Virus record (IMG/VR): IMGVR_UViG_3300028030_000010
Span: 12,441 to 76,440 of that record
DNA: 64,000 bases
Strand: one strand, 5' to 3'
Source of the DNA: a virus
The number at the start of each line of letters is the position of its first letter. Position 1 is the first letter of the stretch. A program made the position numbers and the translations under genes. Of the stretch, positions 1 through 64,000 are shown in pieces. Under the pieces are notes generated by a model. That model did no database searches. It was not told where the DNA came from and worked only from the letters and a program-made list of their open reading frames with translations.

Positions 1-23
1 ACTCAAGCGGAATTTCTGCAGCA

Positions 24-1058
24 ATGATTATTGCTAGTAGTCAAAAACTTACTGAAGAATTTTATGAAAGCGGGGCTTTTACTACTTATTATAAAACATT
101 CTTAGATATTTCCTATGATAAAACCAACAAAAACTTATTACCTATAGGAAGATTACTTGTTTTAAACACGATATCTGGGGTAGATGCTGCTAAAGATGCG
201 ATTAACGCAATAATTGATTCCGTTGTTAGCGGGTCGCCGTCTTCTAAATGGGATTTTTTTAACAAAATCTTCTTTCCTTTTCCAGATGTGGTGGTTTCTA
301 ATGAAAGCAATTCGTTAGTAGATTTTATTTATTCGGTTGGAGCTGATACAGTAAATAATGCTTTAAGTGATGTGATGCAAACCATTGTTACTAAAACCAT
401 TTCAAGCAATGAAAATGATGGTTTAAACATTTTGGTTTCATCGGTAGCTACAGATAATTGTGTTGGTATAAAATATGGAGAAACTGGATTTAATTTAAAC
501 ACATACAAAGCACAAATCTCAGACTATGAACCGTTAATAAATTTTCTTTATCATGTAGTTAAGAAGTTGGGGAATAAAGCAAAAATAGATAGTTTTTATT
601 ACAATTATTTATCACCTTTTTTGTTTCCAGTTCCAGCATCTGGAAATATAGAAGGTTATACATTGTTGGCGCTAATGTGTGAAACTCTTGAATTTAATTC
701 GAGCGGAGTGGTTGATTCCAATATTTTAGAAGCAGTTAAGTCTTTACTAAAAAAAGCAGCCAACAAAGTCTCAACCCAAACAGATAAACTTAAAAAATTT
801 TTCTTGCTCAATGCCTATTTAGGAACTCCAAGGGATTTTTCCGGTGGAGCTACTATGAATTTATATAGCCCAATCAATGTACTTTTAAATAAAATAAATA
901 ATATCCATAAACAATGGTGCACAGAAAATAACAAATCTTTTGATGATTATAAAACAACTTTTTCAAATATAATAGCAGACTTATTTGGAACTTCTGATGT
1001 AATAGATTTTGACACTGCATATAAATATTGGTGTAATGAGTATGAGAAAATGTTTTAA
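24..1058 (+). CDS. Hypothetical protein, probably 5'-truncated by the window edge
   Basis: Frame is open back to position 3 and there is no RBS before 24; no motif recognised. Confidence 0.6.
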   Translation: MIIASSQKLTEEFYESGAFTTYYKTFLDISYDKTNKNLLPIGRLLVLNTISGVDAAKDAINAIIDSVVSGSPSSKWDFFNKIFFPFPDVVVSNESNSLVDFIYSVGADTVNNALSDVMQTIVTKTISSNENDGLNILVSSVATDNCVGIKYGETGFNLNTYKAQISDYEPLINFLYHVVKKLGNKAKIDSFYYNYLSPFLFPVPASGNIEGYTLLALMCETLEFNSSGVVDSNILEAVKSLLKKAANKVSTQTDKLKKFFLLNAYLGTPRDFSGGATMNLYSPINVLLNKINNIHKQWCTENNKSFDDYKTTFSNIIADLFGTSDVIDFDTAYKYWCNEYEKMF

Positions 1059-1351
1059 CTTTTTTCTAAATACTCTATAATTTTTATCAATTCTCCGCTT
1101 GGGGTCCAGTTTTCTTTTTCTCTTAGGATTAAATATTTGTCTTGATTTTGAATTAAAGTTGTCATAAAATTAGCATATTCATCAGCGGTAGTTTGTTCTG
1201 TTATAAAAAAATATTTAGCTTTCCATTTAATGTTTGAGGCTATGTTTTTGTTTTCATTTTGAAGTTTAGGAATGCCAGTAAAACGTGAGTATATTTTTTC
1301 TGCTGATTCATCTATCATTTTTCTTAATTCATTAAAATTTTCTGAAAACAT
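1055..1351 (-). CDS. Hypothetical protein (98 aa)
   Basis: Last gene of the tightly packed minus-strand run 2083->1055. Confidence 0.7.
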   Translation of the reverse strand: MFSENFNELRKMIDESAEKIYSRFTGIPKLQNENKNIASNIKWKAKYFFITEQTTADEYANFMTTLIQNQDKYLILREKENWTPSGELIKIIEYLEKS

Positions 1352-1354
1352 TTA

Positions 1355-1600
1355 TTACCTTTGTATGTTTTTATTTCTTATTTTTTTACATAGTTCATAA
1401 ACTAAATCTTTTTTTTCCAAAAGAGAAGAATCAACGCTTGTAAAACAATCTTCTTGTGAATCATTGCAAATCATTTTTAAAGCACAAAACAATTGTTCAT
1501 CGTTTTTAAAATTCTTTAAAAACATGATTTCTTCTATTGTCAATTCTCCATCTTCAAGGAGAAAAGCTAATTTTTTCTTAAAGAGCCTTAAATCCAACAT
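1355..1600 (-). CDS. Hypothetical protein (81 aa)
   Basis: Packed in the same run; start codon uncertain. Confidence 0.55.
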   Translation of the reverse strand: MLDLRLFKKKLAFLLEDGELTIEEIMFLKNFKNDEQLFCALKMICNDSQEDCFTSVDSSLLEKKDLVYELCKKIRNKNIQR

Positions 1601-1817
1601 CGTTAAAATATTTTGAGTTTGTAGAAAATATTTGAGAAGTTGCTTGTTTTGCTGAACCAGGTTTTATGTTGCTTAAACTTCCAGCTACAGTCAAAGCAGT
1701 CATAGCTTTTCCTATAGGAGTTTTTATAGGGTTTTGAAACCCAGTAAAAGCTGTTGATTTTAGAAAATTAACACCCTTACCAAGCCCTCTAGTTAATAAA
1801 GATAATGCACTACCCAT
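1578..1817 (-). CDS. Small basic Gly/Ala/Thr-rich protein, possible virion-internal protein
   Basis: GAGGA RBS at the end of the HU gene; amphipathic N-terminus MGSALSLLTRGLGKGVNFLK. Confidence 0.55.
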   Translation of the reverse strand: MGSALSLLTRGLGKGVNFLKSTAFTGFQNPIKTPIGKAMTALTVAGSLSNIKPGSAKQATSQIFSTNSKYFNDVGFKAL

Positions 1818-1819
1818 GT

Positions 1820-2083
1820 TTAATCCTCGTGGTAAGTTACTTTAAATTTCAATTTGTTTCTATCTGGGATTTTTTCTACTTTATTATTAAGGGACACAAG
1901 TTTGCTTTTCATTTTTACAATTTCAAACTTACCTAACTTTCTTAAATAGATTTTATCTCCTACTTCTTTTAGAGATTTTATTTCTTCAATAAAACTATCC
2001 ATTACAGATCTTACCTCTTTTTTAGTTAATCCAGTTTTCTCAGACAACATCTCAATTAAAGTTATATAATTAACTTTCTTCAT
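1820..2083 (-). CDS. hup: HU/IHF-family histone-like DNA-binding protein
   Basis: LIEMLSEKTGLTKKEV...GDKIYLRKLGKFEI...KIPDRNKLKFK matches the HU fold pattern; 87 aa. Confidence 0.85.
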   Translation of the reverse strand: MKKVNYITLIEMLSEKTGLTKKEVRSVMDSFIEEIKSLKEVGDKIYLRKLGKFEIVKMKSKLVSLNNKVEKIPDRNKLKFKVTYHED

Positions 2084-2103
2084 TTATCGCCTTTTTTATG
2101 TAT

Positions 2104-2136
2104 ATTTTAACAAAAAAAATAAACTTTTGCTATAAT
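2104..2136. promoter_or_regulatory. Divergent extended -10 promoters: TGTTAAAAT (minus, 2112-2104) and TGCTATAAT (plus, 2128-2136)
   Basis: Both motifs lie between divergent genes and each is followed by an AAGG RBS. Confidence 0.65.
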
Positions 2137-2156
2137 TAAGAAAAAAAAGGAATAAA

Positions 2157-2567
2157 ATGGATAGAAATGCTATTTTAAATCAAATCGTTGAAAGCGCTTC
2201 TAAAGAATTAAATGTGTTAGCTGCTGATGGAGAGTTACAAAAAGTTGCTTCTTCTATTCAAGAGGAAAATCATAAGCCTCAAATGCCTGATGCAATCAAT
2301 GAAGAAGAAGGTCTCTTGCACAAAGTTGCAGAAGAACCTCAATTAACTCCAACTGAAGAACAAATAGTTGCTCTTCTAAAAAAAGAAGCTCAAGAGTTGA
2401 CAAAAACTGCTAGTGTAGTAGATGATGAAGAATTAGAGTTATTGTTAGAAAAAACGGCAATGGAAGCTGGATTAGAATTAGTTGCTTTGGAAAAAACAGC
2501 AGAAGAATTTGGTAAAGCTGCAGCTCATGCTTTCTTAAGAGAATTAGGGATAGAAGCAGAGGTGTAG
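2157..2567 (+). CDS. Acidic helical protein with six LxKxA motifs; candidate scaffold or head-internal protein
   Basis: LQKVAS, LHKVAE, LKKEAQ, LTKTAS, LEKTAM, LEKTAE; strong promoter and RBS. Confidence 0.55.
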   Translation: MDRNAILNQIVESASKELNVLAADGELQKVASSIQEENHKPQMPDAINEEEGLLHKVAEEPQLTPTEEQIVALLKKEAQELTKTASVVDDEELELLLEKTAMEAGLELVALEKTAEEFGKAAAHAFLRELGIEAEV

Positions 2568-2570
2568 AAA

Positions 2571-2726
2571 ATGAAACTACAACAAGAATTAAAAAAAATA
2601 GCTTCGGAATTAAAAAACAATGAAGCGACACTTGTTTCTAAAGAAATTAGACCAATAGAACTTTTAAAAAAAGCTGCGTTTGTAAAAATTAAAACATGGG
2701 ATAGCTTTTTGCCAAAAAAAAGGTAG
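2571..2726 (+). CDS. Unlisted 51-aa ORF MKLQQELKKIASELKNNEATLVSKEIRPIELLKKAAFVKIKTWDSFLPKKR
   Basis: GAGGTG RBS, fills the gap between flanking genes exactly, and carries LKKIAS and LLKKAA motifs. Confidence 0.7.
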   Translation: MKLQQELKKIASELKNNEATLVSKEIRPIELLKKAAFVKIKTWDSFLPKKR

Positions 2727-4163
2727 TTGATGATAAAGGTTACCTCTACGTCAATATATATTGACGATGGAAGTTATTCTTTTGAAGATGTCTATAGTTC
2801 TGTCCAAGAAAGCGCTTATGCTTATAAGGCTAAAAAATCAGGAGATAAAACTTTTTTTTTTGATTTTGATTTTTATATAGGAAAAGACACTCCTGCAATT
2901 TTAATAGATAAAAACAAAAATATAGAAATTAATGGAAGCTTATTTCAAATATATGAAGGTTCTGAATTTCAATTTGGGGAATTGAACAATAGTGAACCTA
3001 TGGTTGGAGGTAGCTTTATCATAAACAACCCAGAGTTAGCTTATGGCTTTGGAAATCAAACTAAAAATTCAAACGGAGAAACTTTATCCGGAAACTTGAA
3101 GTTGTATGGTAGCTATATAGAAATTCCTTGTTTTTGGGGTTTTTTTAATTCTCCCGAAAAGCAGAAAGTAGAAATTAAAAATTGCATCATAAAAGGATTT
3201 GGAAGAATTTCAGGAAAAGATTCTTATGTTGAAAACGTAACCTACCTTAACCCTGAAACTAAGTATGGCTCTATTTCAACAAAAGGTCAAATTAAGTATA
3301 TTAAAAATGTAAATATTGTAAATGCAGATTCCGATGCTTATGCTTTATATTTTAACCCTTCTTTATCTGGTAACGCAACTTTAAATTCTATTTCTATAAA
3401 AAATTGCAATAACACCATTTATTGTGAAAAAGCCGACACGTCTACTACATTAACTTTAGTGGATTTAGCAACTGATAGTTTAAGTGTTTACTTTAAAGAT
3501 TCAAATGTTAATATTGAAATAAAACACACAGTTAAGTTTTTAACAACTAAAGAAAATGTAAATGTAAAAATATACAGAAATGGAGAAATGATAGATGAAC
3601 TTATTGTAGATAAAGCTGCATCTCTACCTTTAACAGAAAAAATTATAAACAACATCAATACATCTTTTTTAAATGAATACGAGATAGTAATAAACAATTT
3701 ACATAAAATCCCTTTAAAATTAAAAGAAAAGGTAACCATTGATATAGACATGTTTGAATTCCCTGTTGTTGAGAATGAAAATCAAGAAATATATCTTCTC
3801 CCTAAAAAGGAATATGAGTTAGAAGATGTGTTGGAATTTTTTGTGTCGTCTTTTTACCCAATAGATAGTATCGAATTATGTAAAAGTAATTTTAATAAAA
3901 TTGCTTCTCCTGTTCAAATAACTCAAATTTCAGAAAATTTATATAGGGTTGTTTTTTTTATTGGTGAACTAGGAACAGAGGGAGAAAATGGAGAAAAATG
4001 GCAAGACGGTCCTTATTTGATAAAAACAAACATCAAATCAAAACAGTACCTATGCCCAATTTATATTGCTAGACCTCAAGAGGAGGAATTTGAAGAAGTT
4101 GTAGAGGAAGTAATTCAAGAAGAAAAACCTACTATTTCCAATGGAGCTAAAATTTATTTGTAA
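2727..4163 (+). CDS. Putative virion structural protein; N-terminal beta-helix-like region, C-terminus GAKIYL
   Basis: Asn/Ile/Gly-rich beta-type composition; shares its C-terminal hexapeptide with the next gene. Confidence 0.45.
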   Translation: MMIKVTSTSIYIDDGSYSFEDVYSSVQESAYAYKAKKSGDKTFFFDFDFYIGKDTPAILIDKNKNIEINGSLFQIYEGSEFQFGELNNSEPMVGGSFIINNPELAYGFGNQTKNSNGETLSGNLKLYGSYIEIPCFWGFFNSPEKQKVEIKNCIIKGFGRISGKDSYVENVTYLNPETKYGSISTKGQIKYIKNVNIVNADSDAYALYFNPSLSGNATLNSISIKNCNNTIYCEKADTSTTLTLVDLATDSLSVYFKDSNVNIEIKHTVKFLTTKENVNVKIYRNGEMIDELIVDKAASLPLTEKIINNINTSFLNEYEIVINNLHKIPLKLKEKVTIDIDMFEFPVVENENQEIYLLPKKEYELEDVLEFFVSSFYPIDSIELCKSNFNKIASPVQITQISENLYRVVFFIGELGTEGENGEKWQDGPYLIKTNIKSKQYLCPIYIARPQEEEFEEVVEEVIQEEKPTISNGAKIYL

Positions 4164-4234
4164 AATCGATAAATTTTGAACTTTCTAAGCAATAGGTTAT
4201 AATAGAAACGCAAAAAACAAAAAAAGGATTAAAC

Positions 4235-4888
4235 ATGGCAGCATTATGGACTGTTCCTGGTATTAACCATTTTGTAATTGGTACAGACAGAGATAAAATG
4301 GGGTTAACTGACTGGGTAATTAAAATTGTTGACCTATCTACAGGAAATGTAACTGATGAGACTGCAAATGTTGAAGTAAGTGAAATCATTTACAATATTG
4401 ATTCTCCAGCAACAGGAACTGTTGCAACAGATGTAGCAGCTGGTAGTAAGGTTTTACCTTTAAAAGAAGGTGACGGTGCGAATTTCTCAGCTGGAATGAA
4501 AGTAAAAATTAACACAGTGAATGGAGAAGAGTACAAAGAAATTAGAAAAGTTACAGGCGACATTCTAACATTCTTCAAACCTCTAAAATCAGATGTTATT
4601 GCAGACACTGATAATGATGGTAAAGCTGACAACACTGTAACACAAGTAGGTAACTCAGGAGATTATAGAGTTGTAGTTGACACTGAAAAATTAAGCACAA
4701 ATATTGTAGCTGGCGGTGACTATCAAGTGCAAGTTACAAGTGCAGCTGGAGAAATTGATGTAACTTCAGAAATCTTCCATGCTACTGATTACGATTATGA
4801 TAACCTAAAAGGTGATATTGATTACCTAAAACAAGGTATTGATAATCTACTTAATGGAGGGCTTGGAGGAGCAAAAATTTACCTCTAA
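4235..4888 (+). CDS. Putative virion structural or decoration protein, C-terminus GAKIYL
   Basis: Own TATAAT (4198-4203) and AAGGA RBS; beta-rich composition (VAAGSKVLPL...FSAGMKVKI). Confidence 0.5.
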   Translation: MAALWTVPGINHFVIGTDRDKMGLTDWVIKIVDLSTGNVTDETANVEVSEIIYNIDSPATGTVATDVAAGSKVLPLKEGDGANFSAGMKVKINTVNGEEYKEIRKVTGDILTFFKPLKSDVIADTDNDGKADNTVTQVGNSGDYRVVVDTEKLSTNIVAGGDYQVQVTSAAGEIDVTSEIFHATDYDYDNLKGDIDYLKQGIDNLLNGGLGGAKIYL

Positions 4889-4905
4889 GTTCTTCTTTCT
4901 TTTTT

Positions 4906-5319
4906 TCATTCCACAAGAGCTTGTGTGGTAAAGTGTTTATTGCTCCAATCTATTTGAAATTCTTCTGGATATTTTAATCCATCAATGTGTATTGTTAATT
5001 GACCTATTAACATAGTTCCTGATTTATCTATATTGCTTACCTCTATTTTTGTAATTCCATATTTATCAGCTATTTTATTTGCATTTTTTTCTAAATAAAA
5101 GCTAAATTTAGGAGGATTTATCACTTCTCCTAAATCTTCTATCAAAGTTGTTCCATAGCCTGGCTTTAAAGGAGGAGAGAATGTTGTTAACAATTCTTGA
5201 ATAAAGTTTTTAGCTTTTACTTTAGCTCTACTTTCTTCTTTTTTTGTTTGCTGAGAGACAACAATAGGATCTGTTGATTTTGCTATTTCCAATTTAGATT
5301 GAAAAATTTCATTGATCAT
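4906..5319 (-). CDS. Baseplate wedge gp25-like protein
   Basis: FIQELLT...PGYGTTLIEDLG resembles the GPW_gp25 signature; size 137 aa fits. Confidence 0.55.
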   Translation of the reverse strand: MINEIFQSKLEIAKSTDPIVVSQQTKKEESRAKVKAKNFIQELLTTFSPPLKPGYGTTLIEDLGEVINPPKFSFYLEKNANKIADKYGITKIEVSNIDKSGTMLIGQLTIHIDGLKYPEEFQIDWSNKHFTTQALVE

Positions 5320-5328
5320 ATTTAACCT

Positions 5329-5970
5329 TTACTCATAAGAATTTATAGCTTCTGCGTATTGAGATATATGGTTGTCTATTTCTTTCTTGATAGAATAAAA
5401 TTTTGTTTGTTTAAAACCATATTTTTTAAACAGTTGCTCTTTTGATAGTTGTTTTAAATACATGTCTTTAGCTATATTTCTTTTTGTAGGGTCTGGTATG
5501 CTATCTATAATTTCTTTAGGTGTAATTGAAATATTTTTTGCTTGAAGATATTCATCTGTTTCAAATTGAGCTTTTGCAACTCCTCCATATAATTGCAATA
5601 AATTTTTAGCTTTATTTTCTGTAATATTCATTTTTTTTGCTAGCCAGGTAGGATTAGGTAATCCACCATATGTGTCTTTATAGTCATCTATAATTTTTTT
5701 AGCTTTATACATTAAAAGTTGTTGATTTTCTGGCACATAAACTGGTTGATTTTTGTAAAATTCTCTACTCAATTGTTGCAGTTGCGAACTTAAGTATGTT
5801 TTAAGATTACCGTAACCAGGATTCCAGTTTCTTAAAGCTTTTCTAATTATTGCCTCAGCTTTTGCTCTTAACACATATTCGTTTTGATTTTGTTTAAATT
5901 TATTTACAAAATATTCTAATTGTTCGTTAGCAATTTTATTTTTTTCAGGGTCTGTAGTAAACTCAATCAT
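5329..5970 (-). CDS. Sigma70-family RNA polymerase sigma factor (phage)
   Basis: Region 2-like KALRNWNPGYGNLKTYL, region 3-like YGGLPNPTWLAKKMNIT, region 4 HTH-like LSKEQLFKKYGFKQTKFYSI. Start moved from 6012 to the ATG at 5970, which has an AAGGA RBS. Confidence 0.75.
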   Translation of the reverse strand: MIEFTTDPEKNKIANEQLEYFVNKFKQNQNEYVLRAKAEAIIRKALRNWNPGYGNLKTYLSSQLQQLSREFYKNQPVYVPENQQLLMYKAKKIIDDYKDTYGGLPNPTWLAKKMNITENKAKNLLQLYGGVAKAQFETDEYLQAKNISITPKEIIDSIPDPTKRNIAKDMYLKQLSKEQLFKKYGFKQTKFYSIKKEIDNHISQYAEAINSYE

Positions 5971-6577
5971 TACAGTGTCCTTTAAATTGAGGTAAATCAT
6001 AAATATTATCAATAGGAGAAGTTATTTTTCCTAAATCTATTATTTCATATTCATACGCAGGAAGCTTTCCACAATCTGTAACTATTGGTGCTCCACCAGC
6101 AACATCAACAACATAAACAGGCGGTTCACACAATCTTCCACAATCAAACACATAACCAACAAAGCCAGTGATAGAGCCTAAATCATCTAAAGATGTATCT
6201 ATTTTTGTGTAATGTCTTAATCCAGCATATTCAGTTTTTACTTTAAAAAAATCTATTTCAATATTTTCTCCTGTAGCTGTAGAACCTAAATGTATAAACA
6301 TATAAAAATATGGTAATTCTTCATATGAAGTTAAAGGAAGCAACATTGTTTCTTCTGGCGTTAAATAAATAGAAATAATTCCTGGCTTACTTAAATCTGG
6401 CTCTATTTTTTTTATCAAATACGATTCTTCATCGGGAGTGTTTCTATCTTTTTTAAACACCACATAACAATCATCATATTTCGTTAAATCCACAGGTTCT
6501 TCTACACCATATTCATTTGTTTTGGAAACAAAAAGTTCTTTGTAGTATGAGTTTGTTATCCTTATTTTTTCAGCCAT
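5963..6577 (-). CDS. BppU-like baseplate or tail-fibre adaptor with C-terminal D-[LC]-G-x-[IL] repeats
   Basis: PVDLTKYD...VFKK...GIISIYLTPEET pattern; start moved from 6631 to 6577 (AAAAGGA RBS). Confidence 0.5.
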   Translation of the reverse strand: MAEKIRITNSYYKELFVSKTNEYGVEEPVDLTKYDDCYVVFKKDRNTPDEESYLIKKIEPDLSKPGIISIYLTPEETMLLPLTSYEELPYFYMFIHLGSTATGENIEIDFFKVKTEYAGLRHYTKIDTSLDDLGSITGFVGYVFDCGRLCEPPVYVVDVAGGAPIVTDCGKLPAYEYEIIDLGKITSPIDNIYDLPQFKGHCND

Positions 6578-6586
6578 ATTTTTTAC

Positions 6587-6620
6587 AATCCTTTTTGTTA
6601 TAATTATAGCAAAAAGGATT
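6587..6620. promoter_or_regulatory. Palindromic bidirectional promoter and RBS element
   Basis: AATCCTTTTTGTTATAATTATAGCAAAAAGGATT is a 34-bp near-perfect inverted repeat containing TGnTATAAT and AAAAGGA on both strands. Confidence 0.7.
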
Positions 6621-6623
6621 AAC

Positions 6624-7193
6624 ATGGGCACTCCGATAGCAAAACAACTATTAATTAGATGGGCAGAATCTGAAAGTACATTAGAACAATATAGACCAGC
6701 GGTTAGAGAGTTTGTTTACACAATGGATACTGGTGCTGTATTTATGGGAACTCCAGAAGGGGCTAAAAAATTAGCCTATTGGATAGATGTAGAAAAATAT
6801 ATAGATAATCAAATTAAAGAATACAAACCCAAAGTTGGTAGTGGTGCAGAACTAGCAACTCAACAATTAGCTGGACAATTAGCATATAACACGGATGTAA
6901 AAAGGTTACAATATTTAGAGCCTTTAACAAATATTAGGCAAACATATGTTACAACATCAGATTTAATGTTGAAAGACCCAGTAACAATTAAAATTACAAG
7001 TGACAACATCGATGAAAACGATAATAATAGTGTGACAATTGTGGATTTTAAAAGACCATTTAGAATGGTATTTGTAAATGGCAAACTTGTAACACAAAAC
7101 ACTTCTGGTGAAAGATATTACACATACGATAGTTCAACTTATACTTTGAAAATTTATAAAATGGAAGATGGTGATTTAATTGCTTATTTCTAA
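6624..7193 (+). CDS. Tail fibre/collar-associated structural protein (Mtd N-terminal-like)
   Basis: PAVREFVYTMDTGAVFMG and LAGQLAYNTD resemble GE-x-x-x-x-x-DT fibre anchor motifs; VFVNG...Y C-terminal module. Confidence 0.45.
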   Translation: MGTPIAKQLLIRWAESESTLEQYRPAVREFVYTMDTGAVFMGTPEGAKKLAYWIDVEKYIDNQIKEYKPKVGSGAELATQQLAGQLAYNTDVKRLQYLEPLTNIRQTYVTTSDLMLKDPVTIKITSDNIDENDNNSVTIVDFKRPFRMVFVNGKLVTQNTSGERYYTYDSSTYTLKIYKMEDGDLIAYF

Positions 7194-7240
7194 TTTGATA
7201 TAATTAAAAAGTTTAAAAAATCAACAAAAAAGGAAAAGAG

Positions 7241-8164
7241 ATGATCACAAAACAACAAGCTAAAACTTTCAATAGAATGTTAAACTCTCACAAAGTAGTT
7301 GGTGGTATGAAAGGTAAAGTTGCGTTAAAAGTGTATGACCCTCAAGGTAATTTAGTAGACATAGCAACTATGTGGGAAGGGTATGATATAGATGATATTA
7401 TGTTCAACACATCATTAGAAACCGCAAAAAAAATCATGGCTCGTGTAATGGCTGGAGACACAAATTACAAATTAGCAAAGGTTGCTTTTGGTAATTGTGG
7501 GCATAACTTTGATAATCCAAAACAAAAGGTTGACCCAACTCCATATGATGTAGAACTAAAAGCTGCTTCATTAATTAGACAATCATTAGAAGACGATTCT
7601 ATTGATGATTACACATATACTTACAACGATGTTAAACATAGGATAGTTTATTTAGAAAAAGATATTCTTCCTGAAAACATTTCATTTGGTCCAGATGGAA
7701 AAGAATTTGTGGTAGAAGTGCCTATAACATATAATGATTTTAACTTAAGAAATGGAGCTGATCAATCTGATGAAACTTTACCATTCGTTGATAGTATTGT
7801 TAGCTATGATATAATCATGTCTGATGGCACTTTAGCAAAACACAGAAATGTTAACTCTGACGGAACAATTAAAGATGACGGAAATTACACAGAAGTTTTA
7901 AAAACAACTGATAGCGATGACAACACTGTTTATAGATTTAAAAACGGGTTAAATAGTAATGGAGAAGTAGACACAGAAAATGGTGGCATCAGACCTCAAG
8001 AAATTTCAGAAATTTTATTATGTGCAAACATAACTGGTTCTGGAACAGAAGAAGACCCTTATGAAAAATTAGCTAGCTCAAGAATTACTTCTGGTCTATT
8101 GGTATTCCCTGAGGGCTTTAATTTTGTTTATCAATGGACATTAAGTTGGAACTTGGTAGATTAG
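7241..8164 (+). CDS. Putative baseplate or tail-fibre attachment protein
   Basis: KVAFGN...DVEL...EISEILL...VYQWTLSW pattern of tail-collar proteins; TGATATAAT promoter at 7196-7204. Confidence 0.45.
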   Translation: MITKQQAKTFNRMLNSHKVVGGMKGKVALKVYDPQGNLVDIATMWEGYDIDDIMFNTSLETAKKIMARVMAGDTNYKLAKVAFGNCGHNFDNPKQKVDPTPYDVELKAASLIRQSLEDDSIDDYTYTYNDVKHRIVYLEKDILPENISFGPDGKEFVVEVPITYNDFNLRNGADQSDETLPFVDSIVSYDIIMSDGTLAKHRNVNSDGTIKDDGNYTEVLKTTDSDDNTVYRFKNGLNSNGEVDTENGGIRPQEISEILLCANITGSGTEEDPYEKLASSRITSGLLVFPEGFNFVYQWTLSWNLVD

Positions 8165-8165
8165 A

Positions 8166-8606
8166 ATGGTTTATTGCAATATAGAAACTATATTGTTTCC
8201 TAGTCGTCTAACATATTCAAAGTTAGACGACCTCATTATTAATGGAGATGATGTTGAATTTCTAAAAAAAATAGAACAAACTATTGATTTGCAAAAAGTT
8301 ATTGCTGAAAGGTTAAATGTGAAAATAATCACTCCTCCTAAACCGTATTCAATGTTTAATTTAGACGAGATCATAATGGCGATCAATTTTAATTTTCTGG
8401 AAATTGAAAAAAAAATAAACGATATTGAAGCTAACAACAGAGAAGATTACATAAATTTTGATGAATTCAAAAAAATAGATCTATTTTTTAATGAGTATGG
8501 AAAAAATATTACTATCAACATAAATTCTGACTCTGTTTCCATAGAAACAAGTTCCAAGAAGTTTAAATTAAACATTGAAGATGAAACTATGGAAATAGAA
8601 TCTTAA
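8166..8606 (+). CDS. Hypothetical protein
   Basis: ORF packing only. Confidence 0.65.
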   Translation: MVYCNIETILFPSRLTYSKLDDLIINGDDVEFLKKIEQTIDLQKVIAERLNVKIITPPKPYSMFNLDEIIMAINFNFLEIEKKINDIEANNREDYINFDEFKKIDLFFNEYGKNITININSDSVSIETSSKKFKLNIEDETMEIES

Positions 8607-8614
8607 GGATAAAG

Positions 8615-9634
8615 ATGATTGACATCAATCAGTTTTGTGAAAAAATACAGACTACAAACATTACAGATGTAGAAAATGAAAATTTATTTTTTGAAACAGT
8701 TTTTCAGGAACAAAAAAGAATATTAAACGATATTTATAAAAGCAAGGTTCTTTTAAAAGAAATTAAAGAGACATGGAAAGAGAATCCTAAATTAAGCTAT
8801 AATTTTTTAGTTTACGATAAGAACATAAAACTAAAATCTAATAAATTAACTATCGTAATAGATTCTGAAATAAAAGAAGAAAATAACTTTGTTAATGAAC
8901 AGTATTTAGAAGATGTGGTTCAAAATTTTTACCAAAATATCGAAAATGTTTCGAGCTTTATTGAGCAAGAAGTAGTTTTATCTTCTAACGGCTCTCCGTT
9001 AGTTAACTTAAACTATTTTATCGATAATTATTTAACCATCAAAAAACCTGTTATAACAGATTGTGTAATTGAACAACAAACAATAGAAGAAATTGGTGAT
9101 AACAATTTAATAGGATTAATTGATTGTTACACATACATAATTCCAATTAAAACTATTATTGACCTTACTGACAAAAATATAAAAAACTTAGATAACACGA
9201 TGTCCTTAACTAAGGACTCTTTTCGTTTTTTACGTCTAAAGATTATTGATTCGCCAGTAACATCAATATATTTAACCCAATCATCATTATATCTTAATAA
9301 TGCAACCACAAAAGAATTATACATAACTAATCAGAATAATTACATTTTAGATGAAATTGTTGTTTCGGATGAGCTTGAAGAAAAATCAAACTTTTTAAAA
9401 ACCATTACACTTTTTAAAATTTTTGAGGAAACTAAAGCAAAAAAAAATTGGACTGTTCCTGAGTTAATTAAAACAGATTCAAATCAAACTGGATTATCAA
9501 ATAAGATAATAGAAGCTGTAAGAAAAAATGAGACGTTAGATACAAATGAATTAGTTAGTTATGAGGAATTAGAATTAGCTATGGAACATATTATATCTGA
9601 ATTAACAACAATTACAGAGGTGTGCAATGAATAA
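8615..9634 (+). CDS. Hypothetical protein
   Basis: AAGGA RBS; ORF packing. Confidence 0.7.
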   Translation: MIDINQFCEKIQTTNITDVENENLFFETVFQEQKRILNDIYKSKVLLKEIKETWKENPKLSYNFLVYDKNIKLKSNKLTIVIDSEIKEENNFVNEQYLEDVVQNFYQNIENVSSFIEQEVVLSSNGSPLVNLNYFIDNYLTIKKPVITDCVIEQQTIEEIGDNNLIGLIDCYTYIIPIKTIIDLTDKNIKNLDNTMSLTKDSFRFLRLKIIDSPVTSIYLTQSSLYLNNATTKELYITNQNNYILDEIVVSDELEEKSNFLKTITLFKIFEETKAKKNWTVPELIKTDSNQTGLSNKIIEAVRKNETLDTNELVSYEELELAMEHIISELTTITEVCNE

Positions 9635-10661
9635 AAAACTTCAACTTGTTATACAAGAGTATGAGAAGCTTAAAAAGCAATTGATTCCTGTAACAAAAGT
9701 TACATTAGAAGGCGATAATTTAATTTTTTTTCAAAATCAGCCTTTAAAAGAACTAAAAGACAATCAGTCTATAAATTTTGAAAATATAGGAGAAATGGTT
9801 GAGTATTTGATAAAGGATATTTTAGAGTATGTGGAAAGTATTAAAAATTTGTCTACTGCAATAAATCGAGAAAACGACTTAAATAAGGAATACTTAATAA
9901 TAAACACTAGCGATTCTACTTTCCTGAAATTAAATCCTATTTCTCCAGACACTTATTATGCGTACAATTTAATTAATTATAAAGATATAGCTGAATTTAG
10001 AACTTTAATTGATCAAGTAATGGTTAAAACAAACTTTATTTTACAAAGAGAAAATGGCACTTCTGTAAATATAGAGCCAATCGTAATGTTACTAGATGCA
10101 TCAAACAAAACAATTAAACGTTTTACCGAAAATTTGCCCTTTAGCATCACTTCTATTTTTAGCCTGATTTTAATAGGCATTAAAACAAAAGAAAAATTAA
10201 CAAAAGATGAAAAACTAAAAATTGTTTCTGATTATTCTATAGAGCTTAGATTTAATTCTTTAAAAAAAGAAATTTACAATGGAAAGTTATATGATTTTGA
10301 AGTTATTCAAGTCCCTGAAACTATTAATGAAGAAGTAATATTTGTTTTTAACTTAATTGATTTATTTAAAAACATTGTAGATGTTAAAACATTCAAAAAT
10401 AAAGAATATAGTTTGAGTTCTAACAATCAGACATTTGGAGATGTAGAAAATGATTTTTTGAAGATTGTAAAAATAAATGAAGAAATTATTCCCGTATCTA
10501 TCTGGGAAAGAATATTTGTTTATAAAGATTTCAACAGATACAAATTACCCTTTGATATGAAATTTCAGATTTACAAATCTCCATCTAAAGGAGAATATGT
10601 TTATTTTCCGTCTGGAGCAGACTTGGTAAAAAAACTCAAGGAGACAATAGATGAAATTTGA
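9627..10661 (+). CDS. Hypothetical protein
   Basis: GAGG RBS; overlaps the upstream stop. Confidence 0.7.
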   Translation: MNKKLQLVIQEYEKLKKQLIPVTKVTLEGDNLIFFQNQPLKELKDNQSINFENIGEMVEYLIKDILEYVESIKNLSTAINRENDLNKEYLIINTSDSTFLKLNPISPDTYYAYNLINYKDIAEFRTLIDQVMVKTNFILQRENGTSVNIEPIVMLLDASNKTIKRFTENLPFSITSIFSLILIGIKTKEKLTKDEKLKIVSDYSIELRFNSLKKEIYNGKLYDFEVIQVPETINEEVIFVFNLIDLFKNIVDVKTFKNKEYSLSSNNQTFGDVENDFLKIVKINEEIIPVSIWERIFVYKDFNRYKLPFDMKFQIYKSPSKGEYVYFPSGADLVKKLKETIDEI

Positions 10662-11901
10662 GATGAAATATATGTTTTATTTAGATGATTTTTGCATGTC
10701 TGCTCAATTTGTTGTTGAACAGTTAAATTATTTGGAAAACACTATCAGTTCCTTTCTATCAAAAAAAAAGCCAATTGTTTATATAGGAAACAAAACTAAC
10801 AATATTTACATTTATCAGAGTTTATTCAACAGGCACGATAGTTCATTTGAATTTAGTGAATTGCGTGTCGAGTTCAATAAAAACTTAAATATTTTAGTTA
10901 ATTACAACCAAACTGTTTTAGAAGAATCTCTATTTTTAAAAGATTATACTTTTCATTTGTTTGAATCTTTAGACAAAGTTTTTATTAATAAAAATATAAA
11001 CACTGCTTCTGTAAACTGGTTTTATACACACGATATCAAAACCAGTGACATTAAAGATAATAGTTTCTTTTCTATTGAAATAGCTAATTTATTGTTTTAC
11101 AAAAACAAAAATGAACTTTTCAAATCTGTCGAGGTAACTAAAGAAATAAATAATTTACCTACAAAGAAAAATTTATCGGAACAATTTAATTTGTTAACAA
11201 GCAAAACTATTGTGTGTGAAATAAGAGGCTTCCAAGGGGATAATGCGTCTTTACAAGATATAGATTTTAAAAGCAAAATTCCAATAGAAATAAACACAGA
11301 AGTCATAACATCAAATAATATAATAGAGGATTTGTCAAACATAGAAACAAATAATTCTTTTTTTATAAGAAGAGATTTAACAAATGTTGAACAATTGAAG
11401 ATAAAAGACAAAGAAATATTAGAAGATGATGATGTTTTAAACACTAAAGAAATTAACAATCTGTTAAAGAATTACAAGGATATAAATGATTATACAATTG
11501 ATTCGTCTTATTCTGTAAAAAATTCTACAGAAAGTAATCATGCTGCAACAGCTAGCAAAGTTGTTTCTATTATTAAAACATATTTAGAAGAATTTTACTT
11601 TTCGACAATTGAGAAATCAATTGACAATCTACCCACAACTAATGTATTGAAATTGATAAAATTTTACGAGGATAAAATTAAAGAAATAAAATCTGAATAT
11701 CTTTTGTTAGAGGACTATTCTTTAACAGAATTTCATACTCACAATAACTATTGTTTAAAAACAAGTAATCCTTTAACTTTTACTCTTCAAAAGAAATGTA
11801 TAGATGCTAAAATTTCTATTGAAGATAGCAATAAAGTTATGACCAAAAATGTTTTAAAATGTTGGCTAAAACAATGTTTAGATGAAAGGGCAAGCCTATG
11901 A
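10651..11901 (+). CDS. Hypothetical protein
   Basis: AAGGAG RBS; overlapping packing. Confidence 0.7.
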   Translation: MKFEMKYMFYLDDFCMSAQFVVEQLNYLENTISSFLSKKKPIVYIGNKTNNIYIYQSLFNRHDSSFEFSELRVEFNKNLNILVNYNQTVLEESLFLKDYTFHLFESLDKVFINKNINTASVNWFYTHDIKTSDIKDNSFFSIEIANLLFYKNKNELFKSVEVTKEINNLPTKKNLSEQFNLLTSKTIVCEIRGFQGDNASLQDIDFKSKIPIEINTEVITSNNIIEDLSNIETNNSFFIRRDLTNVEQLKIKDKEILEDDDVLNTKEINNLLKNYKDINDYTIDSSYSVKNSTESNHAATASKVVSIIKTYLEEFYFSTIEKSIDNLPTTNVLKLIKFYEDKIKEIKSEYLLLEDYSLTEFHTHNNYCLKTSNPLTFTLQKKCIDAKISIEDSNKVMTKNVLKCWLKQCLDERASL

Positions 11902-12317
11902 CATATATAGACTTTCATAACCTAAATCACATAAAACCAATGGCCATTTTTAAAGCCTTACTTGATTTGTCAAATTTTAGACAAATTGCTAATACAAAAT
12001 GCAAAGTGTATAAATACATTGCATTATCCTTTATATTACTATTTAAAAAAGATATCTTTTTTACAAAGGAAAAAAGTGATGAGGTTAATATAAATCTGCA
12101 AGAGTTGTTAAAATCGCTAAAAAGCAATCGCAATATTAGCAGAATAGTTTCTGAAATAAAAAAAACAAAAGAATGTGTTTTTCTTCCTGAATTAGTTGAT
12201 CTCGTAGATCAAGACGATTGGTTGTCGTTGTTGCATATTTTAAAATCAGCAAACAAGTTAGATTGCGTAAAAGATGCATTGGATTATTTAAAAAGCAATT
12301 TTAAGGACTACGAATGA
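11898..12317 (+). CDS. Hypothetical protein
   Basis: ATGA start/stop overlap. Confidence 0.65.
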   Translation: MTYIDFHNLNHIKPMAIFKALLDLSNFRQIANTKCKVYKYIALSFILLFKKDIFFTKEKSDEVNINLQELLKSLKSNRNISRIVSEIKKTKECVFLPELVDLVDQDDWLSLLHILKSANKLDCVKDALDYLKSNFKDYE

Positions 12318-12754
12318 AAATAGAAATAGTTTCTCTTGATAAATATGTTTTTAATGATTCTGTAAAACTTTTGCAAAGATTTTATAAAGAATTTAAAGGT
12401 GAGCTTATACATAGGATAGAAGCAGAAGAGATTTTAAAAAATCCAAACAACCAAACATATGTTTTATTAGTAGAAAATGAAGTAAGAGGATTATATGTTT
12501 TTCAACCATTCAATGAAGTGTATATAGTTAAAGCATTTATTTTACACCCATTGGTGAGAAGAACAAAAACTGGATATAGACTTTGGAAACATATGAAAGA
12601 GAAATTAAGCAAAAAACCTGCTATAATAGGAATTATTAGAAACAATAACCTTATTAAATCTATAATCAAAAAAAGAGGCCATTACATTGGAAGCGGTCTA
12701 GACAATGAGGGGCACGCATTAGATTTTTACAACTTATCTTTTAAAGGAATGTAA
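12314..12754 (+). CDS. GNAT-family acetyltransferase-like protein
   Basis: YVLLVENEVRGL...AFILHPLVRRTKTGYRLW resembles GNAT motif A; TAATG-coupled to the RNAP gene. Confidence 0.6.
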   Translation: MKIEIVSLDKYVFNDSVKLLQRFYKEFKGELIHRIEAEEILKNPNNQTYVLLVENEVRGLYVFQPFNEVYIVKAFILHPLVRRTKTGYRLWKHMKEKLSKKPAIIGIIRNNNLIKSIIKKRGHYIGSGLDNEGHALDFYNLSFKGM

Positions 12755-14520
12755 TGCAAGGAACAGCTGGAGTAATTTTATTAAATTCATTAATGCCAAA
12801 AGATATCCAATTCGACCCTAAAAAACCAATAACAAAAAAAATATACACTCAAAAACTGTCGGAGTTTGCTTCAAAATACCCTGAACTCTACAAAGAAAGA
12901 ATCCATGAAATTACAGCTTTGGCAGAAAAGATGGCATTTTATTTAGGAGCAAATGTTGGTACAAAAGACTTAAAAATAGCTGAAAAAGAAGTTGAAAAAC
13001 ATATAAAGGAAATTGAGAAATCATTTAACAAAGCAAAATCTGTAAAAGAAAAAAAGAAAATTCTAATGAAAGCTTTTAATGAAGCTCAAGAAACTATAAA
13101 AAAGATGGAAGATCCTAACAATGAAATGCTTTTACAAATCAAATCTTCCGCAAGAGGTAAACCAGCTCAATTTGCAAGAATGTCTTGGGCACCTTTTTAT
13201 GCAGTAGACATGGATCAAACCCCAAAGCCTATTTTGATTAAAAACAATTTCGTTAAAGGTTTAAATCCTCAAGAATATTTTGCTGTTGCAGCACAAGGAA
13301 GATTCTCAGCCGTTCAAACAGCAAATGCAACTTCAGAACCTGGAGAGTTTGGAAAAGTATTAGTAGCAAACACAGATGACCAGGTCATCACAATGAAAGA
13401 TTGTGGCACAAAAAATGGAATTTGCATGGATCCTCAAGACCATCATATAGTTGGTAGATTTGAAGCTGGAACCAATAAACTAATTGATGAAGAGTATTGG
13501 AAAAAACTTAAAAATGATAAAAACATTAAATGTGTAAAAGTTAGAAGCCCTATAACATGTGAAGCACCAAGAGGAATATGTGCGATGTGTTATGGACTAA
13601 AGCCTGACGGTAGACTTCCATCTATAGGAGAGGAAGTAGGTATAGTAGCTGCACAAAGCATTGGCGAACCTTTAACTCAGATGGTTTTAAGCACTAAACA
13701 TAGCGTAGGAGCAAAAGAAGAAGATCCTCATAAATTGCAAGGCATGGAAGGTTTTAAAATAGTGGTTAATTCTCCTGATAGATTTAAACAAAAAGCCCCA
13801 GTAGCACCTAGATCTGGAATCGTTACCAAAATAGAAGCATCACCTCAAGGTGGTTATCTGATTTATATAGGTGACGCCAAGAAACCTGTACACGTAGATG
13901 CTGGTAAGAAGATTTTGGTTAAAAAGGGGGATTATGTATACAAAGGGCAACAATTATCAGAAGGAGTCGCATCGGTAAAAGATGTACTACAAACTAGAGG
14001 TCTTGGTGCTGCACGTAAACATGAAGCCGATTTATTACATGAAACATTTTTAAATTCTACAGGTAGAGACTTGAATAAAAAACATTTTGAAGTTATTGCT
14101 AGAGGACATTTATCTTTAGGTAAAGATGAATTAGGAGATATAGCTGATGTAAATGCTGCACTAAAAAACTACCCAAGCATAAAAATGAAAAAGATGGTTT
14201 CTCCAGAATTAGCTAACGGAAAATATTATTTAGCAGAAAGTGTAGATGTGTTTTTAAAAGGAACTCCAATTGATGATTTTGTAATAAAAACCTTACAAAT
14301 GCACAATATACACCAAATATATGTCACAGAACAAAAGCCTCCTGTAAAACCTATTTACAAAACATTAGTAATGCGCCCTAACTTTAACAGAAATCTATTT
14401 GCAAAACTTAACTATAGGTATCTACAAAAAGCTATGTTAGATGAAGTAAAAAGAGGCAAAGGATTTAAAACAGAAGATATTGTTTCTGGAAGAGAAAAAC
14501 ATACCGCCCATAAATTATAG
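12754..14520 (+). CDS. rpoC: RNA polymerase beta' subunit, C-terminal half (bridge helix, Zn site, trigger loop)
   Basis: SSARGKPAQ, NFVKGLNPQEYF, TANATSEPG, DCGT, VRSPITC...CAMCYG, GEEVGIVAAQSIGEPLTQ...KH, KHFEVIAR. Confidence 0.95.
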   Translation: MQGTAGVILLNSLMPKDIQFDPKKPITKKIYTQKLSEFASKYPELYKERIHEITALAEKMAFYLGANVGTKDLKIAEKEVEKHIKEIEKSFNKAKSVKEKKKILMKAFNEAQETIKKMEDPNNEMLLQIKSSARGKPAQFARMSWAPFYAVDMDQTPKPILIKNNFVKGLNPQEYFAVAAQGRFSAVQTANATSEPGEFGKVLVANTDDQVITMKDCGTKNGICMDPQDHHIVGRFEAGTNKLIDEEYWKKLKNDKNIKCVKVRSPITCEAPRGICAMCYGLKPDGRLPSIGEEVGIVAAQSIGEPLTQMVLSTKHSVGAKEEDPHKLQGMEGFKIVVNSPDRFKQKAPVAPRSGIVTKIEASPQGGYLIYIGDAKKPVHVDAGKKILVKKGDYVYKGQQLSEGVASVKDVLQTRGLGAARKHEADLLHETFLNSTGRDLNKKHFEVIARGHLSLGKDELGDIADVNAALKNYPSIKMKKMVSPELANGKYYLAESVDVFLKGTPIDDFVIKTLQMHNIHQIYVTEQKPPVKPIYKTLVMRPNFNRNLFAKLNYRYLQKAMLDEVKRGKGFKTEDIVSGREKHTAHKL

Positions 14521-14547
14521 TATAATTCCTAAAAAAAGGATTGAAAA

Positions 14548-15246
14548 ATGGCGGTTTTTTTCTCTAACATCCCACTCACAAAAGAAACTCCTCAACCAAC
14601 TATATTAGAATTGTTTGTTGCAAACGATAGTGCTTTCTCTATATTAGATAGAACTAATGAAGTTTATGAAAACAAATCCAAATTGATTAGAGATTTTGAG
14701 TTTGTTAAAAAGCCTTTCAATGAATATCAAATTCATTTGATACCTCCTGTAAAATCTGATGGATTGATTTTAGGACTTTTTATAGCAGAAGGGTTTGATT
14801 TTGAAATACAAACACAAAAAGAGCCAATTTTTAAAATTGAAAAAAACAAGTTGGAACTTTCTCTAAAAGAATTTTATGACCCAAATGAAAAAATAAAAAA
14901 AGCAACAATTGGCTTGTTCTTTCCTGGTACTGTAATTAGATATAAAATAAATGGAATACCATATAAAGATATATTAACTGAAAGAGGATGGACTTCTAAA
15001 AGAGAGACTAAATCTGTTAGTGAAGTAGCTAAGAGCTCTAAAAATGAAACCCTAGACGAATTAGAAACAAAAGAAGCGATTAAATATGCTGAAGAGTTAA
15101 TGAAGAAGGGAGAGATTAGTAAAGATTTATTTGAAAGATATAAGATTTTTAGATTAGGGTATGATGAAGGCTCAAAAAATGGTAAAATACTTTTTAATGC
15201 TTTAACAAAAGATGAAGTTAAACTTTTAAAAGAGAAAGGGTTATAA
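14548..15246 (+). CDS. Hypothetical protein
   Basis: TATAAT at 14521-14526 and AAGGA RBS. Confidence 0.7.
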   Translation: MAVFFSNIPLTKETPQPTILELFVANDSAFSILDRTNEVYENKSKLIRDFEFVKKPFNEYQIHLIPPVKSDGLILGLFIAEGFDFEIQTQKEPIFKIEKNKLELSLKEFYDPNEKIKKATIGLFFPGTVIRYKINGIPYKDILTERGWTSKRETKSVSEVAKSSKNETLDELETKEAIKYAEELMKKGEISKDLFERYKIFRLGYDEGSKNGKILFNALTKDEVKLLKEKGL

Positions 15247-17519
15247 TGAAAAGGAAAAAATCTGAACAATTCAAAGAAGCGTTAAACCAAACATTTCTAT
15301 ACAAAAAAGCAGATGATGATGTTAATGCTAATATTGCAGAATTGGTTAATGAAGAGGCTTTTGCTCAGTTGTCAAAAAAATACTCGGATATAATTCCTTA
15401 TATTATCGGGTTTAAAGAAGTTGAAAAAATAGATGATGGTACTTTATTGTCAAGTGCAGTAGTAAGCGATGGAGAGAACAGGTTAATTATTCCGATAATA
15501 TATGCTGGTGGAAAAGTTGATGCCACTTCTTATATTTATAATCCTGATACAGACATAATTTTTGCCTTAACAAAAAAAGTTATCAACTTTCTTTTTAAAA
15601 CTAATAAAGATTTAGGTGTAGCAATTGATGGTCAAAATAATAGCACTTTGGATGCTGGTAATATTAGAAAGCTATTCATTCCTCCTAAAAATTGGTCTCC
15701 AAAGATAGCTAGTAGCAACTTGTTACCATATTTAGTAGAAACTCAACCAATCATTAAAGGGTTATTGTTAGAAAAAATAGCAACTGATGAAACATTTTCT
15801 CAAATATTTAAAATTTTCTACCATGATATGGCTGAAGAGCTAGAAAAAGAAGCACAACAATTTAAAGCGTTTATAGAAACTCCTGAAATAGTTGCTTCTT
15901 CATTTGAAGAAGTAAGACATAATAACAATGTATTAAACAAAGAAGCAGCTGCTCAGGAATATGCAGAAAATGGAATATACATTCAACATGGAGAAAAATT
16001 ACCTTCTAAAAGCTTAATTAAAGTTGCCAGTGGAGATGCTCCTATCAAACAAGCATTAAATAGTGATGATATAGAAATTGTAGGAAAAAAAAGTGGATGT
16101 TTCAAAGTTGTCAACTCTTCTAATTTAACAGTTGATTTTGTGTTAAGTCTCCCTTTATTTAAGGGAGGGCCTAAAAACTATATTTTAGACTTCTTAGGTT
16201 CAGAATATTATAATGATTATTTTGATTTCATAGGAAAAGAAGATGAAAATTGTTTTGCTGCAAAAACAAACCTAATGGAAGTGTCACCACAAAATCTATT
16301 ATCGCATTTACCAAATGTAGTAATTGTTTTAATGCAAAATCAAACAAGATTTTTAGGTTTCATTCCTGTTATTAAGAAAAACCTAACTGAAAACAATATC
16401 CAGTTAATTTATAGCAACTCTAATACAATCGTAATAAATGTTTCTTACGGAAGAATAAAAAGAATAGTTGTTGAAAAAAATTCTGACAAAAATCCTATGG
16501 AAGTTGGTAATGTGCTTATAGTAGGAGATAAGAATATAGGTCTATATCTGACAGATAAAGACCCAAGAAAATATATGACATACGATGAATATGTTGCAAG
16601 AACTAAATACAACACTAATTCAAGCACTGAGATAATTAAAGTTGCATATGACGGTTCTCATTATGTTTTCAACAATAGATTATTAACACAAAAAGAATTA
16701 GCATCTTTCTTGCTTAAAGAAGGATTTGATAAATACAGCATATATTCACTTTTAAAAGAAGCTAAATCAAATGGAGAAGCAGAAGCTAAAGCGATTTCTG
16801 CAAAAATAGACACATTAGCTCAATTAATTGCAACAACTCTTGGGGAGCTTAAAAAGTTAGAAGGTAAGGTTGAAGCACTTACTCAAGGAACTCAGTTTGT
16901 TGAAAACAATGATTTGTATCAGTATACAGAGCCTATTGCGAGCGAAGACAATTACAATGAAAGCGAAACAACTCAAGAATCTCCTCAATTAGACGAACAA
17001 ACAGCAGCAGCTATACAAATGGATGCCATGAATGCACCTCAACAAGATGTTCCAACATTTTCTATGTATGATGAGGGGAAACAAATAGAAGACATTCCTG
17101 AAGAACCAGGTATAGAATATCCTCAAGCTCAAACTGAAGAAGATGCGAGCCAAGAAAATCAAGGATTAGTAAATGGTATGAATCCTTTGGCTAACCCTGA
17201 TGTTATTCAAATGTTAGTGTCTTTAAAAGATACTCCAATAATGGATGTAAGCATCTTAACATTGCTTTTAGCTAACAAAAATGTATCGTTAGTTATTCAG
17301 GATCAATTAGCAAATATTTTAAATGGTATAAATGGTTTAGGTAAAATAACTTTCAATGTTCAACTAAATTACACATCTTTAAGTGAGTCAATGGGAGATA
17401 ACAGATACAAATCTGTGTTAAACAATCTGAAAAGTCTATTTAAAAATATGACAGATTTATATGTTGACTTAGTTCAAAAAAGCGAACAATTTAAAACTCA
17501 GGAAGAAGATGAAGAATAA
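15246..17519 (+). CDS. Large protein with about eight LxKxA-type motifs and an acidic Q/E/P linker; candidate head-internal or core protein
   Basis: LYKKAD, LEKIAT, LEKEAQ, LNKEAA, LIKVAS, IIKVAY, LLKEAK. Confidence 0.5.
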   Translation: MKRKKSEQFKEALNQTFLYKKADDDVNANIAELVNEEAFAQLSKKYSDIIPYIIGFKEVEKIDDGTLLSSAVVSDGENRLIIPIIYAGGKVDATSYIYNPDTDIIFALTKKVINFLFKTNKDLGVAIDGQNNSTLDAGNIRKLFIPPKNWSPKIASSNLLPYLVETQPIIKGLLLEKIATDETFSQIFKIFYHDMAEELEKEAQQFKAFIETPEIVASSFEEVRHNNNVLNKEAAAQEYAENGIYIQHGEKLPSKSLIKVASGDAPIKQALNSDDIEIVGKKSGCFKVVNSSNLTVDFVLSLPLFKGGPKNYILDFLGSEYYNDYFDFIGKEDENCFAAKTNLMEVSPQNLLSHLPNVVIVLMQNQTRFLGFIPVIKKNLTENNIQLIYSNSNTIVINVSYGRIKRIVVEKNSDKNPMEVGNVLIVGDKNIGLYLTDKDPRKYMTYDEYVARTKYNTNSSTEIIKVAYDGSHYVFNNRLLTQKELASFLLKEGFDKYSIYSLLKEAKSNGEAEAKAISAKIDTLAQLIATTLGELKKLEGKVEALTQGTQFVENNDLYQYTEPIASEDNYNESETTQESPQLDEQTAAAIQMDAMNAPQQDVPTFSMYDEGKQIEDIPEEPGIEYPQAQTEEDASQENQGLVNGMNPLANPDVIQMLVSLKDTPIMDVSILTLLLANKNVSLVIQDQLANILNGINGLGKITFNVQLNYTSLSESMGDNRYKSVLNNLKSLFKNMTDLYVDLVQKSEQFKTQEEDEE

Positions 17520-18291
17520 CTTCATCTCTTTTTTTGACCCCTATGGAAATATTGTTATTAAACCTTCTGATAAAGAAGATAAAAAAATATGCACTCTTTT
17601 TAGTAAAATATTAAAAGGTGAGCATAAAGCATATTCTAAGTTATCAGATTTACATAAAGAAGTAATTGATTATAGAATTAATTTTTTTGCAAAAGAAGCA
17701 ATAGAGAGTTTTCTTTTTTGTGAAGATATTTCTTTATCAGAAATTGCTGAAATCTTGGAAACACAGCAAGATGTTATAGAAGAATATGGATATTGGTTTT
17801 GCAATGTGGGAAAAATAAAAACATACTTTCAAAAAAAAATATGGATAGAAACACAATTAAAAGAAATAAAAGAAAAATTAGAGCTTACTGGCTATAGAGA
17901 TGAAATTCTATTAAATGAACTAAAATCGATTTTATTTAAACGATGGGCTTTGTTGTTAGGTAAAGAATTTGTGATTTGGAAGTTTGGATTAAAAAAAATA
18001 ACTGTCTCTCCCTCTAATTTTTTAGAAACAATAGCTAAAGAAGCTTTTTTCCACTACAAAGAAATATCTTTATCAGAGAAAGATTTAGAGCACAATGAAT
18101 ATGCAAAACTCATAAATAGTTTAGTAAAAACTATAAAAGAAATCAATAGTGTTATGTCACAATCGGCTAATAATGATGATATTGTGACTTCAATCAAAGA
18201 AGCATTAGAAGTTGTATTAGTTGAAGAAGAACCTAAAAAGCAAATTCCACAATTAGATGGTGATATTGTTTGCAATTCAAAAATTAATTAA
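17509..18291 (+). CDS. Hypothetical protein with a possible HTH
   Basis: ISLSEIAEILETQQDVIEEY; function unresolved. Confidence 0.55.
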   Translation: MKNNFISFFDPYGNIVIKPSDKEDKKICTLFSKILKGEHKAYSKLSDLHKEVIDYRINFFAKEAIESFLFCEDISLSEIAEILETQQDVIEEYGYWFCNVGKIKTYFQKKIWIETQLKEIKEKLELTGYRDEILLNELKSILFKRWALLLGKEFVIWKFGLKKITVSPSNFLETIAKEAFFHYKEISLSEKDLEHNEYAKLINSLVKTIKEINSVMSQSANNDDIVTSIKEALEVVLVEEEPKKQIPQLDGDIVCNSKIN

Positions 18292-18347
18292 TTTTCTTTC
18301 AAAAAAATGTTGATTTTTTGTATAATAGCATAAAAAAAGGATGAAAC

Positions 18348-18857
18348 ATGAAACTACACAACATTTCAAACGCTTTAATTAACTTTCAAGGTAGACTTAT
18401 AGAGCCAGGAAGCAAAATTTATGTTAGCGAAGAAATTCTAGTTAAATATCAGCCATTATTATATAGATATTATGAAGAAAACAAAGCAGTGATTGAAGAT
18501 GTAAATGGAAAAAGGTTGTCTCTAGCTGAAGTTAAGAAAATAATCAATGGTTCTATTGTGCCGGATAAAAAAGTAGAAGAGCCAACTCCAAATTATTTAG
18601 ATGTTGTTAATGAAGCTAACACAGAAAACGAAACGCCTGCAGAAAACGAAACACCTGCAGAAAACGAAACACCTGCAGAGAATGAAACGCCTGCAGAGAA
18701 TGAAACGCCTGCAGAGAATGAAACGCCTGCAGAGAATGAAACACCTGCAGAGAATGAAACGCCTGAGGTTAAAACTGAAGAAAACACTGAAGGCAAAGAG
18801 TCAGAAGAACCAAAAGTTAAAACAAAAACTACAAAAAGAAGAAATGTTAAAAAATGA
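18348..18857 (+). CDS. Small head-associated-type protein with ENETPA repeats
   Basis: Own TATAAT (18321-18326) and RBS; acidic repeat then basic tail; first gene of the neck/tail operon. Confidence 0.55.
   Translation: MKLHNISNALINFQGRLIEPGSKIYVSEEILVKYQPLLYRYYEENKAVIEDVNGKRLSLAEVKKIINGSIVPDKKVEEPTPNYLDVVNEANTENETPAENETPAENETPAENETPAENETPAENETPAENETPAENETPEVKTEENTEGKESEEPKVKTKTTKRRNVKK
18624..18767 (+). repeat. Tandem repeat, 8 x 18 bp (GARAAYGAAACRCCTGCA), coding ENETPA
   Basis: Read directly; synonymous variants between units, last unit ENETPE. Confidence 0.95.
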
Positions 18858-19339
18858 GTTTAAATTATCCAAAAATAGATATAGATAAAATCAGGGAGTT
18901 CTTACAGGACTACCCTGCTTTAAATATCCTAAAAGACAATATTGAACAATTTAAAGATGAACTAATAGAGACTACTATTCCTATGGTTGTTCAAGAAGCC
19001 ATAACGAAAAAACCAGCAATAAAAGGTTATATCAGTAAAATACCTGAAGTTGTTTGGATGTATGGCATAATTGCAAAATTACTCCAGTCTGAATCTTTTG
19101 TTCAATTAAGAAATTCTATATCAGTAGCGGACAACAACACACCTGGAGCTCAGTTGTTTGGTAAACATGGAGACTACTTACAAGTAAGCAATATGTTTCA
19201 ACAACAATTTGAAATGATGTTAGATAATTTAGCTAAAAAGTTATGGTATGAAGGGCTATGGGGAAGCACTAGTTCTAACAGCATAGATGTTGAGCTAGGA
19301 GGATTGCTTGTTATTCCTAACGATTGGTGGCTTAGATGA
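18854..19339 (+). CDS. Putative head-tail adaptor (neck) protein
   Basis: IREFLQDYPALNIL N-terminus; size and position upstream of the sheath. Confidence 0.5.
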   Translation: MSLNYPKIDIDKIREFLQDYPALNILKDNIEQFKDELIETTIPMVVQEAITKKPAIKGYISKIPEVVWMYGIIAKLLQSESFVQLRNSISVADNNTPGAQLFGKHGDYLQVSNMFQQQFEMMLDNLAKKLWYEGLWGSTSSNSIDVELGGLLVIPNDWWLR

Positions 19340-20148
19340 TAAAGCTAGTTAAAACAGATGTTGATTCTGTTGGAATCTTTGTGTACAAAGAACAATTTGA
19401 GTTTGATGTTTTTGATGTCTTTAGAAAAGAAGATGATGAGTGGGTAAAAATAGAAACTTTCAATTTTATTCCTGATGAAGTATTTTATCAAATAAAAGGA
19501 AGCAATAAGTTTCATAGAGAACCTGACTCTTATTTGTACAAAACAATTTTTTATAACAAAAATGAAAAAGTAAAAGAAGCTATACTTCAACCATTTGCAT
19601 ACAATGTTCCTCATTGGCAAAGAGGGATTATTAAAATGAAAAGGTATGAGTTTTTTATAAAAGCAAAAAAGATAAATGGTAACATGGTGTTAATTTTTAA
19701 ACAGTTAGATGACAAAATACCCTGTCCTGAATGCTGGGATAGCGATCTTCAATCTAGCACAAATTCAAATTGTTCTTTGTGTGGAGGAAGTGGATATATA
19801 AAAAAATACAGCAAACCAATATTTACTTGGGGCGGCCCTTATATGAACCAACCATCCGCTCCTCCTAAAGGAACTATAGATGGACTAGATAAGTTTAATC
19901 CTCATTATGGAGCTATAGCTTCAATAACATTATTGCCTGATGTTCCGATAGAAATGTATGACCTAATTTATGTTATCAACTCTGGAGAATTAAACATTGT
20001 TCACTCGGTTTCTCAAACATACTTTCATAACCAATTAATGAGTCAGAATGTAACATGCGCTTCTTTACCTTCTGAAACAAGGGAATTTAAAGCAGTAGAA
20101 AAGGATATCGCAAAAAAAATAAAGGAAATAAATGGAATTCACCAATAA
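19336..20148 (+). CDS. Putative head-closure/neck protein with CxxC Zn ribbon
   Basis: CPECWD...CSLCGGSGY; position in the neck module. Confidence 0.5.
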   Translation: MIKLVKTDVDSVGIFVYKEQFEFDVFDVFRKEDDEWVKIETFNFIPDEVFYQIKGSNKFHREPDSYLYKTIFYNKNEKVKEAILQPFAYNVPHWQRGIIKMKRYEFFIKAKKINGNMVLIFKQLDDKIPCPECWDSDLQSSTNSNCSLCGGSGYIKKYSKPIFTWGGPYMNQPSAPPKGTIDGLDKFNPHYGAIASITLLPDVPIEMYDLIYVINSGELNIVHSVSQTYFHNQLMSQNVTCASLPSETREFKAVEKDIAKKIKEINGIHQ

Positions 20149-20818
20149 GGATATTTTTGAAATTACACAATCTGATTTTAATGATAAAAATAATGTGAGT
20201 CTCAATGGTCCTATTTTAGATTTAGACAATCAAAACAAAAATTTAACCCTTTCTCCAAAAGGGATATTAGGCTATTATTTAGCTATTCTTCAAAAGATGT
20301 TCGAAGAAAATAATAAAAATGTTATTGTGAAACCATTTTTTCAGGAGGATTTTACTCCTAACAATTCTTCTCCAGTAATTTTTATAAACAGAGGCACATT
20401 GTCTCCGAGCCTAACAGCAGCACCTGGAGAAGCTTATCAAAACATAGATTTGAATATTCCATTCGAAGGAATAAACCCTAACGAAACCAAAAGCGCAAGT
20501 TTTCTTTTAAACCAACAAATGCAAATAAGAATATATGCAGCTAATAGAGCTGAATTAGAAGTTATTGCATATGAAGTATATAAATTAATTTTAGCTACAA
20601 GCGATGATGTATTAAGTGAAATTTTTGAGAATATTGTACAGGTTACACCTCCTATAATGAGCAGTATACAACCCTCTCCTAAAAGCTCTGATTATTATTA
20701 CATTGAATTAGACTGGCAAATAGTCTTTAAAGAATGCAATATTTTGATTTTCAAAGAAAAATTGCTAAAATATAGTCGTTTAGTAGTGCATGACCACGAT
20801 GCAAAAGAAATTCTATAA
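20132..20818 (+). CDS. Putative tail terminator or completion protein
   Basis: PVIFINRG...QIRIYAANRAELE; immediately upstream of the sheath. Confidence 0.45.
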   Translation: MEFTNKDIFEITQSDFNDKNNVSLNGPILDLDNQNKNLTLSPKGILGYYLAILQKMFEENNKNVIVKPFFQEDFTPNNSSPVIFINRGTLSPSLTAAPGEAYQNIDLNIPFEGINPNETKSASFLLNQQMQIRIYAANRAELEVIAYEVYKLILATSDDVLSEIFENIVQVTPPIMSSIQPSPKSSDYYYIELDWQIVFKECNILIFKEKLLKYSRLVVHDHDAKEIL

Positions 20819-20829
20819 AAGGAAAGAAG

Positions 20830-22965
20830 ATGTCATTAAGAATAAGACCTTACGTAAGTGTAGCTGAGTCAATTGCTCAAACAGCTCCTAACTTACTTCA
20901 AGTTACAATGCCAACTATTATAGTTGGACCTGCGGTGGATGAAAAAACTGGTTTTGACGCAGAGTTGGATTTTACTGTTATAAACAACGCTAGAATTTCT
21001 GATTTGCTTGCATTAGATTCTACTGGTAAAGTATTTAAAATTGCTGGTATTAGACCTGGTGCTACTATAGACGTGTCTAGCTTAGAGTTTGGTGCTAAAG
21101 AATTAAGTAGCGTTGTTGATTTTGCTGGGAAAGAACTTCATTTTCATGTTAAATCTTCTACAGAAAAACACATTCTTGTATTAGAAAGTGGAGATAATTA
21201 TGTTACAGAGCAAGATCTATTAGATAAAGGTGTTTTAATTGGGGATGATTTAACTATAAATCCTCCAACAGAAGATGATGCGCCATTTACATCTAAAATT
21301 AGAGACTTTGGTAGAGATGATGATGGAAATCTATTAGTGTATCTATGGGATGAAGTTCCTTATGATGTGGATGAGACCACTTCATTAACTGCAAGCATTA
21401 CAAAATATTTTAATAATGTAGCTTTAACTAAATCAGGCTTCACAATAGAAAATGTGGTAGGTTTTAGTGATAGCGTACTAATTAAAGGACCTGGTAGTTT
21501 TTCATTTGATTATTTTGTGTATCAGCCTACAGATGTAACTCCAGACTTTTCAAATATAAAAGTTTCAATTACTCCTTTAGTATTACCTAACACAAATCAA
21601 ATAAAAATAACAGCATCAGCAAAAGATGGAAGATTATTTAACTGGTTTGTTGCAAATAGAACAGATATTGCAAATCAAATCATTGATGTAAATTATAATA
21701 ACTATCAAACTATTATAGGTAAAGGAACAATTAAAAACAAATTAGGTAAAGCTCTTGAGCTAATAGCTAATGAAATTCCAGGATTTAATGTGAAAATTTT
21801 TGTAGTAGAAAATGATAGCGATGACGCTTATACAAAAGCTCTAAATATACTTTCAACATCTACTAAAGCTTATCAAGTTAGTTGCTTAAGTGATTCTGAA
21901 AATGTATTAAACGCTTTAATTGGTGCAATCAAAAAAGGTGAACAACCTGAAATTAGTGCATACAAAATGGGAATCTTTGCTCCAAGATTGCCTTTAATTT
22001 CTAAAAAACTAACACTAACTGATGCAACTATTACTGACAACGGAGATGGTACATTTACTATTGAAACTCCTACAGGTGGATTTAGTGTAAGTGGAATTAG
22101 AGAAGGTGATGTGATAATTGGTTCTGAAGATTTAAAAATCGCAGATGAAGAATATTACAATACAGTAGGAGAACCGTATACTGCTAAAGCAGTTGCAACT
22201 GTAACTACAGTAATCACTGATAAAAAACTTATAGTTACTCCTATTATATCTAACGCTAATGTTGCTGAGGCTTTAAGCGGTCAAAATATAGTATTTATTT
22301 CTATTAACAACAAAGATGTTGTTGCAGATAGAATTAAAAAATTAGCTGAAAGTATTAATAATATGCATATGGTGCTTGTTTTTCCTGATAAATTCATTAT
22401 AGATGAAGAATTAGTTCCTGGTTATTATGTTGCTAGCCTTCTAGCTGCTATAATGGGACATTTGCCTCCTCAACAAGGTTTAAGCAATCTATCTGTCAGA
22501 ACTGTTGATAGAGTAGTTGGGTCTTCTTTCTATTATACTGACACAGAATTAGATGAAATTGCGGCAAGTGGGGTTACTGTGTTAGCTCAATCAAGTTATG
22601 ACACTCCTCCATTTATAATTAGACAACTTACAACAAACATGAATTCTCTGGAAGAAATGGAGATTAATAAAGTTAGATGTTTAGATTATGCTGCTTTATC
22701 TATTAAAAATGTTGTAGATGGTTATGTAGGAAAAAGAAACGTTACTCAAAGAAACGTTAGTGATATAGCAGAGACAATTAAAGCTACTTTAAACAATATT
22801 ATTAGAACAACAGCAAATGACTTATTAGGAAGCGTGATTACTAGTTATAAAATAAACAATATTGCAATTCCTGAGGATGAGCCTGATGCTATCACAGGAG
22901 ATATAGAGGTGTATACACCAACATCTCTAAATGCAATTAGATTGTTTGTTAAATCAAAAAGTTAA
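20830..22965 (+). CDS. Contractile tail sheath protein
   Basis: N-terminal RPYVSVAE...IIVGPA; C-terminal PGYYVAS...PPQQGLSN...LDEIAASGV...IRQLTT...EINKVRCLDY...PTSLNAI; 711 aa. Confidence 0.88.
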   Translation: MSLRIRPYVSVAESIAQTAPNLLQVTMPTIIVGPAVDEKTGFDAELDFTVINNARISDLLALDSTGKVFKIAGIRPGATIDVSSLEFGAKELSSVVDFAGKELHFHVKSSTEKHILVLESGDNYVTEQDLLDKGVLIGDDLTINPPTEDDAPFTSKIRDFGRDDDGNLLVYLWDEVPYDVDETTSLTASITKYFNNVALTKSGFTIENVVGFSDSVLIKGPGSFSFDYFVYQPTDVTPDFSNIKVSITPLVLPNTNQIKITASAKDGRLFNWFVANRTDIANQIIDVNYNNYQTIIGKGTIKNKLGKALELIANEIPGFNVKIFVVENDSDDAYTKALNILSTSTKAYQVSCLSDSENVLNALIGAIKKGEQPEISAYKMGIFAPRLPLISKKLTLTDATITDNGDGTFTIETPTGGFSVSGIREGDVIIGSEDLKIADEEYYNTVGEPYTAKAVATVTTVITDKKLIVTPIISNANVAEALSGQNIVFISINNKDVVADRIKKLAESINNMHMVLVFPDKFIIDEELVPGYYVASLLAAIMGHLPPQQGLSNLSVRTVDRVVGSSFYYTDTELDEIAASGVTVLAQSSYDTPPFIIRQLTTNMNSLEEMEINKVRCLDYAALSIKNVVDGYVGKRNVTQRNVSDIAETIKATLNNIIRTTANDLLGSVITSYKINNIAIPEDEPDAITGDIEVYTPTSLNAIRLFVKSKS

Positions 22966-22975
22966 AGGATAAGCG

Positions 22976-23308
22976 ATGGCAACAATTTCAGTACAACAAA
23001 ACACAGGTTCTTGTAACGCAGTAATTGTTGGGTTCAATATTTCTTATGGAAATGATGCTCAACCTATTTATGAAGCTGGTCAAAAAAATATTTCTTGTGT
23101 AGTTGAAATTGAAGCAATGGCTCAAGTTTCAATTCAAAAAGCCCTCTTTAAAGAGGGGCAATATACTACGGAAGTTAGTGCTATAAATCTTGCAAAAGTA
23201 CCTAGCTTAACTTTGCAAGATGCAGTGGTTAAATACGGATACAGTGCTTCATCAGGTCAAGCATATGTTGTTGAAGATTTAACAATCATAGGAAGAAAGA
23301 GCAATTAG
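22976..23308 (+). CDS. Tail tube-like protein (short)
   Basis: Follows the sheath; FNISY...QPIYEAGQ motif; only 110 aa. Confidence 0.45.
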   Translation: MATISVQQNTGSCNAVIVGFNISYGNDAQPIYEAGQKNISCVVEIEAMAQVSIQKALFKEGQYTTEVSAINLAKVPSLTLQDAVVKYGYSASSGQAYVVEDLTIIGRKSN

Positions 23309-23311
23309 TTA

Positions 23312-25141
23312 ATGTTAGGATTCTTAAAAAGAAAAATTAAATTTCTTTCTTCCTCTTCTCATTCTAATGAAGAATCACCTTTTTCTGCAAAATTAGACAT
23401 AACAAAAGATAATATTTTTTTAGGTGTTGTTTTGGATGTTGATACAGAAAATGACTATATAAGAGTTCATTTATTTCATTTAGATGACGATATATCTATT
23501 CCTAATCAACTAGATTTAGGGTTGAAACAAAATGATATGGTTTTAGTTGCTAGGGGCGATGGAGTGTTCCATCTTTTAGGGAAAACCAACATTGAGCATA
23601 ACAAAAGTTTTCAGCATGTGTTTTCTATAAAAGATGGAACTCTTACAAAAAAGCCTGTAGATGGAAATGTAAGAAAATTTTATAAAGACATACATTTTGA
23701 TGATTTTACTCCTGGTGAGATAATTAGGCATATTAAAGTAACTGGATACAGAATAAATGAAAAATTTATTGATATATTTTCTGGAATAGCTAGATTTACT
23801 TTAACATTTAGTCATGCTTTTATGAGAGCTTACAATATAATGTTTAAGCTTGTAGAAAACGATTCATATATTCATTTCAAAGAAACTAAAGACAAAAAAG
23901 CATATCATTTCTTTTTTTGGTCCAATGAAGATAGTAAGCTAGATAAAAAATATTTTATAGAAATAAAAGGGGATGTGGAAACTTGTTTGAGTGAGAAAAA
24001 CATCAAAATTAACAACCCTCCTTTTGATTTTGACAATGTTGTCTACATGAAAATAATTATGTCATCAAAACCTTTTGCCAAAAAGAAATCTAAAATAGAA
24101 CACGAATACATAGACAGAAAAAATAACTTCATTGGAGAAGGGGAAGATAAAATAAATTCGAATGTATATGACAAAATAAATTCATTCACAAACGCTGAAA
24201 ATTTATTTGACAAAGAATTAAAGATAACTTTTAATTCTGTTGAGTTTTACCCAGCACTTATAGAAATAAATGATATTTATGGACATAGAAAGATATTTTC
24301 TATTTCTGAAACTATTGTTGTCATGAATGAAAGCAATCACTATAAAGAAAAAAATTTAATTATTACAGACAAAAATACACTAATATGGCAATCCTCTTAT
24401 GAAGAATACAACAACCCTTATTCTGAGAATTCTTTTAAAATTACTAAAAACTATTCAAACGAAGAATATCATAATTTTTATAACAGGCTAAATAAATTCT
24501 GGAGAGAGTATCAAGAGAGAAATCTATTTGTAAACATTCAAGCCGAACACTGTTCTAATTGTGATTTGAGAACAATGAAGATAGAATATAGTCCGATCTA
24601 TTATTTTAAAGGCAATAATATAAATTACCATTTACAAAATCAATCTGACAATCCACCAATATATTCTATTAACCTAGATTCACCAAATGGAAAAATAAAT
24701 AATATAATTTCTGTTGACAATGGTTTTATCTTAAATGGAAAAAAGGAAGGTGAAGATTTTGGTTTCTTATTAAATAAAACTTACTTTTTAAGTAAGGGTA
24801 TTGAAAATGTTATTTTTAATGAAGCAAAATTCGCATCTTTTAAAGATGCAAATACTTTTGTTAACAATTTACTTATTAACGAGTCTATTTCTGCTAAAAA
24901 GAATTTTATATTATCTAGTGGAAATAGTTTTATAGTAAAAGCAAAAAACATTTATCTAGAAGGTGAACAAATTGCCAGTAAAGCTGAATATATCACCTCT
25001 ATTGCATCTAAAAATATCGTTCTGTATGTATCTGACATTATTAGCGCAAGTCAACAAACTCAAACTTCTGCATTATTCCTAACTCCTAGTTTTATCAGCA
25101 CAACTCCAAACATTTCTTTACCAGGATACTGCAAATGTTGA
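23312..25141 (+). CDS. Putative baseplate spike (gp5/gpV-like)
   Basis: N-terminal OB-fold-like GVVLDVD...IRV...DMVLV; C-terminal beta-repeat-like tail ending CKC. Confidence 0.45.
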   Translation: MLGFLKRKIKFLSSSSHSNEESPFSAKLDITKDNIFLGVVLDVDTENDYIRVHLFHLDDDISIPNQLDLGLKQNDMVLVARGDGVFHLLGKTNIEHNKSFQHVFSIKDGTLTKKPVDGNVRKFYKDIHFDDFTPGEIIRHIKVTGYRINEKFIDIFSGIARFTLTFSHAFMRAYNIMFKLVENDSYIHFKETKDKKAYHFFFWSNEDSKLDKKYFIEIKGDVETCLSEKNIKINNPPFDFDNVVYMKIIMSSKPFAKKKSKIEHEYIDRKNNFIGEGEDKINSNVYDKINSFTNAENLFDKELKITFNSVEFYPALIEINDIYGHRKIFSISETIVVMNESNHYKEKNLIITDKNTLIWQSSYEEYNNPYSENSFKITKNYSNEEYHNFYNRLNKFWREYQERNLFVNIQAEHCSNCDLRTMKIEYSPIYYFKGNNINYHLQNQSDNPPIYSINLDSPNGKINNIISVDNGFILNGKKEGEDFGFLLNKTYFLSKGIENVIFNEAKFASFKDANTFVNNLLINESISAKKNFILSSGNSFIVKAKNIYLEGEQIASKAEYITSIASKNIVLYVSDIISASQQTQTSALFLTPSFISTTPNISLPGYCKC

Positions 25142-25554
25142 TTAGTTATTATGATTCTAATGTAAATTTAGCATATAACCATTATTACACATTTCACGAT
25201 TTAAAAACAAAGGACAGTTTAACTATATTAAAAGACCTTGAAGAAACATTAAATTTAAGCGAGAATAAATTTAAAGTTGCCAAAAGTGTATGTGGGGCCA
25301 CATTGATAGATGGAAAACTTTCATACATTTCATTAAGCGATTTGAAATACAAATATCCAGACAAATATAACAATTTAATTGAAGTATACACAAATTTATA
25401 CAATGTTTCTCTTAGTTCTATAAAATATGGAGACATGATTATTTCATACGATGAAAAATTTTATGTATCAGGCAATTCTCCAATTGAAAACATACGAAAT
25501 ATTGTGTATAATGTGTTATCAGTTTCTATACTAGAAGATTATAAAAAACTATAA
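25135..25554 (+). CDS. Hypothetical tail-module protein
   Basis: Position in the tail operon. Confidence 0.55.
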   Translation: MLISYYDSNVNLAYNHYYTFHDLKTKDSLTILKDLEETLNLSENKFKVAKSVCGATLIDGKLSYISLSDLKYKYPDKYNNLIEVYTNLYNVSLSSIKYGDMIISYDEKFYVSGNSPIENIRNIVYNVLSVSILEDYKKL

Positions 25555-25563
25555 AGGTAAAAC

Positions 25564-26172
25564 ATGGAAAAAGACATTGTAACAACAGTAAAAGAAGATC
25601 TATTTAAGAAAGAATCAGAAACTAAAACTCAACACGTAGATAATGATAAAATTCAAAACCAAACATTAAAAAACAAACCAAATGATGATTCGGAAAAATC
25701 AATTGAACAAATTTTATCAGAGCTTGAAAGAACAAAAGACGATTTGAAACAAGCGTTATTAGAATTAGCGGAAAACGATACCTATAAAGAAGAATTCAGT
25801 CTTTTAAATAAAATTCCTATTATTCTAGAAGTTCAAAAACCAATTACTGCAGATGCCTTTTATGAAATAATAGCTGAATTATCTGATGTAAGTATAAACA
25901 AATTTGAATTTATATATGGAATATACACAGTTGCTGCAACTTTAAAAAAATATAAAAACGTTGAGCTCAACGAACATTGTAAAAAACAATTGGAAGAAAA
26001 ACTTAGCAAAATAGATGATTTAGAAAAAGAGAAATTAATTTTAAAATGTAAAGCTGATTTTATAGAAAAAAATATTCCTTTACCTATTCTTTCTGCTTTA
26101 GAAAAAGAAGTTATCAGGTTTAATAGATTTGTTAATCTTTTTTCACGTAAGGAGATTCTGGATTTTTTATAG
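25564..26172 (+). CDS. Tail assembly chaperone (gpG-like)
   Basis: Upstream of the tape measure; ends in the slippery sequence T TTT TTA. Confidence 0.7.
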   Translation: MEKDIVTTVKEDLFKKESETKTQHVDNDKIQNQTLKNKPNDDSEKSIEQILSELERTKDDLKQALLELAENDTYKEEFSLLNKIPIILEVQKPITADAFYEIIAELSDVSINKFEFIYGIYTVAATLKKYKNVELNEHCKKQLEEKLSKIDDLEKEKLILKCKADFIEKNIPLPILSALEKEVIRFNRFVNLFSRKEILDFL

Positions 26173-26207
26173 AAGAAGAGTATATAGCTGACTATATACT
26201 CTTTTTT
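26149..26207 (+). promoter_or_regulatory. Programmed -1 frameshift signal: internal SD AAGGAG, TTTTTTA heptamer, downstream stem-loop
   Basis: AAGGAG 26149-54; TTTTTTA 26163-69; AGAGTATATAG-CTGA-CTATATACTCT 26177-26202, then a T run. Confidence 0.8.
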
Positions 26208-26474
26208 GGTAATAAAAAATCTATTTATCCGTTTATTAGAAAACTTATCTTTTTAGCCTACCAAGTTAAACAATCTCAGGAAAAGAAAAGGAGATTTTTA
26301 GAAACAAGCATACTTTCTACATCTATTTTGCTTACTAAAACAAAAAACAATAATTTTGATATAATATTTGACATGATGAAAGAATATGAAATTACTCTTT
26401 TCGGAAAAGATAAAAATGATGAACAAAATTTAGATATTGATGAGATTGTTGAATTTTTAAATAGAGGAAAGTAA
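26163..26474 (+). CDS. -1 frameshift extension of the tail chaperone (gpGT-like, about 303 aa in total)
   Basis: The -1 frame is open from the heptamer to TAA at 26472-26474, which abuts the tape-measure ATG; no good independent start. Confidence 0.8.
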   Translation, partial: FFIEEEYIADYILFFGNKKSIYPFIRKLIFLAYQVKQSQEKKRRFLETSILSTSILLTKTKNNNFDIIFDMMKEYEITLFGKDKNDEQNLDIDEIVEFLNRGK

Positions 26475-29400
26475 ATGTTTGCATATGATTCTAATTTTGA
26501 TTTAAACAATCCGTTTTATTTATATTTGTTAATGAAAGCTAAAAACAATCAACATATTTTTAATCATGCGATAGGATACAATCCATTTTTGATGCAAGAT
26601 GATGATAGTTATGGATTCGACATCATAAACCATGTACCTTATTTGAATAGTCCATTTGTTGAACACGATTTTGGGTTAAAAGACATTTGGCTTCAAAAAT
26701 GGGGAGCTTCTAGACAATTAGGGTTAAACAATATTTATGCTAATTTAGCTGCACAACAACAATATGAATTAGAAGCTGAAAGCTTAAAAATAGGACTTTT
26801 CTCGACAGGTTTACAAGTAGGAAGTTTGGCTTTAGGTGGATGGATTGGAATACCTATTGGAATGGGAATAGATTATTTAACAGACAAGTATAAAGAAAAT
26901 ATCCACAAAATATATGCTCAAAATCAAAAAGTAAATATATTAACTTCTGGTTTATTAGGAGAAACAGGGGTTGATACTGGTTTATCTGCAAAAGAAGTCA
27001 AAGGTATTTCTAGATATATTAGAAAACTAGCTGTAGATGATGATTTGTTTAGTGCAGACGATATTCAAGACATGATGCTTAAATTAACGAAAACAGGATT
27101 TTTAAACAATGTTAATTCTTCGCAAGAATTTAAAAAGATAACAAGAATTCTTAAAGATAGAGTTAAAGACTTAGCTGAATTTTTAGGAGAAACAGACCCT
27201 TCAAAATTATTAAACGATTTAGCTAAATATAAGAGTTTAGGATTTAACGCAAAACAATCATTTGATATGATTAAATCGATAAAGATAGCATCTGATTTAA
27301 GTGGGATTAACAAAGAATTAATAGGACAAATGATTGGATTAGCAACATCTCAAGAAAACCCTCTATCAATAGATAGAAGATTAGTAGCTAAACAGCTAAC
27401 CACTCAATTGTATCAAATAAACTATTTATCTAGAGGACCTTTTCAATCACATTATTTAACAAACAGAAAAGAATATATGAATGCATATATGACCGCAAAC
27501 CAAAAAGCAGAAGTTGCTCTAAATACTCAATTTGGATTTGATACAAATAAAGATGTGTATTTAGCTATGGTATATGCTCAAAAGCATAAAATTAGCTTGC
27601 AAAAAGCATTCGACATAATTCAAAATATGAACACTACACAAAAAAGCGAATTAGTTAATAAATTTTCTACAGAAATAAAAGACTTTAGTAGAATATTTTT
27701 TGATAAAAATGCTTTAGCTACAGTAGTTCAAGAAAACCCTGAAGTAGGTAACTTGCATATAAAAAGAACTCCTTTACAGAGATTGATAGATAGGGCTATA
27801 GAACAATTAGGTGGAAAAGCAACTGTCGAACAAATAGTTTCATTTTTGTCTCTAAATGGCTTTAATTCTAGAGAGATCTCGGCTGCAGTCCCTCTTATTG
27901 AAAACAGATTAAAGTTTGGCAATTGGAAAATGTTAGATTTACAAACAGAATCAGCTGAATTCAAAAAACAAACATTAGACATACTTAACGAAAGGATAAA
28001 ATATAAACAAAGACATGGATTTATTAACACTGTCGGCAGATGGATAAGAGGTGCAGAAAACTGGATCACAGAATTTTTTGGTGGAGGCACTGGAGAAGAT
28101 TTATTTAGCGAAGAGAAGCTCAGAGAAATGGCATTAAAATATAAAGCATCTGACAATAATGAATATAGCCTCTATTTTAGAAGTCAAAACTTTAAAGAAT
28201 TAACCGGAGCAAAAACATTTAAACAATATTTAAAAAATTTGGTTACCTATGGCAAAAAATACAAACACCCTCAGCTAACAGACGATAAAATAGAAGAAAA
28301 CTTGGAAGAAGTGTCTGATTTTGCTGACAAAACAGGCTTAGATAAATATTTTGACAAAGACTTTATTAGATATTCTTTTAAAAAAGAATGGTTAAAAGAA
28401 AATGTTTCTAATCCTTATCAATACTTCAAGCATTTATATAAAGAAAAATATAAAATGTTAAAATCTGATGATATGTTTAACAGCTTCTTAAATCCTTCAA
28501 TAGAAGTGTTTACTCAATTAAGGACTCCTACAAAAAAAGTTGCCGAGTTTTTAGAGGAACACCCTGAATATGGTCAGTTTATTTCAAATAAAGGTTTAAG
28601 AGGTAGATTCCAAGTTGAATTAATGGCGTCTCTTTATGATAAGAATTTGTTACCTGAACCGGCTAAAACAGCAAAAATAATGAAAGCAGCTAATTTATAT
28701 TTTGATTTAGCTAAATCAGGCAAACAAAATCAGTTTGAGGAAGAACTAAAAAAAAGAAACATTGTTCTAAATGAAGAGAGTATTAAAACCATAAAAGAAA
28801 CATATTCTGCTTATGCAGACAAAACAACTCAAAAATCAAAATTAATAGAAGCAGCAATAAAAGGAGATGCAGAAGAATTTAAAGCGCAATTATTTAAAAG
28901 TTATGCGTTAGATAATACAGATATTGAATCATTAAAAAGAGAATTCAAAGATTTAGGGGTTGATGAAGATTTTATCAACATTTTAAATAAAAGAGAATTT
29001 GGAAATTTATCAAATATTTTTAAATCTAGAAAAGAAAAAGAAGGTTTAAAGGCGGCAGAAAAATTTTTAGGGGTATTAAATAGTGTAAATATATCTAAAA
29101 ATGTTAGAAGTAAAATTGAAAAAGCCATAGAAAGTGGCGATAAAGAAGCTCTAGCTAAGGCAATAGACCTAATCAAAGATAAAAATGTAAAATACAAAGT
29201 AGCAAAAGGGGCTTTAGCTTTTACCCAATCAATGAAAGAACAAGATATTGATGAAGACGAATGGGGGAAACTATTTAAAATAGCAAAAATAGACACCAGA
29301 AAAAAAGCATGGAAAAACATAGAAAACATTACTCACTTATTAGGAATAGATTACGCATCTAATGAAGAAAAATTAAAAATTATCCAAAAATGGAGTCAAT

Positions 29401-29669
29401 CTCCTATAGAAGCTTTAGAGGAAATTAACAAAATAAGAAAAGCGCATCATCAGTCAAGTTTAGATTTGTCAGATTTAGATAGAATTGCTAAAATAACTTC
29501 AACTCAAAAACTTTTAGGATTGAAAGATAAATCAACTTTAAGTTTTATGGAAAAAGCGAGTCAATTAGATACTAAAAATCTTGAAGTAATGCAAGTAACA
29601 ATACAAAAAGAAATGTTAAAAGAAATGAGTGAATCAAGAAAATTATTGAAAAAAATTGCAGAATCTTAA
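26475..29669 (+). CDS. Tape measure protein
   Basis: 1064-aa helical protein after the G/GT chaperone pair; Gly-rich hydrophobic segment near the N-terminus. Confidence 0.75.
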   Translation: MFAYDSNFDLNNPFYLYLLMKAKNNQHIFNHAIGYNPFLMQDDDSYGFDIINHVPYLNSPFVEHDFGLKDIWLQKWGASRQLGLNNIYANLAAQQQYELEAESLKIGLFSTGLQVGSLALGGWIGIPIGMGIDYLTDKYKENIHKIYAQNQKVNILTSGLLGETGVDTGLSAKEVKGISRYIRKLAVDDDLFSADDIQDMMLKLTKTGFLNNVNSSQEFKKITRILKDRVKDLAEFLGETDPSKLLNDLAKYKSLGFNAKQSFDMIKSIKIASDLSGINKELIGQMIGLATSQENPLSIDRRLVAKQLTTQLYQINYLSRGPFQSHYLTNRKEYMNAYMTANQKAEVALNTQFGFDTNKDVYLAMVYAQKHKISLQKAFDIIQNMNTTQKSELVNKFSTEIKDFSRIFFDKNALATVVQENPEVGNLHIKRTPLQRLIDRAIEQLGGKATVEQIVSFLSLNGFNSREISAAVPLIENRLKFGNWKMLDLQTESAEFKKQTLDILNERIKYKQRHGFINTVGRWIRGAENWITEFFGGGTGEDLFSEEKLREMALKYKASDNNEYSLYFRSQNFKELTGAKTFKQYLKNLVTYGKKYKHPQLTDDKIEENLEEVSDFADKTGLDKYFDKDFIRYSFKKEWLKENVSNPYQYFKHLYKEKYKMLKSDDMFNSFLNPSIEVFTQLRTPTKKVAEFLEEHPEYGQFISNKGLRGRFQVELMASLYDKNLLPEPAKTAKIMKAANLYFDLAKSGKQNQFEEELKKRNIVLNEESIKTIKETYSAYADKTTQKSKLIEAAIKGDAEEFKAQLFKSYALDNTDIESLKREFKDLGVDEDFINILNKREFGNLSNIFKSRKEKEGLKAAEKFLGVLNSVNISKNVRSKIEKAIESGDKEALAKAIDLIKDKNVKYKVAKGALAFTQSMKEQDIDEDEWGKLFKIAKIDTRKKAWKNIENITHLLGIDYASNEEKLKIIQKWSQSPIEALEEINKIRKAHHQSSLDLSDLDRIAKITSTQKLLGLKDKSTLSFMEKASQLDTKNLEVMQVTIQKEMLKEMSESRKLLKKIAES

Positions 29670-29679
29670 AGGAATATAA

Positions 29680-29970
29680 ATGGCGAAATGCAAGGTAGTT
29701 TTAAGTAGAAACATTACTAAAACATATGAAGTTCCTATAGATAGTCCTATTAATGGCAATCAAAAAATACGAAAAGACATTGAGGTTAAAGGTGGCATAA
29801 TTGAAGCTTCAATATTAGAAACAAACGAGACATATCCTGTTACAGGTATGCTTTTTTCGTCTGTATTTACAGGTCCTTATATTGTGTCTTCACAAGGAGT
29901 TGTAAAAGAGGGTGGAGAATCACCTAACCCTAACTTGTTATCTACAACTACTATTTTAGGTGTAATGTAA
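29680..29970 (+). CDS. Hypothetical tail or baseplate protein
   Basis: AAGGA RBS; position after the tape measure. Confidence 0.55.
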   Translation: MAKCKVVLSRNITKTYEVPIDSPINGNQKIRKDIEVKGGIIEASILETNETYPVTGMLFSSVFTGPYIVSSQGVVKEGGESPNPNLLSTTTILGVM

Positions 29971-31685
29971 TGGGCAACATTAACATACAAAAACTAGACC
30001 CAGGTAGACCTATAAATATAGTTACAAGAAGCGAATCAGTTTCAAAGAGAGGAATTCAGGTTGTATCTCCTATAGATGGACAAAAGAAAATTATAGATTT
30101 TGGTTTAGACTTAAAAGAGTTAAATTTAACAGTTTATACAAATCAAATAGAAACTTTTAAAGAAAAAAACTTTTTACAACTTTTCAGTGATGATTTTATT
30201 GGGGAAATAAAAACTGAAAACATTACAATTTCAGAATACTCATCTTTACCATATGCTATTGTAAATATAAATGCTATAGGAGAAGATTCTAGCAATACTT
30301 ACCCAAGCAATTATGCGAAAAATATAATAGCTATCACTGGATTAGATAATTTCTACAACATAACATATAGCACTACTCATATAGAAAACATAGGAACATC
30401 TATATCAATCGCTGTATCAACAAAAGAAGGACAAGTTAATTTACCTATTGCTTTTAATTTTGGAAGTAAAAATATCAAATGGGGAGATTCTAAATTTAAA
30501 CTTATAGGAGTAGGGAAAAACCTAACAAGAACAACTTCATCATATACATATTCTTTTACTGATCCATTAAACATTATTTTACAGAAAACCGTTATTATTA
30601 GTAATATATCCCGACAAAATTCTCAATTTATGAACATTGTTCAAAGTAGCGATAAAGTAACTTTTTTTTCAAAAGAAAAATTTCAGGAGCTCGTATTAAA
30701 CACCTTAGTAAAAGGGAAAATAGGTGAATTTTTAAATAACTTAATTTCAGATACTTCTATAACTCTAAACTCAAATAGAGAAACTCTATCTCCTATTGTT
30801 AGGATTTTACAAAACCATGCTTCTGATTTTTCTGGTAGCTTTGCCAATATGTTTTATCAAAATATTGCAGAACCTTTATTGAGAGGCGGGATATTTTCAG
30901 TTGGAAGCATAATGGCTCAGTTGTTGCCAATCTTTGGCCTTGAACTTTATTACAATGATGGAATATATTCACTTGAACCTCCTCGTTTCTTATTTAAAGA
31001 TAGCTACACAAATGCCGGAATTGTTTTAAAAGAAAGTGATGTTATAAGTATTACCGTAGAACAACCAAAAATAAACATACCTTCTATAATTATTCCAAGA
31101 ATAGATTTTGAAAACATGGCTTTAGCTAAATATGCTTCTAAATGTTCAGAAGCATTTGCTACTTTAATTTTAAAAGAACTCTCATCAATACAAGAGTTGC
31201 CATTATTTAAAATCAAAACATACGACATTCCAAATATATTGGTGCCTCATAGCTTTCAAAGCAACACTCAAGCACTTTTTGATAGAGTTAATGAAAATTT
31301 TAGAGAAGTATGGAAATACTACTCGGCTTTCGCTTTTAAAAGCGCATTTAATGAAATGAACATAGGCACCATTGAATTAGTATTTAACCCTCAAATTACA
31401 GAGCCTTTTAAATGGTATAATATAGCAGGCAAAGACTATTTTGTTACTTCTATAAATCATTCCATAACAAGAAACAATGCTTTAACTACACTAGGGTTTG
31501 GGGGGATATATGATGAAAAATTATATAATTTACTAGATGATGTTATTAGCAAAATCGTTAATAATAGCAAAAACTGTGGTGATTTATTAAAAGAACAATT
31601 AGCTAAAAAAAATGTCTCAACTCCTCTAAATACAAAGAAAAAAGATCCTGAACAAATAAAACTTGATGAAGAAGTGGAGCCATGA
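29970..31685 (+). CDS. Putative baseplate hub (gp27/gpD-like)
   Basis: C-terminal GTIELVFNPQI...YFVTSINHSITRN...TTL pattern; follows the tape measure. Confidence 0.5.
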   Translation: MGNINIQKLDPGRPINIVTRSESVSKRGIQVVSPIDGQKKIIDFGLDLKELNLTVYTNQIETFKEKNFLQLFSDDFIGEIKTENITISEYSSLPYAIVNINAIGEDSSNTYPSNYAKNIIAITGLDNFYNITYSTTHIENIGTSISIAVSTKEGQVNLPIAFNFGSKNIKWGDSKFKLIGVGKNLTRTTSSYTYSFTDPLNIILQKTVIISNISRQNSQFMNIVQSSDKVTFFSKEKFQELVLNTLVKGKIGEFLNNLISDTSITLNSNRETLSPIVRILQNHASDFSGSFANMFYQNIAEPLLRGGIFSVGSIMAQLLPIFGLELYYNDGIYSLEPPRFLFKDSYTNAGIVLKESDVISITVEQPKINIPSIIIPRIDFENMALAKYASKCSEAFATLILKELSSIQELPLFKIKTYDIPNILVPHSFQSNTQALFDRVNENFREVWKYYSAFAFKSAFNEMNIGTIELVFNPQITEPFKWYNIAGKDYFVTSINHSITRNNALTTLGFGGIYDEKLYNLLDDVISKIVNNSKNCGDLLKEQLAKKNVSTPLNTKKKDPEQIKLDEEVEP

Positions 31686-32479
31686 TTTTTTTAGATTGCA
31701 ATAAAACAGTACAAGTTGGGATTGATAAATCTTTTTGGGTAGATGCAAGCAATGAGTCTAATATTGATGTGTTTTTATATTATGTAGATATGGAATTTTC
31801 TTTATTAGAGGAAATGAAAGTAGATATTCAGTATCTTGAAAATAATTTATGGAAAGGCACAATTCCTTCCCCCACTTCCAAAGGGTTTGTAATAGGTAAA
31901 GTTATTACGGATGGCAAAAATTCATTTTTTGTTGTAAATTATGATATGTATGGTAGTTTTATATACCAATCAGCAGGATTGAAAGAGGGGTTAAAGTTAG
32001 AATGGCTTCAATTAGGTGAAAAAGCGCAAGTGATTGATTATGGAAATCTGAAAGAAATAGGGATGGGGTTTTATGGAGGAACATTAAATAATAAAATTCC
32101 TAGTATAGTTTGTATAGATGATATATGTAATGTATTTAGAGTTAAAGAAATAGTGGATTGTTCTGATGCTCAAACAGAAGAAGAGTTGAAAGAATGTTTA
32201 AAACAAAATGAAGAATTATTGCAAAAATATTTGCTTTTAGAAAAAGAATTAGAAAAATGCAATCAAAATAAAACTATTGTAGCAGGACAACCTATAATAC
32301 ATGGCGCAAATATAGCTAGTTCAACTGAAATAAAACATGTAAATACCCAACAAACAAAAGAAATTCCTCAACCTTCTCCAAGAGTAGTTACACATATAAA
32401 AACTTCCCTTAAAACCTCAATAGAAACTTCAAGCACTACTAATATCTCTAATAGCCAAGTTAAAACAACTTTGAAATAA
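31682..32479 (+). CDS. Hypothetical structural protein with a short coiled coil and S/T-rich tail
   Basis: ATGA overlap; LKEIGMGFY motif. Confidence 0.55.
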   Translation: MIFLDCNKTVQVGIDKSFWVDASNESNIDVFLYYVDMEFSLLEEMKVDIQYLENNLWKGTIPSPTSKGFVIGKVITDGKNSFFVVNYDMYGSFIYQSAGLKEGLKLEWLQLGEKAQVIDYGNLKEIGMGFYGGTLNNKIPSIVCIDDICNVFRVKEIVDCSDAQTEEELKECLKQNEELLQKYLLLEKELEKCNQNKTIVAGQPIIHGANIASSTEIKHVNTQQTKEIPQPSPRVVTHIKTSLKTSIETSSTTNISNSQVKTTLK

Positions 32480-32489
32480 AACTTATAAT

Positions 32490-32500
32490 TGTGTTATATA
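32490..32500 (+). promoter_or_regulatory. TGTGTTATATA motif, copy 1
   Basis: Identical 11-mer at 57865 and 60653, all intergenic. Confidence 0.5.
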
Positions 32501-32504
32501 TTTA

Positions 32505-32683
32505 AGTAGTTGAGTCGCCAAGGAGGGCTTCTGCCCTAAAAAATAAAAGGTTTTTTATGAGAATTGTTATTTTTTTATTAAAATTTTTACCCCTCTTTGC
32601 AGGGGAGGCGGCTCAACTGCTAATCATAAAGGCGATTAGGATTATAAGCGCAATTAAGCGCTCTTGATCGCTTTTCTTTTTTT
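32505..32683 (+). ncRNA. Structured RNA of about 180 nt (multi-way junction plus terminator-like hairpin); possible type I toxin mRNA
   Basis: 15-bp stem 32505-19/32607-21; hairpins 32524-37 and 32590-605; 14-bp hairpin 32628-41/32662-75 followed by a U tract. All non-canonical pairs are G-U on the plus strand. Confidence 0.6.
32557..32667 (+). CDS. Unlisted 36-aa hydrophobic/basic peptide MRIVIFLLKFLPLFAGEAAQLLIIKAIRIISAIKRS
   Basis: AAAAGG RBS 6 nt before the ATG; lies inside the structured RNA. Confidence 0.45.
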   Translation: MRIVIFLLKFLPLFAGEAAQLLIIKAIRIISAIKRS

Positions 32684-32729
32684 AGATTATATTTATACAT
32701 AAGGAGAAAAAGAGGAGGGTGTCAAGAAA

Positions 32730-33392
32730 TTATTGTCCTTCTTGATCTTTTTTATTTTTTGCGTAAAGATATGCTCCTGCTCCTACAGGAATTCCATAAG
32801 CAACACCAGATGCTGCAACGCCTTTTCCTAATTGTTTCCAATCTACATTAAGTTTATCACCTTCTTTTTTAAATGCTCCTCTGATGCCTCTTAACATGTA
32901 AGCATCTTTTGTCCCTTGCCAACCTTTGCTTAAAATTTCTTTAATTTTATTAGCTGCCTCAGCTCCTTCTTTTGCAGCTTCTTCTTTTGCTCCAGCTTCT
33001 TTTGCTAGTTCAGGATATGCTGATGCGAAAATATAATCAACATCTTGTTGATCAAATCCTAAAGCTTCTCCAATTCCATAAACTTGTTCTGGTTCTAATG
33101 CTCCAGCTGCAAATAAATCAACCGCTGCTGCAACTTTTACAAGTGGTAAAGTGTTTTCATCAGTAACCACAGAAGCTAATTTTTGAAGCTCATCCTCAGC
33201 CGCTTCTTTCTCTAAATCAGCAGCTCCAAAAAGATTTGCTCCTAAAACAATTTCATCTGGATGAATGCCTTGCTCAGCTGCAAACGCAATTACTTCTTCA
33301 GGGTTGTATCCTTCATTAATAGCCTCAATTGCTGCTGCAATTTTTTCTAATCTTGAGCTTTCTTGTGAAGCTAATTTAGTTAAAACGTTCAT
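32730..33392 (-). CDS. Ala/Glu-rich protein with six LxKxA motifs and a C-terminal Gly-rich hydrophobic segment; candidate internal or ejection protein
   Basis: LTKLAS, LEKIAA, LEKEAA, LQKLAS, LVKVAA, LAKEAG; GVAASGVAYGIPVGAGAYLY. Confidence 0.55.
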   Translation of the reverse strand: MNVLTKLASQESSRLEKIAAAIEAINEGYNPEEVIAFAAEQGIHPDEIVLGANLFGAADLEKEAAEDELQKLASVVTDENTLPLVKVAAAVDLFAAGALEPEQVYGIGEALGFDQQDVDYIFASAYPELAKEAGAKEEAAKEGAEAANKIKEILSKGWQGTKDAYMLRGIRGAFKKEGDKLNVDWKQLGKGVAASGVAYGIPVGAGAYLYAKNKKDQEGQ

Positions 33393-33454
33393 GTTCTTTC
33401 CTTTTTATAGGTTTTTTGTTTCACAATAAATTGTAGCATATAATTTTTCTTTTA

Positions 33455-34468
33455 TCAAGTTTTTTCTTTTTTGCTTAATAATTTTTCTAATGCTTTACCC
33501 ATTCCATAACCAATCAATCCTCCCCATAGAGCCTTACCGGCCATATGCCCTATTAATTGTTTATCAAAAAGTTTTTTATTAGCACCTCTTATTATATCTA
33601 TATTGTCACTATCATAGTGATTTTTTAGTTTGCCTGCTATATTAGGTAATAAATAATGTTTTAGCTTTGTAGTTAATTTTGTTCCTTTAAAATTATGAAG
33701 CCTATCAGCTTTTACAGCTTCTTTATACTCATCATCAAGAAGTTGCAGTATCTTGTCACCACCCAGTCTACCTATGCCTCTATAAATAATTGGCTCTGTA
33801 GCACTTGAAATAGCCATAGTAGCTGCTAATTGGGTAGATGGGTCCATAATGTGTTTTTTCTTTAATTCATCTTCCAATTCTTCTCCCACTCCTGTTTGAA
33901 CAGCACCCAAAACTCCACCACTTATTGCACCTCTAATAATTCTTTTAGGCCCTCCTAAAAGCCCCATTGCAGCTCCAATAACTCCTCCATTTACTCCGCC
34001 TAACAAACTATCTTTAAAAACACTTTTCTTTTTTTTCTCTTCGTGTTTTATAGGGTTTATTTCTATACCCGCCTCCTCCATTATTTTTTGTTTAGCATCT
34101 TCAGAAAGGGCTGCACTTTTTGCTAAAACACTTTCTTCTTTTGCGAATTTGCCATCTAATTTTTTATTTATCAAAAATCTTCTGGCTCTTCTCGCTTTCT
34201 CCACATTTCTTTTATTGTTTAAATAACCTATTACTCCGCCTATTGTACTTCCTATACCATAATATCCTATTACACCCTTAGGAGATAGCCTACCTCCTTT
34301 AAAAGATTCGTGAATAGTTTTTGGAATTCCTATAGCTAAAGCACCTTTCCATGCGCCATCGGCAATTGGCTCTATACTATGTTCAGTGTAAGGATATAAG
34401 GCATTTGCTTTTGCTTCTTCTTCTAAAAGATATTCTTTTATTTGCTCATCTCTCGTTTTTTTTGACAT
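33455..34468 (-). CDS. Glycine-zipper protein; candidate ejection or internal protein
   Basis: GSTIGGVIG, GGVNGGVIGAAMG, GAISGGVLG, GGLIGYGMG; LAKSAA site. Confidence 0.55.
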   Translation of the reverse strand: MSKKTRDEQIKEYLLEEEAKANALYPYTEHSIEPIADGAWKGALAIGIPKTIHESFKGGRLSPKGVIGYYGIGSTIGGVIGYLNNKRNVEKARRARRFLINKKLDGKFAKEESVLAKSAALSEDAKQKIMEEAGIEINPIKHEEKKKKSVFKDSLLGGVNGGVIGAAMGLLGGPKRIIRGAISGGVLGAVQTGVGEELEDELKKKHIMDPSTQLAATMAISSATEPIIYRGIGRLGGDKILQLLDDEYKEAVKADRLHNFKGTKLTTKLKHYLLPNIAGKLKNHYDSDNIDIIRGANKKLFDKQLIGHMAGKALWGGLIGYGMGKALEKLLSKKEKT

Positions 34469-34471
34469 TTA

Positions 34472-34912
34472 TTACCTTTTGCTTATGGCATTTCCTGTAG
34501 TTAAATAAGACACATTATCGCCGCTTACACCTTTGTTTATGTCTGCAATAATTTTTGCAGTTGCTAAATCAAAGTTCCCTCCATATTGGTATATTTGATA
34601 TAAAGCGTCAGCTGCTAGCTCTTGATTTGAAGCGATTTTAGGAGAAAGAGTATATAAAGCCATTAACCATTGTTTTAGTTTACTTTCACCTACATCTTGT
34701 AATTCAGGATGTTTTTTAATCGCATATCTCATTATAGTAGGAATTTTAGCTTTATACATTTGCGCACCAGCTAAATCAATAGCTTTATCTGCTAACAATA
34801 CTCCTGTAGTAGCAATACCTATGCTACCAGCTAATCTAGCCGCATCTTTAATCACACTTTCTTCTTTAGGAGTTCCGCTAGCTTCTTTTACAAGATGTAA
34901 TAGTCCAGCCAT
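34472..34912 (-). CDS. Hypothetical protein; candidate internal protein
   Basis: LVKEAS near the N-terminus followed by a hydrophobic segment. Confidence 0.6.
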   Translation of the reverse strand: MAGLLHLVKEASGTPKEESVIKDAARLAGSIGIATTGVLLADKAIDLAGAQMYKAKIPTIMRYAIKKHPELQDVGESKLKQWLMALYTLSPKIASNQELAADALYQIYQYGGNFDLATAKIIADINKGVSGDNVSYLTTGNAISKR

Positions 34913-34982
34913 AGTAAATCCTTTTTTTTATTAATGATACCATAAAAAAACAATAAAAAAAAGAAAGAAAAAAGAAGAAAAA

Positions 34983-36005
34983 TTAAAGAGCTGAAGAATC
35001 GCTGCTAGAATCTGAGTTGTTAGAAGTAGTTGTTGTATCTTCTCCGTTAAGAGCTTTTACGAAAACATTAACGATTACATCAATTTCTAAATCTTCAGCT
35101 TTTAATGTGTTAGCATCAGTATAAGCTTTTGCTTGAGCTAGCACTTGCTCGTCAGCTGCTTGTCTATCAGAAATTTCTTTTGCAATTTTAGCTTCGTTAT
35201 CTGATACTCTACTAATTAAACCTTTTTGAAGCTCTCCATTTTCGTCAGTTGTATCGTTTAATACATTTTCAATGTCTTCAACTTTTGCTTTTAGATCTTG
35301 AACAGTTTGATCTGAAGCAACATCTAAATTATCAATAGCTTCTTTTACTTTTTGGTCAGTATAAGTTTTAGCTTGTTCTACAGCTTCAGATACAGCTTCA
35401 GTTTTTGCTGTTTCGATAGCTTTAGATAAAGCAGATTCTGCAGCTTTAGCTCTATCAGCTTCTTGTTTTACAAGATTAGCAACAGAACCTTCAACAGTTT
35501 CATCGCCAGTTAAAACATTTACAGTTTGCTCAACTGAACTAATTTTTTCTTCAAGACCAGCAACTTCTTCATTTACTTTTTTGTTTAAATCAGATACGCT
35601 AGTTTTTAAAGAAGCAATGTCTGTTTCGTTAGTAGTTACTCTTGTTTTAAGAGCTTCAATCGCATCGCTGATTAATTTGAATTTATTGTCTACATTGCTT
35701 TGTAAATCAGTAACAGCTTGTTCATTTTTAGTTAATCTATCAAGAATTTCTTGTACAACACCTTCTTCTGAATTTAGAAGATCTTGGATAGCATTAATTT
35801 TTTCAGCTAAACTTTCTACACCGTCATTTTCATCAATTTTTGTGATCGCATCAATTTTTGCTAAAACTTCATTAATTCTAGCTTGAACATCAGCTTCTTT
35901 TGCAAAACCTTGAGACTGGATGTATTCTCTTACAGATTTACCTTGCGCTGCAGCTAATTGTTCTAAAGCTTTTTGTAGTTGCTCTGTAGTTACGTTTTGT
36001 GCCAT
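34983..36005 (-). CDS. Long coiled-coil fibre or whisker-like protein
   Basis: Heptad pattern; EADRAKAAE, AKTYTD, EISDRQAAD and AKAYTD repeats typical of phage fibres. Confidence 0.6.
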   Translation of the reverse strand: MAQNVTTEQLQKALEQLAAAQGKSVREYIQSQGFAKEADVQARINEVLAKIDAITKIDENDGVESLAEKINAIQDLLNSEEGVVQEILDRLTKNEQAVTDLQSNVDNKFKLISDAIEALKTRVTTNETDIASLKTSVSDLNKKVNEEVAGLEEKISSVEQTVNVLTGDETVEGSVANLVKQEADRAKAAESALSKAIETAKTEAVSEAVEQAKTYTDQKVKEAIDNLDVASDQTVQDLKAKVEDIENVLNDTTDENGELQKGLISRVSDNEAKIAKEISDRQAADEQVLAQAKAYTDANTLKAEDLEIDVIVNVFVKALNGEDTTTTSNNSDSSSDSSAL

Positions 36006-36091
36006 GATTGCCCCTTTTTTTTGGATTTTTAAAGCCTTGCGGCAATCAAATTATATTATTTTTTAATAAAAAAACAAAAAAAAACAAAAAA

Positions 36092-37111
36092 TCACTTAAT
36101 TTTGTTAGCTTTAACTTTTAATTCAAAAATTGTACCTTGATTGTTTGTTTTTATAAGCCTTATATTCCCTCCAGAAGTTTTTAAGATAGATAAATTAATA
36201 TATAAACCATTTCCTCTAATATCAAGCACCTTTGTTTTTGTGGAAATGTTAGGAATGAAAATTTTCGGTATAAACTCTTTCGGAATACCTGTTCCATTAT
36301 CAGAAATAAACATATACACATATGGGTCGCTATATCTAATAAATTTAGCTTCTATCAAGGTTGAATTGGCTTCTAAAGAATTTTTTATATGATTAATTAA
36401 TATGTTTAAAAAGTCAGCGTTCGATATGCAATTTTTACAGTCTAAGTTGTATTCTTTAAACTTAACATCTATGTTCCATTTAAAATCTTTATGGGAAATT
36501 GTCATTATTTTAAACGCAGTCTCTATAACATCATAGAGTGTTTTGTTGCCATTTGAATACTTAATCGATTTAAAACCTTTCATTTTGTTTAAAATATTGC
36601 TTATTTGTTCTATTGATGATTCCACATAAGTAAAATCTTCTCTAATATCATATAATCTTCTTAAACATGGGTTTTTATCAGGATCTGGACATTCTACTCG
36701 TCTCTGTATATCTTTTATCATTAAATCTATAAAATTCATAATTTTATACATTTTGAAAGTAATAACTTCTAAGGGAGTGCTTAGTTCGTGAGAAATGTTT
36801 TCTGTTATATTCATCAATGATTTATTTGCAGAAATGGAACTAAGATTTAAAACATTTAATAAATATTTTTTTCTATAATTAATATAATCGATTAACAAAT
36901 TACTCACAAAAACAATTAGAAAAACAATTACTACTATGTAAAAATATGAATTGGAAGCCGACTTCCAGTCATAATGCATAAAAAAATCTAATTTTAAATG
37001 TTTGTTTTGTTGTAAAATATCATTAGATACAAGAATTAAAAATACAATTGCAGAAAAAAACACTGAAACAAATAATTTTAAAATAGCATCTTTAATTATT
37101 TCTTTAATCAT
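36092..37111 (-). CDS. Membrane sensor histidine kinase (HisKA + HATPase_c)
   Basis: Two TM helices; H-box ISHELSTPL, N-box INHIKNSLEA, G1 ISDNGTGIP, F-box IFIPNISTK, G2 GNGLYI, then GTIFEL. Confidence 0.93.
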   Translation of the reverse strand: MIKEIIKDAILKLFVSVFFSAIVFLILVSNDILQQNKHLKLDFFMHYDWKSASNSYFYIVVIVFLIVFVSNLLIDYINYRKKYLLNVLNLSSISANKSLMNITENISHELSTPLEVITFKMYKIMNFIDLMIKDIQRRVECPDPDKNPCLRRLYDIREDFTYVESSIEQISNILNKMKGFKSIKYSNGNKTLYDVIETAFKIMTISHKDFKWNIDVKFKEYNLDCKNCISNADFLNILINHIKNSLEANSTLIEAKFIRYSDPYVYMFISDNGTGIPKEFIPKIFIPNISTKTKVLDIRGNGLYINLSILKTSGGNIRLIKTNNQGTIFELKVKANKIK

Positions 37112-37824
37112 TGCTCTTCTTTCTTATTGCTTAAAATATTAGAAATAATTTCTATTAACTGAGAAGGCGGATATTGATTTTTAAAAATTGTATACTTAAA
37201 AATATCCTCTCCTGTTATTTCTTTAAAAGATTCAATTATTTTTTTTGAACTATAAACATAAGGATTTAAGTTGTTTCCTGTGTAGAAGAAAAATTTTAAG
37301 TCAGGGTTATGTTTGTATATTTCCTTAAACACCATAATGCCTTCATATTTAACATTTCCTTTTTCTGGATGAAACATTACTCCGCCATAAGTTATATCTA
37401 TAACAGCATAATCTATCTTTATTTTTCCAAAGCGTTTTTCTAAAATTTTAAAAATAAATCCCGCATAACTAGAATATATTTTTAACACATTTATTTTGTT
37501 TTCTAACCCATGAATTTCAATTATATCTTCAATAAGAGAAATTAAGCCTATATTATCATCTATAATAAGTAAAATTGGTTTATCATTTTTAAGCATTTTT
37601 TCATACTCTGCTATTATTTTATCTACTTCCTTTTTTATAGAATCTGGAAGTTGTCTAATGATGTCATCTTCTGACATTTTTTCAAAAATTTTTTCACAAG
37701 AAGCAATTTCTTTTTTGGAAATATTTTTTATATCCTCATCGTAAGTCGAACGACAAATTTGTTGCAAAGAACTCCACTTGAGTAGTTTTTTTAAAAAGTT
37801 TCTTATTTTTTCTAAAACATCCAT
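37108..37824 (-). CDS. Response-regulator receiver protein with an N-terminal extension and no output domain
   Basis: LLIIDDN, AVIDITY (phosphoacceptor Asp), FYTG, IFKN; ATGA-coupled to the kinase. Confidence 0.75.
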   Translation of the reverse strand: MDVLEKIRNFLKKLLKWSSLQQICRSTYDEDIKNISKKEIASCEKIFEKMSEDDIIRQLPDSIKKEVDKIIAEYEKMLKNDKPILLIIDDNIGLISLIEDIIEIHGLENKINVLKIYSSYAGFIFKILEKRFGKIKIDYAVIDITYGGVMFHPEKGNVKYEGIMVFKEIYKHNPDLKFFFYTGNNLNPYVYSSKKIIESFKEITGEDIFKYTIFKNQYPPSQLIEIISNILSNKKEEQ

Positions 37825-37835
37825 TTCAATTCCTT

Positions 37836-38300
37836 TTATTTTAATATTAATCCTAATTTAGGTAAGATATTTTCAAAAAAATCTTTACATTGATCGGGAA
37901 ATATTAGATATAGCACAAAAATGCCAAATACAATCCCTAAAGGAATAACTAATTTACTGAGAATTAATTGTTTTACTGTATTTAAGGCGCTTTTTATTCT
38001 TGTTGAAGTAGATATTTTTTTATTATTTACTTCTTCTATCTTATCTAAAGTAGCTATCTTATAATGCAGCCACAAATCTATTGCTTCATGAAGTACATTT
38101 TTGATGTTCTTATTATCTCTCATCATATAATCATGCATAATAACAACAAATTCTACTAATTCTTTCTCTTCTGGATATTTGCTAGTAATATCAACAATTT
38201 TTTTATACATTTCACTTAAATCAGGATCTGAATTTTGTAATTCTTTTTTTAAATCATTAACCAGTTTTTCAAGTCTATCTCTCATTTCTTTACAAGTCAT
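37836..38300 (-). CDS. Helical protein with a C-terminal TM segment
   Basis: LVIPLGIVFGIFVLYLIF; lies between the holin and the receiver gene. Confidence 0.65.
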   Translation of the reverse strand: MTCKEMRDRLEKLVNDLKKELQNSDPDLSEMYKKIVDITSKYPEEKELVEFVVIMHDYMMRDNKNIKNVLHEAIDLWLHYKIATLDKIEEVNNKKISTSTRIKSALNTVKQLILSKLVIPLGIVFGIFVLYLIFPDQCKDFFENILPKLGLILK

Positions 38301-38313
38301 TTGTTATCCTTTA

Positions 38314-38724
38314 CTAAGAAGATTTACCCTTCAATTCTTTTGCTATTTTCTCTGCACTTCTTCCTACCACATAACCACCTATACCTATTTTAAGCAAATC
38401 CCACATTTGATCTGTTAACTCTAATGTAGGCACATGTAAACCAAATGCCTGAGCATATGGAACTATTATATAATTATTAGCAATGATAGTTACAAAAGTA
38501 AGCATTGTAATTGGTCTCCATGTAGAAGTTAGCCAATGTTCACTTTTAGCTTCAGCTTCTACAATTTTTGCCTGCATTTGAAAAGTAGTTTTTTCTAATT
38601 CGCTTATTTTAGATAATAATTCTAACTTTTTATTGGGGTCATCGATAGCTTTTCCTGTAATAGCTTCTCTTATGTCTTTAAATAAATTACCTACATCACT
38701 TAAATTAAAATCAACCAATCCCAT
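38314..38724 (-). CDS. Holin (GTA 3TM holin family)
   Basis: EAKSEHWLTSTWRP...GIGGYVVGRSAEK signature; adjacent to the endolysin. Confidence 0.85.
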   Translation of the reverse strand: MGLVDFNLSDVGNLFKDIREAITGKAIDDPNKKLELLSKISELEKTTFQMQAKIVEAEAKSEHWLTSTWRPITMLTFVTIIANNYIIVPYAQAFGLHVPTLELTDQMWDLLKIGIGGYVVGRSAEKIAKELKGKSS

Positions 38725-38738
38725 TTATTGTTCCTTTT

Positions 38739-38754
38739 TGGTAAGATTATATCA
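38739..38754. promoter_or_regulatory. Divergent holin/endolysin promoter region
   Basis: Minus-strand TGATATAAT at 38754-38746; weaker plus-strand TGGTAAGAT; AAGGA RBS on both sides. Confidence 0.5.
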
Positions 38755-38774
38755 AAAAAACAAAAGGACAAACA

Positions 38775-39344
38775 ATGAATGAAAAATTTTTAAATGCGTA
38801 TAAAAACTTAATTGGTGCTGAAGGCGGTTATGTGGATAGACCTGAAGATGCAGGAGGAGAAACTTATAAAGGTATATCTAGAAAGTTTCATCCTGATTGG
38901 GAAGGCTGGACAATTATAGATAAATACAAAGATAAACCAGATTTTAAAAGCAAAATAAAAAAAGATAAAGAATTGGAAAAACTGGTGCAAAAATTTTATT
39001 ATGAAAATTACTGGGAAAAATTTAATGGCGACAAACTTCCTTATTTAATCGCTGAAGAACTGCTAGAACAAAGCGTAGTTTTAGGGACATGGAAAACAGC
39101 TGGAAAAAATCTTCAGAAAGCTCTTAACTTATTAAATTTAAACAATAAATTATTCTCAGATCTAATTGAAGATGGAATTGTAGGGCCTAAAACATTAGCA
39201 GCAGTAAATAAAGTAAATCAAAGAAGATTGTTGACTGTATTAAATGGATTAGAATTTTGTAGGTTTAAAGAAAGCATGGAAAAAAGACCTATAAATGAAA
39301 TATTTAGGGGATGGTTTGATAGGGTAAACTTTATTCTAAAATAA
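38775..39344 (+). CDS. Endolysin, glycoside hydrolase family 108 with peptidoglycan-binding domain
   Basis: EGGYVD..D.GGETYKGIS; LQKALN...DGIVGPKTL; FRGWFDRV. Confidence 0.93.
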   Translation: MNEKFLNAYKNLIGAEGGYVDRPEDAGGETYKGISRKFHPDWEGWTIIDKYKDKPDFKSKIKKDKELEKLVQKFYYENYWEKFNGDKLPYLIAEELLEQSVVLGTWKTAGKNLQKALNLLNLNNKLFSDLIEDGIVGPKTLAAVNKVNQRRLLTVLNGLEFCRFKESMEKRPINEIFRGWFDRVNFILK

Positions 39345-42300
39345 CAGGGTCGTTATAATTTAACTTCCCTTCTCTTATTAGTTTTTTTATTTCAGCTATA
39401 CTGTGAACTTTTATAGGTTTTTTCTTTGATGGAATAGAAGCTTTATACGCCCCTATAACAGCATCCTGATCTGTTATCATTAGCAAGTCTTTATGAGTAA
39501 GCGTTCCTTGATCAGTGAACAATTGCTTAGAAGCAAGCATTTTTTCTTTTACATCTTTTATACCTTCAGGAGTTACTGGTACATGCACAGCAATTTGGTC
39601 ACCATCATAGTCAGCTGCCAAAGCCCTTTCTACCATTGGAGGTAATGATATAGAGTGACCAGGAACAAATTTTGGATATGCACCAATAAGGTTATGTTTC
39701 CATAAAGATGGAGCCCTGTTGTAGACTACAGGTATTTCTTTACCTAATCTGTGTAAAAGCTTGATTACTTTTTCATCCTTATTTTTGATCATTTCTTTTA
39801 TTTGCAATTGAGTGTATCCCATTTTAGCCATTTCTCTACTAATGTGAGGCTCATACATTTTAAGCCCCATTTCTTCTGGTAACTCTATTTCATCTAATTT
39901 TAAATCCCCTCTTGAGGGTGTAATTACAGCCCTTCCTGACATAAATTGATTTTTTCTAAGCAACTGTTCTTGAACAAATGAGTCTTTCGGTCTATTTCCT
40001 CCTAAAACATCTAGTATCCCTTTTACTTGCTTATTTGCAATTGCTGGATTGTTACTAGGATACAATCCATACATAGCGCCTATAGCATGTTGCAGAGAAA
40101 GTTTTAGATCATTTATTGTTTTTTTAGATAATTTGTTTTGTTTTGCTTCTTTTAAAGTGTTGTTTAAATTAATTATTTCTTGATAATGTAGATTTAGGTC
40201 TGAAACTCCATATTTACCGGTATGGTCTTTGATAATTGGCCTATAAACAGGCGGAATTACTGGAACTGTTTTTAATACAGCTACATCTTTTAGAGATAAG
40301 TTGTTGTTTTTTAGTTTTTCTAAAAACTTAATGATTTTTAAATTTCTATCTTTTAGTTGCTCATTTGATGTTTTTTTATTTTCATCTTTCAGTTTTTTTA
40401 TTTCTTTATTTATATCTATAGCAGATAATTTCTTAATTATACTATCTACACCATCTTCAACCATCATTTCTTTTAATTTTTTTTCAGGGATACCTAACAA
40501 GAAAGCAATTTCATATGAATAAATTGGGTTAATTAATGGTTCGTTTAATTTTATATGAGCATACCTATTACCTAATTCTCCGAAAATAGAAGGATCAAAA
40601 AGCCCTCCTTTTCTAGGAGAACCATCAGTTGCGTTTATAGTTTCTGCACTTTTAACTTCTTTAGGCCCCTTTTTGATAATATCCTTATCTGTTGCGGGAA
40701 CCAGATTGAAGCTATTTGGGTCATCTTCAACATTTACATTTAGTTGACTTAATAGAGCTTTAAATTTTTCATAGGCAAAATTTTCAGCCGGTTTAGGTAG
40801 TGGTTGTCCTTTTCTAAAGGCTTCAAACCAAGCATCATTTTTTTGGCCTTTTATTTTTCTAGCCTCTCTTAGTAAATCTTTCGCATTATGTGCTAATAAC
40901 GCATTTATTTCCATATTTGAAAAAGATGAAGCCGAAGTTTTGCCACCTTTTGCTGGTTGTTCATTAATATTAACCCTATCAGTAGCAGTAGCACTCATTC
41001 CAGATTCAGAATCTTTAAAAAGCTTATAAGTGTATGGTTCTCCTACAAAAACTTTTTGAGGAAAAGGTTTGCCTGTTTCTGGATTGATTAGCGTTTCATA
41101 TTGTTCAACCCCATGTTTCTTAGCTTCTTCCTCTGCAAATTTTAAATTATCAGTTAAAGAATATTGATCTAGCACATAAGATTTGTCAGTTTTTTTTCCT
41201 ACTTTACCTAGAGTTGCTTCTATTAATTGCCCAGGATTGATCCTTGAAATAACCCCAGCAGATGTAACTATAATATGTACTGGTTCACCTTTCTCATTTT
41301 TTGGCATTTTATCATCAGGTAAAATCAAAGAAATAGAACCTTTGTTACCATATCTCCCTGATAACTTGTCACCTATTTGGGCCTTAGATTTTGTTTTTAC
41401 AAAAACCCTAATATTGTTCCCTGATTTGTTTACAGACACCACTTTACCATCATGATGATGAGTCCATGTTTCTAATTTCAATTTGTATGGTTTAAATAAA
41501 GTTTTTTCTAAAGAAGTTATAGGTTTATCTTTATTTACGACTAATTTAATCACTAAAGGTTCATTAAATTTAACGGTTGCGCCTTTTTTTATAACTCCGT
41601 GCTCATCATACTTTGATAAATCATATTTAGATAAAGTAAGAGGAAATAAAGCCTTAGCCTTTTTTAAATCTAATACATCATCTCTATCTATATGAATTTC
41701 TTCTTTATACATATGAAGAGAAGTTAAGTTTTTGGCTGCAGTTTCAGATACAATGATTGCATCATTTCTGTTGCCAGGCATCGACATCCAAGCTGTTCTT
41801 AAATGCACTCCATTTGCAAAATAACCATCTTTAGCATAGTTACTTTCTGCTATCACTTCTCCTTTTTTTACTCTATCTCCTACCTTAACCTTAGGCTCCA
41901 TAGATATGTATGTTTTTCTAGCTAATGGAAGGTCTTTTATGTATTTAATTTTATGACCATCTATTTGAATGTAATCATCAGTTATTTTTTCAACTTTACC
42001 AGAAACAGGACTTTTCACAACTTGGTTTGTTTTTTCTGCTATTTTTTTATAAAAATCTTCATTTTTATCTTTTGTTCTAACAATTGGAGCTTCTCTATGT
42101 TCTAGCGATAAAGCTTGTTGAGCGTGCTTTTGAGCCATTGTAGCTCTCATGCCATCCATTGAATTAATAAGAGGCAATGTTTTTGTTGATGAAGTGTGTA
42201 TATCGCTTGAGCTTTCTATCGCATAATCTACATCTTTTAGAGACTTTACTGTATATTCTTTTTCTCCATCTCTAATTGGAATTCCTTCTTTTTTAGCTCT

Positions 42301-43644
42301 CTCTTTTGATGCAGGATAAGCTACTTTTTTGTTCCACAATTCTTTTATTGTTTTTATTTCTTTTTTTCCTGTTTTTACATTTAAAACTTCTATTGCAGGC
42401 TCTCCATTTTCATCAACATATGCATTATTTGTTACTGCCAATGTAATCCCTGTCTTTGCTCCTTCCGGAGACACAACTGGGTCAATAAAACCTAATTGAG
42501 AAGAATGAATTGCTTTATCATCTTCTGTTAAAGCTCTATCTGTTTCTATTCCACCTTCTCCTAAAGGAGTTAACAATTTTGTTGCCATATGTGTTTGAAT
42601 AGGGTTGTATTCTTCTGGCATTCTGGATATCTTTGAAACAGTTAAAAAACTTTTTAGTGTATCAGTTAAATAATTGTGATTAAATACATCATTTAACGAA
42701 TTAAGTGCTGGATTGTTTAATTTTTGTTTTATTTTAAAAATTTCTTTTACTGAATTTTTTGCAAAATATTCAGGCATAAGATGTATAGCGTTTAACACTT
42801 TTCTATTAGCTAAGTTGTTTTTCTGTTTTAAATCTACTTCTTCTCCTCTGTAAGCTTTCAATATTTGCTTAATGTTTGCGAAAATCAATTCGGGAGTTAA
42901 TTTGCTTGTCTCAACTCCAAAGTTTCTTTTGTTAACATCTGGGTCCAATTCCATATGATCAAAAATATACTTTATCTGTTCTGTTAATGGCTTTTGTTTT
43001 ATATCATTTGGCAAAGAGTATGATTTTTTTATAAATTTTTCTAAATCAGTTGGATTTGTTTTATTTATATTGATTTCATATAGCTTTTTCCCTAATTTTC
43101 TTTTAATTTCTTCATCAGAAACACCTAACGCTTTCAATATGCTAACAACAGACACATTAGAATTTCCTATGTTAAAATAAATTACACCAGTATCTGGGTT
43201 AAGTGTTATTTTGAATTGTCTGTTTCCTATTGGATTAACTATTGTAACAATTTCTCCATTTTTTCTTTCGAACAAATAAGTACCAGGTTTTAATCTTTGC
43301 TGATTAGGTATAGCATACGAATTCCCATCTATTATGAAAGTTTCTTTAGGTGAGAATTTAGGAACTTTAGCTATCAAAATGTTTTTTTTACATTCTATTT
43401 TTTTATTATCCTTTTTTCTAATTAAACAAACATCTCCTCTAATTTCATTAAATAAACTTTTGCCTTTTAAAATAGCATTCTTAACATCTTCTAAGTCCAC
43501 TTCTTTTTGTATTCCTTTAACATTGGAAACTTCTATTTTGTAAAAGTTCCCTTCTATGGGAAAGGTTTTTTCAACTTCCTTAACAACATTATTTAATATG
43601 TGTTTATCAATTTTTTCTGGAGAATCATCTATTTTGTAAAACAT
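39331..43644 (-). CDS. rpoB: RNA polymerase beta subunit fused to the N-terminal (catalytic) half of beta'
   Basis: Beta motifs: GEGGI...IHSSQLGFIDPVVSPEG, DGMRATMAQKH, NDAIIVSE, GDKLSGRYGNKG, SRINPGQ, FSNMEINAL. Beta' motifs: ETIN...GLFDPSIFG, PVIPPVYRP, SDLN, SGRAVI, NRAPSL, AADYDGDQIAVHVP. Confidence 0.96.
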   Translation of the reverse strand: MFYKIDDSPEKIDKHILNNVVKEVEKTFPIEGNFYKIEVSNVKGIQKEVDLEDVKNAILKGKSLFNEIRGDVCLIRKKDNKKIECKKNILIAKVPKFSPKETFIIDGNSYAIPNQQRLKPGTYLFERKNGEIVTIVNPIGNRQFKITLNPDTGVIYFNIGNSNVSVVSILKALGVSDEEIKRKLGKKLYEININKTNPTDLEKFIKKSYSLPNDIKQKPLTEQIKYIFDHMELDPDVNKRNFGVETSKLTPELIFANIKQILKAYRGEEVDLKQKNNLANRKVLNAIHLMPEYFAKNSVKEIFKIKQKLNNPALNSLNDVFNHNYLTDTLKSFLTVSKISRMPEEYNPIQTHMATKLLTPLGEGGIETDRALTEDDKAIHSSQLGFIDPVVSPEGAKTGITLAVTNNAYVDENGEPAIEVLNVKTGKKEIKTIKELWNKKVAYPASKERAKKEGIPIRDGEKEYTVKSLKDVDYAIESSSDIHTSSTKTLPLINSMDGMRATMAQKHAQQALSLEHREAPIVRTKDKNEDFYKKIAEKTNQVVKSPVSGKVEKITDDYIQIDGHKIKYIKDLPLARKTYISMEPKVKVGDRVKKGEVIAESNYAKDGYFANGVHLRTAWMSMPGNRNDAIIVSETAAKNLTSLHMYKEEIHIDRDDVLDLKKAKALFPLTLSKYDLSKYDEHGVIKKGATVKFNEPLVIKLVVNKDKPITSLEKTLFKPYKLKLETWTHHHDGKVVSVNKSGNNIRVFVKTKSKAQIGDKLSGRYGNKGSISLILPDDKMPKNEKGEPVHIIVTSAGVISRINPGQLIEATLGKVGKKTDKSYVLDQYSLTDNLKFAEEEAKKHGVEQYETLINPETGKPFPQKVFVGEPYTYKLFKDSESGMSATATDRVNINEQPAKGGKTSASSFSNMEINALLAHNAKDLLREARKIKGQKNDAWFEAFRKGQPLPKPAENFAYEKFKALLSQLNVNVEDDPNSFNLVPATDKDIIKKGPKEVKSAETINATDGSPRKGGLFDPSIFGELGNRYAHIKLNEPLINPIYSYEIAFLLGIPEKKLKEMMVEDGVDSIIKKLSAIDINKEIKKLKDENKKTSNEQLKDRNLKIIKFLEKLKNNNLSLKDVAVLKTVPVIPPVYRPIIKDHTGKYGVSDLNLHYQEIINLNNTLKEAKQNKLSKKTINDLKLSLQHAIGAMYGLYPSNNPAIANKQVKGILDVLGGNRPKDSFVQEQLLRKNQFMSGRAVITPSRGDLKLDEIELPEEMGLKMYEPHISREMAKMGYTQLQIKEMIKNKDEKVIKLLHRLGKEIPVVYNRAPSLWKHNLIGAYPKFVPGHSISLPPMVERALAADYDGDQIAVHVPVTPEGIKDVKEKMLASKQLFTDQGTLTHKDLLMITDQDAVIGAYKASIPSKKKPIKVHSIAEIKKLIREGKLNYNDPVILE

Positions 43645-43866
43645 TTACGCTCCTAAAACAAATATTTTTCCCATTTCCTCCATTCTTCTTAATAACTCTT
43701 GATATTGTTCTTCTGTTAAAGAAGCTTCTATAACTTCATTGTCTGATTTTTTTATTGTTAAATTCACTCTTGTTTCATCATTTGGATCTTTATGTGCCTC
43801 AAACTCAGCATTTTCTAAATTAACAGCTTTATCAAAACCTTCTTTAGTTTTTACTAATACCAACAT
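43645..43866 (-). CDS. Hypothetical 73-aa protein abutting the RNAP gene
   Basis: AAGGAG RBS; its stop is directly followed by the RNAP ATG. Confidence 0.7.
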   Translation of the reverse strand: MLVLVKTKEGFDKAVNLENAEFEAHKDPNDETRVNLTIKKSDNEVIEASLTEEQYQELLRRMEEMGKIFVLGA

Positions 43867-43877
43867 TTTAATCTCCT

Positions 43878-44324
43878 TTATTTTTGTAATTTTAAAAAAT
43901 AATCTTTTGCATTTTTAATATATCCGTTTAATTTTAGTACATCTATTTTTTTATTTTCTTCATAAAATGAAGTAACCAACTGGTAACTATTTAACCCTAA
44001 ATCCATTACAATAAATTTTACAAGTTCACCTAACTTTTCATACATTTTATTGCTTAAATCAGGGGCATCAAACAGTACTAAAATCCCAACCCCTTTTGGC
44101 GAAATAAAAGCATCTCTAATTAGACCATTATTCATAGACAATGGTCTACCTCTTGTAACCAATTCATTTAAAGACATGTCTATACTAACTTCATCTAATT
44201 TACTTAAATCTAAAAGATAATGAAAAGGAACATATTCAAAATTAGCATCTTTCCATTTTTTTATTTCTTTTTGATAATCTGATAATGTTACCTTCTCTAT
44301 GTACACAAAGTTAACATGTCTCAT
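43878..44324 (-). CDS. Degenerate Amidase_2/PGRP (T7 lysozyme-like) fold protein
   Basis: EIKKW...YVPFHYLL...GRPLS...GVGILV parallels T7 lysozyme; the Zn ligands appear lost. Confidence 0.4.
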   Translation of the reverse strand: MRHVNFVYIEKVTLSDYQKEIKKWKDANFEYVPFHYLLDLSKLDEVSIDMSLNELVTRGRPLSMNNGLIRDAFISPKGVGILVLFDAPDLSNKMYEKLGELVKFIVMDLGLNSYQLVTSFYEENKKIDVLKLNGYIKNAKDYFLKLQK

Positions 44325-45016
44325 TCTTTATTCCCCTCAAACAATTGAGACAATTCATCAGATACACCAAGTATCATACTTGTAGCTAACTTTTGTATTT
44401 TATCTAAATTATGCCTAAAGATACAAACAAATCCTGAAAATTTATCCCCTTTTTCATAACTTCCATACAACCTATAAGTTGTATATACATATGATAAGTC
44501 GTTTAATAGATCCCACGTTTCTCTATGCGCTTTCCCTATTATCAAAAATATTTCTTCATCTATTTGAAATATTTTTAATGGTTCTTTCAACATATGAACA
44601 AGATGTTTTTCTTCTACATTTTTCACAATATCATCAAATTTGTTAGACAAGTTTTCTATATTTTTAAGATTTTCTGTCTTATGTAGAATTTCCAGAATTC
44701 TATAAGAAAAGAATAAAATCGGTTTTTTATCCTGGTCATAAATAACATGAACTTCTTTTACAGGAGAAACCAAAGATGATGCGATAGCGCATATAGATTT
44801 AAAAAAATCATCTAACTCAGGGACTAAATCAAGCTTTACAAAACATCCGGAATGAGATAAGGGAATTAAATCTTCAGAAAATTCAACTTTTTTTAAAATA
44901 TCTTCTTCTTTTAAAGAATCAATATCTTGTTGAGGCAACTTTCTTATAACATCTATTAAAACTAAAGCGTCTGGATTTAAAATTTTAACCATTAAATTTG
45001 TTTGTTTATTTTCCAT
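44321..45016 (-). CDS. Hypothetical protein
   Basis: Minus-strand TGTTATAAT at 45048-45040 and AAGGA RBS; first gene of the RNAP operon. Confidence 0.7.
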   Translation of the reverse strand: MENKQTNLMVKILNPDALVLIDVIRKLPQQDIDSLKEEDILKKVEFSEDLIPLSHSGCFVKLDLVPELDDFFKSICAIASSLVSPVKEVHVIYDQDKKPILFFSYRILEILHKTENLKNIENLSNKFDDIVKNVEEKHLVHMLKEPLKIFQIDEEIFLIIGKAHRETWDLLNDLSYVYTTYRLYGSYEKGDKFSGFVCIFRHNLDKIQKLATSMILGVSDELSQLFEGNKE

Positions 45017-45050
45017 TCTGCTATCCTTTTTTTTTGAAAATTATAACATA

Positions 45051-46874
45051 TTATTGTTGGTTTTGCTCCAGAGCTTCTTTACCCGTCATATATATTGTTT
45101 TTCTTTCTTTCATTTCTAATAACGATTTAACTGTTGCATATAAGATATAGTTGGTTTTTGCCATTTCATCCAACATGCTTCTTCTTTGACCTTCATCCAT
45201 TTGCATCAATTGTTCAACATATTGTTGAGCCTCTTGCAATAATGCTTGTGTGTTTAAGTTTTGGAATTTAGATTGATTTAATATATCTTTTTCTCTAGCT
45301 TTTTCTTCTATGCTTTGTTGAATTTCTTGTTGATAATGTTGCATTTCTAGCTGTTGTTTAATTTGTTCTTTTTGTTCTTCTGCAGTTCTTCTTCTTTCAG
45401 TATTTGCATCCATATTAAACAATTCGAGTAATGTACCTGTAGAAATAAGCCCTCCGCCTTGAGCTGCTAATTGAACAATAGTAGCTTTTTCTTGTAAATC
45501 ATCAATAATCTTGAATGGTAATAATGTTACTTGTATAGGTTTTTTGTTTGCAATATGAGAAACTTTAGAAATAATAAAATCAATAATCATATTCAAATCA
45601 TATTGATTTTTTGCCATTTGATTTTCAAGTAGCCTTAATGCTGGTCCTTGAGAAGCATAACTTAAACCTCCTTTTATAAATTCAACAGGTACTCCCAGTG
45701 CGTTCGCTATGTTAATTTCTTTGTTAGATAGCTCTTGATCTAAGTTTAATATTTTCCCGTCTCCTAAAATTTGTTGCACACCAACAGGGAAAGGGGTAAC
45801 TTGCACTGCAGATGGATCAAGCTTCCACTTATTTATCATCTCTTTCAGTTTTTCGGCTACACTTTCGCCACTCATAAATGAATACATTTCTTGTCCATTA
45901 GCAGTAGGAAATACCGTTCTTAACGGAACTAAATAATCCATGGCAATTTTTTCATTTGCTTTATTATAAATTAAATAAGTTAACACAGTCGGGATTGCTG
46001 CTACTAATCTAGGAATACCCCATATTGTAGAAACTCCTGCTATAGCACTTCTTTTCCCATGATACAAACTATTATTATTGAATCTAAATTTTTTATTAGT
46101 TAAAACTGAAATAATCATTTCTTTTGGAGTTGTTTCTAAAAAAAGTTTAGAGTTGTTTTTAATCCCTTGTTTAATATTATCTTCTATATCATAGTAGTAA
46201 ACTGCACTTCCAGACACAGGATTATATTCAATGTCTATATTGTTTGGATTCCAAATAATGATATTAGCTTTTGATACATCATTAACCGTCATATCTATTA
46301 CTTCATGTTCAGTTACAGCTTTACATTTAGTGCAAAATGTTTCAACATATAAAACATCGTGTACTTGATTTCCAGCGTTTAATTTTGTAGTGTAGTCATA
46401 ATCTTTTTTTTCATTGTTTTGAATTTTTAATTCTTTTTTAGTTTTGAGTTTTATGTTTCCATAAGCTTGAATCGGCAACATTTTTTTACATTGTTTACAT
46501 TTTAGCATTCTATTAAACGGTTTATAGATCGACACAAAAACATTTCCATATGTTTCCAAATTATAACTAATTTCTAATAATTTAGGCTTAAGCCCTAAAT
46601 CTTGCTCTAAAATTTGCTTCCACGAATCTTTTAGGGTTATATTTGTTTCATTAAAATCATCGCCAACATGATATTTAAAATTCGTTACAGTGGTTTCTGA
46701 TATTTTTTTTACACCAGCTGCTGCAACAGGAACATTACTAACTATAAATTCACACCATTTAAAAATATCCTTTATATTTGACGGCAGGTAACTAGAAAAC
46801 GATGATAAAATAGGGTTTCTAGCAAATGCATTTCTTAAATCTAAATTTGAATAAATTACTGATTCATCAGCCAT
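45051..46874 (-). CDS. Portal protein with a Zn-ribbon insertion
   Basis: 607 aa; YGNVFVSI, WNPNNI, WGIPRL, IANALGVPVEFI.GG, Q-rich C-terminus; CKQC...CTKC insertion. Confidence 0.72.
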   Translation of the reverse strand: MADESVIYSNLDLRNAFARNPILSSFSSYLPSNIKDIFKWCEFIVSNVPVAAAGVKKISETTVTNFKYHVGDDFNETNITLKDSWKQILEQDLGLKPKLLEISYNLETYGNVFVSIYKPFNRMLKCKQCKKMLPIQAYGNIKLKTKKELKIQNNEKKDYDYTTKLNAGNQVHDVLYVETFCTKCKAVTEHEVIDMTVNDVSKANIIIWNPNNIDIEYNPVSGSAVYYYDIEDNIKQGIKNNSKLFLETTPKEMIISVLTNKKFRFNNNSLYHGKRSAIAGVSTIWGIPRLVAAIPTVLTYLIYNKANEKIAMDYLVPLRTVFPTANGQEMYSFMSGESVAEKLKEMINKWKLDPSAVQVTPFPVGVQQILGDGKILNLDQELSNKEINIANALGVPVEFIKGGLSYASQGPALRLLENQMAKNQYDLNMIIDFIISKVSHIANKKPIQVTLLPFKIIDDLQEKATIVQLAAQGGGLISTGTLLELFNMDANTERRRTAEEQKEQIKQQLEMQHYQQEIQQSIEEKAREKDILNQSKFQNLNTQALLQEAQQYVEQLMQMDEGQRRSMLDEMAKTNYILYATVKSLLEMKERKTIYMTGKEALEQNQQ

Positions 46875-46885
46875 ACGATTCCTTT

Positions 46886-49800
46886 CTATTGTTCGTTAAA
46901 TATAAGTTTTACTCCTGTATTATACAATACATCAGGGGTTATTCGTAATACAACTTGCTTATTAGATGCATCTATGTAATAATGGTTATTATATCCCGAA
47001 TTAGAACTATCAGTTCTGTAAATTTTGAAACCATCTCCTAAAACGGATGCAACAGGATAGTGTTTGTTTTTTGTTACAGCTTTAGCTTTTACTTCAAAAG
47101 GCTCTATTTTGTAATTAGTGATATATACACCTTTATCAAAATAATTTTCAGCACCTATTATCAACTCTAAGTCATTAACTCCAATAGGTGAGCCATTAGC
47201 ATCATACAAATCAAGCTTTGTTCCGTCCGCTTTTCTAATAGCATTTTTTAACTGTTCTAATTCTATTTTAAAATCTATAGGATTACCTAATCCAGAAGAA
47301 CTCACCGTAACAGGTAATTCTTTTGTATCTGGATTTACATAAATTTTATTATAAAAATTATGGTTTTGTTTTAATTCATCCACTTCTTCTTTCGTAAATG
47401 CATTTGCCAATAACTCTCCCAATGAGTCGTCATATAAGCCATCTATTACCCCATACTTATAAATTAAAGTCTTTTTAAATCTAAAACCTGTTTTTATTTT
47501 GTTTGCAGTATAAGCAACAATTGCTCCCTCTAAGTCCACAGCTAAACTAATGCTTCCAGGAATAAAATCTTCACCAGGGTTAGCAGCTTCAATACATACA
47601 GGTGAAGCGATAGAACCAGGGCTATCAAGAGGAGCACCGCTTTTACTTACACCTTGTTGACCTAAATTAAATTGTGAGCTGTCAATCGAAATGTCTAAAT
47701 CAACAAAATCAAAATCTAAATTTAACTGTTGAGTAGCCATAGTTAGAGGATTTGGGAAAAAACTAGTTAAAGGAATACTTACTGAAGGTTGCCCAACAGA
47801 TGAATTTGGCTTAGAAGTTAATGATTTTGCTAACGCTCCAAATTTCAATTCATATATAAAGCTGAAATCAAAATTATCTACATTTGTATCGATTTTTTTA
47901 TTGCTTATGTTATCTAATTTTGTATCCACTTTTATCTTTAATTTATTTACTTTAATGTAATATTCTTGTTTATCATCGTTATTATCAACCGAAGCCGTTA
48001 AACCTGTAGTGGTATAAAATGCTTTGTTTTCTAGATCAATAAAAGATATATCTGTTTCTTCATATAAAGTAGCAATATAACCTTTTTCTTTTTTATAAAA
48101 CACCGGCAAATCATTTATATCTACAGTTATATCTAAGTCAGTTATATCGGGAACTAAGTAATAAAATCCTACTACATCTGAAGACAACCCTTCCTGTTGA
48201 GTTTTTGAATCAACAGGTTTGTCCCCACTATTTCCTGGAACATAAATAAAAGTCCAAAAAGCATTATTTTTCAAAAACTCATTATCACATTTAACATTAT
48301 CTCTGGTACCAATGTTGCTGTTATCGAACAAATCAAAAGCATATCTCATGTCAATACCTTTGTCAACAAGGGAACCATCGCTAGTAAACACCTTTCTAAA
48401 ACTAGATATGTCAATTGACTTAGATGCATCAAAGTTTCTATCCATAAAAGTGTATTCTTTGTCAGAATAATAATCATCTATAGCTGATTGTAATTGACTT
48501 ATCGCATCATCTAGAATTATGTTTTTTAATATAAATTCATCACTAATGCTGATAGACATAGAATTGAGGATCTCACTATTCCCGCAATTAGAAAATTTTA
48601 TTATTGTTTCAGAAAGCAAAACATTGTGTATTTTTTTTATTTCATCCAAAATATTTGAGCTAGATGTTGCACTACAAGGATTGTGTTCAGTTATAGTAGC
48701 TATCATATCATTTGATAAATTTTTAATTTCTACAGCTTCTATAATTTGAGAGATATCTACATAAATAGGCCTATCTTTTATTCCTTTTAAAAGACTTAAA
48801 GTTATTATAACAGACGCTAAATCTTTAGAAATCATACAATCATTACACACATAATATCTCTTTGTTAAAGAACCTAATATTTTTTGATAAATAAATAGAA
48901 ATTCTTTATTATTAACAGCTCTATTTGAAGAAAATACAGAATATTGTTCTATGTCATTTTTTAATCCTTTTAATTTCACAGCAATATCTTCAAATAAATT
49001 TACAATAGGTTCTATGTTTTGGATGCACTTACCAGCATACACAGGAAAAGACATCATATATTCTCTCTTTTCTCTATTACTTACCATAAACATTGGAGAA
49101 AATAATGTAAGTTGTGATTCTAAATCCATATAAACAGGGATAATTAAATTGTATTGATAATTAGTTTTAAACGTATAATAAAAATTAGGTGAATTCAACA
49201 AAAATATTTCTTTAAGGCGAACATATGTTGGAATTGTTAAATAATATTTTGCATTTATTTTAGTTGGAGCAAACAAAGACGGGGAAAGCAAAATAAATTG
49301 ATTAATAGATACAGGTTGAGATTTTTTAATGTTTATGATGTTCTGTAAAAAATCTATAGTTGGATATTCAATCAAATTAACAAGTTTACATATTTTTTCA
49401 AAAACCCTACCAAATGAGTCTTTTTTGAAATCTATGATAATTCCAGCAACATTTGCTATTTGCAAAAATTCCTCTTTCTCGGCAGGAGATAAAATTTTGT
49501 GAAAATAATTTTTTGCTAACAAAGCAGCATCTAGCTCTTGATTAGTTACGTTAGTAGTTATAAGCTTTTTAAATGCATAATGATTAACTACAGATTTAGT
49601 GCTACCATAAAAAGATTCAGAATAACCATATTCTGATTCAATCATTAAATCATTTTTTAAATAAGCATTTAGATCACACAATGTTTTGTAAAGTTTTTCA
49701 AAATCATCAAAATTTGATAAATCTAAGCTATTTATTTTTAGTATTCTATTTTTTACAATCGTTTCAACTTCTTTAATCGTGAGCACAGAATTGTCAGTTA

Positions 49801-50665
49801 TTTCACTTTCTCTATTTATTGTAATAGAAGTTGCATTTTTTTCTGTTAAAGAAATAAACTCGTTTCCTTTTTTAACCAAAGATGCTTTGTTGATAGGAGA
49901 ATTTAAAGATGGATTTTTGATTTTCAATTTTACGCTTTCTGTTTTTAACGGCAAATAATCTTTTAAGCTTAATACAGTAGACACCAATTTTTCTTTATTA
50001 AAATCATTTTGATATTCTTCCAACATAAGATCATCAAAAGTTAGCTCTTGCAAATATAAAGCTTTAATTTCATCTTTTGAGATGCTTAAAACATAACTTT
50101 TGTTTTTATTTATAAAAAAGGTTGATAGCTCTTCTATATTTATTAGACCATTTACTGATGTGTTTATCGTTGTGTTTTTTACATCAAGTTCATCTATAAC
50201 GACATCACTTCCTTTCTCAAAACCAATCTTGCTTGCTTCTTCTTTTGTCAACAAGTTGGTATTAGGGATGCTTGCTTTATCTAAAACAATAGAGAAAAAA
50301 TGTTTATATTTAATATATTTATTGTCTTCTAACCATTGTTTTATCTCCTGAAAAGATAAAGGAGTATATTCAGTTGTTTCTGCATTTTGTAGTTTGTTAA
50401 TATTATCGAAAACAAATTCAACATGTTCGAAATTAAAAATTTCACATATAATAGCGTTATTGATTTTTCTTACTTTAAAATAACCAGAAACTCCATTAGA
50501 GTTTATGTTTTTTTTATCTAAGGCATCAAAATTTGTATTTATGTTTTCTGATATTTCAATACTTAAATTAAGCAAGAAATTGTTGTTATAAAACAAGTTT
50601 TCAAAAGGAGCATTTATAGAATGAAAACTAACAGTATCCTCATACTTTAGAGGAGTTCTTAACAT
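46886..50665 (-). CDS. Large hypothetical protein, probably baseplate or structural
   Basis: Start moved from 50755 to 50665 (AAAAAGGA RBS; TGTTAAAAT at 50694-50686). Confidence 0.6.
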   Translation of the reverse strand: MLRTPLKYEDTVSFHSINAPFENLFYNNNFLLNLSIEISENINTNFDALDKKNINSNGVSGYFKVRKINNAIICEIFNFEHVEFVFDNINKLQNAETTEYTPLSFQEIKQWLEDNKYIKYKHFFSIVLDKASIPNTNLLTKEEASKIGFEKGSDVVIDELDVKNTTINTSVNGLINIEELSTFFINKNKSYVLSISKDEIKALYLQELTFDDLMLEEYQNDFNKEKLVSTVLSLKDYLPLKTESVKLKIKNPSLNSPINKASLVKKGNEFISLTEKNATSITINRESEITDNSVLTIKEVETIVKNRILKINSLDLSNFDDFEKLYKTLCDLNAYLKNDLMIESEYGYSESFYGSTKSVVNHYAFKKLITTNVTNQELDAALLAKNYFHKILSPAEKEEFLQIANVAGIIIDFKKDSFGRVFEKICKLVNLIEYPTIDFLQNIINIKKSQPVSINQFILLSPSLFAPTKINAKYYLTIPTYVRLKEIFLLNSPNFYYTFKTNYQYNLIIPVYMDLESQLTLFSPMFMVSNREKREYMMSFPVYAGKCIQNIEPIVNLFEDIAVKLKGLKNDIEQYSVFSSNRAVNNKEFLFIYQKILGSLTKRYYVCNDCMISKDLASVIITLSLLKGIKDRPIYVDISQIIEAVEIKNLSNDMIATITEHNPCSATSSSNILDEIKKIHNVLLSETIIKFSNCGNSEILNSMSISISDEFILKNIILDDAISQLQSAIDDYYSDKEYTFMDRNFDASKSIDISSFRKVFTSDGSLVDKGIDMRYAFDLFDNSNIGTRDNVKCDNEFLKNNAFWTFIYVPGNSGDKPVDSKTQQEGLSSDVVGFYYLVPDITDLDITVDINDLPVFYKKEKGYIATLYEETDISFIDLENKAFYTTTGLTASVDNNDDKQEYYIKVNKLKIKVDTKLDNISNKKIDTNVDNFDFSFIYELKFGALAKSLTSKPNSSVGQPSVSIPLTSFFPNPLTMATQQLNLDFDFVDLDISIDSSQFNLGQQGVSKSGAPLDSPGSIASPVCIEAANPGEDFIPGSISLAVDLEGAIVAYTANKIKTGFRFKKTLIYKYGVIDGLYDDSLGELLANAFTKEEVDELKQNHNFYNKIYVNPDTKELPVTVSSSGLGNPIDFKIELEQLKNAIRKADGTKLDLYDANGSPIGVNDLELIIGAENYFDKGVYITNYKIEPFEVKAKAVTKNKHYPVASVLGDGFKIYRTDSSNSGYNNHYYIDASNKQVVLRITPDVLYNTGVKLIFNEQ

Positions 50666-50737
50666 AAAGGATCCTTTTTTGTCTAATTTTAACATATTTG
50701 AATGTTTTTGATATAATTTACAAAAAAAAGAGAGCGC

Positions 50738-52003
50738 ATGTATACAATAAGTCAAATAATAGATTTGTACAAAAGCATTGATCCTTTCGTTATAAAAGAA
50801 ACAGAAAAAAAAGTAAAAGAAGAATTATTTAATGATATAGAAGAAATTTCATCACTAAATGAACAAGAAATAGATTTTATAATTAGACCTGTAGTAGCTT
50901 CTCTTTTAATGTCAGAAATAACAAAAAACAATATTCAAAGCATTAGTTCTATTAATGGAATAATAGAGAGCAAACTGTCAGATAATGACAAATATTTGGC
51001 TCTAAAAAAATATGCTATTAACTTAGGGTTGACTCCCGTATCAAGAACATGGCAATCTTTGCTTAAAGAAATTGTTTACTTTATAAAAAACAATTGGAGC
51101 TCATTAAAAACGCCTATAATAAACGAAATATTTAATGCCAGTGAAGTCCCAATTTATAAAATATATATCGCAGATTCAAACTCTAATGAAATGATTAGAA
51201 ACAAATTACCTTTAACGAGATTTCCAAGTAATCTTTTAAATAATTTCACAAAAGGGTCTAACAATAGAAGTTCTCTTTTAAATAATGCATATTCTAGAAA
51301 GGATGTAGAAGAGTTTTTGTTAGCAAAAAATGCTACCACTGTGTCTTTACCAAATTTTATAGATGTTTATATGTTATTTGATGTGGTTAATAAAACAATC
51401 AAAGTAAAAAAAACAAACAATTTTTACCTTTTGCCAGAAGATATGTATATAAACGTAAAACACAAACAAAAACAAATTGGAATACAAAATCAAGATAATG
51501 ATTTTTTTTATGGCATTACAAATAGACCTGTCAATATTTATGTAGTTGACGGAGAAGAAGAAGAAGAATTTGAAATCACTGTTTACAATAAATACATTCC
51601 AAACATGGATTCAAATATTATAAACAGCTCTAATATCTTATTTAAAGGTTTCTTCCCTATTTTTGTAACTTTGGATATTTTAACTGAAAATACTAATTTA
51701 GACTACAAAGAGCAACTCCTTCAAGAATTAAGAGATATGTTTAAAGAAGAAGCATTTGATATAAATCTATCTATAGATAAGATAAATAAAATCGTAAAAC
51801 AATATTACCCTGATGGAATTTGTTCTCCATATATAAAAGGAAAAATATATTTATCTACAAATCTTTCAATAGAAATATCAATGTTTTTACCTATATCTGT
51901 TAAAGATATAAAATCTAAATTATCCGATTTTGAATGTAATCAGTTGTCAAGTAACACATTAGCTATTTTTCTATCCGATTTAAGGATCTTAGATGCAGAT
52001 TAA
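50738..52003 (+). CDS. Putative baseplate wedge (J-like) protein
   Basis: DFIIRPVVA and IDVY motifs; TGATATAAT promoter at 50709-50717; upstream of fibre genes. Confidence 0.35.
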   Translation: MYTISQIIDLYKSIDPFVIKETEKKVKEELFNDIEEISSLNEQEIDFIIRPVVASLLMSEITKNNIQSISSINGIIESKLSDNDKYLALKKYAINLGLTPVSRTWQSLLKEIVYFIKNNWSSLKTPIINEIFNASEVPIYKIYIADSNSNEMIRNKLPLTRFPSNLLNNFTKGSNNRSSLLNNAYSRKDVEEFLLAKNATTVSLPNFIDVYMLFDVVNKTIKVKKTNNFYLLPEDMYINVKHKQKQIGIQNQDNDFFYGITNRPVNIYVVDGEEEEEFEITVYNKYIPNMDSNIINSSNILFKGFFPIFVTLDILTENTNLDYKEQLLQELRDMFKEEAFDINLSIDKINKIVKQYYPDGICSPYIKGKIYLSTNLSIEISMFLPISVKDIKSKLSDFECNQLSSNTLAIFLSDLRILDAD

Positions 52004-53732
52004 AAATTCTGTTTTTTTATCTTTAATAGGCGACTATTACTTGCATACAAATGTTTTAAAGAATCAACATGTTTTTGTATCAAACAAGACTTCTTTAACA
52101 ATAGAATCCCTAATAAACGATTTCTCAGAAACTATTGTAGGGGATTTGTTGCAAATCACGCATAAACCAAATATAATTTTGGGTTACTATAAAATAGATA
52201 AACATTCAAACATTAGTTTTTTTAATATGCTTGGAGACAGAGTTTTTCCCAAGGCTATAATTTCACCATTTTCTAACACAGTTGAAGTAAACATTAATGA
52301 ATTTGTAAAAAAATCAACATCTTATAGAATAGATAAAGGAATTGTTTATTTAATACAAGACTCCAGCAATTTATTGTTAATAGATCAAGAGCTATCAAAG
52401 CTAAGCATAAATGACACAATTAAAGCTATTATTCAAAAATATATTTATATGTCTCCTGAAAACAGCAATACTGTAGAAAAGCTAATATCAGTTATTTTAG
52501 GAGCAGATGTATGTCATTCTTTTGATGGAGAAACCATTTTAAAAATAGAAAACAATTACATATTGACTGACAAGAATCAATATTATATAGACTTTGACAA
52601 CTATATTAAACCAGAAATAGGTAAAAAAATAAAATATTTAGACCCAGTATATTTGTTGTGCAAAAGCAATTCTAATTTAATAAAATCTAACTTTATTTAT
52701 GCCGATCTAATAAAAACCCAAACTATAGATCCTTATTATGGATATTTAATAAAAGAAGCTATTTTAGGGTCAACTATATTTATAAAAATACCTACAGAAG
52801 TGTTTATAGCTAACTATGAAGCTGCTAAAAATTTAAGTGCAATAAAAAACAAATTTAAAACAATTTTTGTGCAACCCACTTCAGTTTTTGAAGAAAACAA
52901 AAAAATATCTTACCGTGAAAACAGTGCATTATACAAACAATCTTTATCGAAAGTTGAAGTAGTAAGTAAATCAAAAATAATAACAGACTATTATAAAACT
53001 TCTGAAACACTTAAAACATCACATTCGTATTCATTAAAAATGGAAGAAAAAGGTAAATTTAATTATTCTTTATCAGAAAACTTATCCGCTTCTAAAAGAG
53101 AAGCAAAAACTATAAATATTTCACAAAAAGAAAGAACCCTAAAAAAAGAACATGTTGGTATCAATACACTAGAATCGAATATAAAAAAAGCTACGCAATA
53201 TGAATTTACTTTGTTCCAAATTAATGAAAAAGAATATTTCAAACAATCTAATACGGATTTTTTTAAATTATTTAAGGACCAATACCAAACAATAATCTAC
53301 AGTAAAACAACACCAACTTTACATTCTCCTGTAGAAATGTTGTTTTTAACTCAATCGGTAGACAATATGTTTAAACAAAGCGACATTACTAATATTGTAA
53401 GCAGAAACAATAACAATCTTTACATTAATGAAGAAAATAAAAAAGCTGGATCTTTAATAAAAAACGAAAAAGACTATCTTCCTATAGATTTTGTAACTTC
53501 CAAATCAATAAACGAATCAAATATAAGTTATGCTGATAAACTAACCAAAATAACCACGATTGACAAAAACAATTTTAAATTATACAATATAGATAAACTA
53601 GATATCGTAAAATTGGAGCACAATTCTATTTCTGTGTCACAATTAAATAATGCTAAATGGCTATATAAAGATTTAGTAAATGTTAAGGACAAAATGTTAA
53701 TAGAAACAGACACTACAATAGATAAGGAGTAA
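51993..53732 (+). CDS. Hypothetical baseplate-associated protein
   Basis: Position; ETILKIENNYILTDKNQY. Confidence 0.5.
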   Translation: MQIKNSVFLSLIGDYYLHTNVLKNQHVFVSNKTSLTIESLINDFSETIVGDLLQITHKPNIILGYYKIDKHSNISFFNMLGDRVFPKAIISPFSNTVEVNINEFVKKSTSYRIDKGIVYLIQDSSNLLLIDQELSKLSINDTIKAIIQKYIYMSPENSNTVEKLISVILGADVCHSFDGETILKIENNYILTDKNQYYIDFDNYIKPEIGKKIKYLDPVYLLCKSNSNLIKSNFIYADLIKTQTIDPYYGYLIKEAILGSTIFIKIPTEVFIANYEAAKNLSAIKNKFKTIFVQPTSVFEENKKISYRENSALYKQSLSKVEVVSKSKIITDYYKTSETLKTSHSYSLKMEEKGKFNYSLSENLSASKREAKTINISQKERTLKKEHVGINTLESNIKKATQYEFTLFQINEKEYFKQSNTDFFKLFKDQYQTIIYSKTTPTLHSPVEMLFLTQSVDNMFKQSDITNIVSRNNNNLYINEENKKAGSLIKNEKDYLPIDFVTSKSINESNISYADKLTKITTIDKNNFKLYNIDKLDIVKLEHNSISVSQLNNAKWLYKDLVNVKDKMLIETDTTIDKE

Positions 53733-53735
53733 CAA

Positions 53736-54167
53736 ATGCCTAAAGTAATACAAACACCTTTTGATGGAACAATAGAAGAAGATGTTCAGCTAGAACAAAT
53801 AGATGGCAAACCTCCTGCTGTAGAAACAGTTTTAGCTAACGCAGAAAATGTCTACAAATCTTTTTTGTATCTAAGAAAAATGTATTCTGTATTTCCAAGA
53901 AAAATTCAGACAGTTGGAAGCTTCACTGGTAACTCTAGTGAATTTACAAAACTTGAAATACCAACATATGTTAATAGATTAGTTATAAAAAACACCTCTA
54001 CAGATAAGAATTTATCTTTAAGATTTGATGGAGAGGGAGAATATGTTCTTTTCCCTTTGGAAAAAGAGACTATAGAAATAATTCCTACTACAGATGATTC
54101 AAATGGAACAACCGTAGAATTCTATGGAAACATATCAGTTAGATACATAATAGAACAGGAGTTTTAG
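53736..54167 (+). CDS. Small structural protein, paralog A
   Basis: Shares TPFD.TIE.DV.LEQ and LANAEN..KSFLYL.K with the next gene. Confidence 0.65.
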   Translation: MPKVIQTPFDGTIEEDVQLEQIDGKPPAVETVLANAENVYKSFLYLRKMYSVFPRKIQTVGSFTGNSSEFTKLEIPTYVNRLVIKNTSTDKNLSLRFDGEGEYVLFPLEKETIEIIPTTDDSNGTTVEFYGNISVRYIIEQEF

Positions 54168-54572
54168 ATGCCAGTAATAAAAACACCATTTGATGATACA
54201 ATTGAACAAGATGTTACATTAGAACAAGCTGATGAAGTTATTGAATATCAGTCTTTGTTAGCAAACGCTGAAAACATACTGAAGTCGTTTTTGTACTTGA
54301 AAAAATTATTTTCATCTGCTCCTACATTTAACAAAATAATAAAAATCCAAAAATTTGAAGGAGCAAATGATACGAAAATAGAAATAGAAGAAGAAGCGAA
54401 CCTTATTACAATAAAAAATTTATCTGACTCAGAGTCAGAAATAATATATAACGACAATGATCCATTAGTATTATTTCAATACGAACAGATAGATATCCCA
54501 TGTAGTGTAGAAGACACCATTAAGCTTAAAGGTGATTTTAATGTTATACAAATAAAATACGAAATAAGATAA
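54168..54572 (+). CDS. Small structural protein, paralog B
   Basis: Tandem paralog of 53736-54167. Confidence 0.65.
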   Translation: MPVIKTPFDDTIEQDVTLEQADEVIEYQSLLANAENILKSFLYLKKLFSSAPTFNKIIKIQKFEGANDTKIEIEEEANLITIKNLSDSESEIIYNDNDPLVLFQYEQIDIPCSVEDTIKLKGDFNVIQIKYEIR

Positions 54573-54606
54573 AATATGATAAAATTTTTCAAAAAAAGGA
54601 TAACAA

Positions 54607-56625
54607 ATGGCAAACATATTTTATGTAGACCCAGAAAATGGATCTAATGATAACGATGGTACATCTCCTGACAATGCATGGGCATCACCATTTGTAGCCC
54701 TTTCATCAGACCAATCTACTGCAGATGATCCTGCCTTAATATTTGTTAGAAGAAATACAGAAACTGTTATAAGTGGAGATGATATAGATCTGACAGCTAA
54801 CCCTAACAGGATTATAATAGGATGGCCTCAAGAAGGAGATCCATATTATGATTTAAGACCTTCTGCTGGTAGTGATGCTGGTTGGGATGACGATGATGCA
54901 GTGTTGAGTAAAATAACAATTAATAACACTATCAATATGGCTACATCTACAGCCAGTCAATTTAAAATGTTCAATTTAGAAATCGAAACCAGTGACGATA
55001 ATATTGACTATTGTCTTAAATATAGCATAGGGGATATTGAAATAAATAATTGCGTTATTAATCACCAAAGAAATGATGATTCAGATAGTTTTCTTAGTTT
55101 TCACAGAATTGATGCAACAACCGGACAGACAACATTAAAAGTAATCAATTCGAAATTAACTTTCGACGGAATGCTCTTCGGATGTAAGGATGATGTTAAT
55201 TGGTCAGAAGTAAAATTTAGTTTTATCTCTCAAAACAACGAGTATATCGGTGTTGACAACGGATACGCAATACTTTATTGGAGAGCATCTTATACTACTT
55301 TTGACATATACATGAGTAATGACACAATAAACATCAAAACAAGAGTTTTATACTTTAATGAGGACAATAGAAATCTAGCTCAAATAACATTAAATGTAGA
55401 TAATGTTACAAGCATAAGCGGATACGAATATATTTATTTTAGGGATAGATATAAATTAACAGCACACTTTAAAGATTCTTTTATAAAAGTAACAAATGCA
55501 TCTATAATCTATACAGGCCATTATCAATCTGTAGGGTATGATTATAAAACTGATGCTGAATTTACAAATTGTAAATTAGAAGCTTCCAATGATGTCTTAT
55601 ATTTTACTAATACATATAGTTCTTCATATGGAACAGCTGTGGGAGATATTATTATTAATTCATGCGACATAAACTGTGGAAGGGCTGTCGTTTATTATGC
55701 TTCAAATGTTAACATATACACTCAAAAATTCATTGTAAACAATTGTTCTATTGTTGCTGATGCGTTAGTATACTCTTCTAATCAAAAAGGTAGCCTATCT
55801 GAATACACGTTTATAAACATAAAAAACTCTTCTTTTTCACAATATGTTATAACTAGAGTTAGGGATATTTTTCTAATTGCTAGAAACTCTACTCTAGGAG
55901 TGCTAGAATCAAATTCAGATACATCAAGTTACAACACATATTCTTTATTTGATTGCACAATTAATGGCTCTAATCATGTTAGCTCTATTACAATTAACGG
56001 AGGGAACATATCAGGAGATTATCCATATGCTCATATAGATGCAACGAATGTTACTGCTTCATTAAGTCAAAACATGACCGGTACTTTTAGAAACTCAAAA
56101 ACATCGGCCCTACCTTCTAAGACAAGAGGTAAAATAGAGTTATTTTCTTGCGTTGCAAACGATACTCCTATGCCTTATGCTAAAATTTCTTATTCCAATG
56201 TAATTAAGGCGTCTAACATAATAAGAGTAAACGGTAGTGAAGGTTCGATATCATTAGGAACTAACAATTCAGTGCAAGGAATTTCTCTAGAAAGGCTATC
56301 TTTTATAAAACCAGCAAACAAATCTACGTTAATAATATATTTAGCTTGCCAAAACACATTCCCAGAAGCTTTCGAATACATATCTAGTATAAGTTATATC
56401 ATAGATGACGATGGTTATACATATAGCTCAAATGTAGCAAATGTCGAACCAAGTTCTGAGGAATGGAGCGGCCTATATGAAGGATATAAATCTTATAAAG
56501 TGTCATTTGACATGCCTATCCACGATACAGATGTAGAAATTTATTTAACACTCCAAGCATTTCCTAAAAACATACAAGCCGTTCCTTCTGAAATTTATGT
56601 TGATTTAAAACCTGATTGGAATTAA
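54607..56625 (+). CDS. Tailspike or receptor-binding protein, right-handed beta-helix
   Basis: FYVDPENGSNDNDGTSPDNAW N-terminus; repeated I(N/T)NC.I rungs; TGATAAAAT promoter at 54577-54585. Confidence 0.7.
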   Translation: MANIFYVDPENGSNDNDGTSPDNAWASPFVALSSDQSTADDPALIFVRRNTETVISGDDIDLTANPNRIIIGWPQEGDPYYDLRPSAGSDAGWDDDDAVLSKITINNTINMATSTASQFKMFNLEIETSDDNIDYCLKYSIGDIEINNCVINHQRNDDSDSFLSFHRIDATTGQTTLKVINSKLTFDGMLFGCKDDVNWSEVKFSFISQNNEYIGVDNGYAILYWRASYTTFDIYMSNDTINIKTRVLYFNEDNRNLAQITLNVDNVTSISGYEYIYFRDRYKLTAHFKDSFIKVTNASIIYTGHYQSVGYDYKTDAEFTNCKLEASNDVLYFTNTYSSSYGTAVGDIIINSCDINCGRAVVYYASNVNIYTQKFIVNNCSIVADALVYSSNQKGSLSEYTFINIKNSSFSQYVITRVRDIFLIARNSTLGVLESNSDTSSYNTYSLFDCTINGSNHVSSITINGGNISGDYPYAHIDATNVTASLSQNMTGTFRNSKTSALPSKTRGKIELFSCVANDTPMPYAKISYSNVIKASNIIRVNGSEGSISLGTNNSVQGISLERLSFIKPANKSTLIIYLACQNTFPEAFEYISSISYIIDDDGYTYSSNVANVEPSSEEWSGLYEGYKSYKVSFDMPIHDTDVEIYLTLQAFPKNIQAVPSEIYVDLKPDWN

Positions 56626-57188
56626 GAACTATGGGAATAGAGACGAACATAATGGGCCCACTTGTCTCTAATGGCCCCAAAGTTAAGTATTTATTTTTTG
56701 GAAAATTAAAAAACAACCAAACATCAATAGCAAATAAAAAGCAGTTAAACAAAATAACTGATCAATTTATATCTGAAGGCTTAATGTTTAAAATAAGCTT
56801 CAAAGATGATATGTTTTTAAAACTAAAAACAATAACGACTTTAAACAAGTTATGTAATGATTTATCTTTAATTAAATTGTCAAAAATCCAGAATATTTAT
56901 CTGTCTATAAAAAAATCAGTAAAAGAAATTAACAATCTAGAAAAAGTTTCTTTTTTAATGAACCAACAAAAATTAAACTTTCAAAAAATAAATAAAATAA
57001 ATTTTCCAGCTTTTAAAATAAAGTTTTCAGAATTAAAAGAAATAAAATCTGATGAAACCAAAAACTTACAGAAATACATATTTAAAGAAAGCAGGTATAA
57101 GCTTATAATAAAATTCAAAAAAATAAACAAAATAATATACCCAAGAACAAATATCGTTCTATATGGAAAACCAACAAAAAGGATTTAA
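56616..57188 (+). CDS. Lys/Ile-rich hypothetical protein
   Basis: Fills the gap between flanking genes; start uncertain. Confidence 0.45.
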   Translation: MELRTMGIETNIMGPLVSNGPKVKYLFFGKLKNNQTSIANKKQLNKITDQFISEGLMFKISFKDDMFLKLKTITTLNKLCNDLSLIKLSKIQNIYLSIKKSVKEINNLEKVSFLMNQQKLNFQKINKINFPAFKIKFSELKEIKSDETKNLQKYIFKESRYKLIIKFKKINKIIYPRTNIVLYGKPTKRI

Positions 57189-57189
57189 T

Positions 57190-57846
57190 ATGTTAAAAAA
57201 AAGAATAGATACATTAGCTTACCAAGTAAATCCAGTTGCTAGACACTGCGAAGGGAGTTGTGACTTTCTAGTTAAAACTGCTGCTATAGTACCAGATAGC
57301 GTCGAGTATTTTAATAATCTAACGCCAAAACCAGATCATATTTATTTATTAGTTATAGGTATGACTGATAGCTATTTTTATGGAGCAAATAAAAACGGAG
57401 ATTTTTTCAGAGGTGAAGATCTAAAAAAATACTACAAAAGATTTGAAAATGCTGGGATTTTTTGGAATCACGATAACAAAGATATGTCAAAAAGTTCAGG
57501 CAAGGTAATTAAAGCATTTTACAATGAACAAATGCATAGAGTTGAGCTAGTAATGGAAATACCTAAATCTAACGCTAGATACATACCAAACTATATAGAA
57601 GCTGGCAAACCTATTGCAGTTTCAATGGGATTAAGAACTCCTTATGAAATATGCTCTATATGTGGACATAAAACTGTTGGTTCGTATGACAATAGATGTA
57701 ATCATTTAAAATTTGAAATGAACAAAGTGTATGATGATGGAAGAAGAGTTTATGCAATAAGCGGAGTTCCTATGAACATTTTTGATATATCAGTTGTATA
57801 TAGGCCTGCTGATAGAGTTGCTTATGCACTACTAACAAAAAGTTAG
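57190..57846 (+). CDS. Prohead (maturation) protease, HK97/herpes-like serine protease fold with a Zn-finger insert
   Basis: GANKNGDFF, FWNHDN, GKV, AVSMG, CSICGH...CNHL, FDISVVYRPAD; start at 57190 with AAAAAGGA RBS. Confidence 0.75.
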   Translation: MLKKRIDTLAYQVNPVARHCEGSCDFLVKTAAIVPDSVEYFNNLTPKPDHIYLLVIGMTDSYFYGANKNGDFFRGEDLKKYYKRFENAGIFWNHDNKDMSKSSGKVIKAFYNEQMHRVELVMEIPKSNARYIPNYIEAGKPIAVSMGLRTPYEICSICGHKTVGSYDNRCNHLKFEMNKVYDDGRRVYAISGVPMNIFDISVVYRPADRVAYALLTKS

Positions 57847-57864
57847 CGAAAAAAAACTATACTT

Positions 57865-57875
57865 TGTGTTATATA
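57865..57875 (+). promoter_or_regulatory. TGTGTTATATA motif, copy 2
   Basis: Context AAACTATACTTTGTGTTATATATATAAG closely matches copy 1. Confidence 0.5.
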
Positions 57876-57880
57876 TATAA

Positions 57881-57976
57881 GCCGACATAATGTATGTCGG
57901 ACTTTCCCCGCCTTATAATTGTGCTTAATAAAGTAAGGACACTGGCACAGGCGGGGTTTGTTGTTATTTGGTTTTT
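57881..57976 (+). ncRNA. Small structured RNA candidate, or an elaborate bidirectional terminator
   Basis: Hairpin CCGACATA/TATGTCGG 57882-57900; stem CCCCGCCT 57906-13/AGGCGGGG 57949-56 with inner GTGC/GCAC; U-rich tail. Confidence 0.45.
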
Positions 57977-57980
57977 CACA

Positions 57981-58445
57981 TTACATTTTTTTGTTTAATT
58001 CTGGAAGAGAAAATGCTTTCATAAATTCTAGTGCAAAGTCATCTCCAAAAGTTTGTTTAATTCTAGATTCTGTGTCTTTAAAAGCTTTTACAACATCATC
58101 TACAGATCTAACAACATAATAAAATCCGTTAGCAGATTCTATTCTTGATTGAAATAATTTTTGGTGGTAACTTTGCTTTCCGTTTTTATTTTTAACTTCC
58201 AAATATATGTTTACAGGAATCACAGGTTTGTCGTTATTTGATATAAAACAAAAAACTTCTATATCTGGAATTCCATTTAATGTGTTGCATCTAACTGCTC
58301 TATTTTTATTTCTTTTTCTACCGTATTTGTCAATTATTTGTTCTTTTATAAAGAACTGACCATTATTTATTCTATTGTGTAGTATTCTTCTAACTTTTAA
58401 AAAAGATAAAATTTGAGACTGTATAGTACTTTCTTTTATAGCCAT
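57981..58445 (-). CDS. VRR-NUC domain nuclease (PD-(D/E)xK)
   Basis: ESTIQ...GIPDI...LEVKNKNGKQSYHQ...YVVRSVDDV. Confidence 0.88.
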   Translation of the reverse strand: MAIKESTIQSQILSFLKVRRILHNRINNGQFFIKEQIIDKYGRKRNKNRAVRCNTLNGIPDIEVFCFISNNDKPVIPVNIYLEVKNKNGKQSYHQKLFQSRIESANGFYYVVRSVDDVVKAFKDTESRIKQTFGDDFALEFMKAFSLPELNKKM

Positions 58446-58651
58446 TACTCAACCTCCAAGATATAGTCTATATCAATAGTTATGTTTTTGCCCTCTTGAT
58501 TTATAGTAACTTTATCTAAGCCAACTGATATAATTTTTCCATAATATTGACCATCCATTGTTGTAATAATAGATTCGTTTCCACTATCTCTTTTTCTCAT
58601 TAACATATCTATAAATTCATCTTTTGAAGTTGCTTTACTTTTATCCAACAT
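58445..58651 (-). CDS. Small beta-barrel (Sm/SH3-like) protein
   Basis: IITTMDGQYYGKIISVGLDKVTI...ITIDIDYILEV. Confidence 0.45.
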   Translation of the reverse strand: MLDKSKATSKDEFIDMLMRKRDSGNESIITTMDGQYYGKIISVGLDKVTINQEGKNITIDIDYILEVE

Positions 58652-58661
58652 GCTTTTTCCT

Positions 58662-60566
58662 TTATTTAAAAGCTAATTCATCTATTCTATCTAAAACATA
58701 TTTTAGCCTAAGATTAGGCTTTTGTCCAACAACAACGTATCTTATTATAGAATCTATAATTCCAGAACTGTTTGTGTCTAAATTTTCCAAATCTAAACCT
58801 GAGTCTTCTAAAATATTAACAAAAATATAAGATTCAAAATGTTTTATTTCATAATCTATTCCTAACTCTTTTTTAGTTCCTAAGAACTCTAAAGGTTTTG
58901 ATATATCTAATAACTCATATTCGTAGTCCTTAGTTATAGTAGCTAATATAATATTTGAATTATTTATCTTTTTAGACATGTCTCTAAGTTTTGAAAAACT
59001 CACATACTTAATGAAACCTGAAGCGTTTGTTAAATGCTCAATCAATTTATTAGCACTTTTTTGAGAATCAACATTGATTATTATTTTCTTATTAGATGAA
59101 AACAAAGCTTTAATAATTGATATATAATAATCTGATATTTCTTCTGGAACTTTGTTTATTAGAGTGCTTAATGTTTTGTATTCTTTACCTTTTAATGAGC
59201 AAAATTTTCCTACAGGAAATATACCTTGTTCTAAAAGCAAATCTATGTTATAAAATTCATTTTTACTAACAACAGCATATTTTTCTCCTATTTTAAAAAT
59301 GCCATCATATCTAATATCACTTAAAACTGGGAGGTTTTGACTAGATATTTTAATTTTATTAAAAACCATGTTTAGTATTTCTTTTTCACTTATTCCATTA
59401 AGTTTTTCAAAAACATTTTTTATCTTTTTAACTTGTTCTTGTAACTCTTGTTTGGAAATAAAATTGTTTCTACCTGCTTCTGTTAAAGATACAGACTCGT
59501 AAAAATCATTATGTTTATAAATTAACTCATTAGCGGTTAAAAAATTATTATGCTTAACAGCTTTTAGCTCTAAATTCAAAAACTGAAACAAGTCAACAGT
59601 TTTTAAAGCACGTATTTGTTTGATTCTAGAAATGAGTTTCTTTGGCAATTGAGATTGAGCTTTTACTGCAAACATTTGAAAATCTTCTGCAGACATATTT
59701 GATATTAAGCTTTCAATTTCTAATATTTTGTCATTCCAACCTTTGTATGTTTTCAAATAGTCTATCAAATAATCATACACAGGTTTTTTATTGATAGTTA
59801 GCTCGCTAAAATATGGTAACTCTGTTTTAAATACATAATTTATTTTAGAGTGTTTAGTTTCGTTAATATTTACTTTAGTGATTAAATTTTCAAAATTGTA
59901 TATTTCAGGGTTATCTTGAGAAAAGATAGTAATAGAATTGTCTAAATTTTTATCAACTAACAGTTCTATTTGTTGACCATTCAATAAAAATTCAGCAAAC
60001 TTATCAAGTTTTAATGGAAGCATCTTATTGGTGTAAGATGGTATAGATGAAACAAATCCAAAATTAGAATCAAATGTAGCCCCAGAAACTATTTTTGACG
60101 GATCTATATGAAGAAATACTTTGTGACCAGAGTAAATTCTGGCATTTCCAAATAAAAAAGCATAGTTTTTAATTATATCTTCAGAAAATTTAGAATATAA
60201 TTCATCCAGGTCCGGCATGATGAATTCGTTTGAATTAGAATCGAACCCTATTTCAGGTAAGATATAAGACAGTAAATATGCGCTTTTTCCAATAACCTCG
60301 TTATATGCTTTTAAACTTATGAAATTGACAAAATTTTTCTCTCCAATTTTAGAAAAGAACACATTTAGAGAGTGATAAATATCTTTTTCTTTAACAACAA
60401 TATCGATCAAATCGATTATATCAGTTCCTATTCCATAATCTGTTTTGTATATTTTGTTATTAAAGTTGAGAGTTACATTACTTTTAGAAAAAAAATCTAA
60501 CACTTTGATTTTATTTAATTCTAAAAAATTCCACAGTTTACTATTAAAGCTATAATAATCAAACAA
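58662..60566 (-). CDS. Hypothetical protein (about 635 aa)
   Basis: Likely TTG start at 60566 after AAGGAGG; minus-strand TGCTATAAT at 60606-60598; no catalytic motif recognised. Confidence 0.6.
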   Translation of the reverse strand: MFDYYSFNSKLWNFLELNKIKVLDFFSKSNVTLNFNNKIYKTDYGIGTDIIDLIDIVVKEKDIYHSLNVFFSKIGEKNFVNFISLKAYNEVIGKSAYLLSYILPEIGFDSNSNEFIMPDLDELYSKFSEDIIKNYAFLFGNARIYSGHKVFLHIDPSKIVSGATFDSNFGFVSSIPSYTNKMLPLKLDKFAEFLLNGQQIELLVDKNLDNSITIFSQDNPEIYNFENLITKVNINETKHSKINYVFKTELPYFSELTINKKPVYDYLIDYLKTYKGWNDKILEIESLISNMSAEDFQMFAVKAQSQLPKKLISRIKQIRALKTVDLFQFLNLELKAVKHNNFLTANELIYKHNDFYESVSLTEAGRNNFISKQELQEQVKKIKNVFEKLNGISEKEILNMVFNKIKISSQNLPVLSDIRYDGIFKIGEKYAVVSKNEFYNIDLLLEQGIFPVGKFCSLKGKEYKTLSTLINKVPEEISDYYISIIKALFSSNKKIIINVDSQKSANKLIEHLTNASGFIKYVSFSKLRDMSKKINNSNIILATITKDYEYELLDISKPLEFLGTKKELGIDYEIKHFESYIFVNILEDSGLDLENLDTNSSGIIDSIIRYVVVGQKPNLRLKYVLDRIDELAFK

Positions 60567-60652
60567 AAAACGCCTCCTTATTTTAGCTCCTTGCAAAATT
60601 ATAGCAAAAAAACTTACGATTTAAAGTTTTTTTTGTAAAATTTCGAAAGTAA

Positions 60653-60663
60653 TGTGTTATATA
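60653..60663 (+). promoter_or_regulatory. TGTGTTATATA motif, copy 3, upstream of the replication operon
   Basis: Ends 34 nt before the initiator ATG. Confidence 0.5.
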
Positions 60664-60697
60664 AAACAGCCTTAAAAAAAAATCAAAGGAGTTTGTT

Positions 60698-61564
60698 ATG
60701 TTTATAAATGGCAACAAAGGGAAATTTACAATAGTCCCTAATGAAATTTTTAAAAAGGGATTATCTCTTAAAGCAATAGGATTGTATGTTTATCTAAACT
60801 CAAAGCCAGAAGACTGGAATTTCACTTATAAAGGTATAAGCTCTCAACTAAAAGAAGGAGAGAAAGCAATTAGAGGTGCAGTTAAGGAACTAGTGAAGGC
60901 GAAGATGTTAATTAGAATTCCAAAAAAAGGAGACAATGGTGAATTTAATGGCTGGATATGGGTAATAAACCCAACCAAAGAACATTTAAAACATATAGAC
61001 CCCTCTATGAAAGCTTCTGACGGAACTTGCCATTACGGTCATGACCAAAACGGAAATGACCGTAACGGTCATGACCAAAACGGTAAGTTCCTAAGTAATA
61101 CTATAGAAGTAAATACTATAGAAGTAAATAATAAGAGAGAGAGTATAGATACTTATACTAGTAAAGATACTAATTATAGAGAGAGAAAATTTTTTGACGA
61201 AAAGAAGCAAAAAATTTATGAAGACACTCTCTCTCATTTTAAATTTAGCGAAATAAAACAATTAGGTGGAGATGAAAGGTTCATAGAAGAGTTGATAAGA
61301 TATAGAGACGAAATAGGAAAACCATTTAAAAGTGTAAGAGGTGTTGTTGGCGTTTTAAATGACATAATAAATTGTTATAAAACTCATAAAATGAGTATAC
61401 AAGAAATATTTGAATTAATGTCATCTAACGAATGGAAGACAATTAAACCTACATATAGTTGCTTTGAAAAACCAAAACAGCTAAAAGGAAAAGTAAACCC
61501 TATAGAGCAAGGGAAACAGATGCTAGAAAAATGGTATGCAAATAAAGGAGGTAACAATGAATAA
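60698..61564 (+). CDS. Phage replication initiator (N-terminal wHTH, lambda O/replisome-organiser type)
   Basis: FTIVPNEI...LSLKAIGLYVYLNSKPEDWNF...ELVKA; central repeat linker; C-terminal NEWKTI. Confidence 0.8.
   Translation: MFINGNKGKFTIVPNEIFKKGLSLKAIGLYVYLNSKPEDWNFTYKGISSQLKEGEKAIRGAVKELVKAKMLIRIPKKGDNGEFNGWIWVINPTKEHLKHIDPSMKASDGTCHYGHDQNGNDRNGHDQNGKFLSNTIEVNTIEVNNKRESIDTYTSKDTNYRERKFFDEKKQKIYEDTLSHFKFSEIKQLGGDERFIEELIRYRDEIGKPFKSVRGVVGVLNDIINCYKTHKMSIQEIFELMSSNEWKTIKPTYSCFEKPKQLKGKVNPIEQGKQMLEKWYANKGGNNE
61020..61130 (+). repeat. Putative origin repeats (iterons) inside the initiator gene
   Basis: Five ACGG-led 15-bp units at 61020-61094 (two identical, ACGGTCATGACCAAA, containing the palindrome GGTCATGACC), then AATACTATAGAAGTA x2 at 61097-61126. 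Confidence 0.7.
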
Positions 61565-62225
61565 CTGGAACTATGAAAAAGACTTTCCTGTTTTTGTCAA
61601 GATTATGACGGGAGTTGCAACTTTACTAAGAGTTCCTCTGCTTTCTGAAGAAGAAATGGAAATTTATTATAAATATCTATCTACAAAATTCGACAGTGTG
61701 ATAGAATTCTCAAAAGCTGCTGACCTATTGATAGAAAATGCGGACAAAGTGTTTGATAGTAGAAAAGAATTTCCAAGAGCAACAAGTTTTTTACAATTTA
61801 AAGATATGAGTATTGATGAAAAAGAAATAGAACTTATTGCTATTGATGCCTGGAATGTTGCTTTAGATACTGCCATAATTTATGGAGAAAGGGTTAATCC
61901 TGCATTCAATGATATTATTATTAACAACACAATCAATAAAATGGGTGGCTGGAGGGAATTTTGCACAAGAGTATCATATTCCATCACTAATGAAGATTTA
62001 AGGAGAAGGGATAAAGCTAAGGATGAATTTTTAAAAATATATAAAAATTTGGCTCTTACAGGCCGTATAAGAAACGAAAAGCTAGTTGGGGTAGGTAATG
62101 TACCTAAAGCCATAGATTTGCCTTATACGCCTCTAAAAATGCAAAATATGATAGAAAACAAAATGAGTAACAACGAAAATGTTGATAACAAAATAAAACA
62201 GCTAGCAAATTTAAAAAAAATATAA
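61557..62225 (+). CDS. DUF6475-like protein; possible helicase loader partner of the initiator
   Basis: FPRAT...AWNV...FNDIIINNTINKMGGWREFC...EFLKIY; start at 61557 after AAGGAGG. Confidence 0.65.
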   Translation: MNNWNYEKDFPVFVKIMTGVATLLRVPLLSEEEMEIYYKYLSTKFDSVIEFSKAADLLIENADKVFDSRKEFPRATSFLQFKDMSIDEKEIELIAIDAWNVALDTAIIYGERVNPAFNDIIINNTINKMGGWREFCTRVSYSITNEDLRRRDKAKDEFLKIYKNLALTGRIRNEKLVGVGNVPKAIDLPYTPLKMQNMIENKMSNNENVDNKIKQLANLKKI

Positions 62226-62241
62226 AGAAAGGAGTTGGAAA

Positions 62242-63210
62242 ATGAAAAAATTTCCGTGTTTTGAATGTATAAAAGTTAATAATGGTGGTTGCTGCACAAT
62301 ACATCCTATAGCAACATTAGAAGAGGCTGCAAAAATAGCATATAAACATATGAATGTTATAAATGAAAGAAATATTGCTGTTAATAGAGTAAATGATGCG
62401 TATCAGTTTACGTGGAAAAATAAAAAACTTTGCCCATTCTTAGATCTAAATAAAGGTTGTCTTATTTATGAGGACAGACCGAAAATTTGTAGAGATTTTG
62501 GAGAAACAATAGGCGTCTGTCCATACAGTGGAGAAGAAACTGTTAAAGAAAAGAGAGAGCAGATACAAATTCCTTTTAAAGATGCTTTTAAATATGTGTC
62601 AACTCATTTAATTAGTACTAAAAAGCCAATTAAAGAGTTGGACATTAAAAAAACTGTTAGAATGTTAAAAAATAAAGAGATATGGCATTTAGCTATTGTA
62701 GCAAATCAATTGTCGATTTTTAGAGACAAAGAAAATCCATACTTTGAAAACGAATATGAATATAATTTTGTGGTTGGAAAAGAAGGTGCAAAACCTGCTC
62801 AGATAAATAAATTCAAACCTAAGCATATTGAACTTAATGCCCTATCGAAGGTATACAACTTTATTTATAGAAAAATAAGTATCATGGATTATGATGCTGC
62901 AGAAATGTGGGCTGATAAAATAAATAAAGCAATTGCGCAAGTTCCAGAATTTAATTTGATAGATAACAAAGAACTGGAAACATTATTATTTGCTGTTTTG
63001 TATTTAAGAAAATTTAAAACAACTTTTAAAGGAAAAAAGGAAGAGTTCAAAGGGATAGTAAATACCGATGAAATAAGGATGGCTGAGAAATTTATTTTTA
63101 AAGAGTGTGGAATAGATGAAGAAGGACTAATGGCATATTCTAATGAGATAGTTGTTAAAATGATGAAATTTGTAGATATGATATATAGAATAATTCAAAA
63201 TTTAAAATAA
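62242..63210 (+). CDS. YkgJ-family CxxCxxCC metal-cluster protein
   Basis: CFEC...GGCC...CPFL...CLIYEDRPKICRDF. Confidence 0.8.
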   Translation: MKKFPCFECIKVNNGGCCTIHPIATLEEAAKIAYKHMNVINERNIAVNRVNDAYQFTWKNKKLCPFLDLNKGCLIYEDRPKICRDFGETIGVCPYSGEETVKEKREQIQIPFKDAFKYVSTHLISTKKPIKELDIKKTVRMLKNKEIWHLAIVANQLSIFRDKENPYFENEYEYNFVVGKEGAKPAQINKFKPKHIELNALSKVYNFIYRKISIMDYDAAEMWADKINKAIAQVPEFNLIDNKELETLLFAVLYLRKFKTTFKGKKEEFKGIVNTDEIRMAEKFIFKECGIDEEGLMAYSNEIVVKMMKFVDMIYRIIQNLK

Positions 63211-63222
63211 AAGGAGACAAAT

Positions 63223-63774
63223 ATGAAAAAAATCGTTTTTGTTCTACTTATGGTAAGTTTTGCATTTTCTTTGAATTATGAAAAAGCATTCTCTAAATTA
63301 ACATTAAGACAGCAATTGTTTTTGTACATAGTTTATCAACATGCTAAAAAAACAAAATACAAATGGACTCTCACGGCTATAGCATGGAAAGAAACCTTAG
63401 CCGGGGAAGCTCTTGTTAATGTTTTTGATGGGGGGGAAGATGATGCAGCTTGCGGGCCGTATCATAATTTGTTGTCATCAGTCTTTGAAAGGCACCCAGA
63501 ATGGGTCAAGACAAAGTTCAACATGAATAAAATTTGCACTAGATTGATTACTGATATTAATTTCGCTACAAAGGAGGCTGTAGATGAGTTAAATTACTGG
63601 TACAGAGTGAGAAAAGGAAACTGGTTCAAAGTTTGGGCATCTTACAATGGAGGAACAAAATATAAGAAAGGAGAAAAGTATGCTTATGATATTTACATGA
63701 GAATAAAAGCTCTAAAGAAAATCATTGGTAAAAGATGGGATTATGGATTTATAAAACTATCACATAATCGTTGA
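63223..63774 (+). CDS. Secreted lytic transglycosylase (SLT)-like protein
   Basis: Signal peptide; AIAWKET (catalytic Glu), GPYH, ASYNGG. Confidence 0.75.
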   Translation: MKKIVFVLLMVSFAFSLNYEKAFSKLTLRQQLFLYIVYQHAKKTKYKWTLTAIAWKETLAGEALVNVFDGGEDDAACGPYHNLLSSVFERHPEWVKTKFNMNKICTRLITDINFATKEAVDELNYWYRVRKGNWFKVWASYNGGTKYKKGEKYAYDIYMRIKALKKIIGKRWDYGFIKLSHNR

Positions 63775-63845
63775 TTTTTGCATTAGAATAAGGTTGATTT
63801 AAGATTGCTTTTGTAAAATTTTAAATAAAATAAAAGGGAGCTGAT

Positions 63846-64000
63846 ATGGACAGCAAGAAAGAGTTTAAATCTACAAAATCTTTATACGGTGTAGATCCTG
63901 AATATTTCTGTGGAATGAGTTATATTGATGTGATAAAAGAAAAAATAAAACTATCCACAAACAGGATAAAAGAACTAGTTGATAAGATAGATGTTTCTTT
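63846..64000 (+). CDS. Hypothetical protein, 3'-truncated by the window edge
   Basis: GGGAG RBS; MDSKKEFKSTKSLYGVDPEYFCG... open to the end. Confidence 0.6.
   Translation, partial: MDSKKEFKSTKSLYGVDPEYFCGMSYIDVIKEKIKLSTNRIKELVDKIDVS

Follow-up and report, generated by a model that had tools for sequence, protein, structure and literature searches.

The locus studied here raises the question of whether a phage can encode a bacterial-type RNA polymerase in which beta runs directly into the first part of beta' and the rest of beta' lies far away, and how such an enzyme might be assembled and brought to its promoters. The window, by which we mean the whole 64,000-nucleotide stretch analyzed (positions 12,441 to 76,440 of record IMGVR_UViG_3300028030_000010), covers about 40% of a tailed-phage genome of roughly 160 kb that was recovered from a hydrothermal-vent metagenome. 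A sequence-only reading had proposed a phage multisubunit RNA polymerase made of a beta + beta'N fusion, a separate beta'C and its own sigma factor. Domains, alignments and fold support this architecture, and all three genes were confirmed at their proposed positions by Pfam, solved structures and fold:

39331..43644 (minus strand): beta::beta'N fusion gene, one uninterrupted ORF of 1437 aa
12754..14520 (plus strand): beta'C gene, 588 aa (Pfam Rpb1_5, PDB beta' matches, alignment)
5329..5970 (minus strand): predicted sigma70-family factor, 213 aa (phrog_351, profile match, fold search, homologue chain)

The fusion chain matched the Pfam families Rpb2_3 (residues 344-410), Rpb2_6 (579-900, E 1e-38), Rpb1_1 (1078-1215) and Rpb1_2 (1287-1367) over their curated cut-offs. 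Among solved structures, its residues 74-968 corresponded to residues 88-1047 of the 1100 of a cyanobacterial beta (E 8e-62), and its residues 1061-1412 to about 170-525 of beta'. Salmonella rpoB and rpoC, with the same numbering as E. coli, served as alignment references (MAFFT for beta), and the chain was resolved into the following parts:

40720..43644 (minus strand): beta module, residues 1-975 (MAFFT alignment to Salmonella rpoB and motif positions)
40711..40719 (minus strand): three-residue linker PNS leading from beta to beta' (alignment; Logan contig bridging)
39334..40710 (minus strand): beta'N module, residues 979-1437 (alignment, Cys count, split position)
39598..39618 (minus strand): catalytic loop AADYDGD, residues 1343-1349, three Asp retained (alignment; E. 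coli NADFDGD 458-464)

The beta module is complete up to its last residues, ..NVNVEDD (residue 975), and carries the fork loop GEGG (362-365), DPVVSPEG and GDKLSGRYGNKG (758-769, the E. coli K1065 region). The E. coli inserts SI1 and SI2 are absent from it in the alignment to Salmonella rpoB. The first beta' residue of the chain corresponds approximately to E. coli beta' residue 14 and the C-terminus to residue 551, 88 residues past the catalytic, Mg-binding AADYDGD loop, whose aspartates D1345, D1347 and D1349 show no variation in alignments A2 and A4. By alignment, the beta'N module keeps the sigma-binding clamp helices and the catalytic barrel. The N-terminal zinc finger of beta' (E. coli C70, C72, C85 and C88) is deleted, a detail that adds to the earlier description of the locus, and the beta'N module has no Cys, the only two of the fusion chain both lying within its beta part. 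The chain also departs from E. coli beta at otherwise conserved residues (E813 to N, H1237 to S, and RFGEME to SFSNME).

The remainder of beta', its C-terminal module included, is found in the 588-aa chain, which matched Rpb1_5 (E 3e-25) and begins at about E. coli beta' residue 570 in the alignment. Its bridge helix is present but strongly diverged, and no SI3 insert follows the trigger-loop helix in the alignment. Two conserved elements were placed by alignment and motif positions:

13399..13590 (plus strand): second zinc site, Cys217, Cys269, Cys276 and Cys279 (E. coli C814, C888, C895 and C898)
13663..13701 (plus strand): first trigger-loop helix GEPLTQ..STKH, with His residue 316 kept (E. 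coli H936)

The two polypeptides total 2025 aa of core, and their genes are about 25 kb apart on opposite strands.

The product of the third gene, taken alone, is below the cut-off for every Pfam family. It matched phrog_351 (E 2e-4) and, at the profile level, regions 2.2-3.0 of C. difficile SigA (E 0.04). When its AlphaFold model (mean pLDDT 78.8) was compared to the PDB with Foldseek, the best 50 matches were without exception sigma factors or RNA polymerase complexes that include a sigma, 39 of them at E <= 0.001 and the top one at 1.6e-5. The protein is homologous to gp10 of Salmonella phage Arash and to ORFs of two relatives (G004 and G003) that pass the Sigma70_r3 cut-off; Sigma70_r3 was found in 15 of 16 long relatives, including all ten of those rated at least 90% complete. 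We conclude that 5329-5970 encodes a sigma70-family protein, as judged from its predicted fold and its chain of homologues.

Could the fusion and the split be an artefact, in the form of a mis-assembly, a frameshifted pseudogene, or halves rejoined by protein trans-splicing? Inteins are indeed common in this polymerase family, and many of its one-chain enzymes carry one directly behind the catalytic DxDGD. However, contigs that an independent assembler built from the likely source sample cross the junction (one Logan contig of 426 nt spans 40557-40982, across the linker, with zero differences), and a junction-spanning piece, residues 800-1437, matched 519 protein clusters originating from many assemblies. 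The best 120 of these 519 clusters all have the beta and beta'N domains in one chain, mostly of 1400-1480 aa, with PF00562 and PF00623 in all and PF04997 in nearly all. Stand-alone beta'C chains of 580-610 aa were found in many clusters. Hundreds of independently assembled clusters, and cultured phages as well, show the identical junction and free ends; the window genes show no stops or frame changes, and peptides from both Arash chains have been detected. Trans-splicing meets a further obstacle on the one-chain relative G002, where beta'C directly continues the end of the fusion chain with a gap of about 6 residues, leaving no room for split-intein halves. We regard an artefact of any of these kinds as extremely improbable, and the E-values, together with conservation in relatives, rule out chance matches.

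The layout is also found in a complete relative, G001 (161,461 bp, direct terminal repeats, rated 100% complete), which shows gene-for-gene synteny with the window contig and has the three polymerase and sigma genes in identical order; its fusion and beta'C orthologues are 71% and 77% identical to those of the window:

13459-17820 of G001 (plus strand): fusion gene
43148-44905 of G001 (minus strand): beta'C gene
51675-52331 of G001 (plus strand): sigma gene

Each genome carries one polymerase set. The two-chain layout is genuine and common to hundreds of phages, cultured ones included. Our literature search found no paper describing a beta::beta'N chain with a separate beta'C.

The dispersed layout of the window is not unique to this phage, being one of three, and the most derived, in a large family that includes one-chain beta-beta' enzymes of about 2000-2600 aa. 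In a rooted tree, the split forms make a single clade with the dispersed layout as a subclade inside it, and the one-chain forms are separate basal lineages. We infer from this polarity that the family ancestor may have been a one-chain beta-beta' fusion, that a single cut would later have separated the catalytic barrel from the bridge-helix module, and that in the window subclade both genes would then have moved about 25 kb apart and onto opposite strands. Because three lineages at the base of the family are unresolved, "fusion first" is parsimony, not proof, and the layout tree was rooted with three bacteria only.

It could be argued that the phage recently acquired host rpoB and rpoC as an auxiliary gene and that the genes do not form a separate phage lineage, since among solved structures they match bacterial beta and beta' best, and cyanobacterial beta most strongly of all. 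However, identity to any bacterial subunit is below about 30%, and three derived features (loss of the zinc finger, the fusion itself and the position of the cut) are shared from Salmonella phages to vent phages. Nesting within a host clade, which would have contradicted the sequence-only reading, was not observed: the beta'N tree placed the family as one clade (SH-aLRT 98) with a long stem, outside the 15 sampled Bacteria (99) from 8 phyla. Although all trees were "quick" searches with a small bacterial sample (the beta'N tree was without Cyanobacteria, Bacteroidota, Campylobacterota and Actinomycetota), we give almost no credence to a recent capture.

The lack of an alpha gene in the window had been left open, with alpha possibly dispensable, borrowed from the host or encoded elsewhere in the phage. 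We searched 20 related records, with 12 IMG/VR contigs rated at least 90% complete plus the complete Arash, using Pfam models for alpha and omega (PF01000, PF01193, PF01192 and PF03118) that were positive in 14 of 14 control genomes. None of these models matched at E <= 0.1 in the window contig, G001, G002 or Arash. PF01000 and PF01192 were also absent from all 16 further long relatives, in which PF01193 gave one sub-cut-off match of 14 bits. An alpha encoded elsewhere in the phage is therefore unlikely, with none in the complete 161-kb G001, the complete Arash or the 16 further long relatives. This absence depends on Pfam models, and the many unannotated ORFs might still include a scaffold that is highly diverged or non-homologous.

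The same absence is predicted if the core chains need a host alpha dimer, and perhaps omega, for assembly, the phage giving only catalytic chains and sigma. The enzyme is, moreover, much less distant from bacterial beta and beta' than enzymes of the phiKZ type. We nevertheless consider dependence on host alpha unlikely. The alpha scaffold is less necessary in natural and engineered beta-beta' fusions of bacterial RNA polymerase, which argues against such a need here. A conserved alpha-docking surface would be surprising because the hosts are very different (Salmonella, Vibrio and vent bacteria) and identity of the chains to any bacterial subunit is only 25-30%. Reliance on host alpha would also be impossible for a packaged enzyme, and phiKZ-type enzymes are described as consisting solely of beta/beta'-derived pieces and gp68, a phage-specific subunit (PMC7824862).

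The best overall explanation, which we hold to be probably correct, is that the phage encodes its own bacterial-type two-chain polymerase and sigma, free of alpha and omega and directed to phage promoters. The two chains would assemble as an active core, the covalent beta-beta' link substituting for the alpha-dimer scaffold, and the phage sigma would bind the retained beta' clamp helices and direct the enzyme to phage promoters. Association, activity and alpha independence are inferences, as there is no biochemistry for any member of the family.

The likeliest candidates for such promoters may be the T-rich / TGnTATAAT extended -10 elements present 15-25 nt upstream of many window operons. The window contains 16 copies of TGNTATAAT, vs 7.4 +/- 2.8 in shuffles, and about ten of the 16 are correctly placed. 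G001 repeats the pattern at orthologous sites, one of them immediately in front of its fusion gene; in the other half of that genome, upstream sequences are heterogeneous. The elements and genes surrounding the polymerase and sigma genes are:

45051..46874 (minus strand): portal protein homologue (BLASTP to Arash gp204: 27% identity, 572 aa, E 5e-75)
45040..45048 (minus strand): promoter-like extended -10 TGTTATAAT, 24 nt before the first gene of a co-oriented run (45016..39331) whose last gene is the fusion gene
43645..45016 (minus strand): three small ORFs (231, 148 and 73 aa) of unknown function (ORF map, orthologues in G001)
12314..12754 (plus strand): 146-aa ORF of unknown role, ending where beta'C begins (weak GNAT acetyltransferase match; G001 orthologue)
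6603..6611 (minus strand): promoter-like extended -10 TGCTATAAT, before the three-gene minus-strand run holding the sigma gene

The last element is paired with a divergent TGTTATAAT at 6596-6604 on the plus strand. The match of the 146-aa ORF (Pfam Acetyltransf_1, E 0.004) is under the cut-off. The three small ORFs gave no Pfam or PHROG matches and no similarity to the Arash ORF in the equivalent position, and the fusion gene start overlaps the stop of the preceding ORF. The order of portal, small ORFs and fusion gene is common to the window and Arash.

We are somewhat inclined to think that virions carry the holoenzyme and deliver it together with the DNA, so that early genes can be transcribed without the host polymerase. 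This is favored because both Arash chains and sigma are abundant in the virion preparation and because the fusion gene adjoins the portal gene in both phages. The fusion chain gp206 was the most detected protein in that preparation (3516 spectra), exceeding the major capsid protein, with 1210 spectra for the beta'C chain gp216 and 100% coverage of the sigma factor gp10 (PMC10585845). However, the Arash "virion" proteome comprised 116 of about 270 proteins, ribonucleotide reductases among them (PMC10585845), so that carry-over of abundant infected-cell proteins is plausible. It is possible, if less probable, that the enzyme is not a virion component and serves middle or late genes only. Host RNA polymerase would then read the TGnTATAAT promoters, those of the polymerase and sigma operons included, the phage enzyme would take over later at unrecognized promoters, and the Arash signal would be carry-over. 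The TGnTATAAT sites resemble ordinary host sigma70 extended -10 promoters and may therefore be read by the host enzyme, and polymerase and sigma operons placed behind such elements need a transcriber already present in the cell; the heterogeneous upstream regions of G001 would also fit. Delivery of the holoenzyme, in turn, better accommodates an Arash fusion chain detected above the major capsid protein with a fully covered sigma, and a fusion gene kept in the head module beside portal in two deeply diverged members. In addition, consensus-like promoters before tail and head operons would be unusual for late genes read by the host.

Helicobacter and Wolbachia have natural beta-beta' fusions, which are cellular and come with complete beta', alpha and omega. 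As in the window, the C-terminus of beta runs into the N-terminus of beta' in one polypeptide, whereas the window enzyme has its beta' interrupted behind the catalytic barrel, and neither alpha nor omega was detected for it. The cyanobacterial and plastid gamma / beta' enzyme (for example PDB 8syi) has, like that of the window, a beta' divided behind the catalytic barrel and ahead of the bridge-helix module. Gamma (624 aa), however, reaches about E. coli residue 618, as estimated from aligned ranges, compared to about 551 for the phage N chain and a beta'C start at about 570; in addition, beta is unfused and alpha and omega are present.

Among phage enzymes, those of the phiKZ/AR9 type are likewise derived from beta and beta', and their beta' likewise comes as two pieces, of which the N piece holds the catalytic barrel (PMC7598289, PMC7824862). 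In Yersinia phage YerA41, beta' is cut at about E. coli residue 636 and beta is not fused to it. In phiKZ-type enzymes, beta itself is split, sigma is not encoded, and the sequences are far more diverged (PMC7824862). A relation to the mReC phages had also been suggested. These are tailed phages, like that of the window, with cellular-type beta/beta' branching outside cellular clades, and their beta and beta', of 920-1563 aa and about 900-1370 aa respectively, are encoded by separate, mostly neighboring genes (PMC7481178). The 1440 + 590 aa signature is in no mReC row among the table rows covered. The mReC Gp23-type capsid family PF07068 is absent from the complete relatives of the window phage, and the broad TerL family PF03237 is the sole family shared. 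With separate full-length subunits in the published mReC enzymes, membership is unsupported, any relation between the RNA polymerase clades aside.

The closest known systems are Arash and the Vibrio phages D69, D148 and D181, which belong to the same family and have the same cut. Arash gp206 (1525 aa) is a beta::beta'N chain with 31% identity to that of the window over 85% of its length (OQ632216), gp216 (606 aa) is its beta'C, and in both phages the N chain stops at E. coli residue 551. Both also lack the zinc finger, show the portal-to-fusion synteny and encode a sigma (gp10 in Arash). The Arash genes are, however, separated by 4.8 kb on one strand, vs 25 kb and opposite strands in the window, and Arash carries at least two further sigma-like ORFs. 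The Arash paper labels gp206 plain "beta" and mentions neither fusion nor split (PMC10585845). The one-chain enzyme of IMGVR_UViG_3300034684_000299 (2611-aa ORF) is homologous along the entire length of both window chains, and uncut. New in this study are such one-chain members of the family, the single split clade, and the dispersed layout nested within it.

The polymerase genes considered here are the following:

39331-43644, minus strand: fusion chain, beta joined to the N-terminal part of beta' (beta'N)
12754-14520, plus strand: C-terminal part of beta' (beta'C)
5329-5970, minus strand: candidate sigma factor

The sequence-only reading had described a chain that runs through all beta motifs and continues into beta' past the catalytic loop, with the remaining beta' elements on a second, distant gene. 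This description was right at every point that could be checked. The fusion gene is an uninterrupted frame of 1437 aa containing Rpb2_3, Rpb2_6, Rpb1_1 and Rpb1_2, each over its Pfam cut-off, with the beta catalytic barrel recognized as Rpb2_6 (E 1e-38). In phmmer searches against solved structures, residues 74-968 matched cyanobacterial beta (E 8e-62) and residues 1061-1412 matched beta' from about 170 to 525. The chain and its family members were also aligned to Salmonella rpoB and rpoC, to which E. coli numbering applies. In this alignment the beta part carries the fork loop GEGG, DPVVSPEG and the conserved Lys motif GDKLSGRYGNKG (residues 758-769), and the E. coli inserts SI1 and SI2 are missing. 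Beta ends with ..NVNVEDD (975) and passes through PNS into beta', which begins at about E. coli residue 14. The N-terminal zinc finger of beta' (E. coli C70, C72, C85, C88) is deleted, leaving a 32-residue gap in all aligned family members; the only two Cys of the chain both lie within beta, and the beta'N part has none. The sigma-docking clamp helices are kept, and the Mg-binding loop reads AADYDGD at 1343-1349 (equivalent to NADFDGD), its three Asp being invariant across the family. The chain ends at about E. coli beta' residue 551.

The beta'C chain (588 aa; Rpb1_5, E 3e-25 in Pfam) starts at about E. coli residue 570 and holds the elements that had been assigned to it. Its bridge helix is recognizable but diverged, its second zinc site is complete (Cys217, 269, 276, 279), and its trigger loop keeps His316 and lacks SI3, with the G/H regions coming after. 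At positions 513, 516, 526, 529 and 531 of E. coli beta, which belong to the rifampicin pocket, the phage chain has R, E, A, L and T instead of Q, D, H, R and S. Given these substitutions, the phage enzyme is predicted, from the alignment alone, to be insensitive to the drug.

Several lines of evidence show that the fusion is not an assembly artefact. The contig is syntenic gene for gene with the complete relative IMGVR_UViG_3300026382_000002 (G001; 161,461 bp, direct terminal repeats, rated 100% complete), whose single polymerase set comprises these three genes with their relative order and strands unchanged. A piece of the fusion chain spanning the junction (residues 800-1437) matched 519 clusters, and the best 120 of these have beta and beta'N in one chain with 95-100% of the piece covered; they derive from JGI, ENA, NCBI, Logan and Tara assemblies. 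Fusion chains are matched in frequency by free-standing beta'C proteins of 580-610 aa. For the likely source run, contigs from another assembler cover 39000-44000 with zero differences, and one of them crosses the junction; runs X2 and X3 yielded short, diverged pieces only. The layout is also present in cultured phages, namely Salmonella phage Arash (OQ632216; fusion chain gp206, 1525 aa, and beta'C gp216, 606 aa) and Vibrio phages D69, D148 and D181. No published description of the two-chain layout was found in the full-text literature searched, which did not cover subscription journals, and the Arash paper labels gp206 simply "beta" (PMC10585845).

At least 203 family loci were confirmed in IMG/VR. 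In the relative IMGVR_UViG_3300034684_000299 (G002), the homologue is one 2611-aa ORF (L004:9980-17815) with beta, beta'N, an intein and beta'C in that order. The intein has a LAGLIDADG domain and is inserted directly behind the catalytic NADYDGD. When mapped onto this chain, the end of the window's first chain and the start of its second fall within about 6 residues of each other. Among 16 long contigs of other relatives, beta'C lies inside a 2034-2594-aa frame in eight (G008-G011, G013, G014, G016, G018), is a separate gene 0.9-1.7 kb downstream of the fusion gene in six, and is 53-63 kb away from it in two (G003, G004). At E <= 1e-30, an exhaustive HMMER search with beta'C returned 818 representatives. 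Of the top 150, 115 share the free N-terminal start and 22 are one-chain forms of 2009-3173 aa. Two proteins with beta'N and beta'C but without beta (P0303, P0326) look like fragments of one-chain forms. The one-chain members and the wider family survey are new in the present analysis.

A tree of the fusion-homologous region, rooted on three bacteria, recovers the family as a single clade (SH-aLRT 100). Within it the split forms all group together (99), with the dispersed ones, that of the window among them, as a subclade (100), and the other, basal lineages consist of one-chain forms. The most parsimonious order of events is a fusion followed by a single cut and then by dispersal. The first step remains unproven, because the basal trichotomy is unresolved. 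A homing-endonuclease origin of the cut was considered and set aside, as no endonuclease domain was found in the ORFs between the polymerase genes of genomes where the two are neighbours. In two genomes of this neighbouring layout, the interval between the fusion gene and beta'C holds a ferritin-like ORF, at L189:458-1282(+) (G012) and L191:3072-3713(-) (G017).

Both chains have acquired extra domains in parts of the family. Inteins and homing-endonuclease domains recur family-wide, both in beta'C homologues (P0289 and many of 750-1140 aa), with one example in the trigger-loop region, and in fusion homologues of about 1800 aa (P0019, P0053, P0058 and others). In Vibrio phages D148 and D181, the fusion gene is annotated in several pieces with a homing endonuclease. 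Some members have a NUDIX domain at the free N-terminus of beta'C, or a GNAT acetyltransferase domain within the fusion chain. Examples of extra domains are the beta'C homologues P0333, P0314 and P0346 and the fusion homologues P0061 and P0114. The window ORF 12314-12754(+), which ends where beta'C begins, has a weak GNAT match.

The sigma candidate (213 aa) is below every Pfam cut-off, including that of Sigma70_r3 (10.6 bits, E 0.04). Despite this, its reading as a sigma70-like gene is upheld by concordant evidence from PHROG, profile, fold and homologues. A PHROG sigma family matches it at E 2e-4, and a profile built from its nine close homologues matches regions 2.2-3.0 of C. difficile SigA in register (E 0.04). 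The best 50 PDB fold matches of its AlphaFold model (mean pLDDT 78.8) are all sigma factors or sigma-containing RNA polymerase complexes, 39 of them at E <= 0.001 (best 1.6e-5). They span 216-252 columns, nearly the whole chain, and on this basis the candidate has the sigma2, sigma3 and sigma4 domains in the family's order. TM-scores were low (0.26), which is usual when a multi-domain chain is modelled on its own. A 206-aa ORF of the relative G004 is a full-length homologue of the candidate (BLASTP 2.9e-10), and the candidate's profile matches Arash gp10 at 8e-9; the G004 ORF, the G003 homologue and gp10 all pass the Sigma70_r3 cut-off. Sigma70_r3 was found in 15 of the 16 long relatives; the 10 with a completeness rating of 90% or more all have it. 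Encoding a sigma is thus characteristic of this phage family. A second gene with sigma region 2 is present in half of the long relatives (8/16). Two further ORFs of the window, neither with support of another kind, are not claimed as sigma factors: 37108-37824(-) has only a weak sigma-profile match (E 0.0014) without Pfam support, and 17509-18291(+) has a weak N-terminal region-4-like helix-turn-helix (E 0.05). The G001 orthologue of the latter has this helix-turn-helix at E 0.005.

It had been left possible that alpha is encoded elsewhere in the genome. Pfam models of alpha (PF01000 and PF01193 for its N-terminal domain, PF03118 for its C-terminal domain) and of omega (PF01192) had zero matches in the window's contig, G001, G002 and Arash, and the control genomes were positive in every search. 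In the 16 further long relatives, PF01000 and PF01192 were found nowhere and PF01193 gave one sub-threshold match. Since these models are negative in complete relatives as well as in the contig, a recognizable alpha encoded elsewhere is unlikely. A non-homologous scaffold protein in place of alpha cannot be excluded; about 45 window ORFs were scanned with PHROGs and Pfam, and none emerged as a possible extra polymerase subunit. We infer that the covalent beta-beta' link plausibly stands in for the alpha scaffold.

The beta'N tree unites the 21 family members included in a single clade (SH-aLRT 98, stem 0.95) and places 15 Bacteria from 8 phyla in a separate one (SH-aLRT 99), so that the family stands outside the bacteria sampled. 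The bacterial sample of the trees is narrow, because the bacteria-only contig scan returned mostly Pseudomonadota. It includes records filed as Staphylococcus, Enterococcus, Listeria, Salmonella and Acinetobacter "phages", which are bacterial contigs with ordinary rpoB and rpoC.

The contig (76,440 bp, rated about 47% complete, G+C about 29%), of which the 64-kb window is bases 12441-76440, probably comes from a hydrothermal-vent metagenome, the only run that contained nearly all sampled words of 40200-41400; the runs listed for that stretch included no RNA run. Beyond the polymerase chains and sigma, five or six of the about 45 window ORFs scanned matched PHROG or Pfam families, which places the phage very far from characterized ones. 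No tRNA genes were found in the window. The features identified by these scans, or by homology in the case of the portal, include:

20830-22965: tail sheath
38775-39344: GH108 lysin
45051-46874: portal homologue
57163-57846: head protease

In the window and, at orthologous positions, in G001, many operon starts are preceded at 15-25 nt by a conserved promoter-like pattern. A T-rich tract is followed by TGnTATAAT, then after about 5 nt by AAAAAGGA, and after about 7 nt more by the start codon; the pattern lacks a -35 element and comes with very short leaders. TGNTATAAT occurs 16 times in the window, compared with 7.4 +/- 2.8 in shuffles. The promoter-like sites are:

2128-2136, plus strand
6596-6604, plus strand
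6603-6611, minus strand, heading the sigma run
7196-7204, plus strand
26357-26365, plus strand
38746-38754, minus strand
45040-45048, minus strand, heading the run that ends with the fusion gene
50709-50717, plus strand
60598-60606, minus strand

In G001, such an element lies directly upstream of the fusion gene. Either the phage holoenzyme or that of the host may read the pattern, and its reader is undetermined. The other half of G001, inspected by eye for a second promoter class, had no clear motif.

Two observations argue, as far as sequence can tell, for an enzyme that would be active: it retains its catalytic residues, its clamp helices, the second zinc site and the trigger loop, and it shows purifying conservation over hundreds of lineages. 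In the Arash virion preparation, the fusion chain was the most detected protein, and gp216 and the sigma factor gp10 were also abundant (PMC10585845). The fusion gene adjoins the portal gene in both the window phage and Arash; the ORF upstream of the window's fusion gene has no similarity to the Arash ORF in the same position. We lean slightly toward the view that the polymerase is packaged and delivered. The main doubt arises because the Arash preparation also held many non-structural enzymes (PMC10585845). More tentatively, and with doubt outweighing confidence, we propose a self-sufficient, sigma-dependent, bacterial-type RNA polymerase of only about 2000 residues in one or two chains, free of alpha and omega, that would be packaged and injected with its sigma and run all of the phage's transcription through a sigma cascade over its own core, the host enzyme never being needed.

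If true, no smaller sigma-using polymerase of the multisubunit type would be known, and the enzyme would amount to a natural test of the purpose of alpha, omega and the beta' zinc finger. The family is close enough to bacterial beta and beta' for residue-by-residue alignment; it dropped alpha, omega, the first zinc finger and lineage inserts and kept a sigma70-type factor. An active enzyme of this kind would be a compact, genetically tractable model showing which parts are dispensable for assembly and sigma-dependent initiation. In addition, its three layouts (a single chain, a cut form with adjacent genes and a cut form with genes far apart) represent successive gene fusion, fission and relocation in one enzyme, an ordered series of a kind that is rare. 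Cultured members, such as Arash on Salmonella Typhimurium ATCC 14028 and the D69-group Vibrio phages, open the predictions to ordinary methods, and the predicted rifampicin insensitivity offers a simple handle on host-independent transcription.

The well-studied phage multisubunit polymerases, those of phiKZ and AR9, have diverged strongly and work without sigma. A link to the multisubunit-RNAP-encoding Caudovirales (mReC) had been suggested for the present phage. The published mReC phages have separate full-length genes for beta (920-1563 aa) and beta' (about 900-1370 aa; PMC7481178, Supplementary Data 2), whereas the window has 1437 aa of beta plus beta'N and 588 aa of beta'C. PF07068 (Gp23, the mReC major capsid family) had no match at E <= 1 in the contig, G001, G002 or Arash. 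The large terminase family PF03237, also found in mReC, was over cut-off in all four (in the contig at positions 7000-7458, upstream of the window), but carries little weight because the family is broad. Membership as the paper defines it thus fails on subunits and capsid, and only the broad terminase family is shared; kinship of the RNAP clades is left out of this outcome.

Another phage layout is seen in the cultured marine Cobetia phage Carin-5 (L024:3371-10196), where sigma, an unsplit beta' (1083 aa) and beta (927 aa) lie side by side and beta' is sequence-similar to the pieces of the AR9-like Yersinia phage YerA41. The description of the window's enzyme as re-cut is fair. In a joint alignment the N chains of the window phage and Arash both end at E. 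coli residue 551, whereas beta' of YerA41 is cut at about residue 636 and cyanobacterial gamma (624 aa) ends, by our estimate, at about residue 618, compared with about 551/570 for the phage cut. All of these cuts fall between the catalytic barrel and the bridge-helix module, although at different sites. In phiKZ and AR9-type polymerases, beta is split into pieces and there is no sigma (PMC7824862), whereas in the window phage beta is whole and fused to beta'N, and a sigma is present.
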